Positions 1 through 43,171 of a stretch of 43,171 bases of DNA are shown one piece after another (within the stretch, counting starts at the first letter, position 1; the number at the start of each line of letters is the position of its first letter). This DNA comes from a virus. Taxonomy: Duplodnaviria > Heunggongvirae > Uroviricota > Caudoviricetes. The position numbers were made by a program, and so were the translations under genes. Where the stretch lies: the IMG/VR virus record IMGVR_UViG_2939121850_000002, positions 1 through 43,171 of that record, one strand, 5' to 3'. The notes under the pieces were generated by a model that did not search any database, had not been told where the DNA came from, and worked only from the letters and a program-made list of their open reading frames with translations.

Positions 1-870
1 TTGCTTGACAGCTTCACCGAAAAAATGGCGCGAAATTTTCATTTCGAATATGGAACAGCGCGCGCCTGGGGATCTTTTGGCTATGCTATTGGCGCGTTCT
101 TTGCCGGCATATTTTTTAGTATCAGTCCCCATATCAACTTCTGGTTGGTCTCGCTATTTGGCGCTGTATTTATGATGATCAACATGTGTTTTAAAGATAA
201 GGATCACCAGTGCGTAGCGGCGGATGCGGGAGGGGTAAAAAAAGAGGATTTTATCGCAGTTTTCAAGGATCGAAACTTCTGGGTTTTCGTCATATTTATT
301 GTGGGGACGTGGTCTTTCTATAACATTTTTGATCAACAACTTTTTCCTGTCTTTTATGCAGGTTTATTCGAATCACACGATGTAGGAACGCGCCTGTATG
401 GTTATCTCAACTCATTCCAGGTGGTACTCGAAGCGCTATGCATGGCGATTATTCCTTTCTTTGTGAATCGGGTAGGGCCAAAAAATGCATTACTTATCGG
501 TGTTGTGATTATGGCGTTGCGTATCCTTTCCTGCGCGCTGTTCGTTAACCCCTGGATTATTTCATTAGTGAAGCTGTTACATGCTATTGAGGTTCCACTT
601 TGTGTCATATCCGTCTTCAAATACAGCGTGGCAAATTTTGATAAGCGCCTGTCGTCGACGATCTTTCTGATTGGTTTTCAAATTGCCAGTTCGCTTGGGA
701 TTGTGCTGCTTTCAACGCCGACTGGGATACTCTTTGACCACGCAGGCTACCAGACAGTTTTCTTCGCAATTTCGGGTATTGTCTGCCTGATGTTGCTATT
801 TGGCATTTTCTTCTTGAGTAAAAAACGCGAGCAAATAGTTATGGAAACGCCTGTACCTTCAGCAATATAG
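1..870 (+). CDS. cscB: LacY-family oligosaccharide:H+ symporter, C-terminal 289 aa (sucrose permease CscB-like); 5' end lies outside the window
   Basis: Translation aligns along its length with LacY-type motifs (EKMARNFHFEYGTARAWG, YNIFDQQLFPVFY, GPKNALLIGVVIMALRI, KLLHAIEVPLCVISVFKY). The csc locus is known to sit next to argW in some E. coli. First codon TTG is a window-edge artefact. Confidence 0.6.
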   Translation: MLDSFTEKMARNFHFEYGTARAWGSFGYAIGAFFAGIFFSISPHINFWLVSLFGAVFMMINMCFKDKDHQCVAADAGGVKKEDFIAVFKDRNFWVFVIFIVGTWSFYNIFDQQLFPVFYAGLFESHDVGTRLYGYLNSFQVVLEALCMAIIPFFVNRVGPKNALLIGVVIMALRILSCALFVNPWIISLVKLLHAIEVPLCVISVFKYSVANFDKRLSSTIFLIGFQIASSLGIVLLSTPTGILFDHAGYQTVFFAISGIVCLMLLFGIFFLSKKREQIVMETPVPSAI

Positions 871-1311
871 ACGTAAACTTTTTCCGGTTGTTGTCGATAG
901 CTCTATATCCCTCAACCGGAAAATAATAATAGTAAAATGCTTAGCCCTGCTAATAATCGCCTAATCCAAACGCCTCATTCATGTTCTGGTACAGTCGCTC
1001 AAATGTACTTCAGATGCGCGGTTCGCTGATTTCCAGGACATTGTCGTCATTCAGTGACCTGTCCCGTGTATCACGGTCCTGCGAATTCATCAAGGAATGC
1101 ATTGCGGAGTGAAGTATCGAGTCACGCCATATTTCGCTATCAGGATTCTGTGTGATGGTTACATCGCCCGGCCCAGGGCTGTTTAGTCATCAGCGCTTTC
1201 TGACAGTGCTGAGATTTCAACCTGTTGCAGTAAAAATGAGTAGATATAAGGCAAGTGTGCTGCCAAACCCATCTTTTACGGGGTGAAGGTAGATTTCGTT
1301 TGAAGGGTATC

Positions 1312-1326
1312 TGGTGTCCCCTGCAG
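1312..1326. repeat. Prophage attachment core, left copy (tggtgtcccctgcag); displaced host-type argW 3' end
   Basis: 14/15 identity with the 3' end of argW at 42089-42103 on the same strand; exact shared 11-mer gtcccctgcag. Brackets the whole phage gene set between torI and int. Confidence 0.6.
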
Positions 1327-1399
1327 ACATCTACTTGAAGCGGCAGGGGATTGATTGGAATGGTGTTTTTTAGATGTGAGAAATATTTTACCCGCTATT

Positions 1400-1600
1400 T
1401 TACCCATTGGCGCGGCTTAAGAGCTTATTTTTGAATTCACAATGGTCACGATATAACCATCTTGCTCGCCCGTGGATAACTTTGGCTTTTGGAAGGTCTC
1501 CGGACTTAATCCGAGCATAGATGAAGGTTTTACCGAAGCCAGTATCGGCCATGATGAATTTCAAATCAACCAGTGAATCAGGCTGTAGTTCGTGTTGCAT
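1400..1600 (-). CDS. torI: TorI-like excisionase / recombination directionality factor (AlpA-type winged helix), 66 aa
   Basis: 66-aa protein with FIMADTGFGKTFIYARIKSGDLPKAKVIHGRARWL, matching my recollection of KplE1/CPS-53 TorI. Sits at the prophage end opposite the integrase, as in KplE1. Confidence 0.7.
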   Translation of the reverse strand: MQHELQPDSLVDLKFIMADTGFGKTFIYARIKSGDLPKAKVIHGRARWLYRDHCEFKNKLLSRANG

Positions 1601-1619
1601 GAGTGCTATCTCCGAATAG

Positions 1620-1635
1620 GGAATCGAACCTGCAA
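1620..1635. repeat. Second argW-derived fragment (ggaatcgaacctgcaa, T-arm region) inside the prophage, upstream of torI
   Basis: 16/16 identity with argW positions 42103-42118, same orientation. In the tRNA this segment directly abuts the att core; here it lies 293 bp from the core with torI in between. Confidence 0.5.
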
Positions 1636-1973
1636 ATCAGGCAATAAAAAACCGCATTGATGCGGCGATGGTATGTCTGGATATCTTGAGAAATGAACAG
1701 GCCTCATCGAGTGTGAGGCGGTGTGATTTCTTTATTTCCACTCTTAATGTTTGTCAGTGAATGGTTTCTCCATCTCCATTAATGCCTTATTCATCTCATT
1801 TCGTAACTCTATAGCCATCCTGACGGCTTCAACTTGTGCAGGATGTCGGTTAATTGCTGGAGAATATCGTCGGGAACGAAGGATTGAGAAAACAAAGATA
1901 ATGCAAGCAACTATCTGAATTGCATTGCATGTTATTGATACAATGTGAATTGCAGCCATCTACTACCCAAAAT

Positions 1974-1993
1974 AAAAAACCGCCATCAGGCGG
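1974..1993 (-). terminator. Rho-independent terminator at the end of the early-left operon
   Basis: On the minus strand: GGCGG-tgat-CCGCC hairpin followed by T6 (plus-strand aaaaaa-ccgcc-atca-ggcgg). Confidence 0.45.
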
Positions 1994-2168
1994 CTTGGTG
2001 TTCTTTCAGTTCTTCAATTCGAATATTGGTTACGTCTGCATGTGCTATCTGCGCCCACAGCATCCAGTGGTCATAGCAGTCGCTGATGTTCTCGGCTTCG
2101 ATAACTCTGTTGAATGGCTCTCCATTCCATTCACCTGTGACTCGGAAGTGCATTTGTGATTTCTCCAA
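1986..2168 (-). CDS. Hypothetical small phage protein (60 aa)
   Basis: Last ORF of the minus-strand early operon, ends at the terminator; no recognisable motif. Confidence 0.35.
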   Translation of the reverse strand: MEKSQMHFRVTGEWNGEPFNRVIEAENISDCYDHWMLWAQIAHADVTNIRIEELKEHQAA

Positions 2169-2188
2169 AAGATGCTTGAGTGCGCTTC

Positions 2189-2500
2189 TTATTCGATTCG
2201 CACACCTGGTATTTCGCCTTTTGAAATGGCTAAGTCATAAATTTGCGCAGCACTATACCCATCTCGCATCCATGAATCTAAGGCGCGAACAGCCTCGCTA
2301 CGCTTTTTATCTTCTCTCTCATTTTTGATATCAACGAGGACATCAACGCAATTAATGCATATGTGGATTTTGTCCTTACATTCGATCATGGCGGCTTTGC
2401 CATGATTTCCGCCACACAGTGAGCATAAATCTTCAGGGTCTGGCTGGTATTTCTGTAACGTTAGAGGGTTTAATGTTGAACAGACCATAATCATCTCCAT
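2189..2500 (-). CDS. Hypothetical Cys-rich (zinc-ribbon-like) phage protein, 103 aa
   Basis: CxxC...CxxC pattern (CSLCGG ... CINCVD); same strand and tight spacing with neighbouring early-left genes. Confidence 0.45.
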   Translation of the reverse strand: MEMIMVCSTLNPLTLQKYQPDPEDLCSLCGGNHGKAAMIECKDKIHICINCVDVLVDIKNEREDKKRSEAVRALDSWMRDGYSAAQIYDLAISKGEIPGVRIE

Positions 2501-2674
2501 AAAACAAAACCCGCCGTAGCGAGTTCAGATAAAAGAAATCCCCGTCAGTGCGAGGATTGTTAGTTGCGCTCTGCTGCTGCCTTAGCCATTACCATATCCA
2601 CCAAACTTCACCAGACATGATTCTCGCAATCACTATCATCACCAAAGTGATAATCACAACTTTAACTGGCGGCA

Positions 2675-3292
2675 TCATTCACCATCCTGCTCCGGCGGTT
2701 CAGGAATCGCCATCCATCTGATTACATCGCAATTACGTAGGCTGATGTCATCTCCAAGCCATCCTTGACCTTCAGACCAGCATTGCACGTAATACCCGTC
2801 TGCGGCGTCAACTACGCACCACTGCGCGTCGTTCGGCATTCGCTCACTACAGCTTATCCAACCATCCGGAGTTACCGGATAGTTGCCGGGTTCTTTAATG
2901 TGCAAGCGAGGCTCACCATCTTTTGGCTCAGGCCACTGGCGCTCCATGTTGATCTTCAATTTATCTTCCATAGCAGCGGTAATTTCAGCATCGCTGATGC
3001 CAGCACGGCGCTGTGCATCCCACAACAGAAACTGCATATCAGCCCACTCGCTAAGATCGTCTGGTTCGGCTGCGGCTTCCAGTGCCTCTTTTGAGAGATG
3101 TTTCAGCGGACCAATGGGGCCAACGCAGCCAAATGTGGAGTCAGACCATTTGGCATGCTCGTGGCGAATCTGTTCGCGTTCCAGTGATGCCAGTGCAATT
3201 CGTGCCAGTTCCATTTGTTCGCCACGAGTAAGTCCGTTATCAAGCGGATTTTTAATGAATAATTTGATACGTTCTTTGGTTATAGCGCTCAT
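2675..3292 (-). CDS. DUF551-domain early-left protein
   Basis: C-terminal PDGWISCSERMP...WCVV...RWMAIPEPP resembles the DUF551 signature common in enterobacterial prophages. Likely start is the Met at 3292, overlapping the upstream stop (ORF-track start 3334). Confidence 0.5.
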   Translation of the reverse strand: MSAITKERIKLFIKNPLDNGLTRGEQMELARIALASLEREQIRHEHAKWSDSTFGCVGPIGPLKHLSKEALEAAAEPDDLSEWADMQFLLWDAQRRAGISDAEITAAMEDKLKINMERQWPEPKDGEPRLHIKEPGNYPVTPDGWISCSERMPNDAQWCVVDAADGYYVQCWSEGQGWLGDDISLRNCDVIRWMAIPEPPEQDGE

Positions 3293-3293
3293 A

Positions 3294-3719
3294 TCACTCT
3301 CCTTTGATGCGAATGCCAGTAGCGCGGATTGCATCGATGACTTCAGAAACTTTGTATGCCATTACCGTTTGGTAATCCTCGTTAAAATCTGTTCGATGAA
3401 GCATACTGCTACGTTCCGGGAGCAGTATTTCCCGCGCTTCCAGTTCAGCAATGCGCTTACTTCCATCCGAGATTACTCCCTCGTAATATTCACGCTGCTC
3501 GTTGAGTTTTGATTTTGCCAACTCCAGTTGCTTTGTTAGTTCCGCAATACGGCAAACATCGTTGATACGCGTTTCCTCTAATGCGTTGAGATCACCCAGC
3601 AGCGCCAGCACAATCGATGGTGTTACCAGCTCATGGAAAAGGTCCGCGTCAAATCCCCAGTCGTCATGCATTGCCTGCTCTGCCGCCTCACGCAGTACCT
3701 GATAGTCAATATCGCTCAC
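3294..3719 (-). CDS. Ead/Ea22-like early-left protein (coiled-coil)
   Basis: EYYEGVISDGSKRIAELEARE-type coiled-coil segment typical of Ea22-like proteins. GTG start at 3719 is preceded by a strong AAGGAGG; the longer ORF-track start (3911) would overlap the Lar-like gene. Confidence 0.5.
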   Translation of the reverse strand: MSDIDYQVLREAAEQAMHDDWGFDADLFHELVTPSIVLALLGDLNALEETRINDVCRIAELTKQLELAKSKLNEQREYYEGVISDGSKRIAELEAREILLPERSSMLHRTDFNEDYQTVMAYKVSEVIDAIRATGIRIKGE

Positions 3720-3939
3720 TGGTTGCCTCCTTTGCTCGCTGATTCCACTCTGCTCTAACCTCTGAATAAAAAATCGCGCAGTCATTTCCAGGCGCTGCAT
3801 ATTTGCTACCAGATTGAGCGCGACACGTACCGCATCGAACGAAATAGAATCGACCGCCAGAGCCATATTCAGGGTGATCTGCTTCGCTGGCAACGTGCGC
3901 TGCACCGCCACAGAATGGACATGGTAGTAGGTTGCTCAT
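3706..3939 (-). CDS. Lar-family restriction-alleviation-like zinc-ribbon protein (77 aa)
   Basis: N-terminal [12 protein letters not shown] ... CGTC motif as in the Lar family; ATGA start/stop overlap with the upstream gene. Confidence 0.5.
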   Translation of the reverse strand: MSNLLPCPFCGGAAHVASEADHPEYGSGGRFYFVRCGTCRAQSGSKYAAPGNDCAIFYSEVRAEWNQRAKEATSERY

Positions 3940-4496
3940 GAATGCACTCCCTTGTGAAGCTGTTCCGCACAATGCAGCAGGGCGTCAGTCGCCTCTTTCA
4001 CCGTAACGCAGTCGCCATCGTCCAGCCCGGACACCGACGCGTGCTTAACGAACGCCGCGCAAAGGTCATCAAACGCCTTAGCCCGGACTTCAGCCAGGAA
4101 AGCATCGGTGGCTGGGGTGTCTGATTGCATAGACTTTGCGCGATAATCATTCCACCCTCTTGCATATATGGGATTAACTTGCACCCCATCTTTTACGCAA
4201 TATGCCTGCCCTCCACGGTTGATAACCTTGATTTCGTCCATAGCGCCAGACTTCAGCCCCGCATTCTCCGCCGCCAGCGCCGAAAACTTCTCGTGTGCCA
4301 ACTTAACAGCCGCATCAGCCTGCTTAATTGACTCAATCGCTTTCTGGTGGTCTTCGGACAGAGCCGAAATCTTGGCCTCCGCTTCAGCAAATTTACGCAC
4401 CAGATATTCACCGTTTGTTTCGTTAACCTTTAAATCTCGTGGGATGCATTGACCTTTCAGAAAACCATCCATCTCAATTAGTGACATTTGTTTCAT
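3936..4496 (-). CDS. Hypothetical early-left protein (186 aa, coiled-coil N-terminus)
   Basis: Unambiguous ORF, translationally coupled to the Lar-like gene; no motif recognised. Confidence 0.45.
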
Positions 4497-4653
4497 TTCT
4501 TCCCACTCCGCAACATCGCATTCAGATATTTGTTTTGATTCACTGATGGAAAAGAATTTCTCTTAAGCAATTCCTCTCTCGATGGCATTGGCTTTACGCG
4601 TTGGAGAATAATCATTTCTGCCGGAAGAATGCCGGGATTGTATGCAAGTCCTC

Positions 4654-4944
4654 TCATGATTTACTCTCCACGAACTGGTCAATAGCCATGCTAAGTGACA
4701 CACCTAAAGTCTCGATATGTTGCTGAATATCCTGTAGCGTCTGCGCCTGAGATAACAGGATTTCACGGTTGCATAATTCTTTAACCAGATGCTCAAACTT
4801 GCTGTAATAACCGATACGGCTTAGTGTTTCTTTCCCTGCATTCTCGCCTTCTTTTATAATTCCTCTTTCGCTAAGAATCAGATCGTGTTTGGTTCCGGTA
4901 ATAACGTATTTTCCGAGGTCGATGTTTAGCTTCATTGTTTTCAT
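4654..4944 (-). CDS. Hypothetical early-left protein (~96 aa)
   Basis: ORF in the operon; the internal Met at 4944 avoids overlap with the upstream gene. Confidence 0.4.
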
Positions 4945-4954
4945 TGTTAATTCC

Positions 4955-5248
4955 TCAGTCATTACTGATAGCGCCATAGCGTGAGCGGTAATTACGCAGG
5001 CGCGGGTCAATTTCAGGGAAGTGGGTATATGTGGCTTTGCGGAATGGTCGGATTGATGTCTGGTAAATTCGCTCGCGTTCTTCTTTCTCTGCAAGCCATA
5101 TACAGTGGCGAAATTCCTTTTCCTCTTTCGTTTCCTGCGGTAGCGACATTATCCGATCGTAGTTTTTTCTGAATTTATCCAGCACCTCCGATACGGAATT
5201 GCCGGAACAGCGGCGCGCGTCATCCGCACCATACAAAGGCGCTGGCAT
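4955..5248 (-). CDS. Hypothetical early-left protein (97 aa)
   Basis: ORF immediately downstream of ssb on the same strand. Confidence 0.4.
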   Translation of the reverse strand: MPAPLYGADDARRCSGNSVSEVLDKFRKNYDRIMSLPQETKEEKEFRHCIWLAEKEERERIYQTSIRPFRKATYTHFPEIDPRLRNYRSRYGAISND

Positions 5249-5261
5249 GTTTTTCTCCTGA

Positions 5262-5768
5262 TTAAATTGCGTGAATAGCGTGACGAGGGAAGGGGAGAGT
5301 TACTGGTGCAAAGGGTATATCGTCGTCAAAATCCATCGGAGGTTCGTTGTGTTGTGCTGGTGATGATTGCTGCTGTGGCTTCTGTGATTGCCTGCTGGCT
5401 GCTTGTTGTTTGCTGTCGCCAATGCCGCCAAGCATTTGCATCACGCCATTAATTCCGACATGAACCTCGGTTGTGTAACGGTCTTGCCCTGACTGGTCTT
5501 TCCACTTTCTGGTTCTCAGCATTCCCTCGAAATAAATCTGATCACCTTTTTTCACATACTGCCCCACGACCTCAGCCAGTTTCCCGGATACAGCAACACG
5601 ATGCCATTCAGTCAATTCCTTTTGCTCGCCAGTATTTTTATCTCGCCATTGTTCTGACGTGGCTATTGTCAGGTTAGCGAACGCTGTTCCTGATGGTGAG
5701 TATCGAACTTCCGGGTCTTGTCCTACCCGACCAAGGATAATCACCTTATTTATCCCGCGAGAACTCAT
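5262..5768 (-). CDS. ssb: Phage single-stranded DNA-binding protein (SSB) with an atypical 15-aa C-terminal extension
   Basis: OB-fold N-terminus ([20 protein letters not shown]), Gln/Pro-rich linker, MDFDDDIPF acidic tip; the frame then continues [15 protein letters not shown] before the stop. Confidence 0.85.
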
Positions 5769-6232
5769 TTGCTCCACCTCTTGCCAGTTTTTATGTTGCT
5801 TATAATTGATTGAGATACACCCATGTCTTTTGCTATCTTGTACTGACTCTCTTTTTCAGAGAGTCTTTTCCTAATTTCTATAACCTGCCACTCTGTTAAT
5901 TTTGCACCATGATGAGCATGACCTTTCTTGGCTCCACGATGCCTTCCTTTTGCTATCTTGTCGTCCATATTTTCTTGCGCGCTACCTAAAAAGAGATGTT
6001 CAGGATTAACGCAGCATGGGTTATCGCATTTGTGGCAAACCATCTTCCCAGATGGAATGGGGGAGTGATAAAGCTCAAAAGCAACCCGATGAGAAAGCAT
6101 TGTTACGCCAAAGGCTACAAATTTTGTGTATCCTCCTTTGTTTTTTGAATAGGTAGACTCCCAGCATCCTGTTGTTTCATTAACTTTGTAGCTGGACTCG
6201 AATCTTTTAATAATTCCGTCCAAGTGAGACAT
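5765..6232 (-). CDS. HNH homing endonuclease with C-terminal helix-turn-helix
   Basis: [21 protein letters not shown] motif plus a C-terminal HTH-like segment ([23 protein letters not shown]); inserted between the annealing protein gene and ssb. Confidence 0.75.
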
Positions 6233-6940
6233 TTATGCCGCCTGTTTTAGTTCGTTAACTCTGATGTTCATTACCTGAACGCATTTAGCCTGCGCCTCCT
6301 CGTTGCCAGCCATTAATTGCCAGTCACGCTGATAACGCTCGATGAGTTTTTTCTTGTCAGTTTCTGTTGACGCATAATCGCTGAAGTCTTTCAGGATTTG
6401 TTCGCAGTCAACCGATGGAGATTTCTGGTTGGTATTTTCTGGTGATGGTTTGTTATCTGATGCTGGGATTGCCCAGCCCGGCAGCGATGGAGGGAGCCAG
6501 TAAAATCCTGTTCCATCCTTCAGTTTTGCCCTGTGCCACCCCTGCTTTTTATCGAGAGATGTTTGTGCGAAACCTTCCTCAAGGTTATACAGATACCGAC
6601 CGATTCCCCATTGAACGGCAGCGCGCTTCATTGCACCGGAACGACCACCTTTGACGGCTTCTACCTGCGTGTTTTCAGCAGCATCCCATTTGGTTACCCA
6701 TTCGGAATCAATCTTTATTGATATGCCGCATTCAACGCCGCCGTTGTTGGGAATATCGCGGTATTCATTGCGCCATCCTGCTTTGCCGCAAACATCGTCC
6801 AGGCGTTTCATGATTGCCCGGTTCGTTACATAAGCCAGCACCATAGCCCACACCTTGCCATCGCGTGTTTTACCGCTTTGCTGTATTCGCCATTCGATAT
6901 CTTCAGGGCTGAATGGCTCATCGAATTTATTCAAATTCAT
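6233..6940 (-). CDS. Rad52/Rad22-family single-strand annealing protein (Sak-like recombinase)
   Basis: Resembles the Rad52 N-terminal domain (AYVTNRAIMKRLDDVCGKAGW ... AVQWGIGRYLY); occupies the bet/erf position of the early-left operon. Confidence 0.6.
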   Translation of the reverse strand: MNLNKFDEPFSPEDIEWRIQQSGKTRDGKVWAMVLAYVTNRAIMKRLDDVCGKAGWRNEYRDIPNNGGVECGISIKIDSEWVTKWDAAENTQVEAVKGGRSGAMKRAAVQWGIGRYLYNLEEGFAQTSLDKKQGWHRAKLKDGTGFYWLPPSLPGWAIPASDNKPSPENTNQKSPSVDCEQILKDFSDYASTETDKKKLIERYQRDWQLMAGNEEAQAKCVQVMNIRVNELKQAA

Positions 6941-7027
6941 AATTCACCTCAGAATGGACATGGCCCAAGGAAATAACGCTGATTTAATACTTCAGTCTTT
7001 GCCGCATTTAAAAATACGCGAACACCT

Positions 7028-7198
7028 TCACGATCTCCCTTCTGGCGATACATTAACGCCTGCTGCGTGTACATGCGTCTCTGTAACTTGCTCTCCTTCA
7101 CTGTGGTTGCAAGTGACATGCATATCTCCTTCGTTACCGATTAAATCTTTCATCTGACGAATGAATTCTTCGTCTGACCAGTTATCTGTAAAACTCAT
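7028..7198 (-). CDS. Small hypothetical protein at the kil position (57 aa)
   Basis: ATG at 7198 overlaps the cIII stop (ATGA); synteny only. Confidence 0.3.
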   Translation of the reverse strand: MSFTDNWSDEEFIRQMKDLIGNEGDMHVTCNHSEGEQVTETHVHAAGVNVSPEGRS

Positions 7199-7365
7199 GG
7201 ACGGCCTTGTTGTTTCAAAATATCCCAAAGCTTTTCGAGCAAACTTTTCATTCTTGGTTGTTTAAAGTCTGCTCCGGTTAAAATATTTTTTCGTGAATGC
7301 TGTACCGATAAAATCGGGTTGAAAGGGCGAACCGATGCCGCCCCTGCAATAGCGAACTGTTGCAT
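7195..7365 (-). CDS. cIII: CIII-like protein (56 aa), not in the ORF track because it is under 60 aa
   Basis: Hand translation: MQQFAIAGAASVRPFNPILSVQHSRKNILTGADFKQPRMKSLLEKLWDILKQQGRP. The MQ.AIAG N-terminus and central amphipathic helix resemble lambda CIII; AAGGAG RBS 6 nt upstream. Confidence 0.5.
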   Translation of the reverse strand: MQQFAIAGAASVRPFNPILSVQHSRKNILTGADFKQPRMKSLLEKLWDILKQQGRP

Positions 7366-7440
7366 AGGATGCTCCTTCTGTTTGATTGCATAACGAAAAC
7401 GCCTCGAGTGAAGCGTTATTGGTATGCGGTAAAGCCGCGC

Positions 7441-7752
7441 TTAGGCGGCTGATGTTTCTTCTTTCAGGCTTTCGAGATATTTACGTGGGTCGTCGTAACA
7501 TTGGCATTCGCTGTACCAATCCACCCAGCGATCAGTAAGCCCCATCTCTGATAAATCTTCATCGGTAAGGCTCTCATCCCACATCTCAAGGCCGTTAGCA
7601 TTGCAGTAATCAGGCTTGATGTTGTTGTCATACTGAAAGGCGTCATAATCAGCCAGTGCGTCCATCAGGCGAACACCCTCTTCAACACTTGCCACTTCTA
7701 CAATGAACGGCTTCATAGGTACTTGCGGGATATGCCAGACACGTAATTTCAT
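7441..7752 (-). CDS. Hypothetical acidic early-left protein (104 aa)
   Basis: Start at 7752 is preceded by GGAGGA; no family recognised. Confidence 0.45.
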   Translation of the reverse strand: MKLRVWHIPQVPMKPFIVEVASVEEGVRLMDALADYDAFQYDNNIKPDYCNANGLEMWDESLTDEDLSEMGLTDRWVDWYSECQCYDDPRKYLESLKEETSAA

Positions 7753-7927
7753 ATATCCTCCATCAAAAAAATTGCCCTCACACTGGAGGGCAAAGAAGAT
7801 TTCCAATAATCAGAACAAGTCGGCTCCTGTTTAGTTACGAGCGACATTGCTCCGTGTATTCACTCGTTGGAATGAATACACAGTGCAATGTTTATTCTGT
7901 TGTTTATGCCAAAAATAAAGGCCACCA

Positions 7928-8179
7928 TCAGGCAGCCTTGTTGTAAATGTTGCAGGTATCAAGTAAGTAATTAGATGGAGCGCCATAAATTATGAATTCA
8001 TCGTTTGTCGGGTCCATCTCCATCTCTTGGCCTATTGCCATTCTTGCGTCAGTGTCGTCAGCGGCGAAGCATAAAACAGCCCACGCACCCATTGTTTTAA
8101 AAAGAACTGCAATTGGCTGTGGTTTTACTGAATTTGCGTTAGCGCGAAAATCACAAATCGCACTTTCATGAAACTCCAT
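7928..8179 (-). CDS. Hypothetical early-left protein (83 aa)
   Basis: In the ral/ea10 position between N and cIII; the C-terminus (...NKAA) is faintly Ral-like, but this is weak. Confidence 0.35.
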   Translation of the reverse strand: MEFHESAICDFRANANSVKPQPIAVLFKTMGAWAVLCFAADDTDARMAIGQEMEMDPTNDEFIIYGAPSNYLLDTCNIYNKAA

Positions 8180-8241
8180 ATCTCACCTCAAATAAGTGGT
8201 TTGCTGCCAAAACAATGAACCATCCGGAAATTCCAGATAGT

Positions 8242-8469
8242 TCATAATTCACTCTTCAATACTTCCAACTTACTAATCGCCGATAGATATCCGCGCTGAT
8301 AGGGCATCATCATTCCTTCGAGCTTGCCACTTCTTAACTCCTCCCTGAGCAATTGTATTGCTTGATCAATAACCTCTGCCTTAGCGTCCTTTATGGCTTG
8401 CTTTCGGGGCTTTGCTTTCTGCTTTGACAGATTTCTCAAGCATGATGGAATGTATGTCTGATTCATCAC
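8242..8469 (-). CDS. Hypothetical early-left protein (75 aa)
   Basis: ORF directly downstream of N on the same strand. Confidence 0.4.
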   Translation of the reverse strand: MMNQTYIPSCLRNLSKQKAKPRKQAIKDAKAEVIDQAIQLLREELRSGKLEGMMMPYQRGYLSAISKLEVLKSEL

Positions 8470-8733
8470 TTACCTCGCTGTAACCTGCTTACTTGTACGA
8501 TGACCAGCTGCGAAAAGCGCAACTTCTGGCAGGCAGACAGTACCACCTTCAACTTCCTTCTGAAGCGTTCCGGCAAGCGAAATGGCTTTTGTTACGCGTG
8601 TACTGCATGTGCTATTTGCTACCCGGCGCGAAAGAGAAGCGTCCTGCATTGCCTGCTCACGTTGAGCCTGTCTGCGTGCTCTGCGGCGATTTCTGGCGTT
8701 ATCGTCAGCCAGATATGTAATGACTACTGTCAT
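8470..8733 (-). CDS. N: N-type transcription antiterminator (P22 gene 24-like)
   Basis: Arg-rich N-terminus (NARNRRRARRQAQREQ) and C-terminal RVTKAISLAGTLQKEVEGGTVCLPEVALFAAGHRTSKQVTAR as recalled for P22 gp24; first gene downstream of OL/pL. Confidence 0.6.
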   Translation of the reverse strand: MTVVITYLADDNARNRRRARRQAQREQAMQDASLSRRVANSTCSTRVTKAISLAGTLQKEVEGGTVCLPEVALFAAGHRTSKQVTAR

Positions 8734-8928
8734 GTTGACCTCCGATGATTGACTTTGGCGGTGACGCGCCGGGTGCTTATCTTCCGGTTGCCGTCGTGCA
8801 GCTGCACTTCACGTCACCCCAAAGCCAACTACTCTTTGGTTCCCGCATTTCGGCGGGACAATCCCATCAATGTTAAAGAGCCTGCCAATCTGTTCCGTTT
8901 GGCTTCCAGCGTCCTGCTGATGGCTAAA

Positions 8929-9015
8929 GAATACTGTAGGTATTTTATTGTGTAAATACCCAAGGTATTTATTTTTGATGAAATAATGATAAGCAAATGA
9001 ATACAAAGGATATTT
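8929..9015. promoter_or_regulatory. OL operator cluster / pL region: three AATAC-N5-GTATT sites
   Basis: GAATACTGTAGGTATTT (8929-8945), AAATACCCAAGGTATTT (8954-8970), GAATACAAAGGATATTT (8999-9015); same half-site as the OR sites. Confidence 0.55.
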
Positions 9016-9100
9016 ATTTTTTCGGTGTCTGCTTGTTCAGTGCTTTTTATGCGGGATATGTGAAGTGGATCCCGATAGCTATTGCTGCCGGGATTATAGG

Positions 9101-9469
9101 TTAGTCAGCGAAGGTTAAGACGAGAATTACCTTAATGATGTCTGCTACAACAGACACGGCCATAGATAAACCAAAGACGATCCAAGCCACAGTGATGTCT
9201 TCACTACCATCGTATAGAGTTCCGTAATCACTGGTGTAAGGCGTAAATGTCGCGCCTTGATACAATAGGTATAAGCTTGATCCATAGAGGATAAATGCAG
9301 ATATCCCTTGTATTGCTATGATCACCAGAATCATGAAACGAGCTGATCTATGCGCCCAAGCCTGGCTTATTTTTTCTGATAGAGATTTCGCAATAAAAGC
9401 ATGCGCTAAGCCGTAAATTGTCGAGATTGCCAACATCCCAAAAAAGCTTGCTATAGCGGTTCCAACCAT
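9101..9469 (-). CDS. Small polytopic membrane protein co-transcribed with cI (rexAB-position accessory gene)
   Basis: Hydrophobic segments consistent with 3-4 TM helices; ATG at 9469 is 18 nt after the cI stop (alternative TTG at 9490 overlaps the stop). Confidence 0.55.
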   Translation of the reverse strand: MVGTAIASFFGMLAISTIYGLAHAFIAKSLSEKISQAWAHRSARFMILVIIAIQGISAFILYGSSLYLLYQGATFTPYTSDYGTLYDGSEDITVAWIVFGLSMAVSVVADIIKVILVLTFAD

Positions 9470-9486
9470 AATCGCCCCTTGCGTGA

Positions 9487-10203
9487 TCAAACCAGCCTTA
9501 GTTTTGTCTCAATTGCAACGCCTATAATCTTGCAGTTTCCATTGATTGGCACGAGAGGCCATGCAGGATTAAGTCCCTTGAGGTATTTATTTCCGCCGTC
9601 GATTATCAGCTTCTTGAATGTTGCTTCGTTAGAGTCAGAAAGTTTTGCTATGACCAAGCTGCCGTTGATCGCCTCCCTTCCGGTATCGAAAAGAACGAAT
9701 GTTCCCTCTGGAATGCTTAACCCAACCGGTGCCGTCATTGAATCACCTTCCACTTTAAGCCAGAACGCATTACCTTGAATATGCGCGTCAGACTCAAGCC
9801 AAACATCTATGTCTTTAATGGTGTATGGTTCGCATGCTTCACACCACGAGCCAGCCTGGATACTGCTTAACACCGGATACCTCTTTCCTGCTCTGTATTC
9901 CCCTGCATACCTTACGTTGGCATCGCTCTTAAGGCTTTCTGCCTGTTCTGCAACCTTGGCAGCAATTGACTGGCTAAAATCAGCAATTGAGACTTGCAAC
10001 AGCCGTGCAAAACCAGATGCAACCTCAACGTTTAGCGCGTTTCTGCCATTAAGATAATGCCCTACCGCTCCTTGGGTGATACCCAGTTCATCAGCGATTG
10101 AGTATTGGGTTATTCCCAATTCTTTCTTTTTTGACTCATACAAAGCCTTAAGACGCTTAGCGTCTTCGAGCTGTTCTGTCGTCAGTGATTTTTTATTTTC
10201 CAT
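9487..10203 (-). CDS. cI: CI repressor (lambda cI-like HTH plus S24 LexA-type autopeptidase domain)
   Basis: TEQLEDAKRLKALYESKKKELGITQ ... FWLKVEGDSMTAP ... ATFKKLIIDGG; collinear with lambda CI; divergent from cro. Confidence 0.9.
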   Translation of the reverse strand: MENKKSLTTEQLEDAKRLKALYESKKKELGITQYSIADELGITQGAVGHYLNGRNALNVEVASGFARLLQVSIADFSQSIAAKVAEQAESLKSDANVRYAGEYRAGKRYPVLSSIQAGSWCEACEPYTIKDIDVWLESDAHIQGNAFWLKVEGDSMTAPVGLSIPEGTFVLFDTGREAINGSLVIAKLSDSNEATFKKLIIDGGNKYLKGLNPAWPLVPINGNCKIIGVAIETKLRLV

Positions 10204-10214
10204 AGCTTAATTCT

Positions 10215-10279
10215 AATAGCTAAGGTACTTAAACTAAAAATACCCTAAGTATTGATTACTTTGAATACCTGTAGTATTC
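10215..10279. promoter_or_regulatory. OR operator cluster with divergent pRM/pR
   Basis: AATACCCTAAGTATT (10239-10253), GAATACCTGTAGTATTC (10263-10279) and a weaker AATAGCTAAGGTACTT (10215-10230) in the 100-bp cI-cro intergenic region. Confidence 0.6.
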
Positions 10280-10309
10280 TTTGTTCATGGTTAATAACGG
10301 AGAGTGCAT

Positions 10310-10504
10310 ATGATTCGAATGACACTTGCCGATTACGCCAAAATCCATGGACAGGCTAAAGCAGCCAGTGACTTTGGTGTAATCCAGTGCGCTATCAGCA
10401 AGGCCATTCTGGCAGGCCGTAACATCATGGTTACGGTAAAGCCTGATGGCAGTGTGATTGGAGAGGAAGTTCGTCCTTTCCCAAGCAACAAGAAAAACAA
10501 ATAG
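10310..10504 (+). CDS. cro: Cro repressor
   Basis: [33 protein letters not shown]...PFPSNKK, collinear with lambda Cro; GGAGAG RBS 5 nt upstream of the ATG. Confidence 0.85.
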
Positions 10505-10612
10505 TAACACCGCTCTTTAACAGTCATGGTCCTCATTCCCGCCGAAATGCGGGAATACAACGCGCATAAGTTGATGCGCATAACTTCTTATTTGTTAAGG
10601 AAATACTTACAT

Positions 10613-10891
10613 ATGGAACTTACAAGTACTCGCAAGAAAGCGAATGCAATTACAAGCAACATCCTGAATCGAATTGCTGTACGTGGTCAGCGAAAGGTTG
10701 CTGATGCATTAGGGATCAATGAATCGCAAATTTCGCGATGGAAAGACAGCTTTATCCCAAAGATGGCCATGCTTCTGGCTGTGCTGGAGTGGGGTGTTGA
10801 AGACGAGGAATTAGCGGAGCTGGCAAAGAAAGTAGCCATGGTGCTGACAAAAGAAAAGCCTCAAGACTGCTGCAACAGTTTTGAGGCCTGA
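10613..10891 (+). CDS. cII: CII transcriptional activator
   Basis: [26 protein letters not shown] matches the lambda CII core; real start is the internal Met (MELTST...). Confidence 0.85.
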
Positions 10892-10925
10892 TGTAGAAAG
10901 ACTGGATCAATCCACAGGAGTAATT

Positions 10926-11072
10926 ATGACAAAACAACTCAGTCCTTACCAGGACAAAATTCACAAACACATACTACGTGATCGCTTCCTGTCCAGCTTC
11001 AAGCAGCCTGGTCGATTCCGGGCTGAGTTGGAAAAAGTGAAGCTGATGCAGAAGGAGAAAGGTCATGAGTAA
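10926..11072 (+). CDS. Small hypothetical protein between cII and O (48 aa)
   Basis: GGAG RBS before the ATG at 10926. Confidence 0.3.
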
Positions 11073-11925
11073 TCTTGCAACCGTAACACATTTAAGGCCT
11101 TCACAACGGCCTGTGGAGCGTCGTGTGGCAGAAGTTGAAGATGGTTATACCCGTCTTGCAAATGCCCTGTATGAAGAGCTTATCGGCGCAGATTTAACGA
11201 AAAATCAGAGCAAGGTTGCCCACGCCATATGCCGTAAAACATACGGCTACGGTAAAAAGATGGATCGCATCTCTGATAGTCAGTTAGCTCAAATTACCAG
11301 GCTGCCAAGACAGAAGGTAAACAAGGCCAAGAATGAGCTTATCGCGATGAAGGTTATCCTTCGCGAAGGACAGCAAATCGGGCCTAACAAGAACATCGAG
11401 GAATGGCAAATCGAAGGGTGTCACTACTCTGGTGATAATGTCACTGCATTGGTGACAAAAAGTGTCACCAAAACGGTGACAGCGCTGTCACCAAAACAGG
11501 GACACACAAAAGAAACTATTACAAAAGAAAAAAGAAATAATAAAAACACTATGTCCGAAAGTGTTCGGACGGAGTGTGAAAAATCATCTGACCGTCACGA
11601 AGAAACCGACAAGGCATTCGAGGAAATATTCTGGTGTGCAGGCATGCGGAAGGCCGGGAAGAAAAACGCAGCTTCGGCATTCAGAACACAGTTCAGGGAA
11701 TGGCGTAAAACTACCAGGGGTACGGCAAGCGAGTTTGCCACGATGCTGGCAGAAGACATCGCATGCAGGAATGGTAAGCAGTTCGGATTCGACAGGTTGT
11801 TACCATCGAGCTACCTGAACGGTCAGCGCTGGAACGACGAAAAGCCAGAAACCATTCAACCACAATCCAAACCATCATCCGCAATCACCGTATCGAAAAC
11901 TGGCTACGTGTTTTTCGACAGGTGA
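11065..11925 (+). CDS. O: Replication initiator O
   Basis: N-terminus ([49 protein letters not shown]) collinear with lambda O; iterons embedded in the gene. Confidence 0.85.
11416..11550. repeat. Origin of replication: GGTGACA/TGTCACC inverted-repeat iterons followed by an A-rich tract
   Basis: Palindromic iterons at 11431-11444, 11451-11469, 11475-11492 plus flanking partial copies; A-rich run 11506-11550; all inside O, as for ori-lambda. Confidence 0.6.
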
Positions 11926-12032
11926 ACCATGAAATCAAAAATCAAATCGTTACTGGTCGCTGGTTATAACCACGGCTGGTTAAGTATTTCGTTTGTCGAT
12001 TTCTGGTTTAAAAATCTCAATCTGAGGGAATC

Positions 12033-13913
12033 ATGAGGCCAAGTGAACTTAGCGACCTGCTTTGGGCGCAGGTTGACAGGGTGGCTCCGCACCTGTTGCC
12101 AAACGGCAAGAAAGAGGGGCATGAGTGGGTTGCCGGTAACGTCAACGGTGACAAGGGAAACAGCCTTAAGGTCAACCTTAGCGGCAAGAAAAAATGGGCT
12201 GATTTCGCTGAGGGAGACGGCGGTGACATGCTTGATTTGTGGATGGCATGTCGTGGAATTAACCTGCATCAGGCTATGCAGGAAGCGAAAGCATTTCTCG
12301 GTATCAAGGATGACGATCACCATTTCGATGCCAAACGTGAGAAGAAATTCTCCAGACCTGATCGCAAGAAAATCGCCCGCTACGTTACCAGAACAGAATC
12401 CCATCTTGAGTACCTGCAATCGCGTGGCATATCGCCAGAAATCGTAAAGCGCTACGAGGTTGTCAGCGGCAAGGTGTGGAATGGAGAACGAGAACTTGAT
12501 GCACTGGTGCTTCCGTACAAACGCGATGGTGAGTTGTTGCAGGTCAAGCGAATCAGCACTGAGCGCCCGGACGGGAAGAAAGTCATTATGGCAGAAGGTG
12601 ATTGCGAACCTTGTCTGTTCGGATGGCAGGCTCTGGACGCTGGCGTGAGGGCGGTTGTACTTTGCGAAGGCGAAATTGATTGTATGAGCTATGCGCAATA
12701 CGGCATCTCGGCGTTATCCGTGCCGTTTGGTGGCGGGAAAGGCGCTAAGCAACAGTGGATTGAGTTTGAGTATCACAACCTCGACAGGTTTGAGGAAATA
12801 TTCATCTCGATGGACGTTGATGATGTTGGTCGTGAAGCCGCAAGGGAAATCGCAAGCCGACTCGGTGAACATCGTTGCCGTCTTGTTACTCTGCCGTACA
12901 AAGACATCAACGAATGCCTGATGAACGGTGTTACCGAGGATGAAATCTGGCAGTACATCGGCACGGCATCCTACTTCGATCCTGAAGAACTCTACAGCGC
13001 GCGAGAGTTTTACCAGGACACTATCAACGCTTTCTACGGCAAGCAGCAGTATCTGTTTAATCCACCGTGGGAATCTCTCGCAGATAAATTCCAGTTCCGT
13101 GAGGCCGAGTTGACGCTGGTCAATGGTGTGAACGGTCACGGAAAAACGGAGGTTGTCGGGCATATGGCACTTGAGGCAATGCGTCAGGGTGTGAAGACGT
13201 GCATCGCGTCACTTGAGCTGAAGCCAGGCATTCTCCTTAAGCGACTTACCCGTCAGGCAACGTGCTGCAAGATGCCGCCAGTGCTGGAAATTGACTCTGC
13301 ATTTAAATTTTATGACGAAAGACTTTGGGTGTTTGGCCTGACCGGAACGGCGAAAGCCGACAGGCTGATCGAAATATTCGACTACGCTCGCCGCCGATAC
13401 GGCATCCAGTTATTCATCATCGACAGCCTGATGAAATGTGGCATAGGCGACGATGACTATAACGGGCAGAAGGCGTTTGTTGACTCGATTTGCGACTTCA
13501 AAAACAAAACAAACTCCCACGTCATTCTCGTTACTCACTCGCGAAAAGGAGACAGCGAAGAAAAACCAACCGGGAAAATGGACGTAAAAGGCTCTGGAGC
13601 GATAACAGACCTGACAGACAACCTTTTCATCATCTGGCGTAACAAGGCTCGCGAGAGAGCGTTACAGAGAGTTCAGAGTGGTGAAAAGATGTCAGAGAAG
13701 GACGAACAGCTACTGGCATCTCCGGCATCTGTTTTGATGCTTGAAAAACAACGTAACGGTGAAGGTTGGGAAGGTGGTGTCCCGTTGTTCCTTGACGAGC
13801 AATCGCACCAGTTCCTGCAACTTGAATCAGGATCGCCATATAGCTACATCGCCAATATGCCGAAATCGGAATATGACGAGGCGTGGCGACAGGAAAACGT
13901 GACAGAGTATTAA
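12033..13913 (+). CDS. Bifunctional DNA primase/helicase (Toprim domain plus RecA-fold helicase)
   Basis: Toprim motif VVLCEGEIDCMSY; Walker A GVNGHGKT; Walker B FIIDSLMK; occupies the lambda P / P22 gene 12 position. Confidence 0.8.
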   Translation: MRPSELSDLLWAQVDRVAPHLLPNGKKEGHEWVAGNVNGDKGNSLKVNLSGKKKWADFAEGDGGDMLDLWMACRGINLHQAMQEAKAFLGIKDDDHHFDAKREKKFSRPDRKKIARYVTRTESHLEYLQSRGISPEIVKRYEVVSGKVWNGERELDALVLPYKRDGELLQVKRISTERPDGKKVIMAEGDCEPCLFGWQALDAGVRAVVLCEGEIDCMSYAQYGISALSVPFGGGKGAKQQWIEFEYHNLDRFEEIFISMDVDDVGREAAREIASRLGEHRCRLVTLPYKDINECLMNGVTEDEIWQYIGTASYFDPEELYSAREFYQDTINAFYGKQQYLFNPPWESLADKFQFREAELTLVNGVNGHGKTEVVGHMALEAMRQGVKTCIASLELKPGILLKRLTRQATCCKMPPVLEIDSAFKFYDERLWVFGLTGTAKADRLIEIFDYARRRYGIQLFIIDSLMKCGIGDDDYNGQKAFVDSICDFKNKTNSHVILVTHSRKGDSEEKPTGKMDVKGSGAITDLTDNLFIIWRNKARERALQRVQSGEKMSEKDEQLLASPASVLMLEKQRNGEGWEGGVPLFLDEQSHQFLQLESGSPYSYIANMPKSEYDEAWRQENVTEY

Positions 13914-13990
13914 ATGACCATCTACATCACTGAGCTAATAACAGGCCTGCTGGTAATCGCAGGCCTTTTTATTTGGGGGAGAGGGAAGTC

Positions 13991-14431
13991 ATGAAAAAAC
14001 TAACCTTTGAAATTCGATCTCCAGCACATCAGCAAAACGCTATTCACGCGGTACAGCAAATTCTTCCAGACCCAACCAAACCAATCGTAGTAACCATTCA
14101 GGAACGCAACCGCAGCTTAGACCAAAACAGGAAGCTATGGGCCTGCTTAGGTGACGTCTCTCGTCAGGTTGAATGGCATGGTCGCTGGCTGGATGCAGAA
14201 AGCTGGAAGTGTGTGTTTACCGCAGCATTAAAGCAGCAGGATGTTGTTCCTAACCTTGCCGGGAATGGCTTTGTGGTAATAGGCCAGTCAACCAGCAGGA
14301 TGCGTGTAGGCGAATTTGCGGAGCTATTAGAGCTTATACAGGCATTCGGTACAGAGCGTGGCGTTAAGTGGTCAGACGAAGCGAGACTGGCTCTGGAGTG
14401 GAAAGCGAGATGGGGAGATCGGGCTGCATGA
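13991..14431 (+). CDS. ninB: NinB recombination protein
   Basis: MKKLTFEIRSPAHQQNAIHAV... near-identical to lambda NinB as I recall it. Confidence 0.85.
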   Translation: MKKLTFEIRSPAHQQNAIHAVQQILPDPTKPIVVTIQERNRSLDQNRKLWACLGDVSRQVEWHGRWLDAESWKCVFTAALKQQDVVPNLAGNGFVVIGQSTSRMRVGEFAELLELIQAFGTERGVKWSDEARLALEWKARWGDRAA

Positions 14432-14955
14432 CTATCAAATCAAATACGCCAGCACACGACAAGGACTGCTGGCAAACGCCGCTTTGGCTTTTTGATGCAC
14501 TGGATATTGAGTTTGGATTCTGGCTGGATTCGGCAGCGAGCGACAAAAATGCTCTGTGTGCTCACTGGCTAACTGAGGCCGACGACGCGCTCAATTCTGA
14601 GTGGGTAAGCCACGGTGCAATCTGGAATAACCCACCGTACAGCAATATCAGGCCGTGGGTGGAAAAAGCCGCTGAGCAGTGCATACAACAGCGACAGACG
14701 GTAGTTATGCTTGTGCCAGAGGATATGTCAGTCGGATGGTTCAGCAAGGCTCTGGAGAGTGTCGACGAAGTTCGCATTATCACTGATGGACGGATTAATT
14801 TTATCGAACCATCGACAGGGTTGGAGAAGAAGGGAAACAGCAAAGGCTCCATGCTGCTGATTTGGCGACCGTTCATCAGTCCTCGACGGATGTTTACTAC
14901 CGTATCCAAAGCGGCATTGATGGCGATCGGGCAGGGTGTCAGGAGGGCGGCATGA
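14428..14955 (+). CDS. Phage DNA N6-adenine methyltransferase (Dam-type)
   Basis: NPPY catalytic motif (WNNPPYS); ATGA overlap with ninB; sits in the ninC position. Confidence 0.8.
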
Positions 14956-15128
14956 GGCGACAGCGACGAAGTATCACCGACATAATCTGCGAAAACTGCA
15001 AATACCTTCCAACGAAACGCTCCAGAAATAAACGCAAGCCAATCCCAAAAGAATCTGACGTAAAAACCTTCAACTACACGGCTCACCTGTGGGATATCCG
15101 GTGGCTAAGACATCGTGCGAGGAAATGA
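14952..15128 (+). CDS. ninE: NinE
   Basis: [27 protein letters not shown]... matches lambda NinE as recalled; ATGA coupling to dam. Confidence 0.6.
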
Positions 15129-15490
15129 CAATGGATTATTCACAGTTAAGTGATTTTGAAATTAACAAGCGAGTGGCAATTTGCTGTGGATTTACTCCCG
15201 AAGATTGCGAAATCGCAAAGTTGGGAACATCAATCGTTGGTGTTGAGTGGGATGACGAAACTGGTTATGCAATAAAAACGGTTGATTACTGTAAAAGCCC
15301 ATCAGACGCAGAGCCGATTATCGTAGAGAACAGAATTGGCATTATTCCAGCGCCAGAAAATGGATTATGGAAGGCAGCGCATAGAAAAGTTGGCAGTGAT
15401 AGTACCCCATATCATATGACTCAAGATGAAAACCCACTCCGCGCCGCCATGATTGTCTTTCTCATGATGCAGGACGCCAATAATGCTTAG
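15125..15490 (+). CDS. nin-region hypothetical protein (NinX/DUF2591-like)
   Basis: 121-aa ORF translationally coupled to ninE; family assignment is tentative. Confidence 0.4.
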
Positions 15491-15659
15491 CCCATCCCAA
15501 TCCCTTCAATACCAGAAAGAAAGCGTCGAGCGAGCTTTAACGTGCGCTAACTGCGGTCAGAAGCTGCATGTGCTGGAAGTTCACGTGTGTGATCACTGTT
15601 GCGCAGAACTGATGAGCGATCCGAATAGCTCAATGTACGAGGAAGAAGACGATGGCTAA
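15483..15659 (+). CDS. ninF: NinF (58 aa; under the ORF-track cutoff)
   Basis: Hand translation [58 protein letters not shown], zinc-ribbon-like, matching lambda NinF as recalled. Confidence 0.55.
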
Positions 15660-16263
15660 ACCAGCACGAAGACGATGTAAAAACGGTGAATGTCGGGAAT
15701 GGTTTCACCCTGCATTCGCTAATCAGTGGTGGTGCTCTCCAGAGTGTGGAACAAAGATAGCACTCGAACGACGAAGTAAAGAACGCGAAAAAGCGGAAAA
15801 AGCAGCAGAGAAGAAACTACGACGAGAGGAGCAGAAACAGAAAGATAAACTGAAGATTCGAAAACTCGCCTTAAAGCCCCGCAGTTACTGGATTAAACAA
15901 GCCCAACAAGCCGTAAACGCCTTCATCAGAGAAAGAGACCGCGACTTACCATGTATCTCGTGCGGAACGCTCACGTCTGCTCAGTGGGATGCCGGACATT
16001 ACCGGACAACTGCTGCGGCACCTCAACTCCGATTTGATGAACGCAATATTCACAAGCAATGCGTGGTGTGCAACCAGCACAAAAGCGGAAATCTCGTTCC
16101 GTATCGCGTCGAACTGATTAACCGCATCGGGCAGGAAGCAGTAGACGAAATCGAATCAAACCATAGCCGCCATCGCTGGACTATCGAAGAGTGCAAGGCG
16201 ATCAAGGCAGAGTACCAACGGAAACTCAAAGACCTGCGAAATAGCAGAAGTGAGGCCGCATGA
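15652..16263 (+). CDS. ninG: NinG (Rap) recombination-associated protein
   Basis: Cys-rich N-terminus and basic region collinear with lambda NinG. Confidence 0.8.
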
Positions 16264-16466
16264 CGTTCTCAGTAAAAACCATTCCAGACATGCTCGTTGA
16301 AGCATACGGAAACCAGACAGAAGTAGCACGCAGACTGAAATGTAGTCGCGGCACGGTAAGAAAATACGTTGATGATAAAGACGGGAAAATGCACGCCATC
16401 GTCAACGACGTTCTCATGGTTCATCGCGGATGGAGTGAAAGAGATGCGCTATTACGAAAGAATTGA
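16260..16466 (+). CDS. ninH: NinH
   Basis: 68-aa protein with HTH ([19 protein letters not shown]) as in lambda NinH. Confidence 0.7.
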
Positions 16467-17115
16467 TGGCAGCAAATACCGAAATGTTTGGGTAGTTGGC
16501 GATCTGCACGGATGCTACACGAACCTGATGAAAAAACTGGAGACGATAGGATTCGACACCAAAAAAGACCTGCTTATCTCGGTGGGCGATTTGGTTGATC
16601 GCGGTACAGAGAACGTCGAATGTCTGGAATTAATCACATTCCCCTGGTTCCGAGCTGTACGTGGAAACCATGAGCAAATGATGATTGATGGCTTATCAGA
16701 GCGTGGAAACGTCAATCACTGGCTGTTTAATGGCGGTGGCTGGTTCTTTAATCTCGATTACGACAAAGAAATTCTGGCTAAAGCTCTTGCCCATAAAGCA
16801 GGTGAACTTCCGTTAATCATCGAACTGGTGAGCAAAGGTAAAAAATATGTCATCTGCCACGCCGATTATCCTTGTGATAAATACGAGTTTGGAAAGCCAG
16901 TTGATCATCAGCAGGTAATCTGGAACCGCGAACGAATCAGCAACTCACAAGACGGGATCGTGAAAGAAATCAAAGGCGCGGACACGTTCATCTTTGGTCA
17001 TACGCCAGCAGTGAAACCACTCAAGTTTTCCAACCAGATGTATATCGATACCGGCGCAGTGTTCTGCGGAAACCTCACATTGATTCAGGTACAGGGAGAA
17101 GGCGCGTGGGCATAA
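16444..17115 (+). CDS. ninI: NinI Ser/Thr protein phosphatase (lambda PPase type)
   Basis: GDLHGCY, GDLVDRG, GNHE metallophosphatase motifs; start at [12 protein letters not shown]. Confidence 0.85.
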
Positions 17116-17624
17116 GAGAAATAAACCTCACCAAAGAACAGCACGATTGGCTGAATGGCTGGCTTGAACTGTGGGGCGCATGGGTTTATTCAGGTCGTCT
17201 GGAAAAGCGCATGAGCAGCGTAATAGCGAAGTTCATGGAGAGCGTAGAGCCGGGAAGAGTTATGACAAGGCCAATGTGCAATGATGATGATGGAATGTTG
17301 ATTTCTCAGGTCGTCGATTCCGTCATGTGCATTGACAAGAAAGCCTTTGGCATCCTCCTCAGCTACTACGCTCATGGTTCATCTAAGCGAGCAATTGCAT
17401 CCTACTATCACGCGACTGCAAAGCCACGCAAGATGTGTGGACGTGGTGGCGAGGGATGGAGAAAACCTTCACTGGCAACCTGTAGAAACGAAATTGACGA
17501 CATCCTGAAAGCGTCGTTATTTGTTTTGTACCAGCCAATGCAAAATGCTTTCAAAATGCGTAAACGTGTTGAGAAAGTTAAGCATGTTGCTGTTAAAAGC
17601 CTTGACATGCAATTATCCATTTAG
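17106..17624 (+). CDS. Q: Late-gene antiterminator Q (non-lambda Q type)
   Basis: Position between ninI and pR'/lysis genes; likely GTG start preceded by GGAGAAGG; Cys/His-containing C-terminal half. Family assignment is from synteny more than motif. Confidence 0.55.
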
Positions 17625-17631
17625 CCATAAT
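17602..17631 (+). promoter_or_regulatory. Candidate late promoter pR' (TTGACA, 18 bp, cATAAT) overlapping the 3' end of Q
   Basis: TTGACA at 17602-17607 and CATAAT at 17626-17631. Confidence 0.4.
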
Positions 17632-17644
17632 TAGAAGGTAAGCT

Positions 17645-17682
17645 GCCGTTAGTGACTCTTAAGTTGCAACGGTGGCTTTTTT
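17645..17682 (+). terminator. Candidate tR' (weak hairpin followed by T6)
   Basis: T6 run at 17677-17682 preceded by an imperfect GC-containing stem; the structure is weak. Confidence 0.3.
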
Positions 17683-18220
17683 GTTTGCACAACAGGTAAG
17701 AGCATTGAACCCGCAGACCTCGCGGAATTGGTGAAAGGTGCCGCGCAGTACTCTTATCGTTGTGGTGAATACGCAGGCTGATGCGTTAATCAGGTGAACG
17801 AGACACCCGCCGGTCCGTGATATGGCACACCGTGCCGGTCATATCTGCCGCGGTTAGGTTTACGAGGATTTCGTAAAGCTGGTCTAGGGTGAAGCCGTGA
17901 AAGCGGAGGAAGTAAAACGAGGCGTCGGTACACGCCTATCGTCATTAAGTCGGAGTTCAGCACCGACCGCCACAACCCAAACTGAGCCGTAGCCACTGGC
18001 TATCCTGAACTCATCAGTGATAGTTATGCTGCGGCCTTCTACATATGATCTTCGTGAAAGCGGGTGGAAGGAGGTCGCGCTAACAACCTCCTGCCGTTTT
18101 GCCCGTGCATATCGGTCACGAACAAATCTGATTACTAAACACAGTAGCCTGGATTTGTTCTATCAGTAATCGACCTTATTCCTAATTAAATAGAGCAAAT
18201 CCCCTTATTGGGGGTAAGAC

Positions 18221-18544
18221 ATGAAGATGCCAGAAAAACATGACCTGTTAGCCGCCATTCTCGCGGCAAAGGAACAAGGCATCGGGGCAATCCTTGCGTT
18301 TGCAATGGCGTACCTTCGCGGCAGATATAATGGCGGTGCGTTTACAAAAACAGTAATCGACGCAACGATGTGCGCCATTATCGCCTGGTTCATTCGTGAC
18401 CTTCTCGACTTCGCCGGACTAAGTAGCAATCTCGCTTATATAACGAGCGTGTTCATCGGCTACATCGGTACTGACTCGATTGGTTCGCTTATCAAACGCT
18501 TCGCTGCTAAAAAAGCCGGAGTAGAAGATGGTGGAAATCAATAA
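18221..18544 (+). CDS. S: Holin S (class I, dual-start MKM)
   Basis: [34 protein letters not shown]... essentially identical to lambda S as recalled. Confidence 0.9.
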
Positions 18545-19004
18545 TCAACGTAAGGCGTTCCTCGATATGCTGGCGTGGTCAGAGGGAACTGATAACGGAC
18601 GACAGAAAACCAGAAATCATGGTTATGACGTCATTGTTGGCGGAGAGCTATTCACTGATTACTCCGATCACCCTCGCAAGCTTGTCACGCTAAACCCCAA
18701 ACTCAAATCAACAGCCGCCGGGCGTTACCAGCTTCTTTCCCGTTGGTGGGATGCCTATCGTAAGCAGCTTGGCCTGAAAGACTTCTCTCCGAAAAGCCAG
18801 GACGCTGTGGCACTGCAACAGATTAAAGAACGTGGCGCTTTACCGATGATTGATCGCGGTGATATTCGTCAGGCAATTGACCGTTGCAGCAATATCTGGG
18901 CTTCACTTCCGGGCGCTGGTTATGGTCAGTTCGAGCATAAGGCTGACAGCCTGATTGCAAAATTCAAAGAGGCAGGCGGAACGGTCAGAGAGATTGAGGT
19001 ATGA
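18528..19004 (+). CDS. R: Endolysin R (lytic transglycosylase)
   Basis: [24 protein letters not shown]... matches lambda R. Confidence 0.9.
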
Positions 19005-19438
19005 GCAAAGTAACCGCGATTATCTCCGCTCTGGTTATCTGCATCATCGTTTGCCTGTCATGGGCTGTTAATCATTACCGTGATAACGCCATGACCTACA
19101 AAGAGCAGCGCGATAAAGCCACATCCATCATCGCTGATATGCAGAAGCGTCAACGTGATGTAGCAGAACTCGACGCCAGATACACAAAGGAGCTTGCTGA
19201 TGCTAACGCGACTATCGAAAGTCTCCGTGCTGATGTTTCTGCTGGTCGTAAGCGCCTGCAAGTCGCCGCCACCTGTGCAAAGTCAACGACCGGAGCCAGC
19301 AGCATGGGCGATGGAGAAAGCCCAAGACTTACAGCAGATGCTGAACTCAATTATTACCGTCTCAGAAGTGGAATCGACAGGATAACCGCGCAGGTTAACT
19401 ACCTGCAGGAATACATCAGGACGCAATGCCTTCGATGA
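19001..19438 (+). CDS. Rz: Rz i-spanin
   Basis: N-terminal TM segment ([18 protein letters not shown]) and coiled coil; collinear with lambda Rz. Confidence 0.85.
19200..19385 (+). CDS. Rz1: Rz1 o-spanin lipoprotein, embedded in the +1 frame of Rz
   Basis: Signal peptide with lipobox (LLVVSAC) followed by a Pro-rich segment; entirely inside Rz in another frame. Confidence 0.75.
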
Positions 19439-19612
19439 TAGCGATAATTTTACTCATCATCCTTCACATCTGGCTCTGTAGACAGGGTGGTGATCACTTC
19501 TGGAGTAAATCCAGATTAAACATCTCATTGCTGATGCTTGATATTGAGCATCTGGCGCGCGGTAAGGGGCTGCGTTGAGATAAGAGCCAGTCATCACAAA
19601 CACCAGGATTTA

Positions 19613-19635
19613 GCCCCGCATTCGCGGGGCTTTTT
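19613..19635 (+). terminator. Rho-independent terminator downstream of the lysis cassette
   Basis: GCCCCGC-attc-GCGGGGC hairpin followed by TTTTT. Confidence 0.7.
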
Positions 19636-19779
19636 ATATCTGAATTTCACAGCGCATCTCACGCGCATATTAACGAGAGCCTTTCAGTAAGCGAGCCTGA
19701 GAAATGCCGTTATAGGTGGCGACCTCTCTCGGGCGGCTTTTCTGTGAGACAGGCTCACTTTCTAAAAGGTAAAGACGCT

Positions 19780-20304
19780 ATGAATAATCATTCAGTTATT
19801 CCAGCCTTCGACTTCCGAGAAATGGTGCAAGCCAAAAACGGAGAGGTCGTTACCACATCCAGAAAAATTGCCAAGTACTTCGGCAAGCGACACGGTGATG
19901 TTCTCAGGAAAATCGAGCAGGTTAAGGCTGATTGCTCACGTGAGTTTAGCCAACGCAATTTTGCGTCGGCTGATTATATCGATGAGCAGGGCAAGGTTCG
20001 CCCGATGTACAGCCTGACGAAAGATGGCTGGATCATGGTTGTGATGGGGTTCACCGGGAAAGCTGCTGCGGCAATCAAGGAGAGCTATATCGCAGCATTC
20101 AACTGGATGGCAGAGCAACTGAGCCGCCGCATGGCAATTGGCGAAGAAATGCAGCACCGCTACGCCATCAAAGAAACACGCTCAAAGCTGAAAGGTACGA
20201 TCGGCAGTCGGTTAATGAACGAACGGAAGAAAGAGAAGCGCGTCCTGGCTGTCGAGCATGAATACATCTTGCAGGTGACACAGCCTGAACTGCTGATTAA
20301 TTGA
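19780..20304 (+). CDS. rha: Rha-family phage regulatory protein
   Basis: N-terminal VVTTSRKIAKYFGKRHGDVLRKIE matches the Rha family signature; lies between lysis and packaging genes. Confidence 0.6.
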   Translation: MNNHSVIPAFDFREMVQAKNGEVVTTSRKIAKYFGKRHGDVLRKIEQVKADCSREFSQRNFASADYIDEQGKVRPMYSLTKDGWIMVVMGFTGKAAAAIKESYIAAFNWMAEQLSRRMAIGEEMQHRYAIKETRSKLKGTIGSRLMNERKKEKRVLAVEHEYILQVTQPELLIN

Positions 20305-20604
20305 AGATGTCATTACAAAGCCTATCTACGGGTGGGCTTGATAATGAAACCGGAGTTAATTTCTGGTCACTAATTAACGGCAGTACAGCGAAACAACCCA
20401 AGCCAGTAAGTGGGGAAATAACACTGGCAGCCACTGAAAGATGAACCTCCTGCCTTATGGCAAAAAAGATTCTTTGTGGTGGCGGACTGATGGAAAGACA
20501 TCGGTTATTGCAGGGGCCATTCAATGAGTGGTCTCGACAATGGCTTATACCCTACACGGGATAACTTAACTGATATCCCTTTTAACGGATAAACGGAGCC
20601 AACA

Positions 20605-20847
20605 ATGGCAGAGATTATTCCCATGACTGAAGAACAGAAATTCCAGTTAGAGATTTACAAACTGGTCATGAACCAGAACGCAGCCGCAGAAGAAGCATTT
20701 CAGTTCATTGGCACTGACGAGCTGAAGCTTGAGCTATTCAAAATTCACTTCCAGTCAGGCGGCGCTAATTCATATATCACGACCCGCACTATCGAAGCGG
20801 TGCGTAAATCGAAGGAAGCGTTAGACCTGTTCACCACCGGAGCATGA
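20605..20847 (+). CDS. Hypothetical protein upstream of the small terminase (80 aa)
   Basis: GGAG RBS; no family recognised. Confidence 0.4.
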   Translation: MAEIIPMTEEQKFQLEIYKLVMNQNAAAEEAFQFIGTDELKLELFKIHFQSGGANSYITTRTIEAVRKSKEALDLFTTGA

Positions 20848-20882
20848 TGCTCAACCTGAAATAACGATAAAGTGAGATGAAT

Positions 20883-21371
20883 ATGGCAGCACCAAAGGGC
20901 AACCGATTCTGGGAGGCCCGCAGTAGTCATGGGCGAAACCCTAAATTCGAATCGCCTGAGGCGCTGTGGGCTGCTTGTTGTGAATACTTCGAGTGGGTAG
21001 AAGCTAACCCGCTATGGGAGATGAAGGCGTTCTCGTATCAGGGTGAAGTGATACAAGAGCCTATCGCCAAGATGCGAGCGATGACCATTACCGGCCTCAC
21101 TCTGTTCATTGATGTGACGCTTGAAACATGGCGCACATATCGCCTGCGAGAAGATTTATCTGAAGTCGTTACGCGAGCAGAGCAGGTCATCTACGACCAG
21201 AAATTCTCTGGCGCAGCCGCTGACCTTCTCAACGCTAACATCATCGCCCGTGATTTGGGCCTCAAAGAGCAGTCGCAAGTTGAAGACGTGACACCTGATA
21301 AGGGAGATCGCGATAAGCGGCGCTCTCGTATCAAGGAGCTATTCAACCGTGGAACTGGACGCGATTCTTGA
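20883..21371 (+). CDS. Terminase small subunit (P22 gp3-type)
   Basis: [46 protein letters not shown]...; 162 aa from this start, as for P22 gp3. Confidence 0.8.
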
Positions 21372-22845
21372 TAACCTGAGCGACGAAGAGCAAATCGAAT
21401 TGCTCGAGCTACTCGAAGAAGAAGAGAACTACCGGAACACACACCTGCTATATGAATTTACGCCATACAGCAAACAGCGTGAGTTCATCGACGCCGGGCA
21501 TGACTATCCAGAGCGATGTTTTATGGCTGGTAACCAGCTTGGTAAGTCATTTACTGGTGCTGCTGAAGTCGCGTTTCACCTTACCGGGCGTTATCCGGGA
21601 ACAAAAGGCTATCCTGCTGATGGTAAATATGGTGGGGAGTGGAAAGGTAAGCGTTTCTATGAGCCTGTTGTCTTCTGGATTGGCGGCGAGACAAACGAGA
21701 CTGTAACCAAAACGACTCAACGCATCCTGTGCGGTCGTATCGAAGAGAATGATGAGCCTGGCTACGGTTCCATACCGAAAGAGGACATTATTAGCTGGAA
21801 GAAGTCTCCTTTCTTTCCGAACCTTGTTGATCACCTTCTGGTTAAGCATCACACGGCTGATGGCGTTGAAGATGGCATTTCAATCTGCTACTTCAAGCCA
21901 TACTCGCAAGGCCGCGCTCGCTGGCAGGGTGACACAATCCACGGCGTGTGGTTTGACGAAGAGCCACCATACAGCATTTATGGCGAAGGGCTTACCCGTA
22001 CCAACAAATACGGTCAATTCTCAATTCTGACGTTTACCCCGCTGATGGGGATGTCTGACGTTGTTACCAAGTTCCTGAAGAATCCAAGCAAGTCGCAGAA
22101 AGTGGTCAACATGACCATCTACGACGCTGAGCACTACACAGACGAACAGAAAGAGCAAATCATCGCATCTTATCCTGAGCATGAGAGAGAGGCGCGTGCT
22201 CGCGGTATTCCTACGATGGGTAGTGGTCGAATCTTCCAGATACCGGAAGAGACGATTAAGTGTCAGCCGTTCGAGTGTCCTGATCACTTCTACGTCATCA
22301 ATGCAATGGACTTCGGATGGGATCACCCACAGGCACACATCCAGCTTTGGTGGGATAAAGACGAGGACGTGATTTATCTTTCTCGCGTCTGGAAGGCCAA
22401 ACAGAAGAAGGCGACAGAGGCATGGAGTGCTGTTAAAGCATGGAGCAAAAACACCCCTACGGCTTGGCCTCATGACGGGCATCAGCACGAAAAGGGAGGC
22501 GGCGCTCAGCTCAAGGAACAATACGCCGACGCTGGGTTCGACATGTTGCCAGATCATGCAACATGGCCTGATGGAGGTAATGCGGTCGAACCCGGGATAG
22601 CAGAGATACGCGACATGATGCTCGACGGTCGTTTCAAGGTATTTAACACCTGCGAGCCATTCTTTGAAGAGTTTCGCCTGTATCACCGCGATGAGAACGG
22701 GAAGATCGTCAAGCTAAATGACGACATCCTTTCTGCTGTTCGCTATGGCTACATGATGAGGCGTTTTGCAATACAGATGCGAGACATCAAAGATCCTAAA
22801 GAGATTGATTACTCAAGCTACAACATACCTTGCGGAGTTGGATGA
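21349..22845 (+). CDS. Terminase large subunit (P22 gp2-type)
   Basis: 498 aa with ATPase and nuclease regions; collinear with P22 gp2. Confidence 0.9.
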
Positions 22846-25046
22846 TGGCTGATGATAGAAAGATGACTGACTGGCATCGCAAGGTGCTGTGCAACTTTGA
22901 TAATGCCTGGTCAGCAACGCAGGATATGCGTGAGCAGATTATTGAGGCTCAACGTTTCGTCCGGGTATCCGGCGCACAGTGGGAAGGCAGCACAAACGCT
23001 GGTTACTCGTTTGATGAGGGCAGGTTTGAGCATTATCCGCGCTTTGAACTGAATAAGATTGCCCGTGAATGTGATCGCATCATTGGCGAGTATCGACAGA
23101 ATCGCATAAGCGTTAAATTCAGGCCGAAGGACGATAAGGCATCGGAAGCGTTAGCCGAAAAGATGAACGGCAAATTCCGCGCTGACTATCAGGAAACATC
23201 CGGTGGCGAAGCGTGTGATAACGCATTTGATGATGCCGTAACGGGTGGATTCGGTTGTTTCCGCATGTGTGCCGATTACGAAGATGAAATGGATCCGAGT
23301 AACGAGCAGCGACGCATCAGTCTTCTTCCTGTTTACGACCCGGCGACATGCGTCTTCTTCGATCAGGACAGCAAGCAATATGACCGCTCTGATGCTATGT
23401 GGGCTATGGAAATGTTCTCCATGACGCCTAAAGCGTTCGAGGCTGAATACCCTGATTCCATCGCGGCAAGTCTTCCTCGTGATGACACTGGTACTCAATA
23501 TGACTGGTCAACACCTGATGCCATCTATGTTGGACGCTACTACGAAGTTCGCATAGAGAAGGTGAAGCTCACGGCGTGGCGCAATCCTGTCAGCGGAGAA
23601 ACGGCAATCTATGATGAAGAGCAAATCAAAGATATTGTTGACGAGCTGACCGATGGCGCATTCGAACTGATTGGTGAGCGGACAGTGAAGAAACGCAGAG
23701 TTTATTGCGGTCTTCTGTCTGGCGCTGAATGGCTGGAAGAACCGAAGCGTATTCCGGGCGAACATATTCCTCTCATCCCGGTATATGGGCGTCGTTCATT
23801 TGTTGATAATCAGGAGCGAATCGAAGGCCACGCAGCAAAAGCGATGGATGCACAGCGTCTTGAGAACCTGATGGTTTCCATGATTGCAGATAACGCTACT
23901 CAGGCTGGCGGCGATGGCATTCCTATCGTGGATGTTGATTTCATTCCCGGTCCATTAATGAATCACTGGGCAGAGAGGAATAAGAAAAGACCTGCAGTTC
24001 TTCCCATGACCAGCAAGAAGGACAAAAACGGAACGGTCATTTCAGAGGCTCAGGTTGCTGGCTGGACACCTCCGACACAAATGCCTCCTGCTCTTGCCGG
24101 GCTATTGCAGTACACCGGAACGGCTATTCAGCAAATTACAGGTGCGTCGCAGCTTGAGAACATGCCGAGCAACGTCGCTACCGATACCGTTGATAGCATC
24201 TTTAACCGGATGGACACGCAGTCCTATATCTACATGGACAACATGGCTAAATCCATGCGCCGTGCTGGCGTCGTGTGGCTTTCTATGGCTCGTGAAGTCT
24301 ATGGCAGCGATACGCCAATGCGCATCGTTAATGAGGATGGCAGCGATGACGTGGCGCTGATGACTGGTGAAGTGGTTGACCGTCAGACAGGGAAGGTTAT
24401 CGCGCTTAACGACCTTTCGCAGGGTAACTATGAAGTGACTGTCGATGTCGGTCAGTCGTTCGCTACTCGCCGTGATGCAACGGTTAAGTCGTTACTTTCC
24501 ATGCTGGCACTTATCCCACCAGGAACGCCGAAGCACGACCTTGTATCGTCGATGATTCTCGACAATATGGACGGCGAAGGGATGGACGACCTTAAAGAAT
24601 ACAACCGCAATCAGTTGCTTCTGTCTGGCGTTATCAAGCCGAGAACGCCTGAAGAACAGCAGATGGTTGAACAGGCGAAACAACAACAGGCCAGTCAGCC
24701 AGATCCGGCTATGGTTGCAGCGCAAGGTCAGCTTCTTGCTGGTCAGGCTGAATTGCAGAAAGCGCAGAACGAGCAGGCAGCCATTCAGGTTAAAGCATTC
24801 CAGGCACAGACGGATGCTCAGGTTGCAGCGGCAAATGTTGTGAAAATCCTCGCATCTGCCGATAGCCAGCAGAAATCTGATATCCGCGAGGCTCTGAAAC
24901 TGCTCGGACAGTTCCAGCAACAGCAAGGAGATAATGCCCGTGCTGATGCAGAGCTTGTCCTGAAAAGTCAGGCTCAGGGCCATGCGCAGCGCATGGACAT
25001 CAGCAGCATCCTGCAAAAATCAACTCAGCAACAACCACAGCAGTAA
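22845..25046 (+). CDS. Portal protein (P22 gp1-type)
   Basis: ~733 aa with a Gln-rich C-terminal barrel region; directly follows the terminase. Confidence 0.9.
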   Translation: MADDRKMTDWHRKVLCNFDNAWSATQDMREQIIEAQRFVRVSGAQWEGSTNAGYSFDEGRFEHYPRFELNKIARECDRIIGEYRQNRISVKFRPKDDKASEALAEKMNGKFRADYQETSGGEACDNAFDDAVTGGFGCFRMCADYEDEMDPSNEQRRISLLPVYDPATCVFFDQDSKQYDRSDAMWAMEMFSMTPKAFEAEYPDSIAASLPRDDTGTQYDWSTPDAIYVGRYYEVRIEKVKLTAWRNPVSGETAIYDEEQIKDIVDELTDGAFELIGERTVKKRRVYCGLLSGAEWLEEPKRIPGEHIPLIPVYGRRSFVDNQERIEGHAAKAMDAQRLENLMVSMIADNATQAGGDGIPIVDVDFIPGPLMNHWAERNKKRPAVLPMTSKKDKNGTVISEAQVAGWTPPTQMPPALAGLLQYTGTAIQQITGASQLENMPSNVATDTVDSIFNRMDTQSYIYMDNMAKSMRRAGVVWLSMAREVYGSDTPMRIVNEDGSDDVALMTGEVVDRQTGKVIALNDLSQGNYEVTVDVGQSFATRRDATVKSLLSMLALIPPGTPKHDLVSSMILDNMDGEGMDDLKEYNRNQLLLSGVIKPRTPEEQQMVEQAKQQQASQPDPAMVAAQGQLLAGQAELQKAQNEQAAIQVKAFQAQTDAQVAAANVVKILASADSQQKSDIREALKLLGQFQQQQGDNARADAELVLKSQAQGHAQRMDISSILQKSTQQQPQQ

Positions 25047-25136
25047 TTAACCCATAACGTGCAATGGCTGTCTTTATGAGGCCTGGCACCCTATTGCCTT
25101 CCGATGGGCTGAACATCGAGTAAACAGGGGTAACAA

Positions 25137-26030
25137 ATGGACCAGATGGCAGAAAACACACCAGAAGTTGAAATCGAAACCGACGCGTCAGAGCAGATTC
25201 CTGATGATGTCGAACTGGCTGAAGAAGTCGAAACAGAAGATGGCAGTGAGTCCTCCGGCAATGATGCAGAGGAAGCTACTGAAACTGATGACGACGAATC
25301 AGAACAGGAATTCTACTTTGGTGACGAAAAGCTGGATTCGCCAACCAGCGAAGATAGCGCAGAGCATGGACTGGTAAAACACCTGCGCAAGACGATTAAA
25401 GAGAAAGACCGCGAGCTGAAAGAGCTGATGCGTCAGTCTCAGAAACCCGTCGAGCAGCAGCCGGTAATCACTCAACCACCGCGAATGCCAAAACTGGATG
25501 ATGAGGACATCGGTTTCGATGAAGAAATCTACCAGCAACGCATGGCTAAGTGGGCAGAGGATAACGGCAAGTACCAGCAACAGGAGATGGCTCGCAAGCA
25601 GAAGGAGCAGGAGCTTCAGGCTGCCTATCAAGAGCGATTATCCAAATATCAGCAACGTGTTAAGGCTCTCAAAGTTCCTGGCTATCAGGAAGCTGAGCAG
25701 GCCGTACTCGAGGAAATCCCCACCGAGACACAAAACGCGATCTTGTTTGAGTCAGAGAAGCCGGAAATCGTTGTTCTGGCACTCGGTCGCAACGCTGAAC
25801 TGCGCAAGCAACTGGCAGAAGCTACCAACCCCGTAGCAATTGGTCGTCTGCTGGAACGTATCGAATCGAAGGCCAGAATCATGCCAAAAGCAAAAACCAC
25901 GGCAGCCACAACCCCGACAGTTAAGGGGAGCAACGGCGCAGTAATCAACAACCTCGACAAACTGAAAGCCAAGGTGCTGGAAACTGGTGACTGGACGCCG
26001 TATTTCGCCGCCAAAAAGGCAAAAAAATAA
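25137..26030 (+). CDS. Scaffolding protein (P22 gp8-type)
   Basis: Highly acidic, coiled-coil, ~300 aa; between portal and coat. Confidence 0.75.
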   Translation: MDQMAENTPEVEIETDASEQIPDDVELAEEVETEDGSESSGNDAEEATETDDDESEQEFYFGDEKLDSPTSEDSAEHGLVKHLRKTIKEKDRELKELMRQSQKPVEQQPVITQPPRMPKLDDEDIGFDEEIYQQRMAKWAEDNGKYQQQEMARKQKEQELQAAYQERLSKYQQRVKALKVPGYQEAEQAVLEEIPTETQNAILFESEKPEIVVLALGRNAELRKQLAEATNPVAIGRLLERIESKARIMPKAKTTAATTPTVKGSNGAVINNLDKLKAKVLETGDWTPYFAAKKAKK

Positions 26031-26048
26031 CCTATCGGAGCATTAAGC

Positions 26049-27302
26049 ATGGCTAACCAATTAGCAAAAGACCTTGAAATCATGTTCGAAAACTACGTTG
26101 AAGGCTTTGAGGCCGCCTGCGTAGTTTCCCGTAACGCTAAAAAATTCCGTCCCGGTGATACAGCAATGCAGCGAGCAGGTGATGTTCTGTATCGTCCGCA
26201 GCATTACCACATGAACATTGAGGAAGGCCTCGACCTCAGCGGAAAAACGCCTACAGCACTGGTTCAGCGCCTTGTTCCTTCTGTGTTCAAGGAGCCGAAA
26301 AACATTCTGTACACTCTGGATGCGCGTGAAATGCGTGACCCGGAACATAAAACTGAAGCTGGTCGCGCCGCAGGTATGCGCCTTGCTGCACAGATTGACT
26401 CTGACCTGATTTCCATGGTTACGCAGCGTGCTACTAACGTGATCACAATGTCTGACTCAACCACAGGTACGCAGGGCCGTGATTTGTGGAACTGTGCGGC
26501 AGGTATTGATGCCACCATGACGGCGATTGGTGTACCGCAGGGTATCAACCGTCGCTCTTTCTGGAACCCCTTCAACTACAAAGACCTTGCTGGCGAGCTT
26601 GGTCACCGTGCCTACGCTCAGGGCGCAACCCTGACAGCATACGAAAAAGCGCAGATCCCTCCGGTTGCTTCCTTTGATAGCTACAAGACCGATATTTCTG
26701 GTCGTGTTCCGAAGGGTACAGCAACTTCCATTACGCTGGCAGCAGCACCTGCGCACAAGGTTGAAGCGAAAGATGATAACGATATGCCAGTGGATAACCG
26801 ACAGGGGACTATTACGGTATCTGCATCTGGGTTGCAGGTTGGTGATGCGTTTACCATCGCAGGGGTGAATTCCGTACACCAGATCACCAAAGATACCACC
26901 GGGCAGCCGCAAGTATTCCGCGTTCTGGCAGTTAGCGGAACGACAGTAACTATCTCCCCGAAAATTCTGCCGCCTGACAACGCGGATGTCGCCAGCCGTC
27001 CATATGCAAACGTTGATGCTAATGCGGCAAGTAGCGCAGCAATCACCATTCTCAACAAAAATGCCGCACCGGCTAACCTGTTCTGGGCTGATGGTTCTGT
27101 TGAACTGATGTACGGCAAACTGGCGTTCCCGACTGGTCAGGGTCCACAGGTAATGACAGCAACCACCGAGCAGGGCGCTACGCTGATCATGTCTTACGCC
27201 TTCGACCACATCAAAGGTGTAACCACTGCGCGTTTCACCACCCTGTACGGTTGCTCTGTACTTGTTCCTGAATATACGGGCATCGTTATTGCCGGGCAGT
27301 AA
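26049..27302 (+). CDS. Major coat protein (P22 gp5-type)
   Basis: 417 aa; position and C-terminal similarity to the P22 coat. Confidence 0.85.
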   Translation: MANQLAKDLEIMFENYVEGFEAACVVSRNAKKFRPGDTAMQRAGDVLYRPQHYHMNIEEGLDLSGKTPTALVQRLVPSVFKEPKNILYTLDAREMRDPEHKTEAGRAAGMRLAAQIDSDLISMVTQRATNVITMSDSTTGTQGRDLWNCAAGIDATMTAIGVPQGINRRSFWNPFNYKDLAGELGHRAYAQGATLTAYEKAQIPPVASFDSYKTDISGRVPKGTATSITLAAAPAHKVEAKDDNDMPVDNRQGTITVSASGLQVGDAFTIAGVNSVHQITKDTTGQPQVFRVLAVSGTTVTISPKILPPDNADVASRPYANVDANAASSAAITILNKNAAPANLFWADGSVELMYGKLAFPTGQGPQVMTATTEQGATLIMSYAFDHIKGVTTARFTTLYGCSVLVPEYTGIVIAGQ

Positions 27303-27309
27303 TTTTGGT

Positions 27310-27329
27310 GGGGCTTCGGCCCCATTTTT
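27310..27329 (+). terminator. Hairpin plus T-run immediately after the coat gene (attenuator)
   Basis: GGGGC-ttcg-GCCCC followed by aTTTTTaTTT. Confidence 0.55.
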
Positions 27330-27343
27330 ATTTGGAGAAGACA

Positions 27344-27532
27344 ATGGCACGAACAATGCTCTATAAGCCTGGCAACATGATCACATGTGGTCAGTTTGCT
27401 GTCGATTACATCATTGTTGATGACGAAGAAGTTAAATCTCACCTGAAAAAAGGCTGGGTAAAAACTCCTGAAGAAACCGCAACGAAGCATAAAGTGGCTA
27501 AGGCGGAAGAAGATGGCGAAAACGAAGGGTGA
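27344..27532 (+). CDS. Small hypothetical protein between coat and gp4 (62 aa)
   Basis: GGAG RBS; ATG at 27344. Confidence 0.4.
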   Translation: MARTMLYKPGNMITCGQFAVDYIIVDDEEVKSHLKKGWVKTPEETATKHKVAKAEEDGENEG

Positions 27533-27974
27533 TCTCGTTCTTAAGGCTTTACGAAAAGCCGGGCTGTATTCCAATGCCACGTTGACAGATGCCGACCCTC
27601 AGGCAATAGAAGATGCCATTAATGACCTAGAAGACATGATGGCAGCATGGCAGGCGAAAGGTATCGAGCTTGGATATCAGTTTGCTGATACAGAAAACGG
27701 CATCATGCCGTTACCTGACGATGATTCAGGTATCCCTGCATGGGCAAATGATGGCGTCGCTTTGAAACTCGCTGTGCAAGTGTGCATGGATAACGTCATT
27801 CAGCCGTCAGATGCTCTCCTTACCGCTGCTGACAGCGCATATCAGACAATCTGCATCGCTTTAACCAAAATACCACCACTTGAGCGGCGAAATGACATGC
27901 CTCGCGGTAGTGGTAACAAAAGCGCGTTTACGTGGAATCGGTTTTACATCGAGAAAGATGATCCGAGTACGTGA
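27513..27974 (+). CDS. Head-completion / tail-adaptor protein (P22 gp4-type)
   Basis: MAKTKGDLVLKALRKAGLYSNATLTDADPQ... collinear with P22 gp4. Confidence 0.75.
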   Translation: MAKTKGDLVLKALRKAGLYSNATLTDADPQAIEDAINDLEDMMAAWQAKGIELGYQFADTENGIMPLPDDDSGIPAWANDGVALKLAVQVCMDNVIQPSDALLTAADSAYQTICIALTKIPPLERRNDMPRGSGNKSAFTWNRFYIEKDDPST

Positions 27975-27983
27975 GGTGAATAA

Positions 27984-29402
27984 ATGCCGATTCAGCAACT
28001 TCCGCTTATGAAAGGTGTCGGCAAAGACTTTCGAAACGCCGACTATATCGACTATCTGCCAGTGAATATGCTGGCTACACCCAAAGAAATCCTCAACAGC
28101 AGCGGATATCTTCGCTCATTCCCGGGCATTGCCAAACGTTCTGATGTGAACGGTGTATCTCGAGGCGTCGAGTACAACATGGCGCAGAATGCTGTCTATC
28201 GTGTGTGTGGCGGCAAGCTCTACAAAGGCGAAAGCGAGGTCGGTGACGTCGCCGGAAGTGGTCGCGTATCAATGGCGCATGGTCGGACATCACAGGCGGT
28301 AGGCGTTAACGGGAAACTGGTCGAGTATCGCTATGATGGCACGGTTAAAACCGTCTCAAACTGGCCTACAGACAGCGGATTCACGCAGTATGAGTTAGGC
28401 TTAGTCCGCGACATTACGCGCTTACGTGGGCGTTATGCGTGGTCAAAAGACGGCACTGATTCATGGTTTATCACTGACCTTGAAGACGAATCACATCCTG
28501 ACCGATACAGCGCACAATATCGGGCAGAATCACAGCCTGACGGCATCATCGGCATAGGTACATGGCGAGACTTCATAGTCTGCTTTGGTTCGTCGACGAT
28601 TGAATATTTCTCCCTGACTGGTGCAACCACTGTTGGTGCTGCTTTGTATGTCGCACAGCCATCGCTGATGGTGCAAAAAGGCATCGCCGGGACTTACTGC
28701 AAAACGCCGTTTGCTGATTCCTATGCTTTCATCAGCAACCCGGCAACTGGTGCGCCGTCTGTGTACATCATCGGCTCCGGTCAGGTATCACCAATCGCCA
28801 GCGCGAGCATTGAGAAAATACTACGCTCCTACACTGCTGATGAACTGGCTGATGGTGTGATGGAATCGCTGCGGTTTGATGCTCATGAGTTGCTGATTAT
28901 CCACCTTCCTCGCCATGTTCTCGTGTACGACGCATCTTCAAGCGCCAATGGTCCGCAATGGTGTGTACTGAAAACAGGCTTGTATGACGATGTGTACCGC
29001 GCTATCGACTTCATTTACGAAGGAAATCAGATAACGTGCGGCGATAAGCTGGAATCCGTGACCGGGAAACTGCAATTCGATATCAGCAGCCAGTACGACA
29101 AGCAGCAGGAACACCTGCTGTTTACTCCACTCTTCAAAGCAGATAACGCCAGATGCTTTGATCTGGAGGTGGAATCATCGACGGGTGTTGCTCAGTACGC
29201 TGACCGCCTTTTTCTCTCTGCAACCACTGACGGCATAAATTACGGTCGTGAGCAGATGATTGAGCAGAATGAACCGTTCGTTTACGACAAACGCGTTTTG
29301 TGGAAGCGAGTCGGGCGCATCAGGAAAAATGTCGGCTTCAAATTGCGCGTTATCACGAAGTCACCTGTCACTCTGTCTGGCTGCTCTATTAGGCTGGAGT
29401 AA
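27984..29402 (+). CDS. Tail-hub protein (P22 gp10-type)
   Basis: 472 aa, same length and position as P22 gp10. Confidence 0.75.
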   Translation: MPIQQLPLMKGVGKDFRNADYIDYLPVNMLATPKEILNSSGYLRSFPGIAKRSDVNGVSRGVEYNMAQNAVYRVCGGKLYKGESEVGDVAGSGRVSMAHGRTSQAVGVNGKLVEYRYDGTVKTVSNWPTDSGFTQYELGLVRDITRLRGRYAWSKDGTDSWFITDLEDESHPDRYSAQYRAESQPDGIIGIGTWRDFIVCFGSSTIEYFSLTGATTVGAALYVAQPSLMVQKGIAGTYCKTPFADSYAFISNPATGAPSVYIIGSGQVSPIASASIEKILRSYTADELADGVMESLRFDAHELLIIHLPRHVLVYDASSSANGPQWCVLKTGLYDDVYRAIDFIYEGNQITCGDKLESVTGKLQFDISSQYDKQQEHLLFTPLFKADNARCFDLEVESSTGVAQYADRLFLSATTDGINYGREQMIEQNEPFVYDKRVLWKRVGRIRKNVGFKLRVITKSPVTLSGCSIRLE

Positions 29403-29404
29403 TA

Positions 29405-29899
29405 ATGATTTCACATGAAGAGTTGAAGCGTCATTTATCATATGACCCAGAAACCGGGGTTTTTACCCGAAAAATATCAAATACAGCGAGCGTCACCGTT
29501 GGTGATGAAGCGGGAACCATGTGCACTGGTTATTTAAGGATAATGGTCTGTGGTAAGAGATACTTAGCGCATAGGCTTGCTTGGTTTTATATGACAGGAA
29601 AACCTGCAAATTGCTTAATAGATCATATTAACGGAGACAGAACGGATAACAGATTTTCAAATTTAAGATTGGCAAATAGATCCCAGAATGGGATGAACAG
29701 GAATATTCAAAGAAATAATAAGTCAGGATATCCGGGTGTCTGTTGGCACAAAAATCTCTGCAAGTGGACTGTTTCTTTCAAGAAAAATAAAAAACAGGTT
29801 CACGTTGGATGCTTCGATGACCTGGACGAAGCTATCTCAGCATCAATGATGGCAAGAGCAGAAAATTTTGGAGAGTTTGCAAGGCAGAGGATTGAGTAA
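29405..29899 (+). CDS. HNH-AP2 homing endonuclease inserted between gp10 and gp26
   Basis: HNH motif ([42 protein letters not shown]) plus AP2-like domain ([10 protein letters not shown]...WTVSF...[14 protein letters not shown]); locally AT-rich. Confidence 0.75.
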
Positions 29900-30600
29900 T
29901 GGTTGATTCATCACTGAATGATCCTGTCGTGGTTCAGGCTACGCGCCTTGATGCTTCAATTTTGCCACGCAATATATTCAGCCAGTCTTACCTGCTGTAT
30001 GTCATAAATCAGGGTGCTGATGTTGGCGCAATTGCCGGGAAGGCAAATCAGGCTGGTCAGGGCGCTTACGATGCCCAGGTAAAAAACGATGAACAGGACG
30101 TCGAACTGGCAGATCACGATGCAAGAATCACCGCAAACACAAAAGCGATAAATCTACTTGAGGTCAGGTTAACAACTGCCGAAGGGAAGATAGTCGTACT
30201 GCGTAGCGATGTTGATTACTTGCTGGATGAGGTTATCGATATTCAGGCGCATCTGGTCACTGTTGACCAAAGACTGGATGGCGTAGAAAGCGATGTATCT
30301 GACATTAAGAGTGATTACGTATCGAAAACCGTAACCGAATCGCAGTCTCTTGCGTCACCGCTGGATGTAAAAACATCATATTCAGTTGATGGAATTCAGG
30401 TTGTTGGAGCAAGAAATACCGGATGGACTGCAGCCACAGGTACGCCACTTCTTGGCTCATTCAACGCTAACCAGTCATACACTGTCGGCACTACGTACAC
30501 GCAATCCGAAGTCGCAGCTCTCGCTACAGGTTTGCAGCAGGCGCGGCAGCGTATTCTGGCGCTTGAAACAGCACTTAGATTACATGGGCTGATTGACTGA
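29899..30600 (+). CDS. Tail needle (P22 gp26-type)
   Basis: N-terminus [29 protein letters not shown] and C-terminus [13 protein letters not shown] match P22 gp26; 233 aa. Confidence 0.85.
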
Positions 30601-31055
30601 TGATTACATTCAAACCAACGCGAAACATCGACCTGATAGAAGCCGTGGGAAATCACCCCGACATTATCGCCGGGAGCAACAACGGTGATGGATACGACTA
30701 CAAGCCTGAATGCCGTTACTTTGAGGTTAACGTGTACGGTCAGTTTGGCGGCATTGTTTACTATCAGGAGATTCAGCCGCTGACATTCGATTGCCACGCC
30801 ATGTACCTGCCAGAGATTCGCGGCTTCAGCAAGGAAATCGGGCTGGCGTTCTGGCGATACATTCTGACTAACACCACCGTTCAGTGCGTCACATCGTTCG
30901 CTGCACGCAAATTCCGCCACGGTCAGATGTACTGCGCAATGATTGGCCTTAAGCGAGTAGGAACCATAAAGAAATACTTCAAAGGCGTGGATGACGTGAC
31001 TTTTTACAGCGCAACACGCGAAGAACTAATCGACTTCCTGAATCACGGGAGATAG
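30600..31055 (+). CDS. Ejection/assembly protein (P22 gp14-type)
   Basis: Synteny and size. Confidence 0.65.
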   Translation: MITFKPTRNIDLIEAVGNHPDIIAGSNNGDGYDYKPECRYFEVNVYGQFGGIVYYQEIQPLTFDCHAMYLPEIRGFSKEIGLAFWRYILTNTTVQCVTSFAARKFRHGQMYCAMIGLKRVGTIKKYFKGVDDVTFYSATREELIDFLNHGR

Positions 31056-31057
31056 CC

Positions 31058-31750
31058 ATGTTATATGCATTTAAGCTGGGCAGAAAACTGCGCGGCGAGG
31101 AACCTTATTGCCCTGAAAAAGGCGGGAAAGGTGGCAGTTCTGATAAAAGCGCAAAGTATGCCGCAGAAGCTCAGAAGTATGCAGCAGACCTGCAAAATCA
31201 GCAGTTCAACACCATCATGAACAACCTGAAGCCGTTTACTCCTCTGGCTGATAAGTATGTCGGCAGCCTCGAGAACTTATCGTCTCTGGAAGGGCAAGGT
31301 CAGGCACTTAACCAGTATTACAACTCTCAGCAGTACAAAGATCTTGCTGGTCAGGCTCGTTATCAGAGTCTGGCGGCAGCGGAAGCAACAGGTGGATTAG
31401 GTTCCACCGCAACCAGTAATCAGTTAGCAACAATCGCACCAACGCTTGGTCAGCAATGGCTATCTGGACAAATGAACAATTACAACAACCTGGCAAATAT
31501 CGGTCTTGGCGCTCTTCAGGGGCAGGCAAACGCCGGGCAGACATACGCCAACAACATGAGTCAGATTTCACAGCAAAGCGCGGCTCTTGCAGCGGCAAAC
31601 GCCAACCGACCGTCAGCATTGCAGCAGGGGGTTAGTGGTGCTGCATCCGGTGCGCTTTTGGGTGGTGGCATAGCCAGTGCTCTCGAGCTATCAACTCCGT
31701 GGGGTGCTGGTATCGGTGCTGGTCTTGGTCTGCTTGGCTCGTTGTTTTAA
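31058..31750 (+). CDS. Ejection protein (P22 gp7-type)
   Basis: 230 aa with a Gly/Ala-rich C-terminus; synteny. Confidence 0.7.
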   Translation: MLYAFKLGRKLRGEEPYCPEKGGKGGSSDKSAKYAAEAQKYAADLQNQQFNTIMNNLKPFTPLADKYVGSLENLSSLEGQGQALNQYYNSQQYKDLAGQARYQSLAAAEATGGLGSTATSNQLATIAPTLGQQWLSGQMNNYNNLANIGLGALQGQANAGQTYANNMSQISQQSAALAAANANRPSALQQGVSGAASGALLGGGIASALELSTPWGAGIGAGLGLLGSLF

Positions 31751-31760
31751 GGGGTAATCA

Positions 31761-33146
31761 ATGGCTACGTGGCAACAGGGTATTAATTCTGGTGGTTTTC
31801 TGGCTGGCATCGGTACGCAAAATGAGAATGCGCCAAAGGCAAGCGACATTAACGCAACGCTTGGTCTGATCCGCGAAAACAATGAACTGGCTCGCTCAGG
31901 TGCAAATAACGTTGGCCTGACCGCGTTACGTGGTCTGGCTGGAGTTGCTGATATTTATAAGCAGGAACAGCAACAGAAAGCGATTAGTGCGTTCAATAAG
32001 GTTCACGCTGATGCATGGGCTTCTGGTGATCCATCGGGACTATTTAAGTTTGCCCAGGAAAATCCAGCGTTTGTTGCACAGGCACAACAGGCGTTTTCCG
32101 GTCTTAATGAGCAGCAACGCAACGATATGGGCGATTTAGCCATGAGAGCTAACGTCGCTCTTTCTCAGGGACCGGAAGCCTACAGTAAATTCATTACTGA
32201 CAACAAGGACAGGTTAAATCGCGTGGGTGCGAATGCTGACTGGATGATTCAGACAGGTATCCAGAATCCAGAGCAGCTATCACACATGCTGACTACTATG
32301 TCTCTCGGTGCACTTGGGCCAGAAAAGGCGTTTGCTGTTCAGGATAAGATGGTTGGTCGCCAGCAGGAGCAGCAAAGAATTAACGAAACCATTCGCAATA
32401 ATGACATGACGAATGCGAGGGCTATTAGGGGGCAAAACCTTTCCTATCAGTCTGCAATGACCGGACACGGACTTGCAGCAGAAAGACTGGCACTTGATAA
32501 GCAGAAATTCGGTTTTGAAGTACAACAGGCACAAAAAAAGGCCGAGGAACTTATTAATGCTGCGCCAAAATTATCAGTGAACATGGAAAAGGCTATAGAA
32601 AAATCAGCAGGTGATGCGGCAGCTAGTCGTAATGCTGCCGATTCAATGACAACGCTCGCTGACACGCTGGAGAGGGAGAAGCCAACTCCTGGTTTGTTCG
32701 GTAACGCTGAAAATATGTTCTCTAAGCTTACGGGGCAAGATAACTACCTCCGAGATATGCGGATTAGATTCAACCAACTAGCCAATGCGCAGGCAACCAA
32801 GCTTCTCCCTCCAGGCCCTGCATCAGATAAGGATATTGAGTTTGCAAGGAAAGGCATTCCAAGCGAAACGGATAATCCAATGGTCATGGCTCGATGGTTA
32901 AGGGGTATGGCAAAAATGGAAAGTAATAACGCGAAGTTCAACGAGTTTAGGTCAGAGTGGATGAGTGCAAACGGCAGCCCAGGACAATCTGATCGCAACC
33001 GAAACATCATGGGGATGGATGTTAAGAAGGGTGAATCATTGAACTCTGCGGCAAAACGTTTTCTTTCCTCAAGTTATGGCGATATCCAACCTCAACAGCA
33101 ATTGTCCGATGACGAATTAATTAGCAAATATCTCGGAGAGCAGTAA
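31761..33146 (+). CDS. Ejection protein (P22 gp20-type)
   Basis: 461 aa; synteny. Confidence 0.7.
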
Positions 33147-34963
33147 TGGCCTATAGTCGCGAACAGTTGATGACGGCGTTAAGGAATGCTGATGCTGCCG
33201 GCGATACTGAGGGAGCACGTCGCATTGCTCAGATGCTGTCTTCTGGTGATCAATCCACTCAAAACCAATCGCAGCCAGAAGAACAATCTCTGGTAGGAAA
33301 AGCTACTGACTGGCTCACTGGTGGTCAAAGTGCAGGGCAAATTGCAGAACAGGCAGGTCGTGGTCTGGTAAACATACCATTTGACGTATTGCAGGGTGGC
33401 GCAAGTCTGATTAATGCAATCAGCCAGGGGCTTGGCGGCCCCAAGGTTTTGGATGATGTCTATCGTCCAGTCGATCGACCGACAGACTCTTACGCACAAG
33501 CCGGTGAAACAATTGGTGGGTATTTAGTTCCAGGAGTTGGAACGGCAGGAAGCATGGCTATTGGCTCACTGGCAGAGGCCGCAAATCAGAAAGGCGATTT
33601 CGCACAAAATGCAGCTAAAAATGCCGGAGTTAACCTTGCCGCTCAGGGGGTTCTTTCCGCAGCAGCAAAGGGAATAGGGCGTGGAATTACTGCTGTTCGT
33701 GGCGAAATATCACCAGCAGATCAGCAATTGCTCAAGCGTGCCGCTGCGGCAGATGTACCAGTTATGACATCGGATGTAGTTCCTCCAAAAACAAAACTTG
33801 GCAATCAACTGCAGGGTTACTCAGAAGGAGTCATAGCTGGTACTGGACCAATGAGATCCGCACAGCAGGATGCTAGAACCAAGCTTGTTAATCGCTTCAC
33901 CGAAAAATACGGCGACTACGATCCATCTGTAGTCGTTGATAGTCTAAAGTCAGGCGTTGCAAGGGAAAAATCGTTAGCCAAGTCAAAACTAAACAACCTG
34001 TCAGGAAGAATGGTTGGAAAGCCAGTTGATACAAATGGCGCCATAAGAGCTATCGACGGAGCAGTAAACGAACTTGGGAAACTTAAAGGTGTTTCTGACA
34101 CCCAGACCATTTCTGCGCTTAATGATTATAAGAATGCCATTCAGGAGATAACAAATGGAGATGATGCCTTTGAGTTACTTGATAAGCTGAGAACTCAGTT
34201 CCGCATTGACGTAAAAGGCGATCGTACAGTTCTGCCATCAATGTCGCAAACAATGGTCGACAGGGTCTACAACTCGCTAACCAATAGCCTTAGTAAATCT
34301 ATAGCAAAAGGACTTAGCCCAAAAGATGCTTCAGCATGGAGAGCGGGAAAAGCTGATTATGCAAAAATGGCAACACATGCAACTCAAACGCGCCTTAAAA
34401 ACGTTCTAAACAAAGGAGATTTAACTCCAGAGGCTGTAAATACCATTGTGTATGGACAATATGGGTCAGATATAGCTCGATTGTACGGGAAACTCGATCA
34501 AAAAGGTAAAGACATGCTAAGGGCGGCATATATCAGCAAAATAGCTGACAAGGTAGGTGACAGCCCTCAGAAAATGATGACCGAGCTTGGCAAGCTGCAA
34601 AAACAAGCAAATGGTCAGGTGTTTAAAACTGTATTTGGTGGGAAGAACGGAAAAGAGATAGAGGGGATGTTATCTATTCTCGATGCTACCAAAAGAGCAT
34701 CTGAGGCTAATGTTGTGACGAAGACTGGCATGACACTCGCGCCTTTGGTAAGGGTTATTGGTAACCTAAAAACCGGAGGCGCGCTATTGGCTGGGGAAAC
34801 AGGGATTGGCCTTATGTCGAGGGTTTATGAAAGCCCTATGGCCAGGAATGCGTTCTTACGTCTGGCAAACACCAAAGCAGGAACGCCAGCCTATGAAAGA
34901 GCATTAAGTAACGCTGCAAATGCCATCAGACCGCTGCTTGCCACTGAGGCAACACAGCAGTGA
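33146..34963 (+). CDS. Ejection protein (P22 gp16-type)
   Basis: 605 aa; synteny. Confidence 0.7.
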   Translation: MAYSREQLMTALRNADAAGDTEGARRIAQMLSSGDQSTQNQSQPEEQSLVGKATDWLTGGQSAGQIAEQAGRGLVNIPFDVLQGGASLINAISQGLGGPKVLDDVYRPVDRPTDSYAQAGETIGGYLVPGVGTAGSMAIGSLAEAANQKGDFAQNAAKNAGVNLAAQGVLSAAAKGIGRGITAVRGEISPADQQLLKRAAAADVPVMTSDVVPPKTKLGNQLQGYSEGVIAGTGPMRSAQQDARTKLVNRFTEKYGDYDPSVVVDSLKSGVAREKSLAKSKLNNLSGRMVGKPVDTNGAIRAIDGAVNELGKLKGVSDTQTISALNDYKNAIQEITNGDDAFELLDKLRTQFRIDVKGDRTVLPSMSQTMVDRVYNSLTNSLSKSIAKGLSPKDASAWRAGKADYAKMATHATQTRLKNVLNKGDLTPEAVNTIVYGQYGSDIARLYGKLDQKGKDMLRAAYISKIADKVGDSPQKMMTELGKLQKQANGQVFKTVFGGKNGKEIEGMLSILDATKRASEANVVTKTGMTLAPLVRVIGNLKTGGALLAGETGIGLMSRVYESPMARNAFLRLANTKAGTPAYERALSNAANAIRPLLATEATQQ

Positions 34964-34980
34964 CTAAATGCCATGGATGG

Positions 34981-35169
34981 TTATTTCCTTAGCACATGAA
35001 ACAATGTTTGCTTTAATTCCACCCATACAATTATGACCACTATAGACAGACAAAAGAAACTGAATGCATTGGCATCACGATCGAAACCTTCTCCGGCACT
35101 AAATCCGTAAAAGGTCATAAAAAATATAAAAATTGCGCACTTTGCAACGTTTACAAATTTTTTCTTCAT
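34981..35169 (-). CDS. Small membrane protein (62 aa), convergent with gp16
   Basis: ATG at 35169 preceded by a strong AAGGAGG; hydrophobic segments; AT-rich. Confidence 0.45.
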   Translation of the reverse strand: MKKKFVNVAKCAIFIFFMTFYGFSAGEGFDRDANAFSFFCLSIVVIIVWVELKQTLFHVLRK

Positions 35170-35199
35170 ACCAACCTCCTTAGTTTTGCGCAGGATACC

Positions 35200-35565
35200 A
35201 TGAAAAAAGTTAACATTGGAAACGTACCAAAGATGCTCGTTCCGCTCTTTGAGAGCGGTACAATTGTGTTTTGTAGAGACTTTCCAGAATGGCAACGCCT
35301 GCATCAAAAACTTGGCGTTGACGTGCAGGACTCGGATGCCAACGGAGCGTCTCATACAATGAGCAGCGAGAATGGTGTTTTGCATGTGATAGGCGTGTTC
35401 AATGGCAAACTATCTACTATTGCCCATGAGTGCGCTCACATGGCATTCGATATCTGCTCAAGGGTAGGTGTTGATGTTGAACCAGGAAGAGCCAACGAGA
35501 CTTACTGCTACTTAATGAGCAGGCTTGTTGAGTTCTGCGAGCGACATATCAAAAAGCCGGAGTGA
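35200..35565 (+). CDS. Small HExxH-motif protein (putative minimal zinc metallopeptidase), 121 aa
   Basis: IAHECAHMAF; divergently arranged ~30 bp from the 62-aa membrane protein gene. Confidence 0.45.
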   Translation: MKKVNIGNVPKMLVPLFESGTIVFCRDFPEWQRLHQKLGVDVQDSDANGASHTMSSENGVLHVIGVFNGKLSTIAHECAHMAFDICSRVGVDVEPGRANETYCYLMSRLVEFCERHIKKPE

Positions 35566-35578
35566 CCCGGCTTGATTA

Positions 35579-35803
35579 TTACTTTTTTTGGTATGTTAAG
35601 AATGGCAAGTCGCCAGTGTACCCCAAGCGGAAAAGCTCCAATTGCTTATCTCTTATGGATAAAAAATAATCGTTTCTTGCCTTTTTAAGCCACAACCAGC
35701 CGATCATCAAGATGAATAATATTGATATTATTGGCATCGGGGAGATCAACACCACTCCGATGAATAATGACGCTAGCAGCACCGATAAAATAGCAGAAAT
35801 CAT
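35579..35803 (-). CDS. Small two-TM membrane protein (74 aa)
   Basis: Two hydrophobic helices; AT-rich. Confidence 0.45.
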   Translation of the reverse strand: MISAILSVLLASLFIGVVLISPMPIISILFILMIGWLWLKKARNDYFLSIRDKQLELFRLGYTGDLPFLTYQKK

Positions 35804-35828
35804 ACTAATCTCCCACTAAGGTAACAAT

Positions 35829-36014
35829 ATGACTATAGAAGAACGTCTGAACAACATTGAGTTAAACCAAACCCTGCTTGACCAGCGACTTTCAGAGCTT
35901 GAACTTAAAGATCTAGATGCGCAAATATCAGAAGCAGAAGCCAAGCTCTCCAGCTTAAACCACCGTAAGAAGCAAATCCGCGACAGAATTACTCGTGGAC
36001 GCGGAGGCTGTTAA
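35829..36014 (+). CDS. Small coiled-coil protein (61 aa)
   Basis: Heptad-like Leu/Glu pattern and basic C-terminus; weak RBS. Confidence 0.3.
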   Translation: MTIEERLNNIELNQTLLDQRLSELELKDLDAQISEAEAKLSSLNHRKKQIRDRITRGRGGC

Positions 36015-36091
36015 GGTGTGATGGTAATCCTTGCTCACTAAATTTAAGGATGCGAATCTTTCCGGCCATAGGAGTAATCATGATTTACCCA

Positions 36092-36628
36092 TCAAACAAC
36101 CCACCAGTTTGCCTGATTGGATACCAGCCTTGCAGTTTTTATGGAATTAATTATGCCATGCTCAAGAGCCTTGTTAGCATCCAAAATGGTCGAGTCTGCT
36201 ATCAGGGATGCCCACCTAATATGGGTTCCGATGTCGATATTGAACGTCTCAACGAAGCGATCAAGATCGTTATCGAGGCATTTCCCGTACTCTCTCAATC
36301 TGGCATGGTCGGCGGCTGGGGTGGCAAAGCCCCATAATAGAGGATGTAACAGGAATCTTGATAATGGGTTTGCGAAACGTTCTGAGCCAGCCAGGAAAAC
36401 GATATTAGCTATGGATTCAACATTGCTTATGTTGTGAGTTCTAACGGTAACAGGGAGTGACTTAAGAAAGTTATACGCAGTAAAACCAGCGGCAGTTTCC
36501 CCTCCCTGACTTGATATATGGATATTTAATTCAGTTGCGCCTTGAGATAATGCGGTGAGACAGTGGTTCTGAAGTTGCCCAACAGTGGCAGTGTTAACGG
36601 GGCATAAGAAATGAATTGTGTGCAGCAT
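36092..36628 (-). CDS. ClpP-fold (Clp/crotonase-type) serine peptidase-like protein, translationally coupled to mnt
   Basis: Aligns by eye to the ClpP catalytic core (Ser in ...NVESIANIVFLAGSER..., His in ...FLLHPL...); its start shares one nucleotide with the mnt stop (TAATG). Confidence 0.55.
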   Translation of the reverse strand: MLHTIHFLCPVNTATVGQLQNHCLTALSQGATELNIHISSQGGETAAGFTAYNFLKSLPVTVRTHNISNVESIANIVFLAGSERFANPLSRFLLHPLLWGFATPAADHARLREYGKCLDNDLDRFVETFNIDIGTHIRWASLIADSTILDANKALEHGIINSIKTARLVSNQANWWVV

Positions 36629-36864
36629 TATTTTTCATCCTTACCATACATGGTTTTCAGCGTCTCAAGCAGCGCATCCCTGAATTTGTCAGCCTCTTTC
36701 TGAGCAAATTCATTGCTATTAAGCGATCTACCACAAACAGCATCTTCGATAATCTGTATTATTTCAGCATTCATGGAACGCTTGTTATGTTGCGCCCTGG
36801 CTTTAACCTTTTCCTTTAACTCTTTGGAAATCCTAATATTTATTTGCGGCTCTTCGCGTGACAT
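36628..36864 (-). CDS. mnt: Mnt-like ribbon-helix-helix repressor (immI maintenance repressor)
   Basis: RHH N-terminus (INIRISKELKEKVKARAQHNKRSMNAEIIQIIEDAV) as in P22 Mnt; divergent from arc-ant. Confidence 0.7.
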   Translation of the reverse strand: MSREEPQINIRISKELKEKVKARAQHNKRSMNAEIIQIIEDAVCGRSLNSNEFAQKEADKFRDALLETLKTMYGKDEK

Positions 36865-36916
36865 ACCACCTCCATAGCATTTTGGTGATATTACTATTGC
36901 ATCACTGCGATCACAA

Positions 36917-36935
36917 TGGTATAACGGTTATACCA
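36917..36935. promoter_or_regulatory. Perfect 19-bp palindrome in the mnt/arc intergenic region (candidate Mnt/Arc operator)
   Basis: TGGTATAAC-G-GTTATACCA, between divergent mnt and arc. Confidence 0.45.
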
Positions 36936-36952
36936 AATTGATTGGAGGTAAT

Positions 36953-37126
36953 ATGATAGTCAAGTCAGACGCACCAAAGTACCCTTTGCGCATCCCATTA
37001 GAGGTTAAGTTAGCAATCGAGAAGTCAGCGAAAGAAAATGGTCGCTCAATAAATACCGAGATGGTAATGCGGTTGGTGGATAGTTTAAGGCGGGATAGTT
37101 CTAAAGGTAATCTAGCAAAAAGTTGA
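36953..37126 (+). CDS. arc: Arc-like ribbon-helix-helix repressor
   Basis: 57 aa with PLRIPLEVKLAIEKSAKENGRSINTEMVMRLVDSL, similar to P22 Arc. Confidence 0.7.
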   Translation: MIVKSDAPKYPLRIPLEVKLAIEKSAKENGRSINTEMVMRLVDSLRRDSSKGNLAKS

Positions 37127-37205
37127 AGCCCCAACTGCGGTAACAGTCAGGGCTTCGGTTGTCGGTAAATCCGTGGAGAAAAACCAACATGAATAGTATA
37201 GCAAT
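37112..37205 (-). ncRNA. Candidate sar-like antisense RNA across the arc-ant junction
   Basis: Minus-strand intrinsic terminator (7-bp stem GAAGCCC/GGGCTTC, then TTTTT on the minus strand) in the arc-ant intergenic region, where P22 sar RNA terminates. 5' end and promoter not determined. Confidence 0.3.
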
Positions 37206-38091
37206 TTTAGAAGCAGTGAACACCTCTTACGTGCCTTTCAATGGTCAGCAAATTATCACCGCCATGGCTGCCGGAGTTGCATATGTTGCGATGAAACCAA
37301 TCGTTGAAAACCTCGGAATGAGTTGGGGTACTCAGCAACAAAAACTTATGAAACAACTAGATAAGTTCAACTGTATTCATATGAATATGGTTGCTGCTGA
37401 TGGAAAGCTTCGTAAGCTACTCTGCCTTCCTTTGAAGAAGTTAAATGGATGGCTGTTCAGCATCAACCCTGAGAAAGTTCGTGCTGACATCCGTGATAAA
37501 CTGATTCAGTACCAGGAAGAATGCTTTACTGTGCTGCATGACTACTGGACGAAGGGAAAGGCAGAAAATGCACGTAAGAAAACATCTGTTGATGACAGGA
37601 CTCCGCTTCGTGATGCTGTAAATATGCTAGTCAGCAAAAAGCATCTAATGTACCCAGAAGCTTATGCAATGATTCATCAGCGTTTCAATGTGGAAAGTAT
37701 TGAAGAGCTTGATGCATCTCAGATACCGCAAGCCGTAGAGTACATCCACAGGGTAGTGCTTGAAGGCGAGTTAATCGGCAAACAAGAGAAGAAAACCAAC
37801 GAGCTTTCTGCAAAAGAAGCAAACAGCCTTGTATGGTTATGGGATTATGCCAACCGTTCACAGGCATTATTCCGCGAACTGTATCCGGCATTAAAACAAA
37901 TTCAATCGAACTATTCCGGCAGATGCTACGACTACGGTCATGAGTTCTCGTATGTTATCGGAATGGCGAGAGACGTTTTAATCAATCACACACGAGATAT
38001 TGATATCAATGAGCCAGACGGACCAACGAATCTTTCCGCATGGATGAGACTTAAGAATAAAGAATTACCTCCTTCAGTACATAACTACTGA
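37189..38091 (+). CDS. ant: Antirepressor Ant
   Basis: [52 protein letters not shown]... matches P22 Ant as recalled; GGAGAA RBS. Confidence 0.8.
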
Positions 38092-38110
38092 CAGATAACC
38101 AACGCAAAGA

Positions 38111-38132
38111 CCCAGCTTCGGCTGGGTTTTTT
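38111..38132 (+). terminator. Rho-independent terminator between ant and the tailspike gene
   Basis: CCCAGC-ttcg-GCTGGG followed by TTTTTT. Confidence 0.65.
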
Positions 38133-38190
38133 ATGCCCAAAACTCACCGTAGCTATGCTGCGGCGATTCCTTGCATCTGGAGCAAATTAA

Positions 38191-40641
38191 ATGACAGATT
38201 CAATAAATGCCAATGTTGTAGTGAGTATGCCTTCGCAACTCTTCACTATGGCTCGTTCTTTTAAAGCCGTAGCCAATGGCAAAATTTATATCGGTAAAAT
38301 TGACACTGACCCGGTAAATACTGAAAACCAGATTCCGGTTTATGTAGAGAACGAAGACGGCTCTCACGTTCCTGTTTCTCAACCAATCATCATTAACGCT
38401 GCTGGTTATCCTGTATATAACGGACAGATTGCTAAGTTCGTTACTGTACAAGGGCATTCTATGGCTGTGTACGATTCATATGGATCACAGCAGTTCTATT
38501 TCCCTAATGTGCTGAAGTACGATCCAGATCAGTTTTCATATTTGCTGAAAAGTGATGATGGCTATAAGTATATAGGAGAATGCAAAGATATATCTACATT
38601 GAGAACAATTGAACCAAGTTATGATGGACAGGTTATAAGACTGAGGGGATATTACTCTGACAGCTATTCAGGAGGTGGAAGGTTTTTCCGTAGTGTTAAT
38701 CCTGATGGATTGACAGATAACGGAGGAACGATAATTTTCACATCAGAAGGAAATGTATGGAAATCAGATGATATATATAATGTTATGCTTGAGGATTTCG
38801 GAGCTAAAGATGGCGCTGACAACACCGAAGCATTTCATAAAGCAATTAACTCACCAGCAAAAAAAATCACAACAAATATAAAAGAGTTGATACTAACAAA
38901 CAATATTGTAATTACACGCGGCGACCTGGCAATTGATATGCCTGATACGGAGATAATATGGAATGCTCCGGAAGGGCATATTCCTGATAGAAGTGGATCT
39001 ACAAATCCAAGTAACTATCGTTTTCCTGGCATTCTAGCATTTCGCGGCACTGCTGGAGATATAATAGACTCTTTTACTCTAACAAATAGAATATCAAAAG
39101 GAGATACAACATATTGGTGTACGAACAACTCTCTTTTTGAGAATAGACAGTGGGTTATTATGTCATCGGATGTTGGCGGCGGAACCGTAGGTAGAGAAAT
39201 AAATGTAATGACACAAGTGCAGGGCAGTGGTGGAGCAATAACTCAATTGCGAGTTGATTATAAAACAGGCTGGCATCTTGATGTCGGAAGGGTATTGACA
39301 TATAGAAATGTAACCCCAATAGAAAATGTAAGAATTGCTTTTAAAGGCGTAAAATGGAATCAAAACATAACAGATGCTTCAGGTAGTGGCGATGGATTTG
39401 CCAGTCAACAATCATGCGCACTTGTGTCCCTTGAATACGTAAATAACGCTGACATTTGTCTCGGGTATGGATTTAATCACCCTTACCCAATGGTTGTAAC
39501 TGCCATGGTCAGGAATGTTTTTGTTCATGATACGGAAACAAATTTCCCAAGAGTTCCAGGGTCCGATCATGTTGTTCAATTCAATAACGCATATGAATGC
39601 CACGCAAGAAGATTACGCAATATTTCAGGCAGGCACGTAGTTGATTTTAGTGGTGCAAGTTATTGCTCTGTAAGAGATTGCGGAGAAACAGGAACAAGAA
39701 ATGGTGCATTTACTACGCACGGTATGTTTGAGCACAATTTGCGATTTGATAATAATTATGGTCTTTTAAGCATTGCAAACAGTGGTGAATATTATGGTGA
39801 GTCAGCAGATAATATAACTGTAACCCATCATTTCGGAGATTATTTAATTGCAACTTCAAAAGTTACCAACCTTAACATATTGCATGCAATATTTACAAAA
39901 GGTGCAAGATTAAACAATGATGCCGTCACATTGATTGATGTTACTATTGGAGAAAACTCAACTGATGCCGATAGAGGGCTTAGATTTACCCAAAGCTCTA
40001 ATGTTTATGGGCGTGGGGCAAAAATATTCGGCTGTGACATTGTGTTAAACAAGCAAGCAGGGAATGCTCTGCCTGATTCTCTTAACCAAAGGGTGAAAAT
40101 CGAATCGACATATATCAGGAATTCAAACGCTTCATATTATGGTGGTAGTTGGATTGAACTAATTAATTGTGATGTTTCAGGATCAGGTTCAAGTCTTGAG
40201 AATGTTGTTGCTGCAACGCGGTTTAGCATGCTGTCCGGATCATTATCTAATACTGGTTTTATTTTTCAAGGCCCATCAGAGCAAATCGTAAAAATACATG
40301 ACGTTTCACAGTCTGGAACAGGAGCGTCAGGGCTTAATAGTCATTTTATTTTAAATAAAGATGAGGCAGGAAGTGGACCAATAACAATGTCATATAAAAA
40401 TAATCAATGTATATTGAGCGGAGAAACATGCGCATTCAAAATAAATAATGCTTCAGGAGCATTCAGAGTAAACTCTACAGGGAATACGTTTCAAGGTGGA
40501 AAAATAGAGTTTCAGAAATCTATTACATCAGGTGGCAGTTACTTAAATCACACTGGAAACGTAGAGCGTGGCGTTAGTAGAGTCAACGAGCCAGAAAATA
40601 CTCCATATATAGTAACAACAGGGAATATGATAATTCCCTGA
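38191..40641 (+). CDS. Tailspike (P22 gp9-type head-binding domain with a divergent AT-rich receptor-binding domain)
   Basis: First ~115 aa ([43 protein letters not shown]...[12 protein letters not shown]...[10 protein letters not shown]) match the P22 gp9 head-binding domain; the remaining ~700 aa are AT-rich and unrecognised. Confidence 0.85.
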
Positions 40642-40769
40642 TATAATATAAATCGCCAAGGATGGCTCATTCAAATAAGAATCTTTAGTAATCAGATTGT
40701 TAATTAAAGATGGTTTGTTGGTTTTTATGTTTATTAAAAAAGGTTATATCAACGCGCTGTTATTGTTCT

Positions 40770-41963
40770 TTAATCAACCTTCCCATCAAGCCAGTCCGCC
40801 CACCACTGCATCATTTCTCTGCGCTTATCGAGATACTGAGCATGGTTGTAAATTCCACGCACAGAACCGCCGTTGGCATGTGCTAGTTGCACTTCAATGG
40901 CGTCGGCAGGCCATTCGTGCTCGTTCATAATCGTGCTGAATTCATGCCTGAATCCGTGACCGCTTTCCAGACCTTCATAGCCGATTTGTTTGATCACAAG
41001 CAGTACCGCGTTCTCGCAGATTGGCTTCTTCTTATCGTTGCGCCCGGCAAAAACAAACTCTGAGACTGGTTTGGTTATTGAGCTTAGCGTAGTGAGAAGT
41101 TCAACCACCTGGTCTGACATCGGGACCACATGAATTTTGCGTCCCTTCATCACACTGGCGTCGATGGTGATAATCCTGTTTTCAAAATCGACGTTCTTCC
41201 ATAGCATGGAACGAAGCTCTTTCGTTCTTAGGGCTGTGTAGCGTAAAACTTTGGTCGCAATGAGCGATACGATACTTCCTGAAAATGTTGCCAGTGCTTT
41301 GTTGAATGCAGGGATCTGGTCTGCTGGAAGAAACGGGAAGTTCTTCTTGCGGTATCCTTTCATGGCGTCTGCAAGGTCAGGTGCCGGGTTATATTTAGCC
41401 CTTCCGGTGACAATAGCGTAACGAAAAACCTCGCCGCATCTTCTGCGGGCTTTGTTGGCTCGCTCCATTGCACCGCGATCTTCAAATCTGCGGATTACTT
41501 CCAGCAGTTGCATCGGCTCAATATCCTGAATCTCAAGACCGCCGATGATGGGTAAAATGTCGTCATCAAACATTTTGGCAAGTTCAGTTGCATAGCCTAC
41601 TGACCAGACTTGCTTCTTGTGCTCGTACCATTCCTTGTAAATCGCACTAAATGAATTGTTGTTAGACGAAGCCTTTTTCGCCTTTACCGGATCTATGCCA
41701 ACCGAGATGTCTTTCCTCGCAGTCCATGCCTTATCCCTTGCTTCCTGCAAAGTCATAAGCGGATATTTTCCGACAGTCAGGATTTTCTCCTTACCGTCAA
41801 TCTTGTAGCGAAGCTGCCATACCTTTTTCCCTGATACAGGGACATAAAGGTACAGGCCATTACCATCGAGAAGGCGGTATGGTTTTTCTTTCGGCTTTGC
41901 TGCTTCAATCTGCTTAACGGTGAGCATGGGTAAAAATCCGGTGGGTAAAATTATTTTATCCAC
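40770..41963 (-). CDS. intS: P4-type tyrosine integrase (IntS-like)
   Basis: N-terminus (LTVKQIEAAKPKEKPYRLLDGNGLYLYVPVSGKKVWQLRY) is typical of P4-family integrases; transcribed away from argW. Internal Met at 41927 may be the true start. Confidence 0.85.
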   Translation of the reverse strand: MDKIILPTGFLPMLTVKQIEAAKPKEKPYRLLDGNGLYLYVPVSGKKVWQLRYKIDGKEKILTVGKYPLMTLQEARDKAWTARKDISVGIDPVKAKKASSNNNSFSAIYKEWYEHKKQVWSVGYATELAKMFDDDILPIIGGLEIQDIEPMQLLEVIRRFEDRGAMERANKARRRCGEVFRYAIVTGRAKYNPAPDLADAMKGYRKKNFPFLPADQIPAFNKALATFSGSIVSLIATKVLRYTALRTKELRSMLWKNVDFENRIITIDASVMKGRKIHVVPMSDQVVELLTTLSSITKPVSEFVFAGRNDKKKPICENAVLLVIKQIGYEGLESGHGFRHEFSTIMNEHEWPADAIEVQLAHANGGSVRGIYNHAQYLDKRREMMQWWADWLDGKVD

Positions 41964-42088
41964 TTTTTACCCGTCATGGAGTGCGGCTGTCAACGATCTG
42001 ACGCGAACCATTACGAACTGTTAATCTACGGAAGGCTTGATATTCAGGGGATTTTGCGGACTGGTACGGATGGGAGCGAACTGATAAA

Positions 42089-42103
42089 TGGCGTCCCCTG
42101 CAG
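42089..42103. repeat. Prophage attachment core, right copy, forming the 3' end of argW
   Basis: tggcgtcccctgcag; partner of 1312-1326. Confidence 0.6.
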
Positions 42104-42163
42104 GAATCGAACCTGCAATTAGCCCTTAGGAGGGGCTCGTTATATCCATTTAACTAAGAGGAC
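42089..42163 (-). tRNA. argW: tRNA-Arg (anticodon CCU)
   Basis: 75-nt cloverleaf on the minus strand: acceptor GTCCTCT/AGGGGAC, anticodon loop CTCCTAA, T-arm GCAGG-TTCGATT-CCTGC, encoded CCA end. Confidence 0.9.
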
Positions 42164-42238
42164 AATGCGGCATGAGTATACCCGCTAATGGAGTGCGGGG
42201 TAAGTACGCTGCCGCTCGATTGCTTAAACCCTCGCCAT

Positions 42239-43171
42239 TTATGCCGGGTTTTTATCATTTTTCTTAATGTTTTCCGCACGTTCTGCTTTTTGGCGTGCTT
42301 CTGCTTTACGCTTGTTGCTCATGTCGTTACGAATCTGTGCATGACTCATTAACGCGAAGATAAAGGTGCCGCCGCAGATGTTCCCCGCTAAAGTAGGTAG
42401 TGCGAAGGGCCAGATGAAATCGCTCCAGTGCAGCGTACCGTTAAACACCAGATAGAGGATTTCAACAGAACCGACCACGATATGGGTGGTGTCACCCAGG
42501 GCAATAAGCCAGGTCATCAATATAATCACCACAATCTTTGCCGCACCTGCTGCAGGAAACATCCATACCATAGTGGCGATCAGCCAGCCGGAAATGATCG
42601 CGTTGGCAAACATCTCGCTGGGGGTGTTCTTCATCACATCCATGCCGATTTTGACAAATGCATCGCGAGTTTCTTCATTGAAGATAGGCATATATTCAAA
42701 TGCCCATGCAGCAATACCTGTCCCGAGAATATTACCCAGCAGCACGACGCCCCATAATCGCATAAGTAAGCCGACGTTGCTCATTGTCGGTTTTTGCATG
42801 ACGGGTAGTACCGCAGTCACGGTGTTTTCGGTAAATAATTGCTGGCGGGCCATAATGACGATAATAAAACCAAAGGTATAACCGAGATTCTCCAGTAAGA
42901 AGCTGCCCGGCACACCTTCCAGTTCGACATGAAATATCCCTTTTGCCAGTAACGAAGCGCCCATCGACAGACCCGCCGCAATGGCTGACCACAGTAGCGC
43001 CATTGCGTCGCGTTCCAGCTCTTTTTCACCATCCTGGCGGATATGCTCATGAATTGCCATCGCCCGGGAGGGGAGTCGGTCTTCATCTATTTCTATTTTT
43101 TTGCCGCGCTCTTTTTCTTCGCTCTCAACTTCAATTTCGTCGCTGTGTTGATCAATTTTGTCGTTGTCCAT
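42239..43171 (-). CDS. yfdC: Formate/nitrite-transporter-family inner membrane protein (YfdC-like)
   Basis: 310-aa polytopic membrane protein; position next to argW as in E. coli K-12. Start codon sits at the window edge. Confidence 0.6.
   Translation of the reverse strand: MDNDKIDQHSDEIEVESEEKERGKKIEIDEDRLPSRAMAIHEHIRQDGEKELERDAMALLWSAIAAGLSMGASLLAKGIFHVELEGVPGSFLLENLGYTFGFIIVIMARQQLFTENTVTAVLPVMQKPTMSNVGLLMRLWGVVLLGNILGTGIAAWAFEYMPIFNEETRDAFVKIGMDVMKNTPSEMFANAIISGWLIATMVWMFPAAGAAKIVVIILMTWLIALGDTTHIVVGSVEILYLVFNGTLHWSDFIWPFALPTLAGNICGGTFIFALMSHAQIRNDMSNKRKAEARQKAERAENIKKNDKNPA

Follow-up and report, generated by a model that had tools for sequence, protein, structure and literature searches.

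The argW recombination module and its closest described relatives

The module shared by KplE1 (CPS-53), HK620, Sf6, and CUS-3 has reportedly been described by Panis et al. (2007, 2010), Clark et al. (2001), and Casjens et al. (2004), and Menouni et al. (2013) are said to have dealt with Rho control of torI. The arm sites of the integrase IntS are TTTTACCC repeats in which TAAA is essential, and the sites of the excisionase TorI contain GTTCG, GTCCG, or GATCG, through which TorI represses the intS promoter (PMC2951348). A 135-bp attR was sufficient for excision by IntS, TorI, and IHF in vitro (PMC3509656). In the 2010 paper on the module, the torI promoter was drawn as uncharacterized.

The window, that is, the entire stretch of 43,171 nucleotides analyzed, carries this known argW IntS/TorI recombination module in a prophage of the HK620/Sf6/KplE1 type, with intS beside the tRNA gene and torI at the far end. 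As in KplE1 (CPS-53), HK620, Sf6, and CUS-3, int and the excisionase gene lie on opposite sides of attP, and the window has the same integrase (98 to 99% identity), TorI, core, arm repeats, and TorI boxes as these elements, the discriminator base of the tRNA being the only difference. The components of the module are as follows.

1312 to 1326, plus strand: attR core, bacterial 3' terminus of argW after displacement; discriminator A (core comparison; empty-site and phage matches)
1317 to 1350, no strand assigned: inverted repeat TCCCCTGC (1317 to 1324)/GCAGGGGA (1343 to 1350) across the core and the near P arm (conservation and covariation)
1386 to 1405, plus strand: pair of TTTTACCC repeats of the IntS arm type, which overlap torI at its 3' end (the HK620 "attP" repeat maps here; TAAA)
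1400 to 1600, minus strand: torI, excisionase (recombination directionality factor) of 66 amino acids (open reading frame; PDB 1Z4H, E = 8e-42; RefSeq torI annotation)
40770 to 41927, minus strand: intS, tyrosine integrase with arm-binding domain (Pfam Arm-DNA-bind_3, Phage_int_M, and Phage_integrase)
41994 to 42081, minus strand: P' arm with five TorI boxes of the types GTTCG, GTCCG, and GATCG (sequence; site description in PMC2951348)
42089 to 42103, plus strand: attL core, 3' terminus of the functional argW; discriminator G, derived from the phage (sequence, ARAGORN, core comparison)
42089 to 42163, minus strand: argW, tRNA-Arg(CCT) (ARAGORN)

The integrase possesses the arm-binding domain of the IntS type, adjoins the 3' end of argW, and is 98 to 99% identical to the integrases of Sf6, CUS-3, and HK633. 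TorI, encoded at the opposite end of the prophage next to attR, is 97 to 98% identical to annotated TorI, and a homologue search with the protein returned only relatives of at least 63% identity, every one of them in the same type of module. The P' arm (41930 to 42088) aligns base for base with the attP of HK620 and also with the K-12-type attL. Its TorI boxes, given in plus-strand coordinates, are found at 42077 to 42081, 42057 to 42061, 42014 to 42018, 42004 to 42008, and 41994 to 41998 and, together with TAAA-containing arm sites, overlap the intS promoter (after PMC2951348). At the other end, the arm repeats at 1386 to 1393 and 1398 to 1405 correspond to the HK620 "attP" repeat feature (1441 to 1463), and the records of HK620 and Sf6 annotate the attP core and the arm repeats at matching positions. 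Modules of this kind are common, since an IntS-type attL at argW was present in 1,870 of 5,426 complete Escherichia coli genomes, or about a third.

ARAGORN identified a single tRNA gene in the window, namely, argW. An earlier note on this DNA had reported that the att core of argW recurs at the left end; the repeat is present, but the left core (TGGTGTCCCCTGCAG) and the right core (TGGCGTCCCCTGCAG) agree at 14 rather than 15 of the 15 positions. They differ solely in the discriminator base, which is A on the left, in the displaced copy, and G in the functional tRNA; this discloses the side from which each copy stems and places the crossover 5' of that base. The prophage is thus flanked by the duplicated core CTGCAGGGGACACCA(T) of the KplE1/HK620 type; the 16th base of the published core is not repeated in the window because the left flank is unlike that of K-12. 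Empty-site E. coli genomes align with the window up to 1326 and then run into the tRNA, and phage genomes align from 1312 on, so that the att junction remains where it had first been placed.

A number of further observations concern the junctions. (i) Integration altered the discriminator of argW, the functional tRNA ending in phage-derived GCCA and the displaced copy in ACCA (42089 to 42092 versus 1312 to 1315); this exact attL was found in 6 of the best 12 E. coli matches listed. (ii) On the left, the prophage is flanked by the csc sucrose region and on the right by yfdC-like DNA. Between cscB and attR, the bacterial flank contains a fragment of a DUF4942 gene (about 950 to 1132, minus strand), which also occurs in strains with an empty argW and is probably the remains of an older island. 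(iii) A 43-amino-acid open reading frame (1276 to 1407, minus strand) crosses the attR core; its counterparts, hkaB of HK620 and gene 17 of Sf6, both span attP and are cut by integration. (iv) The arms of the inverted repeat at 1317 to 1350, separated by an 18-nt spacer, are kept in nearly all IntS-type att sites and shift together with the core variants of the host, reading CCCCTACA/TGTAGGGG in Rouxiella and TCCCTGCAT/ATGCAGGGA in Edwardsiella. This repeat could represent paired integrase sites or a hairpin that follows torI.

A copy of the argW T-arm segment in the torI leader

The 16-mer GGAATCGAACCTGCAA occurs twice in the window, at 1620 to 1635 and 42103 to 42118, with 16 of 16 positions identical and on one and the same strand. 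The recurrence of this argW segment at the left end, and the location of torI (1400 to 1600, minus strand) between the two left-end pieces of argW, had both been pointed out before, and both stand. The left copy, referred to below as the box, is part of the torI leader, for which the following elements are relevant.

1608 to 1613, minus strand: torI ribosome-binding site GGAGAT, proposed partner of AUU/CC of the box (sequence; hairpin compatibility)
1620 to 1635, minus strand: T-arm box, the 16-mer copy in the torI leader, with the core CAGGTTCGATTCC at 1620 to 1632 (16/16 match to argW; conservation)
1644 to 1666, minus strand: intrinsic terminator just upstream of the box, stem at 1651 to 1666 and T-run at 1644 to 1650 (terminator scan and flank comparison)
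42103 to 42118, minus strand: the genuine argW T-arm segment, original of the box (ARAGORN, exact match)

Read on the torI strand, the box is TTGCAGGTTCGATTCC, and the order of elements is intrinsic terminator, TTGCCTGAT, TTGCAGGTTCGATTCC, CTATTC, GGAGAT, AGCACTC, and ATG. Phages HK022 and HK97 have the terminator and the DNA upstream of it in common with the window and lack both the box and torI. Since this homology begins at the terminator, the box forms the outer edge of the recombination module.

The earlier note had considered a 16/16 match very unlikely to arise by chance, and the numbers agree. Apart from this one, the longest matches between the tRNA and the window were 10 to 12 nt; of 200 shuffled controls, one gave a 16-mer match, and about 0.0014 matches are expected analytically for any 16-mer of the tRNA anywhere in the window. 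Chance is far less likely still if one takes into account that the copy is less than 300 bp from attR, has the same orientation, and abuts the core in tRNA coordinates. The box is not a tRNA gene or pseudogene, as ARAGORN finds argW alone and the resemblance to argW does not extend beyond the 16-mer on either side, and an Rfam search of positions 1200 to 1800 with E values of up to 10 retrieved nothing relevant. The 16-mer is most simply derived from argW, and in that sense it may be called an older att-related sequence.

Conservation of the box among argW modules

The 16-mer is identical and in the same place in KplE1, HK620, and Sf6, and the box is also found at this place in the phage genomes g341c and phiEt88. 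We then surveyed relatives of torI in one genome per species, in viral contigs, and in phage records. About 12 diverged lineages, representing at least six genera, carry CAGGTTCGATTCC with no more than one change and with its end 16 to 19 nt ahead of the excisionase start codon. These lineages comprise prophages of E. coli, Citrobacter, Serratia, Pantoea (two lineages), and Edwardsiella, the phages phiEt88 and Midgardsormr38 of Erwinia and g341c of Salmonella, and several metagenomic contigs. In Midgardsormr38 (locus L003, 2305 to 2335), the box is present in tandem with a period of 16 nt (CAGGTTCGATTCCCGT CAGGTTCGATTCCC).

The alignment of the 12 lineages shows no variation in GTTCGATT and in the last C of the box and very little at the other five positions (CAG, first C); unlike the box, the bases on either side of it vary among lineages. 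The TTG that completes the 16/16 match is restricted to the E. coli group. Among E. coli prophages, common variants lie outside the box, and only rare single variants were seen inside it. The box even precedes an excisionase family that is 39% identical to TorI, in modules whose arm repeats differ (GGGCATA) and whose argW core is the same. When viral contigs were scanned for the box followed by a ribosome-binding site and ATG, every match outside tRNA genes was an excisionase leader. Hosts with a deviating argW T-arm were sought in order to see whether the box follows it; the Edwardsiella-type argW differs in the acceptor stem and has an identical T-arm. In phiEt88 (locus L234, 2785 to 2950) and in the argW attL of L239, the repeats of the P' arm are of the GTTACC type instead of GTTCG boxes, which suggests that the excisionase of this sub-branch may have switched its DNA specificity.

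The conservation across genera argues for a function of the box. The box was absent from about ten excisionase lineages, including those of phages Chronis and EhrS49, so that it is dispensable. It had been considered beforehand that the 16-mer might turn out to belong to an unrelated conserved element. This was half borne out: the 16-mer is part of a conserved element of the torI leader, one that carries a predicted pI annotation in HK620 and Sf6, but every carrier found integrates at argW. The box is carried by the phage and is conserved, and on these grounds it is probably a small control element for torI and not integration debris.

The box considered as an arm site or as a relic in this chromosome

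Two proposals of the earlier note can be set aside. One was that the 16-mer is a second arm-type site; GGAATCGAACCTGCAA contains neither the essential TAAA nor TTTA, the true arm repeats being those at 1386 to 1405. Moreover, attR-IHF2, the outer primer of the published 135-bp attR, maps to positions 1404 to 1423 of the window, so that the sufficient attR ends at 1423 and the 16-mer begins 197 bp outside it. Excision in vitro thus proceeds without the box (PMC3509656).

The other proposal was that the 16-mer is a relic of a previous integration at argW. The gene is indeed busy. In other argW elements (O157:H7, locus L007, 3411 to 3435; L231, 1906 to 1930; L232, 1910 to 1935), the left junction reads TGGTGTCC(C)CTGCAGGAATCGAA and is followed by unrelated DNA; the identity block covers 23 nt and breaks off midway through the T-loop. 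The element of O157:H7 looks composite, as an IntS 97% identical to that of HK620 lies beside argW despite the differing left junction. Stx2-converting phages, inspected at L008 (1320 to 1395) and L009 (3425 to 3449; VT2phi_272) and in Stx2 phage records, rely on another integrase and on the 5' part of argW and duplicate 63 to 73 bases of the tRNA; argW is consequently used at three or more sublocations. Sublocation classes of attP sites in target tRNAs were reportedly defined by Williams in 2002. This traffic, and the DUF4942 gene fragment in the bacterial flank, would be in line with a relic in this chromosome, but the 16-mer is internal to the phage and occurs in the phage genomes of HK620, Sf6, g341c, and phiEt88. 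A chance match, with an expectation of about 0.0014 per window, would in turn leave the conservation across genera unexplained. We consider relic and chance match alike to be highly improbable.

Possible roles of the box in the control of torI

The box is phage-borne, conserved, and located in the torI leader between terminator and ribosome-binding site at the edge of the module. The best explanation of these data, to which we assign a probability of roughly 0.5, is that it descends from the argW T-arm and has a putative role in the control of torI. As to how such control might be exerted, we tentatively propose, at somewhat less than even odds, that the box forms the 5' side of a hairpin in which the ribosome-binding site is masked. 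In transcripts that extend past the terminator into torI, GGUU and AUU/CC of the box would pair with AACC (ACU in E. coli) and GGAGAU. This pairing would bury the torI ribosome-binding site and, in E. coli, also the AUG; hence, TorI would be made only at high transcript levels, and accidental excision would thereby be guarded against.

The fold GGUU..AUU.CC/GG.GAU..AACC is predicted in most lineages, and 92.6% of the cells in the comparison of 12 lineages are compatible with hairpin pairing, as opposed to 29 to 60% for slid partners. In Serratia, the box is lengthened to UUCCUG and faces a ribosome-binding site of the sequence CAGGAG. The folding energies of the leaders are ordinary, with z-scores from +0.1 to -2.2 and no excess over shuffles. 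No covariation was detected in the hairpin among the 12 lineages, since both of its sides are nearly invariant; the unpaired positions of the box (CG) are invariant as well. An RNA role alone gives no reason why the box should be identical to the target tRNA. We also considered a local T-arm-like RNA hairpin as a general feature of the leader and rejected it, as only the Edwardsiella, Serratia, and phiEt88 lineages form it well.

Three other readings assign the box to DNA rather than to RNA. The records of the relatives point to pI, in which case the 16-mer would be the spacer of a cII-activated promoter that drives int on the circular genome during the establishment of lysogeny. The HK620 record marks a "promoter, phage integration" (window positions 1607 to 1645) and a cII site TTGC-N5-TTGC (1632 to 1644), the Sf6 record marks pI at 1616 to 1643, and the last four bases of the 16-mer coincide with the proximal TTGC half-site. 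These annotations are predictions, however, and a sigma-70 scan of positions 1200 to 2100 detected no promoter-like site. The proposed -10 element, CCCTAT, is poor and reads CCCAAA or CCCTGT in relatives, and the TTGC repeats are spaced by N5, whereas the canonical cII site of lambda has N6. Furthermore, the repeats are missing from the Edwardsiella and Pantoea stewartii loci and from the viral contigs L159 and L221, in which the box is kept, and conservation would fall on the spacer, which in a promoter is ordinarily under the least constraint. We regard a promoter of this kind as unlikely.

The two remaining readings see in the box a binding site for a protein. If the box copied the attB half-site for the core-binding domain of IntS, binding of IntS might regulate torI or aid the integration complex at attP. 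This would account for the identity to the tRNA as well as for the restriction to argW modules despite differing arm-site and excisionase specificities. IntS has two domains with separate arm-binding and core-binding parts, and TTCGAT is kept in the core-adjacent phage site of relatives; if the core is read as GATGTC-TGCAGGG-GACACC, the attB half-site GATTCC falls inside the box. On the other hand, integrases usually bind a lone core-type half-site weakly, excision works with the 135-bp attR that lacks the box, and several functional-looking modules have none; we regard this role as doubtful. It seems still less probable that the box is an operator through which TorI represses its own gene. 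TorI represses the intS promoter by way of GTTCG, GTCCG, and GATCG (PMC2951348), the box contains GTTCG, and in several lineages a second GTTCG, GTCCG, or ATTCG is located 12 nt downstream, overlapping the ribosome-binding site. Yet the conservation runs on through ATTCC, which is absent from the P' arm sites, sites I3 to I5 are spaced by 10 nt and not by 12, and modules of the phiEt88 type, with P' repeats of the GTTACC type and no GTTCG, nevertheless keep GGTTCGATTCC in the leader.

Origin of the box

In the DNA adjacent to the core, distant relatives read GTTCGAT-GTA-TGCAGGGGACACCA, in register with GTTCGAT-TCC-TGCAGGGGACACCA of the tRNA. Such an in-register remnant of the T-loop was observed in at least 8 lineages, the corresponding sequence of phage Chronis being CAGGTTAGAT; as the decayed form of this site, E. 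coli phages have GTAGATGTC and relatives have TTCGATGTA. It follows that an ancestral tRNA-like block has decayed in place beside the core. In Serratia and Pantoea, the copy in the leader continues into CCTG, and the two tRNA-derived pieces overlap by 10 to 12 nt, so that a duplication is needed and a clean cut by torI is inadequate. From these alignments we infer that the phage has two copies of the argW T-arm, the first lying beside the core and the second, which overlaps it in tRNA coordinates, being the box. The duplication could have its source in repeats made by an insertion or in the integration of an element into the tRNA-like attP of the phage itself.

The earlier note had envisaged an ancestral att duplication of about 30 bp that was later split by the acquisition of torI. 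The tRNA ancestry is retained in the reading above, whereas the clean split conflicts with the overlap of the pieces and with the T-loop remnant beside the core. A clean split would mean that some 30 contiguous bases of argW were present in the ancestral attP and that 293 bp containing torI and the arm sites entered precisely at the boundary of T-arm and core. The pieces do abut in tRNA coordinates in E. coli phages, with an overlap of 1 nt, but this exact abutment is specific to the E. coli group, and the conservation is limited to CAGGTTCGATTCC. A contiguous block from T-arm to CCA next to int, as in the distant P4-type phage Klebsiella Kp4866-6, makes a longer ancestral identity plausible; of the three next relatives sampled, two (Kp4866-6 and Stenotrophomonas S1) have one T-arm-like stretch next to int, which extends to CCA only in Kp4866-6, and phiV10 has none. 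On balance, an exact split is improbable.

The IntS clade (at least 61% identity) is found at argW only, and its next relatives are at most 37% identical and have another gene order. No second example of a displaced T-arm copy, at another tRNA, was encountered among the three relatives sampled. The part of the leader 3' of the box was also considered as a decayed acceptor stem; GGAGA does align with GGACA, but in register only 4 to 6 of 14 positions are identical, not a significant number, and the idea was dropped. A more speculative and quite unlikely scenario would combine role and origin: the box would copy the attB half-site so that occupancy by the integrase gates expression of the excisionase, and the segment of torI and P arm, bordered on both sides by tRNA-derived repeats that overlap, would be the fossil of an element nested in the tRNA-like attP of the phage.

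Comparison with known systems

The recombination system as such is already known, and the addition made here is the reading of a segment of the torI leader as a conserved copy of the argW T-arm. We found no such description of this segment in the part of the module literature that was covered or in the HK620 and Sf6 records. The silencing of TorI in lysogens and its switch-on at induction are the least understood part of this well-studied module, and the box, which is short, strongly conserved, and situated just before the ribosome-binding site, offers a concrete and easily mutated candidate for the control of torI. Its tRNA ancestry would be a trace of how attP was remodeled in the IntS clade from the usual contiguous block that reaches from T-arm to CCA.

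That usual arrangement is represented by the attP sites of the P4 family, in which phage DNA next to int is identical to the tRNA from the T-arm to CCA, as seen in Klebsiella Kp4866-6; Stenotrophomonas S1 has the T-arm-like GGTTCAATTCC next to int. In the IntS clade, by contrast, the contiguous identity comprises only 14 to 16 nt, the adjoining T-loop part is degenerate, and an intact copy of the T-arm is located about 290 bp away, beyond the excisionase gene. In lambda, the elements pI and sib/tI act in cis around att and set whether Int alone or Int and Xis are made from the circular and the integrated genome. The leader in the window resembles them in that short cis elements surround att, and there is no sequence similarity; whereas sib acts on the stability of the int mRNA, the hairpin proposed here would act on translation of the excisionase. 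The "boundary sequences" of lambdoid phages, which Clark et al. reportedly proposed in 2001, are said to be defined by their conservation at module edges with no reference to tRNA. The box, too, is situated at a mosaic junction, the bsq2 feature of the Sf6 record covers torI together with its leader, and leaders with the box are common to modules whose excisionases are only 39% identical.

Follow-up and report, generated by a model that had tools for sequence, protein, structure and literature searches.

Prophage boundaries and insertion site

The window, i.e. the whole 43,171-nucleotide stretch analysed, carries host DNA on both flanks, with a cscB-like permease gene at 1–870 and yfdC at 42239–43171, and between them a 40.8-kb prophage bracketed by 15-bp direct repeats at the 3' end of argW (Table 1). 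The full form of the repeat is TGG[T/C]GTCCCCTGCAG, and the two copies are identical at 14 of 15 positions, with the mismatch (T at 1315, C at 42092) falling on the discriminator position. The invariant part, GTCCCCTGCAG, occurs in the whole window only at 1316–1326 and 42093–42103, against 0.02 occurrences expected by chance, and the core CTGCAGGGGACACCAT at the argW 3' end is doubled at both prophage ends. The T of the left core is the base seen in empty sites. Joining the flanks in silico (811–1311 and 42089–42500) gave the empty site of 1412 complete E. coli genomes, as a single piece and with 912 of 913 bases matching. The earlier note had placed a prophage at 1312–42103, ending at argW, and the att repeats, the tRNA gene, the host flanks and the empty-site match bear this out. 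Among 5426 complete E. coli genomes, 1685 contain the intS-argW-yfdC segment over at least 80% of its length. The C at 42092 gives argW a G73 as discriminator base.

Table 1. Features of the argW prophage and their positions in the window
Feature	Position	Strand	Description
Left att core TGGTGTCCCCTGCAG	1312–1326	.	Displaced original argW 3' end; 'pawZ'-type pseudo-tRNA fragment of K-12
torI	1400–1600	-	Recombination directionality factor (RDF, excisionase), 66 aa, D29A allele; by homology
tRNA T-arm-like 16-mer GGAATCGAACCTGCAA	1620–1635	.	Identical to argW 42103–42118; part of conserved module
Early-left operon	1744–8733	-	Small ORFs, EaA/DUF551, Ead/Ea22, HkaH-like, DUF2737, Sf6 gp24-like, abc2, ssb, HNH endonuclease, erf, cIII, P22 gp17-like exclusion protein, N
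HNH endonuclease	5765–6232	-	Early-left operon
N	8470–8733	-	Early-left operon
HK620-type immunity region	8642–11072	.	N N-terminal part, nutL/OL/pL region, hkaS, cI, cro, cII, hkaW
hkaS	9101–9490	-	
cI	9487–10203	-	100% amino-acid identity to HK620
cro	10304–10504	+	98% amino-acid identity to HK620
cII	10613–10891	+	
Replication module	11065–13913	+	O-like initiator 11065–11925; Toprim/DnaB-like primase-helicase 12033–13913
nin region and Q	13991–17624	+	ninB, methyltransferase fragment, ninE, ninX-like, ninF, ninG, ninH, ninI, Q
Methyltransferase fragment	14428–14955	+	nin region
ninI	16444–17115	+	
Q	17106–17624	+	Sf6/CUS-3 type
S	18221–18544	+	Lambda-type; lysis cassette 18221–19438
R	18528–19004	+	Lambda-type
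Rz	19001–19438	+	P22/Sf6-type
Rz1	19194–19385	+	P22/Sf6-type
terS	20877–21371	+	100% amino-acid identity to P22 gp3
terL	21349–22845	+	92% amino-acid identity to P22 gp2
CUS-3-type head genes	22845–27974	+	Portal, scaffold, coat, small ORF, gp4
Scaffold	25137–26030	+	
Coat	26049–27302	+	
gp4	27513–27974	+	
Head completion and ejection genes	27984–34963	+	gp10, HNH endonuclease, gp26 needle, gp14, gp7, gp20, gp16
Inserted HNH endonuclease	29405–29899	+	Between genes 10 and 26
immI-type region	34981–38091	.	SieA-like fragment, hkcC, small ORFs, ClpP-like, Mnt-like RHH, arc, sar, ant
ClpP-like gene	36092–36628	-	immI region
Mnt-like RHH	36628–36864	-	immI region
arc	36938–37126		immI region
sar antisense RNA	37121–37188	-	Rfam, 96 bits
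ant	37159–38091		immI region; 86% identical to P22
Tailspike	38191–40641	+	P22-type head-binding domain (residues 4–114), divergent low-GC receptor-binding part
intS	40770–41927	-	Tyrosine integrase of P4-like architecture; 99% identical to K-12 IntS and Sf6 Int; Pfam
Integrase-proximal att arm	41964–42088	-	intS promoter and five TorI pentamers; aligned with KplE1, Sf6, HK620
intS promoter (PintS)	-10 41964–41969; -35 41988–41993	-	Inside att arm
TorI pentamers (five)	41994–41998, 42004–42008, 42014–42018, 42057–42061, 42077–42081		Integrase-proximal att arm
Right att core TGGCGTCCCCTGCAG	42089–42103	.	3' end of functional argW copy
argW, tRNA-Arg(CCU)	42089–42163	-	Integration target; anticodon CCT in DNA; ARAGORN and Rfam

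Gene content and mosaic structure

The virion genes follow the P22-like order 3-2-1-8-5-4-10-26-14-7-20-16-(immI)-9, with one HNH gene inserted; the prophage has two HNH endonuclease genes altogether. Within terS, at 21150–21171, there is a single occurrence, with 0 mismatches, of the 22-bp P22 pac site. The earlier description of the packaging, head, ejection and immI genes as P22-like holds for terS, terL, gp10, gp14, gp7 and ant (86–100% amino-acid identity), but not for portal, scaffold, coat and gp4. These head genes are not of the P22 subtype: they share 95–100% amino-acid identity with CUS-3 and phiv205-1, against 35% (portal), 29% (coat) and 41% (gp4) with P22, and the scaffold had no P22 match in the per-gene comparison. 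The immI region contains arc, ant, an mnt-like gene and the sar RNA, with an Arc-like and a Mnt-like RHH protein encoded. The tailspike matches Pfam Head_binding (E 1.8e-64), and its PDB matches, the N-termini of the Sf6 and P22 tailspikes, cover residues 1 to about 220 only; the receptor domain is private to this prophage.

The immunity region is 98.4% identical at the nucleotide level to HK620 7554–9984, while the replication module (Pfam Phage_rep_O, Toprim_2 and DnaB_C) had no counterpart in P22, Sf6, HK620, CUS-3 or lambda in the per-gene comparison. A lambda-like ninB-to-ninI stretch had also been proposed, and amino-acid identities to lambda are indeed high for ninB (100%), ninE (95%), ninF (87%), ninG (97%), ninH (100%) and ninI (94%), but ninC and ninD are missing, their place being taken by the methyltransferase fragment and a NinX homologue. 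Similarly, of the supposedly near-lambda S-R-Rz/Rz1 cassette, S and R are 99% identical to lambda, but Rz and Rz1 reach 58% and 42%, and are 95–97% identical to P22 and Sf6. As the per-gene comparison gave no lambda match for Q either, the block ninB-C-D-E-F-G-H-I, Q, S, R, Rz, Rz1 is not wholly lambda-like. Since Sf6 shares the nin/Q/lysis block at 96–98% nucleotide identity, it says nothing about recent exchange with lambda.

To judge from these comparisons, the prophage is put together from lambdoid modules of many sources. The mosaic character claimed for it stands, but not the number of three sources, as we see at least six donor types: P22, CUS-3/phiv205-1, HK620, Sf6, lambda, and that of the primase-helicase, which occurs in none of these references. 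The exact mosaic was found in no complete E. coli genome of the collection, the best place covering 62–76% of each half. Sf6 and HK620 share with it the int-attP-torI module (96–97% nucleotide identity) and the overall gene order, and HK620 in addition the immunity region (98% nucleotide identity), gp10, gp26 and gp14. It differs from both in its P22-type terminase, its CUS-3-type portal, scaffold and coat, its replication module and tailspike receptor domain, and in having neither oac nor hkcF between tailspike and int and no tRNA genes after Q. The P22-like, argW-integrating phages CUS-3 and phiv205-1 have the same integration site and IntS, and phiv205-1 also the ClpP-like gene, ant, Rha and gp16, whereas the differences concern terS/terL (P22-type in the window), the immunity region, the replication genes and the tailspike. 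With P22 itself the prophage has in common the virion gene order, terS with the same pac site, the sar RNA, ant and the tailspike head-binding domain, but immunity region, Q and endolysin differ, and for portal, scaffold and coat the relationship is remote.

The IntS/TorI integration module

The integrase adjoins argW and is separated from the tailspike stop by 128 bp. By its Pfam domains, Arm-DNA-bind_3 (the N-terminal, arm-binding one), Phage_int_M and Phage_integrase, it is a tyrosine integrase of the IntS type, and four aligned IntS proteins show a mean column identity of 99%; the P22 integrase gave no match to it (tblastn, E <= 1e-3). The earlier note had a P4-type integrase by the tailspike at the argW end. 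Its position is confirmed, and the P4 type applies at the level of architecture only, i.e. DUF4102/Arm-DNA-bind_3 together with a tyrosine recombinase catalytic domain and a tRNA 3' end as target, the NCBIfam model PRK09692 scoring 236 bits, under its cutoff of 434. Using the site definitions of PMC2951348, we found five TorI pentamers (GTTCG, GATCG, GTCCG) and PintS overlapping the att arm at the published spacing.

At the opposite prophage end, by the early-left genes, the TorI-like excisionase lies where the earlier note had placed it. It is a 66-aa RDF of the TorI/HkaC type, identical at 65 of 66 residues to K-12 TorI, Sf6 gp18 and HK620 HkaC, and matches no Pfam or NCBIfam model; relatives are encoded by 487 IMG/VR stretches. 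With IntS at 99% and TorI at 65/66 identity to the K-12 proteins, the assignment to a KplE1-type module was correct. KplE1 (CPS-53) likewise has argW as target, a core differing at one base, the same arm sequences with five TorI pentamers and PintS, and int and RDF genes at opposite prophage ends. However, KplE1 is a 10.2-kb remnant without repressor or virion genes, whereas the module in the window serves a full 40.8-kb phage genome; the window also differs in the D29A substitution of TorI, in a C instead of T in the tRNA-proximal core and in having no gtr-type O-antigen genes beside int.

The separation of int and xis had been presented as unlike P22 or Sf6. This is true of P22 (and lambda), in whose records xis and int are neighbours on the same side of attP, but not of Sf6, whose record has int at 16781–17938, the attP core at 18099–18114 and the TorI homologue at 18188–18388, and the HK620 record shows the same order. 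In the window, as in Sf6, HK620 and K-12, int and the RDF gene flank attP and therefore come to lie at opposite prophage ends, and the reconstructed attP aligns nearly base for base with those of Sf6, HK620 and KplE1 over about 560 bp. The recombination module has been called 'highly conserved' in CUS-3, HK620 and Sf6 (PMC2951348), and the shared int-attP-torI layout is already published (PMC2951348, PMC3509656, PMC8787464). Thus, int and excisionase genes on opposite sides of attP are the standard, already described layout (Sf6, HK620, CUS-3, Kapi1, KplE1), and what had been presented as an unusual arrangement is the rule among P22-like phages that integrate at argW.

Interpretation and alternatives

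Based on the sequence identities, gene order, att repeats and clean insertion, we conclude that the window very probably contains a temperate P22-like phage of the genus Lederbergvirus that looks complete, is integrated in the argW 3' end of E. coli by the IntS/TorI module and is otherwise a normal lambdoid mosaic. Both the prophage and its split int/torI layout are of an already known kind. Homology suggests that integration occurred via this well-studied module. The circular phage genome would have the order tailspike, intS, arm with TorI sites, 15–16-bp core, torI, early-left genes; since the attP core lies between intS and torI, crossover at the core would put them at opposite prophage ends, intS by argW and torI 40 kb away by the early-left operon. 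Excision, regulation and inducibility can be predicted from homology to KplE1: in the prophage state, intS would be driven by its own promoter in the att arm and repressed by IntS and TorI, while torI, uncoupled from intS, would be expressed with early-left transcription after induction, and TorI would bind the five pentamers beside the core and steer IntS to excision.

A different reading would make the prophage an unusual three-way recombinant, set apart from Sf6- and P22-type phages by a split int/xis borrowed from the cryptic KplE1. Its IntS and TorI are 98–99% identical to the KplE1 proteins, and int and xis are indeed adjacent in P22 and lambda. Yet the same module occurs in the same layout in Sf6, HK620, phiv205-1, HF4s and Kapi1, with the Sf6 and HK620 records directly refuting such a distinction, publications state that the module is shared, and at least six donor types are seen instead of three, so that we regard this reading as very unlikely. 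Even less credible is that the real crossover took place at the T-arm repeat GGAATCGAACCTGCAA (1620–1635 / 42103–42118), which would leave torI outside the element. The repeat, of which one copy precedes the ATG of torI by 19 nt, is an exact 16-bp direct repeat, labelled 'att core' and assigned to both attL and attR in the CUS-3 GenBank record CP000711, which stops at this repeat and hence omits torI. In empty sites, however, the cscB-side flank runs straight into TGGTGTCCCCTGCAGGAATCG with no torI in between, the virion-derived genomes of Sf6, HK620 and HF4s hold torI and GGAATCGAACCTGCAA internally, and KplE1 excision was characterised with the CTGCAGGGGACACCAT core (PMC2951348). An exact GGAATCGAACCTGCAA is also present in 75 of 80 IMG/VR torI loci.

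Of the alternatives, we give somewhat more weight to loss of function behind an intact appearance, although this too we consider improbable: the prophage would already be impaired in excision or growth, having just entered the kind of decay that led to KplE1. The att cores differ at one position, the C variant being absent from the 15 full-length phage attPs and 10 IMG/VR attPs examined; TorI D29A was found in none of 19 phage records and none of the 578 complete genomes matching the torI segment; and the methyltransferase ORF is truncated. On the other hand, the core mismatch is close to the edge and leaves 11 bp identical, and the C-variant junction has exact copies in up to 106 complete genomes. 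The exact D29A protein is encoded on 70 contigs, the Salmonella phage Emek homologue has Ser at position 29, and Sf6, a viable phage, has the same methyltransferase fragment at 99% identity. None of the essential genes is interrupted: all P22 virion, lysis, replication and regulatory genes have unbroken reading frames, and those compared in length (scaffold, coat, gp4, gp10, gp26, gp14, gp7, Q, S, R and Rz) are exactly as long as their homologues. The prophage size is inside the 38–46 kb range of related phages, and HK620, which is viable, has an identical cI. The prophage thus appears to be intact.

TorI and TorR

The D29A substitution adjoins Tyr28 of TorI, which is required for DNA binding and excision. 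In a published torI screen, all 18 distinct mutations recovered abolished anti-TorR activity (PMC3509656). K-12 TorI is known to inhibit TorR, and by analogy cross-talk by the D29A TorI of the window is plausible.

Prophage boundaries

The stretch is E. coli chromosomal DNA with a 40.8-kb insert between a cscB-like gene and argW/yfdC (see table). Direct repeats, TGG[T/C]GTCCCCTGCAG, bound the insert at 1312-1326 and 42089-42103, and their 11-bp perfect section has no other copy in the window. We fused the flanks (811-1311 joined to 42089-42500) and searched the product against 5426 complete E. coli genomes; at least 80% of it is present at one place in 1412. The best of these empty sites contain the full fused sequence in a single piece, and the top match differs at 1 of 913 bases, which is the variable position of the att repeat. 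Together, the repeats and the single-piece matches establish that the ends proposed in the earlier note (1312 and 42103) are exact and that the insertion into argW is clean. We conclude that the prophage is real and that its limits are well defined.

Features of the prophage and its flanks, with the reference phage closest to each gene or region
Feature	Position	Strand	Closest relative or description
cscB-like sugar permease	end at 870		host flank
torI	1400-1600	minus	65/66 residues identical to TorI
HNH endonuclease	5765-6232	minus	between ssb and erf
Immunity region	8642-11072		HK620, 98.4% nucleotide identity; cI 100%, cro 98% aa
ninB, E, F, G, H, I			lambda; 100%, 95%, 87%, 97%, 100%, 94% aa
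Methyltransferase fragment	14428-14955	plus	positions 50-230 of the 345-position PHROG 111 profile
Q			Sf6/CUS-3 type, 97% aa
S, R			lambda; 99%, 99% aa
Rz, Rz1			P22/Sf6 type, 95-97% aa; 58%, 42% to lambda
terS, terL			P22; 100%, 92% aa
Portal, scaffold, coat, gp4			CUS-3; 97%, 99%, 95%, 100% aa
gp10, gp14, gp7			common to all P22-like phages, 86-99% aa
HNH endonuclease	29405-29899	plus	insertion of 484 bp separating virion genes 10 and 26
gp26 needle			HK620/CUS-3 type, 93-96% aa
gp16			phiv205-1 type, 98% aa
immI region			ant 86% to P22, arc 40%; Mnt-like RHH protein; sar RNA (Rfam, 96 bits)
Mnt/Arc-like RHH gene, then ClpP-like serine protease gene	36092-36864	minus	stop/start overlap; immI region
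Tailspike	38191-40641	plus	P22 head-binding domain retained
intS	40770-41927	minus	99% identical to K-12 IntS and Sf6 Int
argW, tRNA-Arg(CCU)	42089-42163	minus	
yfdC	42239-43171		host flank

The integration module

IntS has the Pfam domains Arm-DNA-bind_3, Phage_int_M and Phage_integrase, so the integrase may fairly be called 'P4-type' as far as its architecture goes. We rebuilt the attP of the prophage from its two ends, and that of KplE1, the argW prophage remnant of E. coli K-12, likewise; the rebuilt site aligns nearly base for base with the attPs of Sf6, HK620 and KplE1 over ~560 bp. This alignment and the near-identity of IntS and TorI bear out the assignment to a KplE1-type module. Segment 41964-42081 retains all five of the TorI pentamers defined by Panis et al. 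(PMC2951348), together with both boxes (-35 and -10) of their intS promoter, at the spacing given in that paper. TorI, HK620 HkaC and Sf6 gp18 are identical proteins (PMC3509656).

The earlier note had stressed that int and xis lie on opposite sides of attP, in contrast to P22 and Sf6. For P22 this holds: there, as in lambda, xis adjoins int on one side of attP, unlike in the prophage studied here. For Sf6 it is wrong, as the Sf6 record has int (16781-17938), the attP core (18099-18114) and the TorI homologue (18188-18388) in that order, and the HK620 record shows the same arrangement. The module genes are also carried by phiv205-1 and HF4s, and three records of diverged Klebsiella, Erwinia and Salmonella phages have the TGCAGGGGACAC core within the 250-bp gap of their xis-int pairs. 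The claim that the layout is unusual depends on the mistaken statement about Sf6; judged by these records, it is not unusual. The recombination module has been described as 'highly conserved' in CUS-3, HK620 and Sf6, with int and RDF (recombination directionality factor) transcription uncoupled (PMC2951348). Both arrangement and mechanism are already known: work on KplE1 and HK620 established the split layout, its regulation and the side activity of TorI on TorR, all of which Sf6, CUS-3 and Kapi1 are known to share. The intS-argW-yfdC segment (at least 80%) occurs in 1685 of the 5426 complete E. coli genomes, and 487 IMG/VR stretches encode a TorI relative. The significance beyond annotation is small.

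Mosaic composition

Mosaicism of P22-like phages is textbook knowledge. Amino-acid identities obtained by tblastn of each gene against P22, Sf6, HK620, CUS-3, phiv205-1, lambda and K-12 did not bear out the three-way mosaic proposed previously; they show instead a many-way mosaic such as is usual among lambdoid phages. The description of packaging and head genes as P22-like stands for terS and terL, but not for the portal (35% aa to P22), coat (29%) and gp4 (41%), nor for the scaffold, for which tblastn gave no P22 match. At 21150-21171 there is an exact copy of a 22-bp sequence that we take to be the P22 pac site. Similarly, the lambda-like character of the nin and lysis genes applies to ninB, E, F, G, H and I and to S and R, but not to Rz and Rz1, and ninC and ninD are absent from the nin region of the prophage, their position being occupied by a methyltransferase fragment and a NinX homologue. 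As a whole, the nin-to-lysis block is 96-98% identical to Sf6 in nucleotide sequence and therefore offers no evidence for a recent lambda cross. Sf6 carries the methyltransferase stretch at 99% identity, unannotated in RefSeq.

The replication module, consisting of an O-like initiator and a Toprim/DnaB primase-helicase, has no match in any reference genome. The exact mosaic is missing from both collections searched: no place with 80% of either half was found among the 5426 complete E. coli genomes, and the best coverage among 50,697 phage records is 43-70%. The HK620-type immunity block begins within gene N (8642-8733), whose N-terminal ~30 residues travel with the HK620 nutL/pL region and whose remainder resembles P22 gp24 (83% over 48% of its length). 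The junction is so placed that the N-terminal part stays with the neighbouring nut/pL region. On a practical level, the value of the analysis is a correct description of the prophage, with HK620 immunity, P22-type pac packaging, a CUS-3-type capsid and a tailspike of its own. Given the P22-type pac packaging, generalized transduction by its phage is probable.

The T-arm repeat

An exact 16-bp repeat of the argW T-arm, GGAATCGAACCTGCAA, is present at 1620-1635, 19 nt upstream of the torI start, and at 42103-42118. At the left prophage end the 3'-terminal 31 nt of argW are thereby split in two, with 293 bp carrying torI between the core (1312-1326) and the 16-mer. We rejected this repeat as the true att site, which the empty-site comparison contradicts. 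Caution is needed with the CUS-3 GenBank record (CP000711.1), which annotates the 16-mer as the attL/attR core (1-16 and 40192-40207); since the record ends there, it lacks both torI and the core that has experimental support.

It seems to us rather unlikely, though it would fit three observations, that the tRNA-derived attP was originally continuous and later took up torI, with the 16-mer kept as a torI regulatory site. The 16-mer includes GTTCG, the pentamer of TorI sites, and is exact in 75 of the best 80 of the 487 IMG/VR torI loci, all 80 of which are near-identical and of E. coli type. Diverged TorI loci were inspected in three phage records; in Erwinia phage Midgardsormr38 (~2450-2485) the 16-mer stands twice in tandem at the corresponding position upstream of xis. 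If retained in this way, the 16-mer may be, for example, a TorI operator or part of a cII-type promoter. Separately, and with the same low probability, prophages with the C variant of the core may convert the argW discriminator from A73 to G73 upon integration.

Intactness

All virion, lysis, regulatory and replication genes are uninterrupted ORFs. Compared by hand, the lengths of scaffold, coat, gp4, gp10, gp26, gp14 and gp7 equal those of their CUS-3 homologues, and those of Q, S, R and Rz equal the Sf6 ones; the prophage size fits the genus and its cI is identical to that of HK620, a viable phage.

Two small substitutions bear on a defective att, which the earlier note had named as an example of what would refute its reading. 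The att cores differ at one base near the core edge, with T at 1315, as in the empty sites, and C at 42092, giving argW the discriminator G73 in place of A73; 11 bp are still identical. Up to 106 complete E. coli genomes carry the C-variant junction exactly. A phage attP as the origin of the C is unsupported, as it occurs in none of the virion-derived attPs examined (10 from IMG/VR contigs and 15 from full-length phage records, the nearest of which, HF4s, was checked base by base); the source is either an unsampled attP variant or a post-integration mutation. The second substitution, TorI D29A (GAT to GCT, codon 29 at 1514-1516), adjoins Tyr28, which is required for DNA binding and excision. 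The allele is rare: neither 19 phage records nor the 578 complete genomes matching this torI segment contain it, but it is found on 70 contigs in a large protein collection and in one of the best 80 IMG/VR loci. Salmonella phage Emek has Ser at the homologous position. We infer that both the att-core mismatch and D29A are tolerated polymorphisms.

Inhibition of TorR is the activity through which TorI was first found, and the suggested cross-talk with the host is therefore inherited rather than new. By the logic of the module, torI would be expressed upon induction and not in the stable lysogen. In a published torI screen, all 18 distinct mutations recovered abolished anti-TorR activity; they are distributed over the protein surface and do not include D29A (PMC3509656).

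Tailspike and accessory genes

The receptor-binding part of the tailspike (~residue 220 onward) has no match in solved structures or reference phages and a GC content of ~0.39, compared to 0.47-0.52 elsewhere in the prophage; the exact protein is on only 3 contigs. The gap between tailspike and intS (40642-40769) measures 128 bp. It holds no O-antigen-modifying gene, unlike in Sf6 (oac), HK620 (hkcF), CUS-3 (neuO), P22 (gtrABC) and KplE1 (yfdGHI).

Both HNH genes look like homing-type insertions. The one between genes 10 and 26 is absent from P22, Sf6, HK620, CUS-3 and phiv205-1, and its exact protein is on 743 contigs. Searched with PADLOC, the accessory ORFs matched no defence system credibly and the ClpP-like gene had no hit; no informative names were obtained from NCBIfam. 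The ClpP-like protease (178 aa) matches PDB 9uxt_A (E 4.6e-35) and has a phiv205-1 homologue of 100% identity.

Follow-up and report, generated by a model that had tools for sequence, protein, structure and literature searches.

Which partners can an SSB recruit once its docking tip no longer lies at the end of the protein? The free C-terminal Phe of SSB is treated in the field as a universal handle that recruits more than 12 genome-maintenance proteins. In the viral DNA analysed here (the window, 43,171 nt), the ssb gene encodes a protein in which the conserved DDDIPF tip is followed by further residues. An earlier note on this sequence had weighed two explanations for this, the accidental loss of a stop codon and a deliberate, non-recruiting variant. 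We therefore asked whether the extension is an error, to which gene it belongs, whether it is under selection, and what it may do to the interactions of the tip.

Genomic context and domain organisation of the extended SSB

The longest ssb open reading frame lies on the minus strand and starts with a GTG at 5777 (5262..5777, 171 aa); its residue numbering is used throughout. Translation probably begins at the ATG at 5768-5766 instead, giving a protein of 168 aa (5262..5768, minus strand; PF00436, E=1.8e-36; E. coli SSB 1eqq, E=2.4e-57): this ATG shares the sequence ATGA with the stop of the upstream HNH gene and is the start used by PGAP in a 99.8% identical E. coli chromosome. Translation of the minus-strand frame placed the Phe156 codon at 5310-5312, followed by 15 extra codons (5265-5309) and a TAA stop (5262-5264), in agreement with the earlier note that the frame runs 15 residues past DDDIPF.

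With its neighbours, ssb forms the early-left recombination operon of a P22/HK97-like prophage, in which the order is Rad52/Rad22-family annealase, HNH_3 endonuclease, ssb and abc2, all on the minus strand. The recombinase paired with ssb is a single-strand annealing protein of the Rad52/Rad22 family, annotated as 'Erf-like' (6233..6940; PF04098, E=4.8e-26). Between its gene and ssb lies an HNH_3-type endonuclease gene (5765..6232; Pfam, PHROG and PGAP) that is absent from phage HK75, whose homology begins at query position 49. Immediately downstream of ssb is abc2, encoding a P22-type anti-RecBCD protein (4955..5248; PF11043, E=5.6e-63; PHROG). The abc2 ATG is located 13 nt beyond the ssb stop, with the RBS AGGAG in between. 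A motif scan of the whole window revealed no further tail-like or tip-like motifs elsewhere in it.

By fold, linker and tip, the protein is an E. coli-type SSB, and the only defining feature that it lacks is the terminal position of the tip. The OB-fold domain for ssDNA binding and tetramerisation comprises residues 9-115 (5433..5753, minus strand), as delimited by Pfam, AlphaFold2 (AF2) and conservation. The PF00436 match covers residues 9-107, E. coli SSB is matched, and a confident β-barrel was modelled with a pLDDT of 83-93 for blocks within residues 11-110. A Q/P-rich, intrinsically disordered linker follows (residues 116-145; 5343..5432, minus strand); pLDDT was <50 for residues 119-151 and the linker was the most variable segment in the alignment described below. 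The acidic SSB-Ct tip (residues 146-156; 5310..5342, minus strand) has the sequence of the E. coli SSB tip and carries the motif MDFDDDIPF, with 98% column conservation in the extended clade. Bacterial-type SSBs end with this Phe. Here the tip is internal, and Phe156 is followed by the 15-residue C-terminal extension, or 'cap' (residues 157-171; 5265..5309, minus strand), identified by translation, conservation and a DNA scan and hereafter referred to as the tail.

The tail had a pLDDT of <50 in the AF2 monomer model and was modelled as disordered, as would be expected of a short linear motif. Folding of the tail back onto the OB domain was rejected on the basis of this low-confidence, disordered prediction. 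No solved structure includes the tail, as all PDB matches, the best of which are enterobacterial SSBs, end at residue 156. At the nucleotide level, neither RNA structure nor a promoter or terminator was found in the tail DNA (fold z-score 0.44; no sites in the region), and these were rejected as the cause of its nucleotide conservation. Recoding to a Phe-terminated product was also rejected, with neither a stop nor a convincing slippery site at the junction; inspection of the junction sequence showed that the sole nearby out-of-frame TAA would replace IPF.

The extension is widespread in phage and mobile-element SSBs

After the loss of a stop codon, 15 further codons would stay open by chance with a probability of (61/64)^15, or ~0.49. 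An open frame of 15 codons is not unlikely in itself, and it is conservation that exceeds chance. To determine the distribution of the extension, we compared this ssb with those of phages, bacterial genomes and protein databases. The isolated phage HK75 shares the extended allele with 99.7% nucleotide identity, and the allele is also present in the isolated phages mEp235, mEpX2, epsilon34 and g341c. A second, diverged SSB lineage with the extension, found in ECP1, HZ41 and CP-1639, is only 76-78% identical in DNA. When 5426 complete E. coli genomes were searched with an 84-nt probe across tip, tail and stop (match over at least 80% of the probe length), 296 of them contained the tip-tail junction, in a gene annotated ssb. 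In a database of 5.8 billion proteins grouped into 90%-identity clusters, a tail of exactly 15 aa was present in 110 of the best 120 clusters. These clusters come from Klebsiella, Citrobacter, Salmonella, Enterobacter, Kluyvera, Phytobacter and Pluralibacter, with SPVGLQYGKHRVYAL among their tail variants.

These findings bear directly on the possibility that the extension is private to this genome, through loss of a stop codon, a frameshift or a sequencing/assembly error. An open stretch of 15 codons behind a lost stop would be unremarkable by chance, and nothing else beyond the initial suspicion speaks for such an error. However, the same or nearly the same sequence is present in isolated phage genomes and in hundreds of assemblies made independently, the codon after Phe is GCA, more than one mutation away from the TAA of uncapped alleles, and those alleles differ by an insertion of ~500 nt. 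The stop-codon loss suspected earlier is thus refuted by an extension common to many independently sequenced phages and hundreds of genomes, and a sequencing artefact by its presence in isolated phages and independent assemblies; we regard an error as having virtually no chance of being the explanation. Wide occurrence of the extension in functional phages, which the earlier note had named as an argument against its own suspicion, is what was found.

We then scanned one genome per species and detected residues past DDDIPF in 45 of 79 loci, a proportion biased towards extensions because one search pattern demanded Ala or Ser after PF. Homologous 15-mers were found in Tatumella, Mixta, Proteus, Xenorhabdus (APIGKQYPNHAIYVI) and one Pasteurellaceae species, and 14-mers such as APIGLQYPAIVHCM in Vibrio, Oceanisphaera and Pseudoalteromonas. 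Pseudomonas has different extension families, APLHHLAGA and APISRLLLNII, and a further extension is the 24-mer AWxLLxPIGxLLAxxAPHxARLxA. Most extensions start with Ala-Pro and have a non-polar end. The neighbouring genes were recombination genes (Sak4-like AAA_24, ERF, RecT, Rad52-like, YqaJ or RdgC) for 27 of 45 extended SSBs compared to 3 of 33 non-extended SSBs. Chromosomal-type neighbours, such as an MFS transporter gene, were found next to 2 of 45 extended and 22 of 33 non-extended SSBs, and other neighbours next to 16 of 45 and 8 of 33, respectively. In chromosomal SSBs, Phe is the last residue. An unbiased profile search across 1.84 billion 50%-identity representatives gave, among those with a recognisable tip, 82 with a PF end and 13 with an extension; this is a rough count, since frameshifted, truncated or damaged predictions are frequent among the representatives. 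Collectively, these data identify the extension not as an error but as a trait that is conserved and selected in many SSBs of phages and other mobile elements.

Conservation and selection of the tail

To compare the constraint on the tail with that on the rest of the protein, we aligned 111 extended SSBs that are 65-99% identical to the window protein, and calculated the mean top-residue frequency of each segment and pN/pS pooled over 67 unique genes. The tail was free of gaps in this alignment. The mean top-residue frequency was 0.92 for the OB fold, 0.58 for the linker (entropy 1.56 bits), 0.98 for the tip and 0.87 for the tail, with pooled pN/pS values of 0.20, 0.49, 0.03 and 0.35, respectively. 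Within the tail, L161 was invariant, and P158, V159, T160, P162, F163, P164, R165, H166, I168 and I171 were at least 90% conserved. Two tail alleles differed from that of the window by 5 and 6 synonymous and 0 non-synonymous changes, and comparison with the tail of Enterobacter pasteurii gave 5.0 synonymous changes per 12.5 sites and 1.0 non-synonymous change per 32.5 sites. These substitution patterns support the view that a large SSB clade carries the tail natively and maintains it under purifying selection; in this sense they support a deliberate variant, which the earlier note had proposed as its second option. The pS of the tail DNA was 0.26 compared to 0.55-0.62 in the rest of the gene, which suggests that part of the uniformity among E. 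coli phages reflects recombinational spread and not selection alone.

The tip was the most constrained segment, suggesting that it is still used. This constraint argues that the internal tip may still be read by something, or may be needed intramolecularly. A pN/pS as low as 0.03 points to a stronger constraint than a purely non-recruiting protein would predict, so that of the two outcomes proposed earlier for the tip interactions, changed appears likelier than simply blocked.

An HNH endonuclease gene interrupts the tip/tail junction in Sf6, Huey and their relatives

In Sf6, Huey and their relatives, SSB terminates normally (..DDSDIPF or ..DDEIPF before the stop), and the next gene is a small HNH gene whose product ends with ..KPIYPDE(E/A) plus the tail. 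The HNH insertion at the tip/tail junction of these phages restores the end of SSB, and the tail becomes the C-terminus of the HNH protein. HK75 and Huey have the same DNA up to ..GAACCT and rejoin at ACCAGTAACTC (Pro158). Between these points, HK75 has 32 nt (Pro147-Ala157) and Huey has ~500 nt, which supply replacement codons for the tip, a TAA stop, an RBS and the HNH ORF. The HNH gene is therefore present or absent at one precise site between near-identical alleles, and the same junction was found in at least 19 loci. The HNH protein of this junction belongs to phrog_2340 (PHROG annotation 'endonuclease'; no Pfam match), and its gene is absent from the window. A stop after the Phe codon in homologous ssb genes was found in this neighbourhood only where the ~500-nt HNH cassette is inserted. 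Several results, these junctions among them, show that the phrog_2340 gene was inserted and that the tail is native to ssb.

Consistent with this, an unbiased scan of viral-contig DNA placed the tail-coding sequence at 71 SSB ends, at 19 HNH ends and within 2 degraded ORFs, with no occurrence outside these. In the phages mEp235 and epsilon34, the tail remains on ssb although a gene for an Rv2179c-like exonuclease separates ssb from abc2, and the possibility that the tail DNA is only the 5' region of abc2 was rejected on this ground. The tail was also considered as the C-terminus of P22 Abc1; this was rejected, since Abc1 ends ..RLSRLRKK and has nothing in common with it. Among 80 loci picked solely by a near-identical abc2, the extended SSBs were all behind a Rad52-type annealase, and the Phe-terminated SSBs all had a tail-bearing HNH gene next. 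In an Enterobacter prophage, a 90% identical SSB encoded next to a Sak4-like gene terminates with ..CDDIPF and lacks an accompanying HNH gene, which indicates that uncapped variants of the clade exist and that the tail is not indispensable. Sf6 and Huey are likewise viable phages with an uncapped SSB.

The order of events could in principle be reversed, with the tail native to the phrog_2340 HNH protein and the extended SSBs produced by a deletion that fused ssb to the last 15 HNH codons. Sf6 gp26, the Huey endonuclease and their relatives do end in the tail right behind a normally terminated ssb. However, the PHROG profile does not reach into the tail (positions 8-169 of its 171 are matched by Huey residues 1-139), and the C-termini of HNH homologues found elsewhere read ..IYPEDLKAA, ..IYPENTNA or ..IYPD; on these two observations the tail was rejected as a native part of the HNH family. 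Furthermore, the diversity of SSB tails spans many genera whereas HNH-borne tails are only of the E. coli/Salmonella type and copy local SSB tail variants (AIYAI, AIHAL), and the HNH proteins of the Salmonella loci bear all 15 residues, Ala157 included. We consider an HNH origin very unlikely. A neutral recombination scar would be a different explanation, in which the 45 nt are a mosaic 'boundary sequence' for lambdoid module exchange, translated by accident, and SSB works or half-works despite the tail. The low pS of the tail (0.26 vs ~0.6 in the remaining gene) would fit a scar, as would its near identity across two SSB lineages sharing only 76-78% of their nucleotides, the start of non-SSB homology exactly at the tail (the Sf6 match begins at query position 494) and its dispensability in Sf6 and Huey. 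Against this, distant genera keep the motif and the exact length of 15 aa despite saturated synonymous sites, 110 clusters are without indels in the tail, some tail alleles differ at synonymous sites only, and the tail accompanies ssb even where the downstream module differs. The preliminary substitution counts also point towards an omega below 1 for the tail codons. A scar is an improbable origin for the tail, though less so than a fusion to the HNH gene.

Possible functions of the capped tip

The premise that partner pockets anchor the Phe α-carboxylate is documented. Such a binding site receives the terminal Phe in a hydrophobic pocket, anchors its α-carboxyl on a basic lip and accommodates the Asp residues along a basic ridge (PMC10164576), and in RecO, R132 anchors the carboxyl end of SSB (PMC3152348). 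In the window SSB the α-carboxylate of Phe156 is gone because Ala-Pro... follows. Since docking needs the carboxylate to be anchored on the basic lip, docking of host partners would be lost or much weakened. We infer this loss of host-partner binding by extrapolation from structures and from a bulky GFP fusion (see below); the tail probably alters which partners SSB can recruit.

The reading that we favour, with a probability of about 0.55, is that the tail is a native, selected, disordered peptide that re-specifies the SSB hub, with canonical docking lost or weakened and with tip and tail forming a composite motif for one or more other partners. Because ssb lies in the early-left recombination operon, the capped SSB would be made on infection or induction, and it would coat phage ssDNA like a normal SSB. 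The canonical docking at stake would be that of ExoI, RecQ, RecO, PriA, the chi subunit and RecG. Tip plus tail may then act as one longer linear motif, read by one or more partners that do not need a free carboxylate, and candidate readers would be a partner common to many hosts, or annealases. In this way, the capped SSB may shield the recombination intermediates of the phage from host nucleases and helicases. A role of this kind is in keeping with an operon that otherwise encodes proteins for annealing ssDNA and for neutralising RecBCD.

We infer the existence of an alternative partner, and the genomic neighbourhood gives some indication of its nature. The annealases found with extended SSBs belong to at least four unrelated families, namely Rad52-like, Sak4-like AAA_24, RecT and ERF. 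The same tail family occurring with four unrelated annealase families weakens the idea that the tail is an annealase-specific docking site, and suggests that a specific reader is likelier to be a conserved host factor, or all annealases via the tip, than one phage protein.

Other functions of the tail have to be weighed against the re-specified hub. The tail may be a regulatory C-terminal degron or a removable cap that times or limits SSB activity, either through proteolysis or through trimming that exposes the tip. Non-polar C-termini destabilise E. coli proteins, and ClpX recognises ends of the ssrA type (LAA) and the MuA type (RRKKAI). The ends of all unrelated extension families are non-polar (..AIHAI, ..LLNII, ..HLAGA, ..ARLVA), and an intact tip would suit later exposure. 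However, the central P158-H166 are the best conserved residues of the tail and the last five vary most (A/T167, H/Y169, A/V170), which argues against a pure C-terminal degron, as this would show the opposite pattern; for trimming, we know of no cytoplasmic protease that cuts precisely between Phe and Ala-Pro. Alternatively, the tail may have gained a docking motif for one specific new partner, such as the beta sliding clamp or a phage protein like Abc2 or the exonuclease, with capping as a side effect. PVTLPF resembles the clamp hexapeptide QLxLxL, for example QLSLPL in Hda, the spacing P-[VI]-x-L-x-[FY]-P-[RK]-H is conserved across genera, and the tail is disordered in the AF2 model. Yet the leading Gln of clamp-binding motifs is missing, APLHHLAGA and APISRLLLNII of Pseudomonas do not fit the motif, and the up- and downstream neighbours vary between elements, which argues against a constant phage-encoded partner. 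Both the degron or removable cap and the single new partner appear unlikely to us, although each has a better prospect than a neutral scar.

Implications of a capped SSB class

Among open-access papers and bioRxiv preprints, we found no description of, or experiment on, extended SSBs, and databases annotate the extended protein as plain SSB. The only prior trace that we found is the GenBank note on Sf6 gp26, which records 14 contiguous residues identical to 'E. coli SSB'; this was evidently a prophage SSB of the extended kind. A common and conserved natural SSB class that buries its hallmark Phe may come as a moderate surprise to the specialist. The capped class is present in ~5% of complete E. 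coli genomes and in many mobile elements of Gammaproteobacteria, and a natural class with a buried handle would represent an unexplored phage route to re-wire or insulate the SSB hub.

A broader proposal, which we put forward tentatively and consider possible rather than likely, is that capped SSBs are a widespread, unrecognised weapon or shield of mobile elements directed at the host SSB hub, with a composite motif for a selected partner, and that a homing HNH gene 'uncaps' SSB. If so, ExoI, RecQ, RecJ, PriA and comparable proteins would be denied access to phage recombination and replication intermediates, mixed tetramers with the ~70%-identical host SSB would be possible, and defences that monitor SSB tips or ExoI, such as DRT10 (bioRxiv 10.64898/2026.04.29.721553), would be evaded. 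HNH homing into the tip/tail junction would then be the act of a selfish element.

There are also practical consequences. Predictors of annealase compatibility that use the 'last seven residues', such as ETfinder (PMC13490951), would misread capped SSBs, and where a 'cognate' phage SSB is co-expressed in recombineering, capped and uncapped alleles may behave differently. HK75 and Huey, and more generally capped and HNH-uncapped alleles, provide natural matched pairs for the effect of the cap.

Comparison with known systems

The E. coli chromosomal SSB (1eqq/4mz9, PF00436) has the same OB fold, a disordered Q/P/G-rich linker and an identical tip. It ends at Phe, whereas the window SSB has 15 additional residues and is without the free Phe carboxylate. 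The linker of the window SSB is shorter, and where Klebsiella-type and E. coli SSBs have the Phe of ..VVLFGK.., the window SSB has a Ser. The window ssb is part of a phage recombination operon, in contrast to the chromosomal ssb, which lies beside uvrA or an MFS gene. T7 gp2.5 is a phage SSB that uses an acidic C-terminal tail with a terminal Phe as its partner-docking element; it is reportedly inactivated when the terminal Phe is moved inward, whereas the window SSB naturally keeps its Phe internal.

The closest experimental counterpart of the capped tip is E. coli SSB with GFP at its C-terminus, for which ssDNA binding was normal and ExoI binding undetectable (PMC7293020, Dubiel et al. 2020). 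This SSB-GFP fusion could not be introduced on a plasmid, which is consistent with a dominant-negative effect (PMC7293020). It likewise carries extra polypeptide behind SSB-Ct, but its addition is an artificial, folded domain of 27 kDa, whereas that of the window SSB is a natural and conserved peptide of 15 residues that is predicted to be disordered.

The SSB of phage HK620 occupies the same genomic slot as the window SSB (annealase, ssb, abc2), and its free NDYPPF tip is required to stimulate its annealase, Sak4 (PMC5928155, Hutinet et al. 2018). The HK620 protein thus shows that, in this slot, the C-terminus of an SSB can be of functional importance. The HK620 protein is a distant SSB with a free, divergent tip that pairs with Sak4, whereas the window SSB is host-like, accompanies a Rad52-type annealase and has a capped tip identical to that of the host.

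The nearest relatives of the window locus are Sf6 (gp27 and gp26) and Huey (SSB and endonuclease), which have the same annealase-ssb module. The Huey SSB is 97% identical to the window SSB up to residue 146, and ahead of abc2 these phages have a tail that is identical in both peptide and DNA. Unlike the window SSB, those of Sf6 and Huey are uncapped, as the phrog_2340 HNH gene with replacement tip codons, a stop and an RBS follows after the Phe codon.

An HNH insertion at the tip/tail junction of SSB

Divergence is uneven along ssb. Synonymous divergence (pS) across the codons of the 15-residue tail (window 5265-5309, (-), and homologues) was 0.26, less than half the 0.55-0.62 of the rest of the gene. 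The tail and the leader of abc2, the downstream P22-type anti-RecBCD gene, were also nearly identical across SSB lineages that are otherwise only about 77% identical. These two observations indicate that the 3' end of the gene coincides with a mosaic boundary or a recombination block.

In many relatives, the exact junction between the SSB tip and the tail is occupied by a small HNH gene (phrog_2340), which has no Pfam match. It was located at 1962-2429 in phage Huey (L087), at 2067-2546 in Sf6 (L002) and at about 2965-3450 in L248, and was left uncalled in some assemblies (L248-L250). The insertion itself supplies replacement tip codons, a stop codon and a ribosome-binding site, and the HNH reading frame runs on into the 14-15 tail codons. 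The arrangement looks like an ssb gene split by the insertion of a homing endonuclease.

The window carries an unrelated endonuclease gene on the other side of ssb, an HNH_3-type gene with a C-terminal HTH (5765-6232, (-)), inserted downstream of the Rad52-like annealase gene and upstream of ssb. Its end overlaps the start of ssb by ATGA, and the SSB N-terminus is altered with the insertion, from MASRGVNKV to MSSRGINKV. Phage HK75 has no HNH_3-type gene between its annealase gene and ssb; some related viral contigs, a minority, share the annealase, HNH_3 and ssb order. At the right end of the window, a tRNA-Arg(CCT) gene (42089-42163, (-)) and an adjoining 397-aa ORF (40770-41963, (-)) probably mark the attachment site and integrase of the prophage. 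The window as a whole appears to be a P22/HK97-like prophage that is essentially complete.

Extended SSBs in other contexts

Particular neighbour genes accompany distinct extension families. APIGLQYPA..M-type tails lie near RdgC-like genes in Oceanisphaera, Vibrio and Pseudoalteromonas (L095, L096, L098, L108), one of them on a 45-kb Vibrio plasmid. Among the Pseudomonas loci (L127-L152), every SSB with an APISRLLLNII-type tail is followed by a RecT gene, and APLHHLAGA-type tails adjoin Sak4-like or YqaJ genes.

Two Competibacteraceae MAGs (L118 and L163; ssb from 3001) encode SSBs that continue after DDDIPF, with ARPAALDGLVFPYDGAWFGNGPSNPYKR and ARPVALDGLPW. Both genes lie directly 3' of an MFS transporter gene, a chromosomal-type context, and would encode capped housekeeping SSBs, unless the genome has a further copy of ssb or the assembly is at fault. 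The same transporter gene flanks the housekeeping ssb in many gammaproteobacteria.

Comparison with host and phage SSBs

Residue 60 of the window SSB (171-aa frame; about 5598-5600, ..HRVAVSGKL..) is Ser, as in the extended-clade consensus. In the chromosomal SSBs of enterobacteria the aligned residue is Phe (..VVLFGKL..). This Phe is E. coli Phe60, which contacts ssDNA; judged from this substitution, ssDNA binding by the capped SSB may also be tuned.

The slot upstream of abc2 holds other SSB types. Phages with a P22-type ERF annealase encode a 127-aa mini-SSB there (L005, 2594-2977; phrog_44, E=1.8e-28), an arrangement shared by about 37 of the 80 abc2 loci, and its tip is free and divergent (..YDDSIPF). 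HK620-type loci encode a 195-aa SSB ending in NDYPPF. Capping is confined to the host-like SSB, whose tip (MDFDDDIPF) matches that of the host exactly.

What the first reader, a model, noticed from the sequence alone, without database searches (positions are those of the whole stretch)
5765..6232. Second, unrelated HNH endonuclease wedged between the annealing protein gene and ssb
An HNH nuclease ([15 protein letters not shown]) with a C-terminal HTH is coupled into the recombination module by start/stop overlaps on both sides. No exo-type 5'-3' exonuclease partner for the Rad52-like annealing protein is evident, so this HNH may be a homing element or may have been co-opted as the nuclease partner.
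Basis: partly seen in the sequence, partly recalled or inferred. Interest (0 to 1): 0.4.

Follow-up and report, generated by a model that had tools for sequence, protein, structure and literature searches.

The report
Mobile HNH nuclease cassette inside ssb
The HNH gene between the annealing-protein gene and ssb is most likely a selfish homing-endonuclease cassette that inserted into the first codons of the phage ssb gene and carries replacement codons for it; it is probably not the missing nuclease partner of the recombinase.

Summary
The ORF at 5765-6232 (minus strand, 155 aa) is a real gene. It has an N-terminal HNH_3 His-Me finger nuclease domain and a C-terminal three-helix HTH. It sits in the PL operon of a P22/HK75-like prophage between a Rad52-type annealing protein and ssb.

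Phage HK75 has 99% identical flanks but no HNH, and there the SSAP stop directly abuts the ssb ATG. Only about 10-15% of homologous junctions carry the HNH. In every HNH+ allele, ssb nt 4-16 are recoded (AGTTCTCGCGGGA instead of GCAAGCAGAGGCG; MASRGV becomes MSSRGI). No HNH-free allele has this patch.

The same 477-nt cassette, at least 98.7% identical between copies, sits on ssb haplotypes that differ at 31% of sites. Each of those haplotypes also occurs without the cassette.

All relatives examined at 51-74% identity (Cronobacter/Citrobacter, Vibrio phage, Shewanella and others) also abut ssb, whatever gene lies upstream. A Vibrio phage pair shows the insertion footprint: the old ssb start is left as a stub, followed by the HNH and then a new ssb start.

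The closest solved folds are the homing endonucleases I-HmuI and I-PpoI. Abc2 (anti-RecBCD) lies just downstream, so the lack of an exonuclease is normal for this module type.

Verdict: a free-standing homing endonuclease aimed at the ssb 5' end. Cleavage was not tested.

The parts
5765..6232 (-). HNH_3-HTH endonuclease ORF (155 aa). The predicted beta-beta-alpha-Me core is beta 64-67, beta 80-83 and helix 85-94, with invariant H67, N76 and N88. Invariant C23, C69, C74 and H79, plus C66 conserved in at least 90% of the sequences, may form a zinc site. The C-terminal HTH spans residues 114-149.
5753..6229 (-). Cassette-specific DNA of 477 nt. It replaces 13 nt (GCAAGCAGAGGCG) of HNH-free alleles. 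The left edge is just after the ATG that is the ssb start in empty alleles. The right edge is after ssb nt 16.
   Evidence: Alignment with HK75; 43 HNH+ and 74 HNH- loci, not all distinct, with identical boundaries
5753..5768 (-). Surrogate ssb 5' end carried by the cassette: ATG AGT TCT CGC GGG A (MSSRGI). HNH-free alleles read ATG GCA AGC AGA GGC G (MASRGV). Nine of 13 nt differ, and Ser3 and Arg4 use different codon families.
   Evidence: same arrangement in Vibrio phage 1.079.O
5772..5780 (-). New Shine-Dalgarno for ssb (GAGGTGGAG), embedded in the last codons of the HNH ORF. The HNH itself uses the ATG position and upstream context that serve ssb in empty alleles.
   Evidence: read from the sequence; function inferred
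6233..6940 (-). Rad52/Rad22-type single-strand annealing protein (235 aa). Its stop codon abuts the HNH ATG.
   Evidence: Pfam Rad52_Rad22 E 4.8e-26, PHROG 1097 E 3e-130
5262..5768 (-). Phage ssb (168 aa) and presumed target gene. Its first 16 nt come from the cassette. From nt 17 on it is identical to HNH-free alleles of the same haplotype.
   Evidence: Pfam SSB E 1.7e-36
4955..5248 (-). abc2 (anti-RecBCD protein 2). It accounts for the absence of a phage exonuclease in this module type.
   Evidence: Pfam Anti-RecBCD_p2 E 5.6e-63; PMC12315714

Best explanation
The HNH gene is a free-standing, intron-less homing-endonuclease cassette specialised for the 5' end of ssb genes.

Shown by the sequences:
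- The cassette is a discrete 477-nt unit. It holds the HNH-HTH ORF, a new ribosome-binding site, and a recoded copy of ssb codons 1-6.
- It sits inside the start of ssb, with its right boundary after ssb nt 16.
- The HNH uses the ATG position that serves ssb in empty alleles, so ssb stays intact and translationally coupled.
- It has no promoter of its own and rides the PL operon.

Inferred:
- During lytic growth, or when two related phages or prophages meet, the enzyme binds through its HTH. It then nicks or cuts HNH-free ssb alleles at or near codons 2-6 (...ATGGCAAGCAGAGGCGTAAA...).
- The break is repaired by recombination from the HNH+ genome. This copies the cassette together with its recoded ssb start.
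- The recoded start protects the carrier from its own enzyme.

The gene is not the exonuclease partner of the Rad52-type annealing protein. In this module that role is covered by the Abc2 and RecBCD arrangement typical of P22/HK75-type modules.
For: (1) Empty site. HK75 has 99.2% identical flanks, and there the SSAP TAA directly abuts the ssb ATG.

(2) Sporadic occurrence. The HNH is in 10 of 80 SSAP-sampled IMG/VR loci. It is in 40 E. coli genomes against 257-406 with the junction. No E. coli-type cassette turned up in 50,697 phage records.

(3) Perfect linkage. All HNH+ alleles carry the recoded ssb nt 4-16 and none of 74 HNH-free loci do. From nt 17 on, the alleles are identical.

(4) Mobility. 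HNH copies are 98.7-100% identical in nucleotides, while the linked ssb falls to 68% and the SSAP to 95.5%. The cassette sits on ssb haplotypes A and B, which differ at 97 of 314 sites. Both haplotypes also occur without the cassette. It is also found on all three ssb protein classes.

(5) The linkage is to ssb, not to the SSAP. All relatives examined at 51-74% identity abut or overlap ssb. The upstream gene is variously Rad52-type, a different SSAP, ERF, RdgC/FtsK_gamma, Sipho_Gp157 or an unknown gene. The 44% relative looked up and most relatives at or below 48% are not next to ssb.

(6) Insertion footprint. Vibrio phage 1.079.O (HNH+) can be compared with 1.003.O (HNH-free, 96.8% identical flanks). 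The original ssb start ATGGCATCACGCGG remains as a 12-codon stub upstream of the HNH. A new start, ATGAGTAGTAGAGGGATA, follows the HNH.

(7) The protein is maintained. pN is 0.19 against pS 0.80 between clades, and there are 7 synonymous and 0 non-synonymous changes within the 74% clade. The candidate catalytic residues H67, N76 and N88 are invariant in 67 homologues.

(9) The same prophage carries a second sporadic HNH_3 insertion between virion genes.

(10) Precedent from the literature. T4 free-standing HEGs are promoterless cassettes in polycistronic messages. SegG sits next to gene 32, the T4 ssDNA-binding protein gene, and targets it (PMC2988022).
Against: No cleavage, nicking or super-Mendelian inheritance has been shown, and the target site is inferred only from the insertion point and the recoding.

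Spread across ssb haplotypes could come from ordinary homologous recombination among mosaic lambdoid prophages without any nuclease action. A/B chimeric ssb alleles also occur without the HNH.

The recoded patch might simply be a remnant of the donor's ssb rather than a selected immunity change. The Vibrio version keeps AGT AGA at codons 3-4, close to the uninvaded type.

Purifying selection is also compatible with a function useful to the phage.

Confidence: 0.7

Rival explanations
1. Competition weapon or addiction-like module. The enzyme's main benefit would be to the carrier phage. It would cut the conserved ssb start of co-infecting or resident rival phages, of plasmids, and possibly of the host chromosome, while the phage expresses its own immune ssb. 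Homing would be a by-product.
For: The core AGCAGAGGCGTAAA around the insertion point is identical in HNH-free phage ssb and in the E. coli K-12 chromosomal ssb. The protein is under purifying selection. A phage intron endonuclease with an interference-competition role has been reported (PMC11620839; abstract seen).
Against: There are no activity data, and the specificity of the enzyme is unknown. The cassette is carried by only 10-15% of junctions and is absent from all phage records in the database, which does not suggest a strong advantage. The PL operon is repressed in lysogens, so any effect would be limited to lytic growth.
Confidence: 0.15
2. Co-opted Rec-module nuclease. The HNH would make the nicks or ends on which the Rad52-type annealing protein and SSB act, replacing a lambda-Exo/RecE-type partner.
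For: The gene is tightly packed inside the Rec module with translational coupling. No Exo/RecE/YqaJ gene is present. The authors of a recent survey consider the ES18-type HNH genes of Rec modules to be likely true members (PMC12315714).
Against: 85-90% of otherwise near-identical modules lack it, including those of sequenced phages such as HK75, mEp235 and Sf6. Its relatives keep ssb as the neighbour while the upstream recombination gene changes or is absent. It is unrelated to the ES18/Sf6 gp26-type nuclease and occupies a different slot. Abc2 is present. The recoded ssb patch has no explanation under this model.
Confidence: 0.07
3. Inactive or decaying relic. An old insertion that no longer cuts anything and is carried along passively by recombination among mosaic prophages.
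For: No activity is known. No cultured phage record carries it. One truncated 119-aa copy exists (P0007). Ordinary recombination does shuffle ssb alleles.
Against: The ORF is full-length in all 23 distinct E. coli-type loci. HNH copies are at least 98.7% identical in nucleotides. The candidate catalytic residues are invariant. There is strong purifying selection between and within clades.
Confidence: 0.08

Closest known systems
Free-standing HNH homing endonucleases of T-even phages (MobA, MobE)
   Same: [quoted passage not shown] Both are promoterless cassettes wedged between conserved genes in the same orientation, and both are sporadic among relatives. They are thought to spread by break-induced gene conversion (PMC2988022).
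   Different: There is no detectable close sequence relationship, and the Pfam subfamily here is HNH_3. T4 free-standing enzymes usually cut hundreds of bp from their own gene. Here the insertion lies inside the first codons of the presumed target gene, and the cassette brings replacement codons and a new RBS for that gene. The host is a temperate lambdoid/P22-like prophage.
T4 SegG (GIY-YIG), inserted between genes 32 and 59 and targeting gene 32
   Same: A free-standing homing endonuclease gene sitting directly beside the phage ssDNA-binding protein gene, which it targets. Expression signals for the downstream essential gene are embedded in the endonuclease ORF (PMC2988022).
   Different: The nuclease family differs (GIY-YIG versus HNH). 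SegG carries promoters for gene 32, whereas this cassette carries an RBS plus the first six codons of ssb.
I-HmuI (PDB 1U3E), HNH nicking homing endonuclease of Bacillus phage SPO1
   Different: I-HmuI is encoded in a group I intron, while this gene is free-standing. Identity over the structural alignment is only 16-18%. The present protein has an invariant Cys/His cluster that resembles the zinc-binding I-PpoI type (Pfam zf-His_Me_endon E 1.8e-4, below cut-off).
ES18 / Sf6 gp26-type 'HNH' nuclease genes of lambdoid Rec modules (PMC12315714)
   Same: A small nuclease gene tightly packed into the same SSAP-ssb-abc2 module of P22-like and lambdoid phages.
   Different: The slot differs (between ssb and abc2). 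There is no sequence similarity (BLASTP E 17, no Pfam hit). In the window that gene has been deleted, leaving its last 14 codons fused to ssb.
AP2-associated HNH HEGs (IPA-HNH; Barth et al. 2023, PMC10448857)
   Same: A phage HEG class with an HNH_3-like core, found near or within essential genes. The window's other HNH (29405-29899) has this HNH_3+AP2 architecture.
   Different: The HNH studied here carries an HTH instead of AP2, and it is tied specifically to ssb.

Membership tests
HNH / His-Me finger nucleases, Pfam HNH_3 (PF13392) | Significant match to the family profile above the curated cut-off | tested here: met
   51 bits against a cut-off of 24.8, E 1.1e-13, residues 48-89
HNH / His-Me finger nucleases, Pfam HNH_3 (PF13392) | Beta-beta-alpha-metal core with a conserved His at the end of strand 1 and Asn/His metal ligands | tested here: met
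   The AF2 model (pLDDT 90.4) has beta 64-67, beta 80-83 and helix 85-94. H67, N76, H79 and N88 are invariant in 67 homologues. This rests on a predicted structure only.
HNH / His-Me finger nucleases, Pfam HNH_3 (PF13392) | Metal-dependent DNA nicking or cleavage | not testable with these tools
   Needs purified protein
Free-standing homing endonuclease genes (intronless homing) | Presence/absence polymorphism at one precise site between otherwise near-identical genomes | tested here: met
   HK75 empty site at 99.2% flank identity. 10 of 80 IMG/VR loci and about 40 E. coli genomes are occupied. Vibrio phage pair 1.079.O / 1.003.O.
Free-standing homing endonuclease genes (intronless homing) | Sequence differences at the presumed target next to the insertion that distinguish carrier from non-carrier alleles | tested here: met
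   ssb nt 4-16 differ at 9 of 13 positions in every HNH+ allele and in no HNH-free allele. That these changes confer immunity is inferred.
Free-standing homing endonuclease genes (intronless homing) | Evidence of horizontal movement: the element is less diverged than its flanks and occurs on several backgrounds that also exist empty | tested here: met
   HNH 98.7-100% against ssb down to 68%. ssb haplotypes A and B each occur with and without the cassette.
Free-standing homing endonuclease genes (intronless homing) | Site-specific cleavage of the element-free allele and resistance of the carrier allele | not testable with these tools
   In vitro cleavage mapping is needed
Free-standing homing endonuclease genes (intronless homing) | Super-Mendelian inheritance with co-conversion in crosses, dependent on the catalytic residues | not testable with these tools
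   Phage crosses are needed. The chimeric ssb alleles seen here are not specific to HNH+ loci.
I-HmuI-like intron-encoded HNH nicking endonucleases | N-terminal HNH domain plus C-terminal HTH DNA-binding domain | tested here: met
   Model and fold searches; weak HTH_38 match
I-HmuI-like intron-encoded HNH nicking endonucleases | Encoded within a self-splicing group I intron of the target gene | tested here: inconclusive
   No intron search was run. The ORF is translationally coupled between two ORFs, and ssb is restored by a duplicated, recoded 5' end rather than by splicing. The gene is therefore not filed as a member.
SSAP-partner exonucleases (lambda Exo / YqaJ, RecE) | PD-(D/E)XK YqaJ-like or RecE fold | tested here: not met
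   Only HNH_3 and HTH matches were found, and the fold matches I-PpoI and I-HmuI
SSAP-partner exonucleases (lambda Exo / YqaJ, RecE) | Consistent co-occurrence with the cognate annealing protein | tested here: not met
   It is absent from 85-90% of modules with the same SSAP. Its relatives are found with unrelated upstream genes.

The most novel reading that the evidence does not exclude
The enzyme recognises the near-universal gamma-proteobacterial ssb start (MASRGVNKV coding sequence). The 14-nt core of that sequence is identical in rival lambdoid phages and in the host chromosomal ssb. The cassette would then act as a paired 'cutter plus immune essential gene' module. During lytic growth it would break the ssb genes of competitors and perhaps the host, while the phage runs on its own recoded ssb. 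That would make it an inter-element weapon, and a route by which an HEG could hop between phage, plasmid and chromosomal ssb genes across genera.
Probability: 0.12. Interest if true: 0.6.

Novelty: new member of a known kind. Interest (0 to 1): 0.3.

Why it matters
It settles what this gene most probably is: a selfish mobile nuclease, not a recombination-module component.

It also gives a concrete, testable target prediction, namely the first six codons of ssb.

It adds a caution to current classifications of lambdoid recombination modules that count tightly packed HNH genes as functional members (PMC12315714).

It is a clean example in temperate enterobacterial phages of a homing endonuclease that inserts inside a conserved gene and brings its own replacement 5' end and ribosome-binding site. 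The same design recurs from E. coli to Vibrio and Shewanella.

If the enzyme really recognises the conserved ssb start, it could serve as a marker of phage-phage gene conversion, and its specificity might be exploitable.

Tried and rejected
- A sequence search of the protein against PDB gave no significant hit (best E 0.038, a designed protein). Fold searches were needed instead.
- Megablast of the HNH DNA against 50,697 phage records found nothing.
Only 2 of the 92 distant loci examined abut ssb, so it did not extend the close clade.
- I looked for A-to-B chimeric ssb alleles as a homing-specific co-conversion signature. Such chimeras also occur in HNH-free loci, so I do not use them as evidence.
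- I searched E. coli genomes for a precise-excision allele (SSAP end joined to the recoded ssb start). The 25 best matches listed all still contain the HNH, and I could not inspect the other 375 records that matched.
- The promoter and terminator scan of 4900-7300 found no more sites than shuffled sequence and nothing on the coding strand inside the cassette.
- I considered whether the window's HNH is the ES18/Sf6-type Rec-module HNH. I rejected this because there is no similarity and the slot is different.
- I considered the GTG at 5777 as the ssb start. I rejected it in favour of the ATG at 5768, on the basis of the SD position, the SSB N-terminus consensus and the relatives' annotation.

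Full report
**What is there**

The window is a P22/HK75-like lambdoid prophage. It is integrated next to tRNA-Arg(CCT) (42089-42163) and flanked by host genes. Its early-left operon runs on the minus strand in this order:
- gp17 superinfection-exclusion gene (7441-7806) and small ORFs;
- a Rad52/Rad22-type annealing protein (6233-6940; Pfam E 4.8e-26);
- the ORF in question (5765-6232; 155 aa);
- ssb (5262-5768; Pfam E 1.7e-36);
- abc2 anti-RecBCD (4955-5248; Pfam E 5.6e-63);
- DUF5405, DUF2737, Ead/Ea22, Lar and a dATP/dGTP pyrophosphohydrolase-DUF551 gene.

The ORF matches Pfam HNH_3 (E 1.1e-13, above the curated cut-off) and several PHROG HNH endonuclease families. Its motif [15 protein letters not shown] is at residues 66-80.

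An AlphaFold model built on 67 homologues is confident (mean pLDDT 90.4). It shows a beta-beta-alpha core (beta 64-67, beta 80-83, helix 85-94) followed by a three-helix C-terminal domain. H67, N76, H79, N88 and a set of cysteines are invariant across the homologues.

**Check of the observation**

The description is correct apart from two details. The SSAP stop TAA abuts the HNH ATG rather than overlapping it. Only the HNH stop and the true ssb ATG (5768) overlap, as ATGA. The other HNH of the window (29405-29899) belongs to the same Pfam family, HNH_3, though with an AP2 domain, and it is only remotely similar.

**The empty site and the cassette**

Phage HK75 carries the same SSAP, ssb and abc2 at 99.2% identity but has no HNH. 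There the SSAP TAA is followed directly by the ssb ATG.

The alignment shows that the window has 477 nt (5753-6229) where HK75 has 13 nt. The shared ATG after the SSAP stop is the ssb start in HK75 and the HNH start in the window.

The last codons of the HNH ORF contain a strong Shine-Dalgarno (GAGGTGGAG). After it comes a new ssb start, ATG AGT TCT CGC GGG ATA, in place of ATG GCA AGC AGA GGC GTA. The N-terminus changes from MASRGV to MSSRGI. Ser3 and Arg4 keep their amino acid but use different codon families. From ssb nt 17 onward the two genomes are the same.

**Population data**

I sampled 80 IMG/VR loci by the SSAP, not by the HNH. Ten carry the HNH and 70 have the direct SSAP-ssb junction.

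In 5,426 complete E. coli genomes, 40 carry the HNH at 95% identity or more, 39 of them at 99% or more. Between 257 and 406 genomes carry the junction. No record in the phage collection has this DNA.

I pooled the loci fetched up to that point; some contigs were fetched twice. All 43 HNH+ loci have the recoded start, and none of the 74 HNH-free loci has it.

Among 23 distinct HNH+ loci, the HNH is 98.7-100% identical in nucleotides. The linked ssb OB-fold region falls to 68% and the SSAP to 95.5%.

The two main ssb haplotypes differ at 97 of 314 sites. Each occurs with and without the cassette in otherwise identical form. On haplotype B, the switch to recipient-type sequence lies within 13 nt of the cassette edge.

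The three ssb protein classes (168, 171 and 157 aa) are all found with and without the cassette.

The uninvaded state, MASRGV, is the general SSB N-terminus and is also that of the host gene. No HNH-free allele carries the patch. The HNH-free alleles are therefore uninvaded sites, not products of HNH loss.

**Relatives**

All relatives examined at 51-74% identity are immediately upstream of ssb with overlapping or abutting stop and start codons. The upstream gene varies:
- Cronobacter/Citrobacter-type prophages, 74% identity: a Rad52-type SSAP at 64% identity, or a different SSAP sharing only its C-terminal region.
- Vibrio phage 1.079.O, 62%: an ERF-family protein.
- Shewanella algae, 60%: an unknown protein.
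- A 59-60% relative: an RdgC/FtsK_gamma protein.
- A 51% relative: Sipho_Gp157. The downstream ORF is cut by the contig end but begins MSKRGINRVILVGNI, an SSB-like N-terminus.

The 44% relative that I looked up lies in a T7-like context without ssb. Of 92 distant relatives (36-48% identity), only two abut ssb, both from Rhodobacterales. The constant partner is therefore ssb, not the annealing protein.

**The Vibrio phage pair**

Phage 1.003.O has 96.8% identical flanks and no HNH. Its ssb starts ATGGCATCACGCGGCGTTAATAAAGTAATT.

In 1.079.O, the first 14 nt of that start remain in place, now heading a 12-codon stub. Then come a short spacer, the HNH, and a second start, ATGAGTAGTAGAGGGATA. After that the sequences rejoin at AATAAAGTAATT.

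The element was therefore inserted inside ssb at about codon 5/6 and brought a surrogate ssb 5' end. The right-hand boundary (GGGATA|AATAA) is the same in E. coli. In the enterobacterial version the stub has been lost, and the HNH start coincides with the old ssb ATG.

Several clade members have N-termini reading MA(A/S/T)(R/K)G, like the SSB N-terminus MASRG. This may reflect capture of the original ssb start codons, but that reading is only suggestive.

**Selection**

Between the E. coli clade and the 74% clade, synonymous sites are saturated (pS 0.80) and pN is 0.19. Within the 74% clade there are 7 synonymous and 0 non-synonymous differences. The protein is being maintained.

**Interpretation**

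These are the hallmarks of a free-standing homing endonuclease gene:
- precise presence/absence polymorphism;
- location in a conserved gene;
- a promoterless cassette in the host operon (no promoter or terminator signal on the coding strand);
- carrier-specific changes at the presumed target;
- an element younger than its flanks and present on several backgrounds;
- a fold shared with known homing enzymes.

The steps that remain inferred are recognition and nicking or cutting of the uninvaded ssb start, break repair from the carrier genome, and immunity conferred by the recoded codons.

T4 offers close precedents. Its Mob genes are free-standing HNH elements. SegG lies beside gene 32, the T4 ssDNA-binding protein gene, and targets it, with expression signals for gene 32 embedded in segG (PMC2988022).

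**The 'missing nuclease partner' idea**

The evidence does not support this idea, for four reasons:
- abc2 is present.
- According to a 2025 survey of lambdoid Rec modules, P22 and HK620 modules encode no nuclease, and 84 of 246 modules lack one. The HK75 type is defined as anti-RecBCD + SSB + SAP without a nuclease (PMC12315714).
- That survey treats the ES18-type HNH genes, which lie between ssb and abc2, as likely true module members while warning about HNH mobility. The window's HNH is unrelated to that type and sits in a different slot.
- In the window, the ES18/Sf6-type gene has been deleted. The last 14 residues of the window's SSB ([14 protein letters not shown]) are identical to the C-terminus of Sf6 gp26.

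**Limits**

Nothing here shows enzymatic activity or biased inheritance. Ordinary recombination among mosaic prophages could move the cassette passively, and chimeric ssb alleles are not confined to HNH+ loci. The recoded patch may be a remnant of a donor ssb rather than a selected immunity change; the Vibrio version differs at codons 3-4. The fold-search scores are modest.

An open and more interesting possibility follows from the target sequence. The core AGCAGAGGCGTAAA is shared with the host chromosomal ssb, so the enzyme might also act on host or rival ssb genes.

**Verdict**

This is an ordinary kind of element, a free-standing HNH homing endonuclease. It appears here as a previously undescribed, ssb-specific lineage with a neat surrogate-5'-end design. 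It is annotated in RefSeq only as 'HNH endonuclease'. I rate interest as modest.

Noticed in passing
window 5265-5306 (ssb C-terminus), compared with L004:1811-2290 (Sf6 gp26): The window's SSB (168 aa) does not end at the canonical ...DDDIPF tip. It continues with [15 protein letters not shown]. The last 14 of these residues are identical to the C-terminus of Sf6 gp26, the Zn-ribbon nuclease encoded between ssb and abc2 in Sf6/ES18-type modules. The HK75/window-type ssb therefore looks like a fusion left by deletion of that nuclease gene. The protein-interaction tip of SSB is no longer C-terminal.
   Followed up: partly
window 29405-29899 (+): A second HNH_3 endonuclease, with an AP2 domain, lies between the head-completion gene 10 and tail-needle gene 26 homologues. 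Most relatives (HK620, CUS-3, IME10, Huey and others) match the flanks at 92-96% but lack about 497 nt there. Only vB_EcoP-683R2 has it. This is a second sporadic, HEG-like insertion in the same prophage.
   Followed up: partly
window 40770-42163 and 1400-1600: A P4-type integrase (40770-41963, -) lies beside tRNA-Arg(CCT) (42089-42163, -) at the right prophage end, next to the tailspike gene. The early-left operon ends at the opposite prophage end with a small DNA-binding-like ORF (1400-1600) and no adjacent integrase. In the circular phage, the attachment site would therefore lie between the end of the PL operon and int.
   Followed up: no
phage collection versus E. coli genomes: The E. coli-type HNH cassette occupies about 10-15% of SSAP-ssb junctions in E. 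coli chromosomes and IMG/VR prophage contigs. It has no megablast match in 50,697 phage records, although 228 of those records match the surrounding module. This could be sampling bias, or carriers may rarely be recovered as plaque-forming phages.
   Followed up: no
L211:626-655 (E. coli K-12 chromosomal ssb start): The host ssb starts ATGGCCAGCAGAGGCGTAAACAAGG. It shares the 14-nt core AGCAGAGGCGTAAA with the uninvaded phage ssb start, which is the presumed target of the HNH. The host gene could therefore be a substrate.
   Followed up: partly
L002:1814-2362 (mEp235), L003:1808-2275 (Huey), L004:1811-2290 (Sf6): The slot between ssb and abc2 varies between relatives. It is empty in HK75 and in the window. 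It holds an Rv2179c-like 3'-5' exonuclease in mEp235, mEpX2 and epsilon34. It holds an unrelated Cys-rich nuclease with no Pfam match in Sf6, Huey and ES18.
   Followed up: partly
P0005, P0009, P0013-P0017 (HNH relatives): Several ssb-linked HNH relatives begin MA(A/S/T)(R/K)G..., resembling the SSB N-terminus MASRG. This may mean that the HNH ORF captured the original ssb start codons at the insertion point.
   Followed up: no

Follow-up and report, generated by a model that had tools for sequence, protein, structure and literature searches.

A divergent CIII-like gene, ninF and an ES18 gp60-type gene among the short genes of a P22-like prophage

Known classes of CIII and related short genes

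Two classes of the CIII peptide have been described, that of phage lambda and that of HK022 (Kobiler et al. 2007, PMC1838920). In lambda CIII, residues 14-37, which form an amphipathic helix, were reported to be both essential and sufficient for activity (PMC1838920). The lambda cIII gene is dispensable for plaque formation and, in the same way, lambda ninF is not needed for it (PMC10695390). Phages of the HK542, HK140 and mEpX1 type carry another common allele annotated as 'cIII', and one literature search found no paper on this class. Of modest interest here is that this allele is not a standard CIII, since the stretch essential in lambda is missing from it, and that its role in the choice between lysis and lysogeny is an assumption.

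The prophage and its three short open reading frames

The window, that is the whole stretch of 43,171 nucleotides analysed here, has a GC content of 47% and contains a P22-like, lambdoid prophage localized between host genes. It is flanked by a LacY-type permease gene of the host (positions 1-870) and by a host gene for a formate/nitrite transporter (42239-43171), and the integrase gene of the prophage adjoins a tRNA-Arg gene. The prophage carries N, CI, Cro and lambda-type CII genes, a nin region and virion genes of the P22 type. The lambda-type CII gene (10526-10891) scores 149.7 bits with Pfam Phage_CII, and an O-like replication gene is followed by a primase/helicase gene.

An initial annotation had pointed to three open reading frames (ORFs) of this prophage, a cIII of 56 aa at 7195-7365, a ninF of 58 aa at 15483-15659 and a 35-aa ORF at 11929-12036 that might also be real, and these coordinates and sizes were found to be exact. 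The three had been missed because of a 60-aa display cut-off alone. The reading preferred here, with a probability of roughly 0.75, is that they are genuine, translationally coupled short lambdoid genes that encode a putative CIII-like inhibitor of FtsH, NinF and a protein of the gp60 family known from ES18. All three ORFs are conserved prophage genes known from public phage genomes. Since their sequences are already in public databases, the finding is an ordinary one.

Short ORFs expected by chance

When the minimum length was lowered to 30 aa, as the initial annotation had advised together with a scoring of ribosome-binding sites (RBSs), the six frames of the window yielded 54 ORFs of 50-59 aa, 85 of 40-49 aa and 148 of 30-39 aa, or 287 ORFs of 30-59 aa in total. 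An ORF of such a size in this window is by itself no more than chance. As chance ORFs of 30-59 aa are so common, the case for the three genes rests on their RBSs, on overlaps with neighbouring genes and on frame-specific conservation. A Shine-Dalgarno match precedes the CIII-like ORF, ninF and the 35-aa ORF alike; start/stop overlaps with neighbours are present for all three, and all three are kept in the correct frame among diverged relatives. Homologues were found for each of them, and some public phage records, at least, carry an annotation of each of the three genes.

The abundance of ORFs of 30-59 aa (287 in the window) could suggest that one or more of the three is a chance frame, in DNA that is conserved for non-coding reasons or on account of neighbouring genes. 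However, the substitution patterns are frame-specific, the ORFs are intact in other genera at 42-50% protein identity, ninF scores above the threshold of a curated Pfam family, and the RBSs are accompanied by coupled start/stop overlaps. A chance origin is extremely improbable in the light of these observations and can be regarded as effectively refuted already.

The CIII-like ORF is a genuine gene

The CIII-like gene spans 7195-7365, stop included, and encodes 56 aa from an ATG start (MQQFAIAGAASVRPFNPILSVQHSRKNILTGADFKQPRMKSLLEKLWDILKQQGRP). The initial annotation had given no strand for this ORF; it lies on the minus strand. The RBS AAGGAG is placed 6 nt ahead of the ATG at 7365, and the TGA stop overlaps the ATG of a downstream ORF, named ORF A here, in the sequence ATGA (7195-7198).

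An identical protein was found in 32 phage records, with HK542, HK140, mEpX1, SPN9CC and vB_EcoP-720R6 among them, under labels that vary between 'putative cIII protein', 'CIII anti-termination' and 'hypothetical protein'. It is also present at no fewer than 80 loci of IMG/VR. Because the protein is 100% identical throughout these 80 loci, diverged contigs were chosen for the selection test. Ten pairs, involving diverged copies with 84%, 82%, 74% and 61% identity, gave pN/pS values of 0.13-0.69, and the comparison of the window with one related contig (L104) gave a pS of 0.77 and a pN of 0.10. As a control of the frame, the window was compared with BIS08P22, for which the two other sense frames of the ORF gave ratios over 1.6; the score of the antisense frame whose third codon positions coincide with those of the coding frame was, as one would expect, close to the coding-frame score.

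More distant relatives were found in several genera. Homologues of 57 aa with 42-48% identity are present in Hafnia, Erwinia and Yersinia phages, where a pair of small coupled ORFs and, behind it, an Erf-type recombinase come next. Overall, the homologues measure 53-63 aa, share 38-60% identity and conserve the motifs of the family. A search of 1.84 billion proteins with the family profile (hmmsearch) listed 35 matches; the 20 weaker ones were inspected, and all of these carry the core motif of the CIII-like family itself, [FN]-[DN]-[PA]-I-x-S-I-[QE]-[HF]-x-x-x-N-I-L-T-[GS]-x-[DS]-F, and none that of lambda. At the C-terminus, the family has the motif K-S-[LW]-L-x-[KR]-L-[VW]-[ED]-x-L-x-Q-x-G-x-P. 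The family is widespread among phages of the Enterobacterales (Escherichia, Salmonella, Enterobacter, Atlantibacter, Buttiauxella, Hafnia, Erwinia and Yersinia). The CIII-like ORF is a genuine gene.

Position and leader are those of lambda cIII

The slot that the CIII-like gene occupies belongs to the pL (early-left) operon: N and gene 17 precede it, and the recombination module follows directly. In the four diverged contexts the same order was observed every time, with an N_peptide gene upstream and a Rad52, RecT, ERF or DUF3799 gene downstream, and a Phage_CII gene was nearby in all four, as it is in the window. The Hafnia, Erwinia and Yersinia phages have this gene order too. The gene thus lies, as lambda cIII does, between N and the kil/recombination genes and behind a leader that bears a terminator.

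This leader (7366-7450, minus strand) comprises two hairpins, one at 7433-7450 and a terminator-like one at 7398-7417, followed by the RBS AAGGAG at 7372-7377, 6 nt before the ATG. The fold of the leader has a z-score of -3.0. Just upstream of cIII, the DNA identity to lambda is 80.7% over 109 nt (window 7342-7449), and both hairpins as well as the RBS AAGGAGCA and the ATGCAA after it are near-identical in the alignment with the lambda leader. The two systems have in common the pL-operon slot, a homologous leader with its RBS and a lambda-type CII alongside.

The slot was also compared with that of H-19B. On both flanks of the cassette, H-19B and the window are 97.7-98.4% identical, and the exchanged segment (window 7199-7371) is the ORF itself, the mosaic junctions being localized just outside the ORF ends. 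In H-19B the same slot is filled by an HK022-type cIII and kil, whereas the cassette of the window is without kil. Since the H-19B slot holds both cIII and kil, the cassettes are not exchanged one for one. The CIII class of HK022 and H-19B is an alternative allele in the same slot, and the two proteins are unrelated at the BLAST level, tblastn with the HK022/H-19B CIII giving no match below E=1. No second, canonical cIII was detected by tblastn when lambda, P22 and HK022 CIII were searched against the window and 87 related loci.

A probable, divergent relative of lambda CIII

Sensitive comparisons relate the protein remotely to CIII. PHROG 550 ('CIII') matches it with E=1e-22, and hhalign against canonical CIII profiles gave probabilities of 95.4% and 95.7% (E about 1e-8). 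With lambda CIII, BLASTP found marginal similarity only (28% identity, E=0.025). Pfam PF02061 yielded no match at E<=1, short of its gathering threshold, and the NCBIfam CIII model, from which PGAP takes its naming, yielded none at E<=10. Weak PF02061 matches were obtained for three of the 29 members of the family alignment (best E=0.0032), an alignment that mixes matches from two different searches. In PGAP, the identical protein (WP_001183771.1) goes by 'hypothetical protein', and a sequence search of the PDB with the CIII-like protein returned nothing.

The similarity to lambda CIII is concentrated at both ends of the protein. At the N-terminus, the glycine motif M-x-x-A-I-A-G...G is present, as MQQFAIAG in the window and MQYAIAG in lambda, and G8 is invariant across the 29-member family alignment. 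At the C-terminus, KSLLEKLWDILKQQGRP of the window corresponds to RDGWKRLIDILNQPGVP of lambda; both proteins have L-x-D-I-L-x-Q-x-G-x-P there and a basic residue, K45 in the window protein, at the position of lambda R32. The window protein is slightly longer, with 56 aa versus 52-54 aa for lambda CIII.

The centre of the protein is different. The invariant ESLLERITRKLR of canonical CIII is swapped for ILSVQHSRKNILTGADFKQPR in the window protein, with about 10 extra residues. E16, L18, L19, R21, I22 and T23, which are invariant in 26 canonical CIII proteins, are absent from it, and the profile alignment covers only the second half, lambda 25-43 being aligned with window 38-56. Nor does the window protein have a conserved central region that forms one amphipathic helix. 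AlphaFold models, of moderate confidence for both proteins (mean pLDDT 65-67), place a single helix at 18-38 in canonical CIII and helices at 17-26, 31-34 and 37-53 in the window protein. The best segment of the latter reaches an amphipathic moment (muH) of 0.67 versus 0.90 for lambda, a value that does not go beyond shuffled sequences, 171 of 2000 of which matched it.

Taken on its sequence, the CIII-like protein would be a divergent, insert-bearing relative of lambda CIII. It is not a standard member, because the stretch that is essential in lambda is missing. The label cIII that had been given to this ORF therefore holds in part: the gene is real, it has the slot and the leader of lambda cIII, and PHROG 550 and hhalign (95-96%) connect it with CIII, but the Pfam and NCBIfam models do not match, PGAP calls it a hypothetical protein and the canonical invariants are lost. 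What speaks for the name 'cIII' is position and remote homology only.

In parallel, a resemblance between FNPILSVQHSRK of the CIII-like protein and VNRPILSLNRK of lambda N, prompted by an N::CIII-like chimera (P0016), was considered. BLASTP gave it no support and it was put down to chance.

Proposed function of the CIII-like peptide

The most likely role of the peptide would be that of CIII, namely the inhibition of FtsH. According to the model of CIII action (PMC1838920), the CIII-like peptide would bind the host protease FtsH both as a competitive inhibitor and as a substrate. Inhibition of FtsH would then transiently stabilise the lambda-type CII of the prophage (10526-10891) and favour lysogeny. 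In structural terms, the single lambda helix 18-38 would be replaced by the predicted helices 17-26 and 37-53, arranged around a conserved insert, NILTGADFKQP. The only parts that appear to be retained from lambda CIII are MQxAIAG and the C-terminal half of the helix, KSLLE[KR]LWDILKQxGxP as compared with RDGWKRLIDILNQPGVP, with K or R at the R32 position.

Alternatively, the 56-aa ORF may be a real pL-operon gene whose product is no inhibitor of FtsH. The core of the peptide, [FN]-[DN]-P-I-x-S-I-Q-H-x-x-x-N-I-L-T-G-A-D-F, would then act on another host target, no more of CIII having been kept than its outer parts at the N- and C-terminus, and a Kil-like or other host-takeover function is one possible form. 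The essential canonical core is indeed gone and a different, strongly conserved one stands in its place. In addition, the curated CIII models find no match, the amphipathic moment is not significant, and the cassette stands where H-19B has cIII and kil, with no recognisable kil at the spot. Against this, the profile-profile homology to CIII reaches 95-96%, the slot and the leader are as for lambda cIII, CII is always present alongside and canonical CIII never is, and the equivalent of lambda R32 (K/R) has been kept together with the second half of the helix. A role apart from FtsH is rather unlikely on this evidence, and FtsH inhibition is the preferred reading.

On the reading preferred here, these proteins would form a third, insert-bearing class related to CIII, beside those of lambda and HK022. 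A tentative extension, less likely than not, is that they are lysogeny peptides of a class of their own whose core, P-I-x-S-I-Q-H-x-x-x-N-I-L-T-G-A-D-F, stands in place of the essential region of lambda CIII, and which therefore might engage FtsH in another way or have another host target.

Two overlapping ORFs beside the CIII-like gene

ORF A (7028-7198, minus strand, 56 aa) is coupled to the CIII-like gene through the ATGA overlap and matches PHROG 2123 with E=3e-39; PGAP does not call it. The N-terminus of ORF A, MSFTDNWSDEEFIRQM, is conserved and has an Arf-like motif, and its tail is unconstrained. In related loci, this N-terminus is joined to four different tails, of 35, 52, 56 and 60 aa. 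ORF A and Arf of P22 have the SDEEFI motif in common (WSDEEFI/FSDEEFI).

ORF B (6949-7119, minus strand, 56 aa) starts within ORF A behind an RBS of its own, AAGGAG, and has 92 nt in common with it; 8 nt separate the end of ORF B from the gene of a Rad52-like recombinase. It corresponds to PHROG 1723 (E=4.5e-34) and to the PGAP protein WP_000050554.1. In the overlap of the two ORFs, pN/pS is 0.22 in frame B, as under purifying selection, and 2.2 in frame A; over the whole of ORF B it is 0.29. ORF B was also considered as a homologue of Kil and rejected as such at the sequence level, BLASTP giving no alignment to Kil of HK022 or H-19B and Pfam and NCBIfam no Kil match.

ninF

The ORF at 15483-15659 (plus strand, 58 aa) matches Pfam NinF (PF05810) with 46.2 bits, above the cut-off of 27.5 (E=3.9e-12), and PHROG 672 with E=2e-37. 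The RBS AGGA lies 8 nt ahead of 15483, and ninF overlaps both ninX and ninG by 8 nt. The gene is directly before ninG (15652-16263; Pfam NinG, 303 bits), an order also observed in lambda and in HK106.

Window and lambda NinF are 87% identical, with the same CxxC...CxxCC pattern and the same overlapping place before ninG. The N-terminus of the window protein is two residues longer. A further difference is found upstream, since ninF of the window is preceded by ninX, as in P22, whereas in lambda it directly follows ninE. The annotators of HK106 as well as PGAP have given the NinF label. The product of 15483-15659 is orthologous to NinF of lambda, a small protein rich in Cys, and the Pfam score and the identity to lambda fully bear out the name that the initial annotation had chosen.

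A 35-aa relative of ES18 gp60

The 35-aa ORF (11929-12036, plus strand) is localized between the O-like gene and the primase/helicase gene. The RBS AGGTGA lies 3 nt ahead of 11929, and the stop overlaps the ATG of the primase gene in the sequence ATGA. The profile of PHROG 21848 covers it practically over its full length (residues 1-34 of 35, E=4.4e-26).

The closest relatives are gp60 of ES18, with 97% identity, and gp51 of epsilon34, with 71% identity, both of the same length and in the same position. Genes of the gp60 family are annotated in ES18, epsilon34, vB_EcoP-720R6 and SaltyDalty, and the coupled arrangement of O-like gene, 35-codon ORF and primase/helicase gene was observed in these four and in Fraca. 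Five gp60 alleles, with identities between 50% and 97% and a nucleotide identity as low as about 50%, all consist of exactly 35 codons and have in common the motif MK..[IL]K.LL[VI]AGYN[HR]G.L...FV....F...[ND]LR. They start at or just after the O stop (3 nt after it, or overlapping it), and their stops meet the start of the primase/helicase gene or fall within 3 nt of it. The pN/pS of gp60 is 0.30-0.61. For most diverged pairs this ranks lowest or close to lowest among the six frames, over only 105 nt, and points weakly to purifying selection on the peptide. No family in Pfam or NCBIfam corresponds to the ORF, and it is missing from the PGAP annotation of E. coli CM2.

These features could also be those of a mere translational bridge, which couples the O-like gene to the primase/helicase gene and whose peptide is itself without function. 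Such a bridge would fit the start at or near the O stop and the stop at the primase start across relatives, the weak purifying selection (pN/pS 0.3-0.6) and the lack of a Pfam or NCBIfam family and of a PGAP call. Nevertheless, the ORF has exactly 35 codons even where nucleotide identity drops to about 50%, four diverged alleles retain the motif LL[VI]AGYN[HR]G...FV....F...[ND]LR, and the pN/pS of the coding frame ranks at or near the bottom of the six in most pairs. A functionless peptide is the less likely reading on these grounds, though a serious rival. The ORF, which had been put forward as possibly real, is a conserved gene, classed with the family of ES18 gp60 (PHROG 21848). Translation would pass in a coupled chain from the O-like gene to gp60 and on to the primase/helicase gene. 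A role of gp60 in the initiation of replication, which its position brings to mind, is only a guess.

Further genes below 60 aa

In this one prophage, about a dozen real genes or more escape notice when ORFs are cut off at 60 aa, among them NinE/NinF, an Arc-like repressor and a putative CIII-like lysogeny regulator. With a limit of 30 aa, 287 ORFs are added, only about 5% of which are supported. Short phage genes should therefore be called by conservation, coupling and position and not by length.

The initial annotation had expected more genes of this size. Its direction was right, and its list was incomplete: NinE, DUF2737, DUF2740, the Arc-like repressor, ORF A and ORF B all belong here. 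These and other short genes were picked with the lowered cut-off by their RBS, their position in gaps and the support of a family. The ninE gene (14952-15128, plus strand, 58 aa) scores 148 bits with Pfam NinE, is named 'NinE family protein' by PGAP and encodes a protein 93% identical to lambda NinE. A DUF2740 gene of 48 aa (10926-11072, plus strand; 99.4 bits with Pfam DUF2740), also called by PGAP, lies between cII and O. In the early-left operon, a DUF2737 gene of 54 aa (4493-4657, minus strand) has 105.9 bits with Pfam DUF2737 and belongs to PHROG 1117. The gene of the Arc-like repressor, 57 aa (36953-37126, plus strand; Pfam Arc, 47.2 bits), is found in an immI-like region and adjoins a sar RNA recognised by Rfam (37121-37188). 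Finally, an embedded Rz1 is located at 19200-19385, and three ORFs, at 1986-2153, 13914-13994 and 19426-19578, have matches in PHROG only.

Exchange of the CIII-like gene and its first codons

Compared with phage H-19B (L001, AF034975), the CIII-like gene lies in an exchanged cassette that spans positions 7199-7371 of the window and 914-1187 of H-19B, and whose boundary falls just beyond both ends of the 56-aa ORF (7195-7365, minus strand). In H-19B, an HK022-type cIII and kil occupy the slot that holds the CIII-like ORF in the window. Because this slot contains kil in addition to cIII in H-19B, phages carrying the 56-aa allele are without a recognisable kil at this position.

At the start of the CIII-like gene (7363-7345, minus strand), a small hairpin (UGCAA...UUGCA) that takes in two AUG bases can be formed, a pairing that lambda and the Yersinia phage homologue also allow. 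The translation of lambda cIII is controlled by alternative mRNA structures, to which this start-codon hairpin may be related.

Among the database relatives of the CIII-like protein, P0016 is a chimera in which residues 1-27 of lambda N continue into CIII-like residues 10-56, and it presumably arose by deletion in a defective prophage. Two other relatives, P0003 and P0021, are 91-aa versions extended at the N-terminus by reading through the hairpin leader where a genome lacks gene 17, and appear to be artefacts of gene calling. A resemblance of the lambda N stretch VNRPILSLNRK to FNPILSVQHSRK was also considered and was rejected, as BLASTP gave no support for it.

Overlapping ORFs beside the CIII-like gene

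ORF A and ORF B, each of 56 aa, are located together at 6949-7198 on the minus strand and share 92 nt, which each reads in a different frame; ORF B (6949-7119, minus strand) is called by PGAP. Within the overlap, purifying selection was observed on the ORF B frame and none on the tail of ORF A. The N-terminal 16-25 aa of ORF A are conserved, resemble the start of P22 Arf and are joined in related phages to tails of 35, 52, 56 or 60 aa. Copies of both ORFs, 98.4% identical, are also present in H-19B, where they are unannotated.

Other short genes

Five short genes with curated Pfam support were all absent from the initial annotation, namely those encoding NinE (58 aa, 14952-15128), DUF2740 (48 aa, 10926-11072), DUF2737 (54 aa, 4493-4657), an Arc-like repressor (57 aa, 36953-37126) and Rz1, an embedded lipoprotein of 61 aa (19200-19385). 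Four further small candidate ORFs, each with an RBS, were identified in intergenic gaps, their family support being confined to PHROG. A 26-aa hydrophobic peptide encoded directly 3' of the primase/helicase stop (13914-13994, plus strand) matched PHROG 5907 (E=1.6e-19), a 50-aa ORF 3' of the spanin genes (19426-19578, plus strand) matched PHROG 11822 and a 55-aa ORF (1986-2153, minus strand) matched PHROG 676. The fourth, a 29-aa hydrophobic ORF (2589-2678, minus strand), had no family match.

Prophage ends and immI region

An excisionase-like gene (1400-1600, minus strand) is found at one prophage end, and the integrase, with Arm-DNA-bind_3 and Phage_int_M domains (40770-41963, minus strand), at the opposite end, where it adjoins a complete tRNA-Arg(CCT) (42089-42163, minus strand). 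Once the phage genome is circular, this arrangement would place attP between xis and int, whereas in lambda and P22 it comes after int. Finally, a sar RNA (37121-37188, minus strand; Rfam, 96.3 bits) is located between the Arc-like and ant-like genes, which is a mark of a P22-type immI region.

Follow-up and report, generated by a model that had tools for sequence, protein, structure and literature searches.

What is the small gene directly behind the cI repressor gene of this prophage, and what might its product do in the lysogen? In the window, by which we mean the whole stretch of 43,171 nucleotides of viral DNA that was analyzed, an open reading frame of 129 codons from a TTG is present on the minus strand directly 3' of cI (9101-9490). 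An earlier note on this DNA gave the product as about 122 to 129 residues long, with a start overlapping the cI stop codon or lying within 18 nt of it. The shorter protein and the nearby, separate start stand; the 129-residue product, whose TTG at 9490 shares bases with the cI stop codon (TTGA), is rejected in favor of an ATG at 9469-9467, located 17 nt past that stop codon, with 5 nt between it and AAGGGG (9480-9475), its Shine-Dalgarno sequence. The ATG is supported by the PHROG 6534 profile, which has 122 positions and aligns to residues 8-129 of the long reading frame; by the coding sequences given in GenBank for HK620 and mEpX2, which are 369 nt long; by the homologues, all of which have the ATG as their first codon; and by the Salmonella homologue, in which an in-frame TAA immediately precedes it. 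The coding sequence occupies 9101..9469 (-) and specifies 122 residues and a stop codon.

Judged by its sequence, the reading frame is hkaS of coliphage HK620, a gene already catalogued and never characterized. The window protein is identical to XSB41217 of mEpX2, a hypothetical protein, at 122/122 positions (100%), and to HkaS of HK620 (AAK28867), whose GenBank product label is "unknown", at 121/122. It matches PHROG 6534, annotated as of unknown function, over profile positions 1-122 of 122 (E=2.9e-79). The GenBank name had been missed in the earlier note, and a literature search outside the HK620 genome paper found no mention of hkaS in a phage context. The window copy shares with those of HK620 and mEpX2 its position between cI and tIMM/OL, and nothing substantive differs among them; the prophage in which the cassette resides here is P22-like, and its other modules are unlike those of mEpX2. 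In kind, the gene is no surprise: GenBank already lists it as an annotated coding sequence for HK620 and phages related to it, and cargo of this type, a small membrane protein encoded behind the repressor, is to be expected.

How is hkaS expressed? In our proposal, this lambdoid (P22-like) prophage, whose immunity is of the HK620 type, has a cI immunity operon that hkaS closes as its second gene. The first gene, cI (9487..10203 (-)), encodes a 238-residue repressor with HTH_3 and Peptidase_S24 domains, identified by Pfam (PF00717, 5e-24; PF01381, 8e-10) and by the HK620 and mEpX2 annotation. The spacer read between the two genes is 17 nt long (9470..9486 (-)) and contains the hkaS Shine-Dalgarno sequence. 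Because it leaves no room for a terminator, and because a promoter scan found no sigma-70-like promoter inside cI, there is good reason to regard cI and hkaS as co-transcribed. Likewise, the gap has no space for a partner gene, so hkaS is a single gene, as the earlier note had it. What is not supported is the proposal made there that hkaS is translationally coupled to cI: it depended on an overlap (TTG/TGA) at a codon other than the true hkaS start, and hkaS has a strong Shine-Dalgarno sequence of its own. AAGGGG is kept in all three spacer variants among 60 viral contigs, other lineages carry AAGGA in spacers of 17-20 nt, and a Shine-Dalgarno sequence with a 17-20-nt gap to cI is present in every hkaS lineage.

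Upstream of cI, repeats and the HK620 annotation define the unstranded OR region (10204..10278), with operator copies at 10239-10253 and 10264-10278 and, from the HK620 annotation, OR3 at about 10214-10230; transcription of cI-hkaS would start from pRM/pR in this region. The sequence can be read as having a −10 element, TAGAAT, whose end is 6 nt upstream of the cI ATG, pointing to a leaderless cI mRNA as in lambda. From its position, we infer that hkaS is expressed from pRM in the lysogen. Co-transcription with cI from pRM (and pRE) would make HkaS continuously in lysogens, and its translation would probably be initiated better than that of the apparently leaderless cI.

Downstream, an RNA hairpin (9069..9094 (-); −14.1 kcal/mol, z=−2.9) lies 7 nt 3' of the hkaS stop codon and is probably the 3' end or a stabilizer of the cI-hkaS transcript. 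A hairpin of different sequence is found at the equivalent place in six of six lineages, and that of Buttiauxella is a canonical terminator with a U-run. The region annotated tIMM in HK620 maps to 8989..9019 (-) and forms the left boundary of the hkaS cassette; within it is a third operator-like copy (9000-9015) of the repeat family AATACnnnnGGTATT. The pL promoter (8928..8970 (-)), recognized from the promoter scan (TTTACA-17-TATTCT), the repeats, and the HK620 annotation, contains OL1 (8930-8945) and OL2 (8954-8969). The order cI, hkaS, hairpin, OL/pL, N is common to the HK620, mEpX2, Salmonella, Hafnia-type, metagenomic, and Buttiauxella loci. A hydrophobic 35-residue reading frame convergent with hkaS (8997-9104 (+)) was considered as a possible partner and rejected, as it is interrupted by stop codons in all four of the other lineages examined; apart from this non-conserved, opposite-strand reading frame, there is no further open reading frame between hkaS and OL.

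What kind of protein is HkaS? It is hydrophobic, with three Kyte-Doolittle segments (residues 1-27, 42-68, and 90-122), and its AlphaFold2 model (mean pLDDT 89.3, pTM 0.76) has helices at 2-29, 41-74, and 89-121. Together with a positive-inside charge pattern conserved in six lineages, these results predict an inner-membrane protein of three transmembrane helices with its short N-terminus out, in the periplasm, and its C-terminus in, on the cytoplasmic side, consistent with the polytopic membrane protein of the earlier note. Thirty-five residues are invariant across the six lineages. The helices were placed by Kyte-Doolittle analysis, the AlphaFold2 model, and the alignment. The first, TM1 (residues 2-27; 9389..9466 (-)), is predicted to run from periplasm to cytoplasm and carries a small-residue ladder, G3-A7-G11, which is G3-(A/G)7-(G/A)11 across lineages, along with invariant A5, S8, S16, Y19, and G20. 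The cytoplasmic loop (residues 28-44; 9338..9388 (-)), assigned from the charge table, the invariant positions, and the model, contains a short modeled amphipathic helix (31-38), has a net charge of +4 to +5, and is the best-conserved region of the protein: nine of its 17 positions are invariant, including K33, Q36, W38, H40, A43, and R44. TM2 (residues 45-71; 9257..9337 (-)) contains an invariant intramembrane Q54. The periplasmic loop (residues 72-93; 9191..9256 (-)), assigned from the model and the alignment, is an acidic, Tyr/Thr/Gly-rich stretch modeled as a beta-hairpin (strands 78-86); its net charge is −1 to −4 in all lineages, and it is the least conserved region, with only four of 22 positions invariant. 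Finally, TM3 (residues 94-121; 9107..9190 (-)) contains invariant intramembrane D110 and K113, and the C-terminal LTFAD is also invariant.

How widespread is this protein? A word-indexed search of 5.8 billion proteins returned 12 HkaS clusters, all close relatives, and an exhaustive search with a profile against 1.84 billion representatives returned one full-length cluster and one 44-residue fragment; neither search found a remote relative. Pfam and NCBIfam scans assigned no family (the sole Pfam line, TssN at E=0.043, is far below the cutoff), none of the 5,027 defense-protein profiles of PADLOC-DB 2.0 matches at an E of 1 or below, and no similarity to a host-protein family or regulator was found. 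HkaS shows no relation in sequence or fold to RexB, SieA, SieB, or holins. As far as these searches reach, the HkaS family is a tiny orphan. The gene is found in 145 of 5,426 complete E. coli genomes (about 2.7%) and in one of 185,579 species-representative genomes; besides E. coli, its hosts are Salmonella, Hafnia, and Buttiauxella. Its carriers differ in virion type and include the podovirus HK620, the HK97-like mEpX2, the lambda-like HK630, and Stx phages. The homologues share 52-98% identity, are all 121-122 residues long, and keep their position.

Selection acts on this reading frame. The earlier note's claim of a gene here is borne out by the conserved length and position, by a dN/dS of 0.13-0.2 between lineages, by the intact frame in 60 of 60 viral contigs, and by the pLDDT of the model. 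Constraint is weaker on hkaS than on cI: piN/piS is 0.26 for hkaS and 0.02 for cI (60 viral contigs; Fisher p=0.0005), and pN is fourfold higher in hkaS than in cI for the same pairs. This difference may reflect only the exchangeability of hydrophobic residues and not an arms race. Synonymous divergence in the same pairs is equal for the two genes (pS 0.48 versus 0.45, or both saturated), and cI and hkaS are thus an old pair. Moreover, hkaS always lies directly 3' of one lineage of the cI C-terminal domain and is followed by the hairpin and OL; in Buttiauxella the cI C-terminal domain and hkaS are retained, and the DNA-binding domain and cro are different. The gene has long been co-inherited with this one lineage of the cI C-terminal domain, as a discrete cassette between the cI stop codon and OL3. 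No compositional anomaly marks the cassette (GC about 43% versus 46-49% in cI).

The cassette occupies a slot for exchangeable cargo. In cI relatives at 76-78% identity that do not carry hkaS, homology ends exactly at the cI stop codon and resumes at OL3 (window 9020), and different reading frames fill the interval. In the lambda record, the cI-OL interval is occupied by rexAB, and the stk gene of 933W is anti-phage cargo in the same slot. The interval ranks with the most strongly transcribed stretches of a lambdoid prophage, and its few characterized occupants, rexAB, bstA, and stk, are anti-phage. In the P22-like prophage BTP1, bstA lies directly downstream of cI as a single-gene system, its promoter presumably being that of cI, and the cI-N interval is described as a hotspot of mosaic diversity (PMC8585504). 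The likeness of hkaS to bstA is one of placement, a single gene directly behind cI in a P22-like prophage; BstA is described as localizing to sites of phage DNA replication and causing abortive infection, and nothing in that description indicates that it is a small membrane protein (PMC8585504). The rexAB position named in the earlier note is thus confirmed: hkaS lies immediately 3' of cI and co-oriented with it, where lambda has rexAB and BTP1 has bstA.

What, then, does HkaS do? Its position leads us to infer an exclusion or defense role, and we propose, tentatively and at somewhat less than even probability, that HkaS is a one-component inner-membrane superinfection-exclusion protein. Precedents of two kinds argue for this by analogy, rexAB and bstA for the slot and SieA for the architecture. 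SieA, a protein of the inner membrane, has 162/164 residues with three predicted transmembrane domains and is required for exclusion and suffices for it (PMC10883804). As a single small inner-membrane protein of this kind, it is the best architectural analogue of HkaS, which resembles it by prediction only. The two differ in location: P22 sieA (13336-13830) follows the ejection-protein gene 16 in the immI region, hkaS lies behind cI, and the sieA slot of this window holds a different, 62-residue reading frame (34981-35169). Nor are they related in sequence, since hhalign gives a probability of 0.3% for HkaS against SieA of the P22 type, the one type compared directly, and there is no PHROG match. 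Similarly, the probability against SieB (P22/lambda) is 0.1%, with no Pfam or PHROG match.

The most likely mechanism of such an exclusion protein would be to block genome delivery across the inner membrane, like SieA of P22 and Imm of T4, small membrane proteins unrelated to it. Incoming ejection or tape-measure proteins would be met by the variable periplasmic hairpin, and the low conservation of this loop fits an interface towards outside challengers. Several observations weigh against exclusion. HkaS matches no PADLOC, Pfam, or NCBIfam profile and no PHROG with an assigned function. The best conservation is cytoplasmic, in the first loop and at the C-terminal end of TM3, and would agree just as well with a function directed at the host or facing the cytoplasm. 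As part of the immunity module, the gene moves between phages whose virions differ, so the target of HkaS would not be tied to one injection machinery. Finally, the family is very rare, unlike broadly successful defense genes.

Some of the same evidence would fit a role in lysogenic conversion apart from phages, in which HkaS alters a host inner-membrane process (a transporter, a stress response, or the uptake of colicins or antibiotics) and so raises the fitness of the lysogen; bor and lom of lambda are comparable cases at the outer membrane. The strongest conservation is cytoplasmic and intramembrane, not periplasmic, as would fit a partner conserved in the host; the gene depends neither on virion type nor on operator specificity; and expression from the immunity operon is probably constitutive. 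We nevertheless regard conversion as unlikely, since HkaS lacks similarity to any host-protein family or regulator, the cargo of the slot characterized so far is anti-phage, and rarity across genomes speaks against a generally useful fitness factor.

Quite unlikely, in our view, is an abortive-infection effector that functions like RexB and dispenses with a separate RexA-type sensor. An oligomer of HkaS would form a gated pore; a superinfecting phage would perturb the cell, the pore would open, the membrane potential would collapse, and infection would be aborted. Small-residue ladders like that of TM1 occur in oligomeric channels, and RexB has four helices. The conserved ladder of HkaS, its invariant polar and charged residues inside the membrane (Q54, D110, and K113), and its conserved cytoplasmic amphipathic helix, which could serve as a sensor or gate, are compatible with a pore. 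So is the location of hkaS, which like rexB is found in the stretch from the cI stop codon to OL in the orientation of cI, and both genes specify small polytopic inner-membrane proteins (HkaS by prediction) that are presumably made in lysogens. The comparison fails elsewhere: HkaS has 122 residues and three predicted helices against 144 residues and four helices in RexB, no RexA-like partner gene is present in the operon, and HkaS contains no soluble infection-sensing domain. Homology is also lacking, as the earlier note had seen: the hhalign probability against lambda RexB is 0.6%, and no Pfam or PHROG RexB family matches at an E of 1 or below.

Could HkaS instead serve the life cycle of its own phage? 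It might tune the lysogeny-lysis switch or the timing of lysis by stabilizing or tuning CI, by acting as an antiholin, or by assisting induction, as proposed for RexA/RexB. The strict and ancient link to one cI C-terminal-domain lineage, kept despite the exchange of the DNA-binding domain and cro, would follow from such a role, but so short a physical distance (17 nt) fully explains the linkage, and there are cI relatives, 76% identical along the entire protein, that lack hkaS. Class I holins such as lambda S have three helices in the N-out/C-in topology predicted for HkaS, which is also similar in size to S105. However, HkaS ends in LTFAD and not in a charged tail, its gene belongs to the immunity operon and is far removed from the lysis cassette, and a holin made constitutively would kill the lysogen. 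No Pfam holin family matches, and hhalign gives a probability of 0.2% against the holin candidate of the prophage itself (18221-18544). We therefore consider a life-cycle role improbable.

A bolder reading, to which we give a lower probability still, joins these elements: HkaS would be a self-sufficient one-component membrane module for defense or switching that co-evolved with the cI C-terminal domain. In one possible form it would be a sensor-less pore or an injection block with no relation to any known Sie or Abi family; in the bolder form it would communicate with CI, so that envelope events, superinfection or membrane stress for example, act on the stability of the repressor or on induction.

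Least credible is a spurious or decaying reading frame with no function, a view to which the missing annotation, the tiny family, and the weaker constraint than on cI might lend themselves and which is effectively refuted by intact frames in 60/60 viral contigs and full-length ones in 145/145 E. coli genomes, a length of 121-122 residues kept through saturated synonymous divergence, a dN/dS well below 1, 35 invariant residues, and a confident fold.

As a single 369-bp gene, hkaS is a compact and experimentally easy candidate: its carriers HK620, mEpX2, HK630, and HK140 have been propagated on E. coli, mEpX2 on the recorded K-12 host MG1655. If HkaS excludes phages, as we tentatively propose, it would found a family, new in sequence, of single-component exclusion proteins in the inner membrane and would bear on phage-therapy host range in E. 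coli, and its reach includes Stx-converting phages; if it does something else, the known range of cargo in the slot widens. HK140 and the Stx2c phages carry insertions on the N side of OL/pL that do not disturb hkaS; that in HK140 coincides with an extra small reading frame between nutL and N.

What is the gene directly behind cI, and where does it begin? On the minus strand, cI (9487-10203; 238 aa, with HTH_3 and Peptidase_S24 domains) is followed by an ORF whose longest reading starts at a TTG at 9490, overlapping the cI TGA, and ends at 9101. This overlap lay behind the earlier note's description of the gene as translationally coupled to cI. We reject the TTG in favor of an ATG at 9469. The cI-hkaS junction, 5'-TGA TCACGC AAGGGG CGATT ATG-3', places a strong Shine-Dalgarno sequence 5 nt upstream of this ATG; the PHROG 6534 profile, 122 positions in length, matches residues 8-129 of the longer reading; the GenBank CDSs of hkaS in HK620 and mEpX2 are 369 nt; every homologue starts with MVG or MIG; and the Salmonella homologue has a TAA immediately 5' of its ATG. 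The gene is therefore 9101-9469 (minus), 17 nt past the cI stop codon, and encodes 122 aa. Since it has its own ribosome-binding site, the TTGA overlap is not a real start; the ORF adjoining cI stands with its start corrected, and the coupling loses the overlap from which it was read. The spacer (window 9470-9486) is polymorphic among the IMG/VR loci L016-L080, being AAGGGGCGATT in 28, AAGGGGCGCTT in 20 and, more rarely, AAGGGGGACGCTT (n=3) or AAGGGGAGATT (n=1), and these variants shift the Shine-Dalgarno-to-ATG distance by at most 2 nt.

Across positions 8700-10300 the window shares 99.8% identity with phage mEpX2 and 99.1% with HK620, HK630 and others, and the protein encoded by the ORF matches an mEpX2 hypothetical protein at 122/122 residues and HK620 HkaS (AAK28867, product "unknown") at 121/122. 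Thus, the ORF is not new but is the already deposited HK620 gene hkaS (PHROG 6534). Residue 20 is Val in the HK620 reference protein (L001:2902-3270) and Gly in all six lineages, including the window. The literature searched, which did not extend to the HK620 genome paper, contains no mention of hkaS in a phage context.

All loci examined share one gene order: a divergent cro, then cI, hkaS after a gap of 17-20 nt, a hairpin, OL/pL and N. The hairpin is stable and lies 10-25 nt past the hkaS stop in all six lineages; its sequence differs among them (z −1.8 to −5.5), and in Buttiauxella it is a canonical terminator, complete with U-run. The gap is too short for a terminator, and a promoter scan found no promoter-like site within cI. 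These observations show that cI and hkaS, terminal hairpin included, are arranged like an operon, and we infer that pRM would drive hkaS transcription in lysogens. A TAGAAT element ends 6 nt upstream of the cI ATG, suggesting that the cI mRNA is leaderless, as in lambda; if so, given the strong hkaS Shine-Dalgarno sequence, translation of hkaS may match or exceed that of cI. The HK620 record places tIMM, OL1-3 and pL just downstream of hkaS and OR1-3 upstream of cI, and the window's operator repeats and pL-like promoter agree with this annotation. We note a third operator-repeat copy, AATACAAAGGATATTT, at 9000-9015, within the annotated tIMM and at a distance of 45 nt from OL2; the HK620 annotation has OL3 elsewhere, at the position corresponding to 8976-8992. 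All lineages keep the 9000-9015 motif about 95 nt past hkaS, and it is here that relatives lacking hkaS become homologous again.

Comparison with those relatives points to a variable cargo slot. Loci whose cI is 76-78% identical (L079, L081-L095) are without hkaS, and their nucleotide homology to the window breaks off precisely at the cI stop (9487-9489); it resumes at 9020, at the operator-like site/tIMM, in L079 and likewise in the hkaS-bearing locus L078. Different ORFs occupy the slot: in L082, a convergent 128-aa ORF (3748-4134, minus; PHROG 2651) that looks secreted, with a signal-peptide-like N-terminus, and in L079, ORFs of 131 aa (4016-4411, plus; PHROG 13858) and 68 aa (4614-4820, minus; PHROG 3975). 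PADLOC returned no match for these ORFs, and their PHROGs have no assigned function. The break at the cI stop and the alternative contents mark hkaS and its hairpin (about 9021-9486) as a discrete cassette. In the Buttiauxella locus (L096:1833-2869) cI is chimeric: it pairs an N-terminal DNA-binding domain unrelated to that of the window with a highly similar C-terminal domain, the recombination joint falling near cI codon 105 (window ~9889). The cro of this locus is likewise unrelated, and hkaS follows cI at 56% identity. Thus, hkaS is independent of operator specificity. The cassette also crosses virion types, being present in HK620 (Lederbergvirus), mEpX2 and HK140 (Hendrixvirinae), HK630 and Stx-converting phages; the window is a P22-like prophage with tailspike, DNA-transfer protein, Ant and integrase. 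The stk gene of phage 933W sits in a place comparable to the hkaS slot. The lambdoid cI-N interval is described as a hotspot of mosaic diversity, where lambda carries rexAB and BTP1 carries bstA (PMC8585504). The argument from the rexAB position is sound and has precedent in the literature.

The HkaS family is a narrow orphan. Clustered at 90% identity, its members in a set of 5.8 billion proteins fall into 12 groups, with source names including Salmonella enterica and Hafnia paralvei, and an exhaustive profile search of 1.84 billion 50%-identity representatives gave one full-length cluster and a fragment. The gene is present in one of 185,579 species-representative genomes (Buttiauxella) and in 145 of 5,426 complete E. 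coli genomes, where every copy is full length with an identity of 95% or more. Between lineages, protein identity is 85-88% for cI and 50-61% for HkaS. Synonymous divergence is equal for the two genes within the same pairs (window versus L009, pS 0.48 / 0.45; saturated at ~0.8 for both in the remaining pairs); therefore, they have one common history. As pN is about fourfold higher in hkaS, the gene tolerates more amino-acid change than cI. Its dN/dS is 0.13-0.2. Among 60 viral contigs whose cI sequences are nearly identical, every copy of hkaS is intact, with 23 protein variants; the gene segregates 24 nonsynonymous and 20 synonymous changes (piN/piS 0.26), against 6 and 31 in cI (piN/piS 0.02; Fisher p=0.0005 for the difference in ratio). 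The replacements are mostly conservative, hydrophobic or small-residue swaps, so we do not infer positive selection. These data show that hkaS is real and under constraint.

The protein has three hydrophobic segments (Kyte-Doolittle), and an AlphaFold2 model built on an 8-sequence alignment is confident (pLDDT 89.3, pTM 0.76), with helices at 2-29, 31-38, 41-74 and 89-121 and a small beta-hairpin at 78-86; prediction thus bears out a polytopic membrane protein. The first loop carries a charge of +4 to +5 and the second −2 to −4 in all six lineages. Because these charges fit the positive-inside rule, the N-terminus and hairpin are predicted to be periplasmic and the amphipathic helix 31-38 and C-terminus cytoplasmic. 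Thirty-five residues are invariant across the six lineages, including K33, Q36, W38, H40, A43, R44 and F45 in the cytoplasmic helix and start of TM2, Q54 within TM2, D110 and K113 within TM3, and a C-terminal LTFAD; TM1 carries a small-residue ladder, G3-(A/G)7-(G/A)11. Conservation is highest in the cytoplasmic loop (9/17 invariant) and lowest in the periplasmic loop (4/22).

What might such a protein do? Pfam, NCBIfam and PADLOC gave no match, the sole PHROG match (6534) is unannotated, a PDB sequence-profile search was empty, and Foldseek gave no hit below E=0.29 in viral models or E=0.42 in the PDB. By hhalign, the probability of relationship is 0.6% for lambda RexB, as the earlier note's view of the two as dissimilar had anticipated, 0.1% for P22 SieB, whose comparison it had proposed, 0.3% for P22 SieA and 0.2% for the window's own holin candidate. 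HkaS is almost wholly membrane-embedded, with neither a soluble domain nor a partner gene, and in this it is closer to one-component injection blockers than to sensor-effector abortive-infection systems; incoming phage proteins would meet such a blocker at the variable periplasmic hairpin. We therefore rank inner-membrane superinfection exclusion first, as a tentative reading that falls somewhat short of an even chance; a block of genome delivery specifically is a little less likely again. The cytoplasmic side is strongly conserved, as are Q54, D110 and K113. This would suit a host partner, and thereby host-directed lysogenic conversion, which we consider unlikely; it would also suit a RexB-like pore, to which we give a lower probability. 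That HkaS serves the phage's own switch or lysis is more improbable still, and a spurious ORF scarcely credible. If HkaS excludes phages, it would add a new sequence family to a known kind of protein, the membrane exclusion proteins of prophage immunity operons. It offers an easy, well-posed experiment rather than a surprising object.

Finally, we note other ORFs in the window. A very hydrophobic 35-aa ORF (MNTKDIYFFGVCLFSAFYAGYVKWIPIAIAAGIIG; 8997-9104, plus), convergent with hkaS with overlapping stop codons and listed as a hypothetical protein in some phage records, is probably a chance ORF, because its frame is broken by stops in the Hafnia-type, Salmonella, metagenomic and IMG/VR lineages. 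A 62-aa ORF (34981-35169, minus) with two hydrophobic segments (PHROG 21338, no assigned function; no PADLOC match) lies in the slot after the gene-16-like DNA-transfer gene (33146-34963), which sieA fills in P22, and may be a further small membrane exclusion candidate. The ORF at 7441-7806 (minus) matches PHROG 1510, labeled "superinfection exclusion" (E=5.6e-58), and its mEpX2 equivalent is annotated Ea10. A 178-aa ORF (36092-36628, minus) matching a head-maturation/ClpP-like protease (PHROG 94, E=5e-21) lies between the sieA-like slot and ant, apart from the head genes.

Follow-up and report, generated by a model that had tools for sequence, protein, structure and literature searches.

A probable HNH-AP2 homing endonuclease gene at the gene 10/gene 26 junction of a P22-like phage

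Introduction

Genes that encode an HNH nuclease joined to an AP2 domain are a recognised family of homing endonuclease genes (HEGs), according to the citation of Magnani et al. 2004 given in PMC10448857, and HEGs cluster beside essential structural genes (PMC10448857, PMC12724721). Members of the HNH-AP2 family (PHROG 99), which include the 'IPA-HNH' genes of ICP1-like phages, have an N-terminal HNH motif and a C-terminal AP2 domain, are 160-280 aa long, and occur as free-standing, variably present genes beside essential structural or replication genes. No mapped cleavage site for a close member of this family was found in the literature. The gene described here, located in a window of 43,171 nucleotides (the whole of IMG/VR virus record IMGVR_UViG_2939121850_000002), shares all of these characteristics, with the difference that its junction clade alone has a ..RIE tail captured from gene 10.

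Another related enzyme is I-HmuI of Bacillus phage SPO1 (PDB 1u3e), which is encoded in a group I intron, whereas the present gene is free-standing; the two proteins are 22% identical. I-HmuI binds DNA via a C-terminal helix and a helix-turn-helix, in place of which the present protein has an AP2 domain. I-HmuI is a nicking enzyme.

The free-standing HEGs of phage T4 (SegB-G and the HNH enzymes MobA-E; PMC2988022, PMC2790892) also lie between conserved genes, vary in their presence, and spread together with flanking markers. Free-standing HEGs spread via intronless homing, and the Mob enzymes of T4 nick DNA (PMC2988022). A stop/start overlap is likewise shared, with UAAUGA at T4 nrdA/mobE and TAATG with gp26 in the present case. 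The T4 enzymes, however, belong to a virulent myovirus rather than a temperate podovirus, and they cut hundreds to thousands of bp away with long co-conversion, whereas the conserved tract described here extends 26 nt and 3 nt beyond the open reading frame (ORF). In this respect the present gene would resemble an intron-encoded enzyme that cuts at its insertion site, as fixed differences were found only there. A NUMOD4-HNH_3-HTH gene of phage HZ41 occupies the same junction with another architecture, and is accompanied by about 240 nt of diverged gp10 end, compared with 18-26 nt here. No description of a HEG at the P22-like 10/26 junction was found in the mainly open-access literature covered.

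Results

Location and base composition

The gene was found inside the late operon of a P22-like (Lederbergvirus) phage, between two conserved genes:

27984..29402, + strand: gene 10 (gp10), upstream neighbour, 472 aa; Pfam Phage_stabilise, E = 8.6e-301; phrog_578
29405..29899, + strand: HNH-AP2 ORF, ATG start, 164 aa
29899..30600, + strand: gene 26 (gp26), tail needle, downstream neighbour, 233 aa; phrog_1219, E = 5.9e-113

gp10 is the head closure protein, which stabilises packaged DNA. Other neighbours, assigned with Pfam and PHROGs, were gp4 (P22_Tail-4), gp14 (DUF2824), and a P22-type coat protein. A first, sequence-only reading of this DNA had placed the ORF exactly between gp10 and gp26; its coordinates were exact both in the ORF list and in the sequence, although its term 'tail-accessory operon' was loose, the genes concerned being late-operon genes for head completion and the needle. 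The left junction reads CTG GAG TAA TA ATG and the right junction ATT GAG TAATGG, in which the stop codon of the ORF overlaps the start codon of gp26.

The interval was AT-rich, as that reading had also claimed, with a GC content of 0.38-0.40 over the ORF and 0.47-0.55 in the flanks (300-nt windows). The ORF as a whole had a GC content of 0.396 versus 0.470 for the entire window, and its GC3 was 0.384 versus 0.551 in gp10. Its composition is foreign.

The ORF is free-standing, as proposed, with its own start and stop codons. An Rfam scan of positions 28800-30400 revealed no group I or group II intron and no other Rfam family, the sole match being a chance snoRNA hit (E = 0.45). Since gp10 and gp26 are both complete ORFs and no intron was matched, an intron-encoded homing endonuclease was ruled out. 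Neither a promoter nor a terminator for the gene was detected on the + strand between 27900 and 30700, and RNA folding that might hide its ribosome-binding site, as in T4 HEGs, was no better than in shuffled sequences (z = +0.74).

The encoded protein

The encoded protein is identical to RefSeq WP_021529423.1 ('HNH endonuclease') and contains two recognisable parts:

29561..29695, + strand: HNH_3 catalytic motif, residues 53-97; D73, H74, N82, N86, N95, N98
29723..29863, + strand: AP2-type DNA-binding domain, residues 107-153; three strands plus a helix

The HNH_3 match was full-length (profile positions 1-46; E = 4.3e-16; 58.7 bits against a cut-off of 24.8), and the protein matched phrog_99 'HNH endonuclease' with E = 4e-70. 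The AP2 match in Pfam (E = 8.2e-5; 23.3 bits) was under the gathering cut-off of 33.3. An AlphaFold model computed with 64 homologues as input had a pLDDT of 92, the C-terminal tail being its sole low-confidence part. Foldseek searches with this model returned AP2 domains, and the C-terminal part matched the sequence of the Plasmodium AP2 domain 3igm (E = 0.004). The HNH and AP2 architecture suggested earlier was thus recovered, the first domain by profile and the sub-threshold second one with the help of structure.

The HNH motif aligned with that of I-HmuI, and the model showed fold similarity to a solved HNH_3/I-HmuI-like member. Among the 64 homologues, D73, H74, N86, and N98 were invariant, and N82 and N95 were at least 90% conserved. 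The catalytic residues align with D74, H75, N83, N87, and N96 of I-HmuI. In that enzyme, H75 is the general base, and D74 and N96 are metal ligands. Compared with a 78%-identical relative (contig L015), pN was 0.10 and pS 0.62, giving a dN/dS of about 0.08, and the protein is therefore selectively maintained rather than a decaying remnant. From its sequence and modelled structure, the ORF is predicted to encode a nuclease of the I-HmuI-like HNH kind, intact and kept so by selection, with an AP2 DNA-binding domain towards its C-terminus.

HEGs commonly degenerate once fixed (PMC10448857), and the C-terminal tail of this protein is a non-native fusion, as might be expected of a decaying, non-functional HEG remnant that has become fixed in a small clade. 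We regard this as very improbable in view of the full-length ORF with all catalytic residues, the dN/dS of 0.08, the confident predicted structure, and the presence of the identical protein in at least 10 backgrounds, with the element fixed in no clade sampled.

The family to which the protein belongs is large. More than 4900 homologues were found among 5.8 billion proteins, most of them 160-280 aa long and many with both Pfam HNH_3 and AP2 domains. Over 3500 phage records hold homologues, often several per genome. No paralogue was found elsewhere in the window.

Presence and absence among relatives

We surveyed 5426 complete Escherichia coli genomes, 917 of which had a matching gp10 region. 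The gene was carried by 12 of these 917 genomes (1.3%) and by 1 of 32 phage records, vB_EcoP-683R2, which was the sole record of the phage collection with the same insert. The presence/absence polymorphism expected of a mobile gene was therefore found. Fourteen phage records matched both flanks over a span 497 bp shorter, and HEG-less records with matching flanks included Bas106, EC.P3, E212, IME10, HF4s, Huey, and APC_JM3.2, as well as 611R6, CUS-3, phiv205-1, and HK620. The sequence-only reading had described genes 10 and 26 as adjacent in relatives, and they proved to be adjacent and overlapping in Sf6, HK620, IME10, CUS-3, and Bas106, as well as in about 900 E. coli prophages, where the span is exactly 497 bp shorter. 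The gene is an optional insertion, absent from approximately 99% of relatives. The empty junction, (TGC or GCT) CAG ATA AGG ATT GAG TAATGGC, was common to Sf6, HK620, UPF_BP1, and Bas106, and a P22-type junction, CAA ATT CGT CTG GAG TAA AAT ATG, was found in Sf101 and NM-3.

One of the carriers, a P22-like element of E. coli EC20 (NZ_JBXRYH010000004.1), is found not on the chromosome but on a 176.6-kb record described as a circular plasmid (p3); it may be a phage-plasmid, an insertion into a plasmid, or an assembly artefact. Several members of the HNH-AP2 family were misannotated, as 'endolysin' in 683R2 and STP03, as 'putative class I holin' in S4lw, and as 'Fis family transcriptional regulator' in Ralstonia phages (GP4 and others); the public records concerned include ON470594.1 (32056-32550), OQ660438.1, and KY176369.1.

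HNH proteins can also have other functions: Kala et al. reportedly found in 2014 that they can serve as packaging cofactors. The present gene forms part of a morphogenetic operon, with translational links to both gp10 and gp26, which might suit an accessory role in virion assembly or DNA packaging, of the HK97-like, terminase-associated HNH type, or a role as an AP2 DNA-binding regulator. Such a role is scarcely credible for a gene that some 99% of phages sharing this gp10 and gp26 lack, the type phages Sf6 and HK620 among them, that lies away from terminase and portal, and that has a foreign composition. Moreover, the protein is of the HNH_3/I-HmuI type with a sequence-specific DNA-binding domain, unlike the short packaging HNH type. 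Assignment to the HK97 gp74 type was accordingly rejected, as the gene is not conserved among relatives and has no terminase or portal neighbour.

Structure of the insertion

Compared with the empty site, the insert is 500 nt long (29385-29884) and is located between GGCTGC and CAG(ATA)AGGATTGAGTAATGG. One codon (ATA) is lost, so that the net gain is 497 nt. Three short features define its edges:

29385..29402, + strand: left arm, the recoded last five codons and stop codon of gene 10, from comparison with HEG-less phages
29396..29399, + strand: GGAG Shine-Dalgarno sequence of the HNH-AP2 gene, 5 nt before its ATG, read from the sequence
29885..29899, + strand: right arm, remnant of the old gene 10 3' end, CAG AGG ATT GAG TAA

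The left arm reads TCT ATT AGG CTG GAG TAA (S-I-R-L-E*), compared with CAG ATA AGG ATT GAG TAA (Q-I-R-I-E*) in HEG-less phages, and it is the recoding of the gene 10 end to CTG GAG that provides the GGAG ribosome site. The right arm now encodes the last codons of the inserted gene, Q-R-I-E*. The AGGA Shine-Dalgarno sequence (29888-29891) is kept 7 nt before the gp26 ATG, together with the TAATG overlap; by retaining the old gene 10 end as the RIE* tail of the new protein, the insertion thus leaves gp26 with its AGGA-N7-ATG and its stop/start coupling. Among 64 family members, the ..RIE ending was confined to the three junction residents, the others ending 1-3 residues past a conserved GEFAR or having unrelated tails.

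Between them, the arms make up an imperfect direct repeat of 13 nt (29391-29403 and 29888-29900), whose spacing of 497 equals the indel size. The left arm resembles the P22/Sf101-type junction (CTG GAG TAA AAT ATG), and the right arm the HK620/Sf6 type. Judging from this arrangement, the cassette appears to be built so as to be harmless to the host operon (an 'operon-neutral' design), without a promoter or terminator of its own.

Distant lineages and other HNH genes at these junctions

The next relatives of the protein, P0003 and P0004, showed 78% and 75% amino-acid identity (72-80% at the nucleotide level) and were encoded on metagenomic contigs of more distant P22-like phages, between a Phage_stabilise gene (the gp10 homologue) and a needle-like gene. 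Beyond these two, identity fell to about 50%, homologues outside the junction clade reaching at most 54%. The same arrangement was observed in all three junction lineages: a gp10 end of the form C-S-(I/V)-R-(L/V)-E* (CSIRVE* and CSVRLE* in the distant ones), GGAG-N5-ATG ahead of the HEG (distant contigs L015 and L019), a HEG end of (Q/K)-R-I-E* with AGGA 7 nt before the next ATG, and a TAATG or TGATG stop/start overlap with the next gene.

A second HNH gene was observed at the same gp10/gp26 junction and in the same orientation in HZ41 (2025-2570 of our record L003). It encodes a 181-aa protein with NUMOD4, HNH_3, and HTH domains, its stop codon overlaps the gp26 start, and GGAGG is found 7 nt before the gp26 ATG. 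Outside the HNH motif this protein is unrelated to the HNH-AP2 protein (32% identity over 56 aa, E = 0.025). HZ41-type genes were present in 16 E. coli genomes, with 98-99% identity, before several needle types, and they travel with about 240 nt of a strongly diverged, AT-richer gp10 3' end. Head-completion/needle junctions of P22-like phages are recurrent landing sites for HEGs.

Other HNH genes were noted nearby. In Salmonella phage UPF_BP1, an HNH endonuclease gene (1934-2518 of our record L100) is located between gp4 and gp10, one junction upstream of the site described here, and is partly 86% identical, at the nucleotide level, to the HZ41 junction HEG; gene 10 of this phage is annotated 108 nt shorter. 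A search of the window with the HZ41 protein as query identified a second free-standing HNH gene (5765-6232, - strand), unrelated to the HNH-AP2 gene, which encodes 155 aa with an HNH_3 match (1e-13) and a weak HTH. It abuts genes for a Rad52/Erf-type recombinase (6233-6940) and ssb (5262-5777), and is absent in HK75, ECP1, and HZ41, in which the span is about 464 bp shorter. The slot between recombinase and ssb is filled by different genes in mEp235, epsilon34, and Sf6. The 5765-6232 gene is probably another HEG, inside the recombination module. A paper on epsilon34 describes a different HNH fusion, in the early left operon.

Sequence diversity of the cassette and its flanks

To define the extent of the mobile unit, we compared 12 HEG-carrying sequences (the window, 683R2, six prophages, and four IMG/VR contigs), which delimited the following feature:

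29379..29902, + strand: mobile cassette, 524 bp

Within the cassette, only positions 29734 and 29893 were variable among the 12 sequences, giving three haplotypes with 0-2 differences over 524 nt. Polymorphism restarted at 29378 on the left, 27 nt before the ATG, and at 29903 on the right, in the second codon of gp26. In the same comparison, gp10 had 10 haplotypes with 62-136 differences over 1374 nt (4.5-10%), and gp26 had 9 haplotypes with 5-408 differences over 692 nt. Two of the carriers, L010 and L021, even had two different knob-type needles, of unrelated gp26 types. At the divergence rate of gp10, 24-36 differences from the window would be expected in the cassette, versus the 0-1 observed (Poisson P of 1e-9 to 1e-16). 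WP_021529423.1 was encoded by all six prophages fetched, though their coat, gp4, gp10, gp26, and ejection proteins differed, and an identical protein was also encoded by the four IMG/VR contigs. The signature of a mobile element, claimed at first from the position of the ORF and its composition, is therefore borne out as a near-identical cassette across strongly diverged flanks. These comparisons indicate that the cassette spread horizontally, independently of its flanks, into many phage backgrounds at one junction.

At the right edge, 6 of the 12 carriers had GTT (Val) as codon 2 of gp26 (29902-29904); Ala (GCT or GCG) was encoded there by the remaining 6, as by each of the four HEG-less sequences compared. 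This codon may be a co-conversion marker.

A clonal cassette within diverse flanks would also be expected if ordinary recombination had shuffled flanks around a recent insert. The gene might then be a passive moron, acquired once and carried along by such recombination, with a nuclease that has no part in the spread and is perhaps inactive on phage DNA or directed at some other target. However, diversity restarts no more than 26 nt to the left and 3 nt to the right of the ORF in at least nine independent backgrounds, so that breakpoints would have to cluster at those edges. The nuclease is, moreover, under strong purifying selection with an intact active site, and diverged lineages keep the same site, where a second HEG family is also found. 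We therefore consider this explanation improbable, while noting what speaks for it: P22-like genomes are highly mosaic (of the first 25 kb of the window, its best matches span no more than 36-43%), few genomes carry the insert (12 of 917), and HEG-less genomes offer no homologue with which the cassette could diversify, so that its low diversity alone is no proof of drive. An efficient drive element would be expected to be commoner than 1.3%.

Target site

That the homing target lies at the gp10/gp26 junction, as first proposed, was no given, because free-standing HEGs of T4 often cut hundreds of bp from their own gene (PMC2988022). If the cut site were at a distance, in gene 10 or gene 26, all carriers should share a protective variant there. 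The 12 HEG-carrying sequences were therefore set against four HEG-less ones along gp10 (1419 nt) and gp26 (702 nt); for Sf6 and UPF_BP1, the comparison took in only the last 1103 nt of the former gene and the first 602 nt of the latter. Apart from the insertion, fixed differences between the two groups were found only at 29385, 29386, 29387, 29390, 29394, and 29396, all six within the last 18 nt of gp10. No fixed difference was found in gp26 in this comparison of 12 with four sequences. Across the E. coli genomes, the recoded gene 10 end never occurred apart from the HEG; the standard end was present in all 131 further full-length matches, at 87.5% identity (six mismatches over 48 nt), and neither an 'empty but recoded' site nor a footprint of precise loss was present among them. 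The case against a distant site is thus drawn from full comparison with four HEG-less sequences and, for the last 48 nt, from 131 genomes. Elsewhere in the window, no intact empty-site sequence was found with up to three mismatches.

The six fixed junction bases, the recoding linked to the HEG, and the second HEG at the same place lend indirect support to a target at the junction. On the simplest reading of these sequences, the recognition or cleavage site would span the insertion point and would be destroyed by insertion and recoding. The conserved flanks of 26 nt and 3 nt would fit short co-conversion tracts arising from a cut at the insertion site.

In HK620 and Bas106, the empty site contains an 11-bp palindrome, CTGGC-T-GCCAG, at the equivalent of window positions ~29375-29387, and the change of CAG to TCT destroys it in all HEG-carrying alleles. 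The palindrome was set aside as evidence for the target, since the empty site of Sf6 and UPF_BP1 (CTGGCGCTCAG) does not have it.

Discussion

In our view, the locus is best explained as a free-standing HNH-AP2 homing endonuclease gene that occupies the 10/26 stop/start overlap and has spread by homing, which we consider likely. The protein would be made from the late transcript, late in lytic growth. Given a co-infecting phage or a related prophage in the cell, it would bind the HEG-less junction (approximately CTGGCTGC CAGATAAGGATTGAGTAATGGC) through its AP2 and N-terminal domains, and the HNH centre would nick or cut this empty junction, a candidate region being near GGCTGCCAGATAAGGATTGAGTAATGG. 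Phage or host recombination would then repair the break from the HEG-carrying template, copying in the cassette with very short co-conversion tracts; the window itself encodes a Rad52/Erf-type recombinase and an SSB. With its site split by the insertion and six bases recoded, the HEG-carrying allele would itself be immune.

The same enzyme could mainly serve in competition, cutting related HEG-less phages or prophages so that their markers are excluded, to the advantage of the phage that carries it; the copying of its gene would then be incidental. In Skunavirus, I-HmuI-like HNH genes, when expressed, cause the markers of a sensitive phage to be excluded (PMC12724721), and the seg and mob genes of T4 have the same effect (PMC2988022). 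The phage is temperate, with hosts that frequently harbour related prophages (gp10 region in 917 of 5426 E. coli genomes), and the gene itself belongs to the late operon. Competition of this kind has the same molecular mechanism as homing, so the two cannot be separated by sequence; the low frequency of the gene nevertheless speaks against a large benefit, and as a main role we think it decidedly improbable.

A broader interpretation, which we put forward tentatively and doubt more than we believe, is that different HNH elements compete for the 10/26 overlap of P22-like phages as a landing site, and that two or more of them, unrelated to each other, arrived separately at an operon-neutral cassette. 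Each such cassette would carry a replacement 3' end providing self-immunity and a ribosome site for the HEG, as well as a ribosome site for the downstream gene. Their chief use would be as weapons in contests among related temperate phages and resident prophages, and the cut would fall exactly at the insertion point, as with intron-encoded enzymes, and not at a T4-like distance.

Taken as a probable homing endonuclease gene, the insertion is a well-delimited member of the known HNH-AP2 type, and no general concept is changed by it. Of some interest are the three purposes served by the gene 10 end in its duplicated and recoded form, the intron-like tightness of the conserved flanks, the sharing of one junction by two unrelated HEGs, and the rarity of the gene (1.3%) despite signatures of spread. 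Its identification also corrects the annotation as 'endolysin' in vB_EcoP-683R2.

The locus offers a compact case of a probable free-standing homing endonuclease in genetically tractable temperate phages (P22, Sf6, HK620). Its 524-bp cassette is delimited with unusual precision, the candidate target has been brought down to about 25 bp, and the second, unrelated HEG, which drags along a flank of about 240 nt, provides a built-in comparison. It could be used to study how HEGs enter harmlessly between translationally coupled essential genes, as well as drive and marker exclusion among prophages. For the P22-like phages themselves, the HEG would explain the recombination boundary between the gp10 and needle modules.
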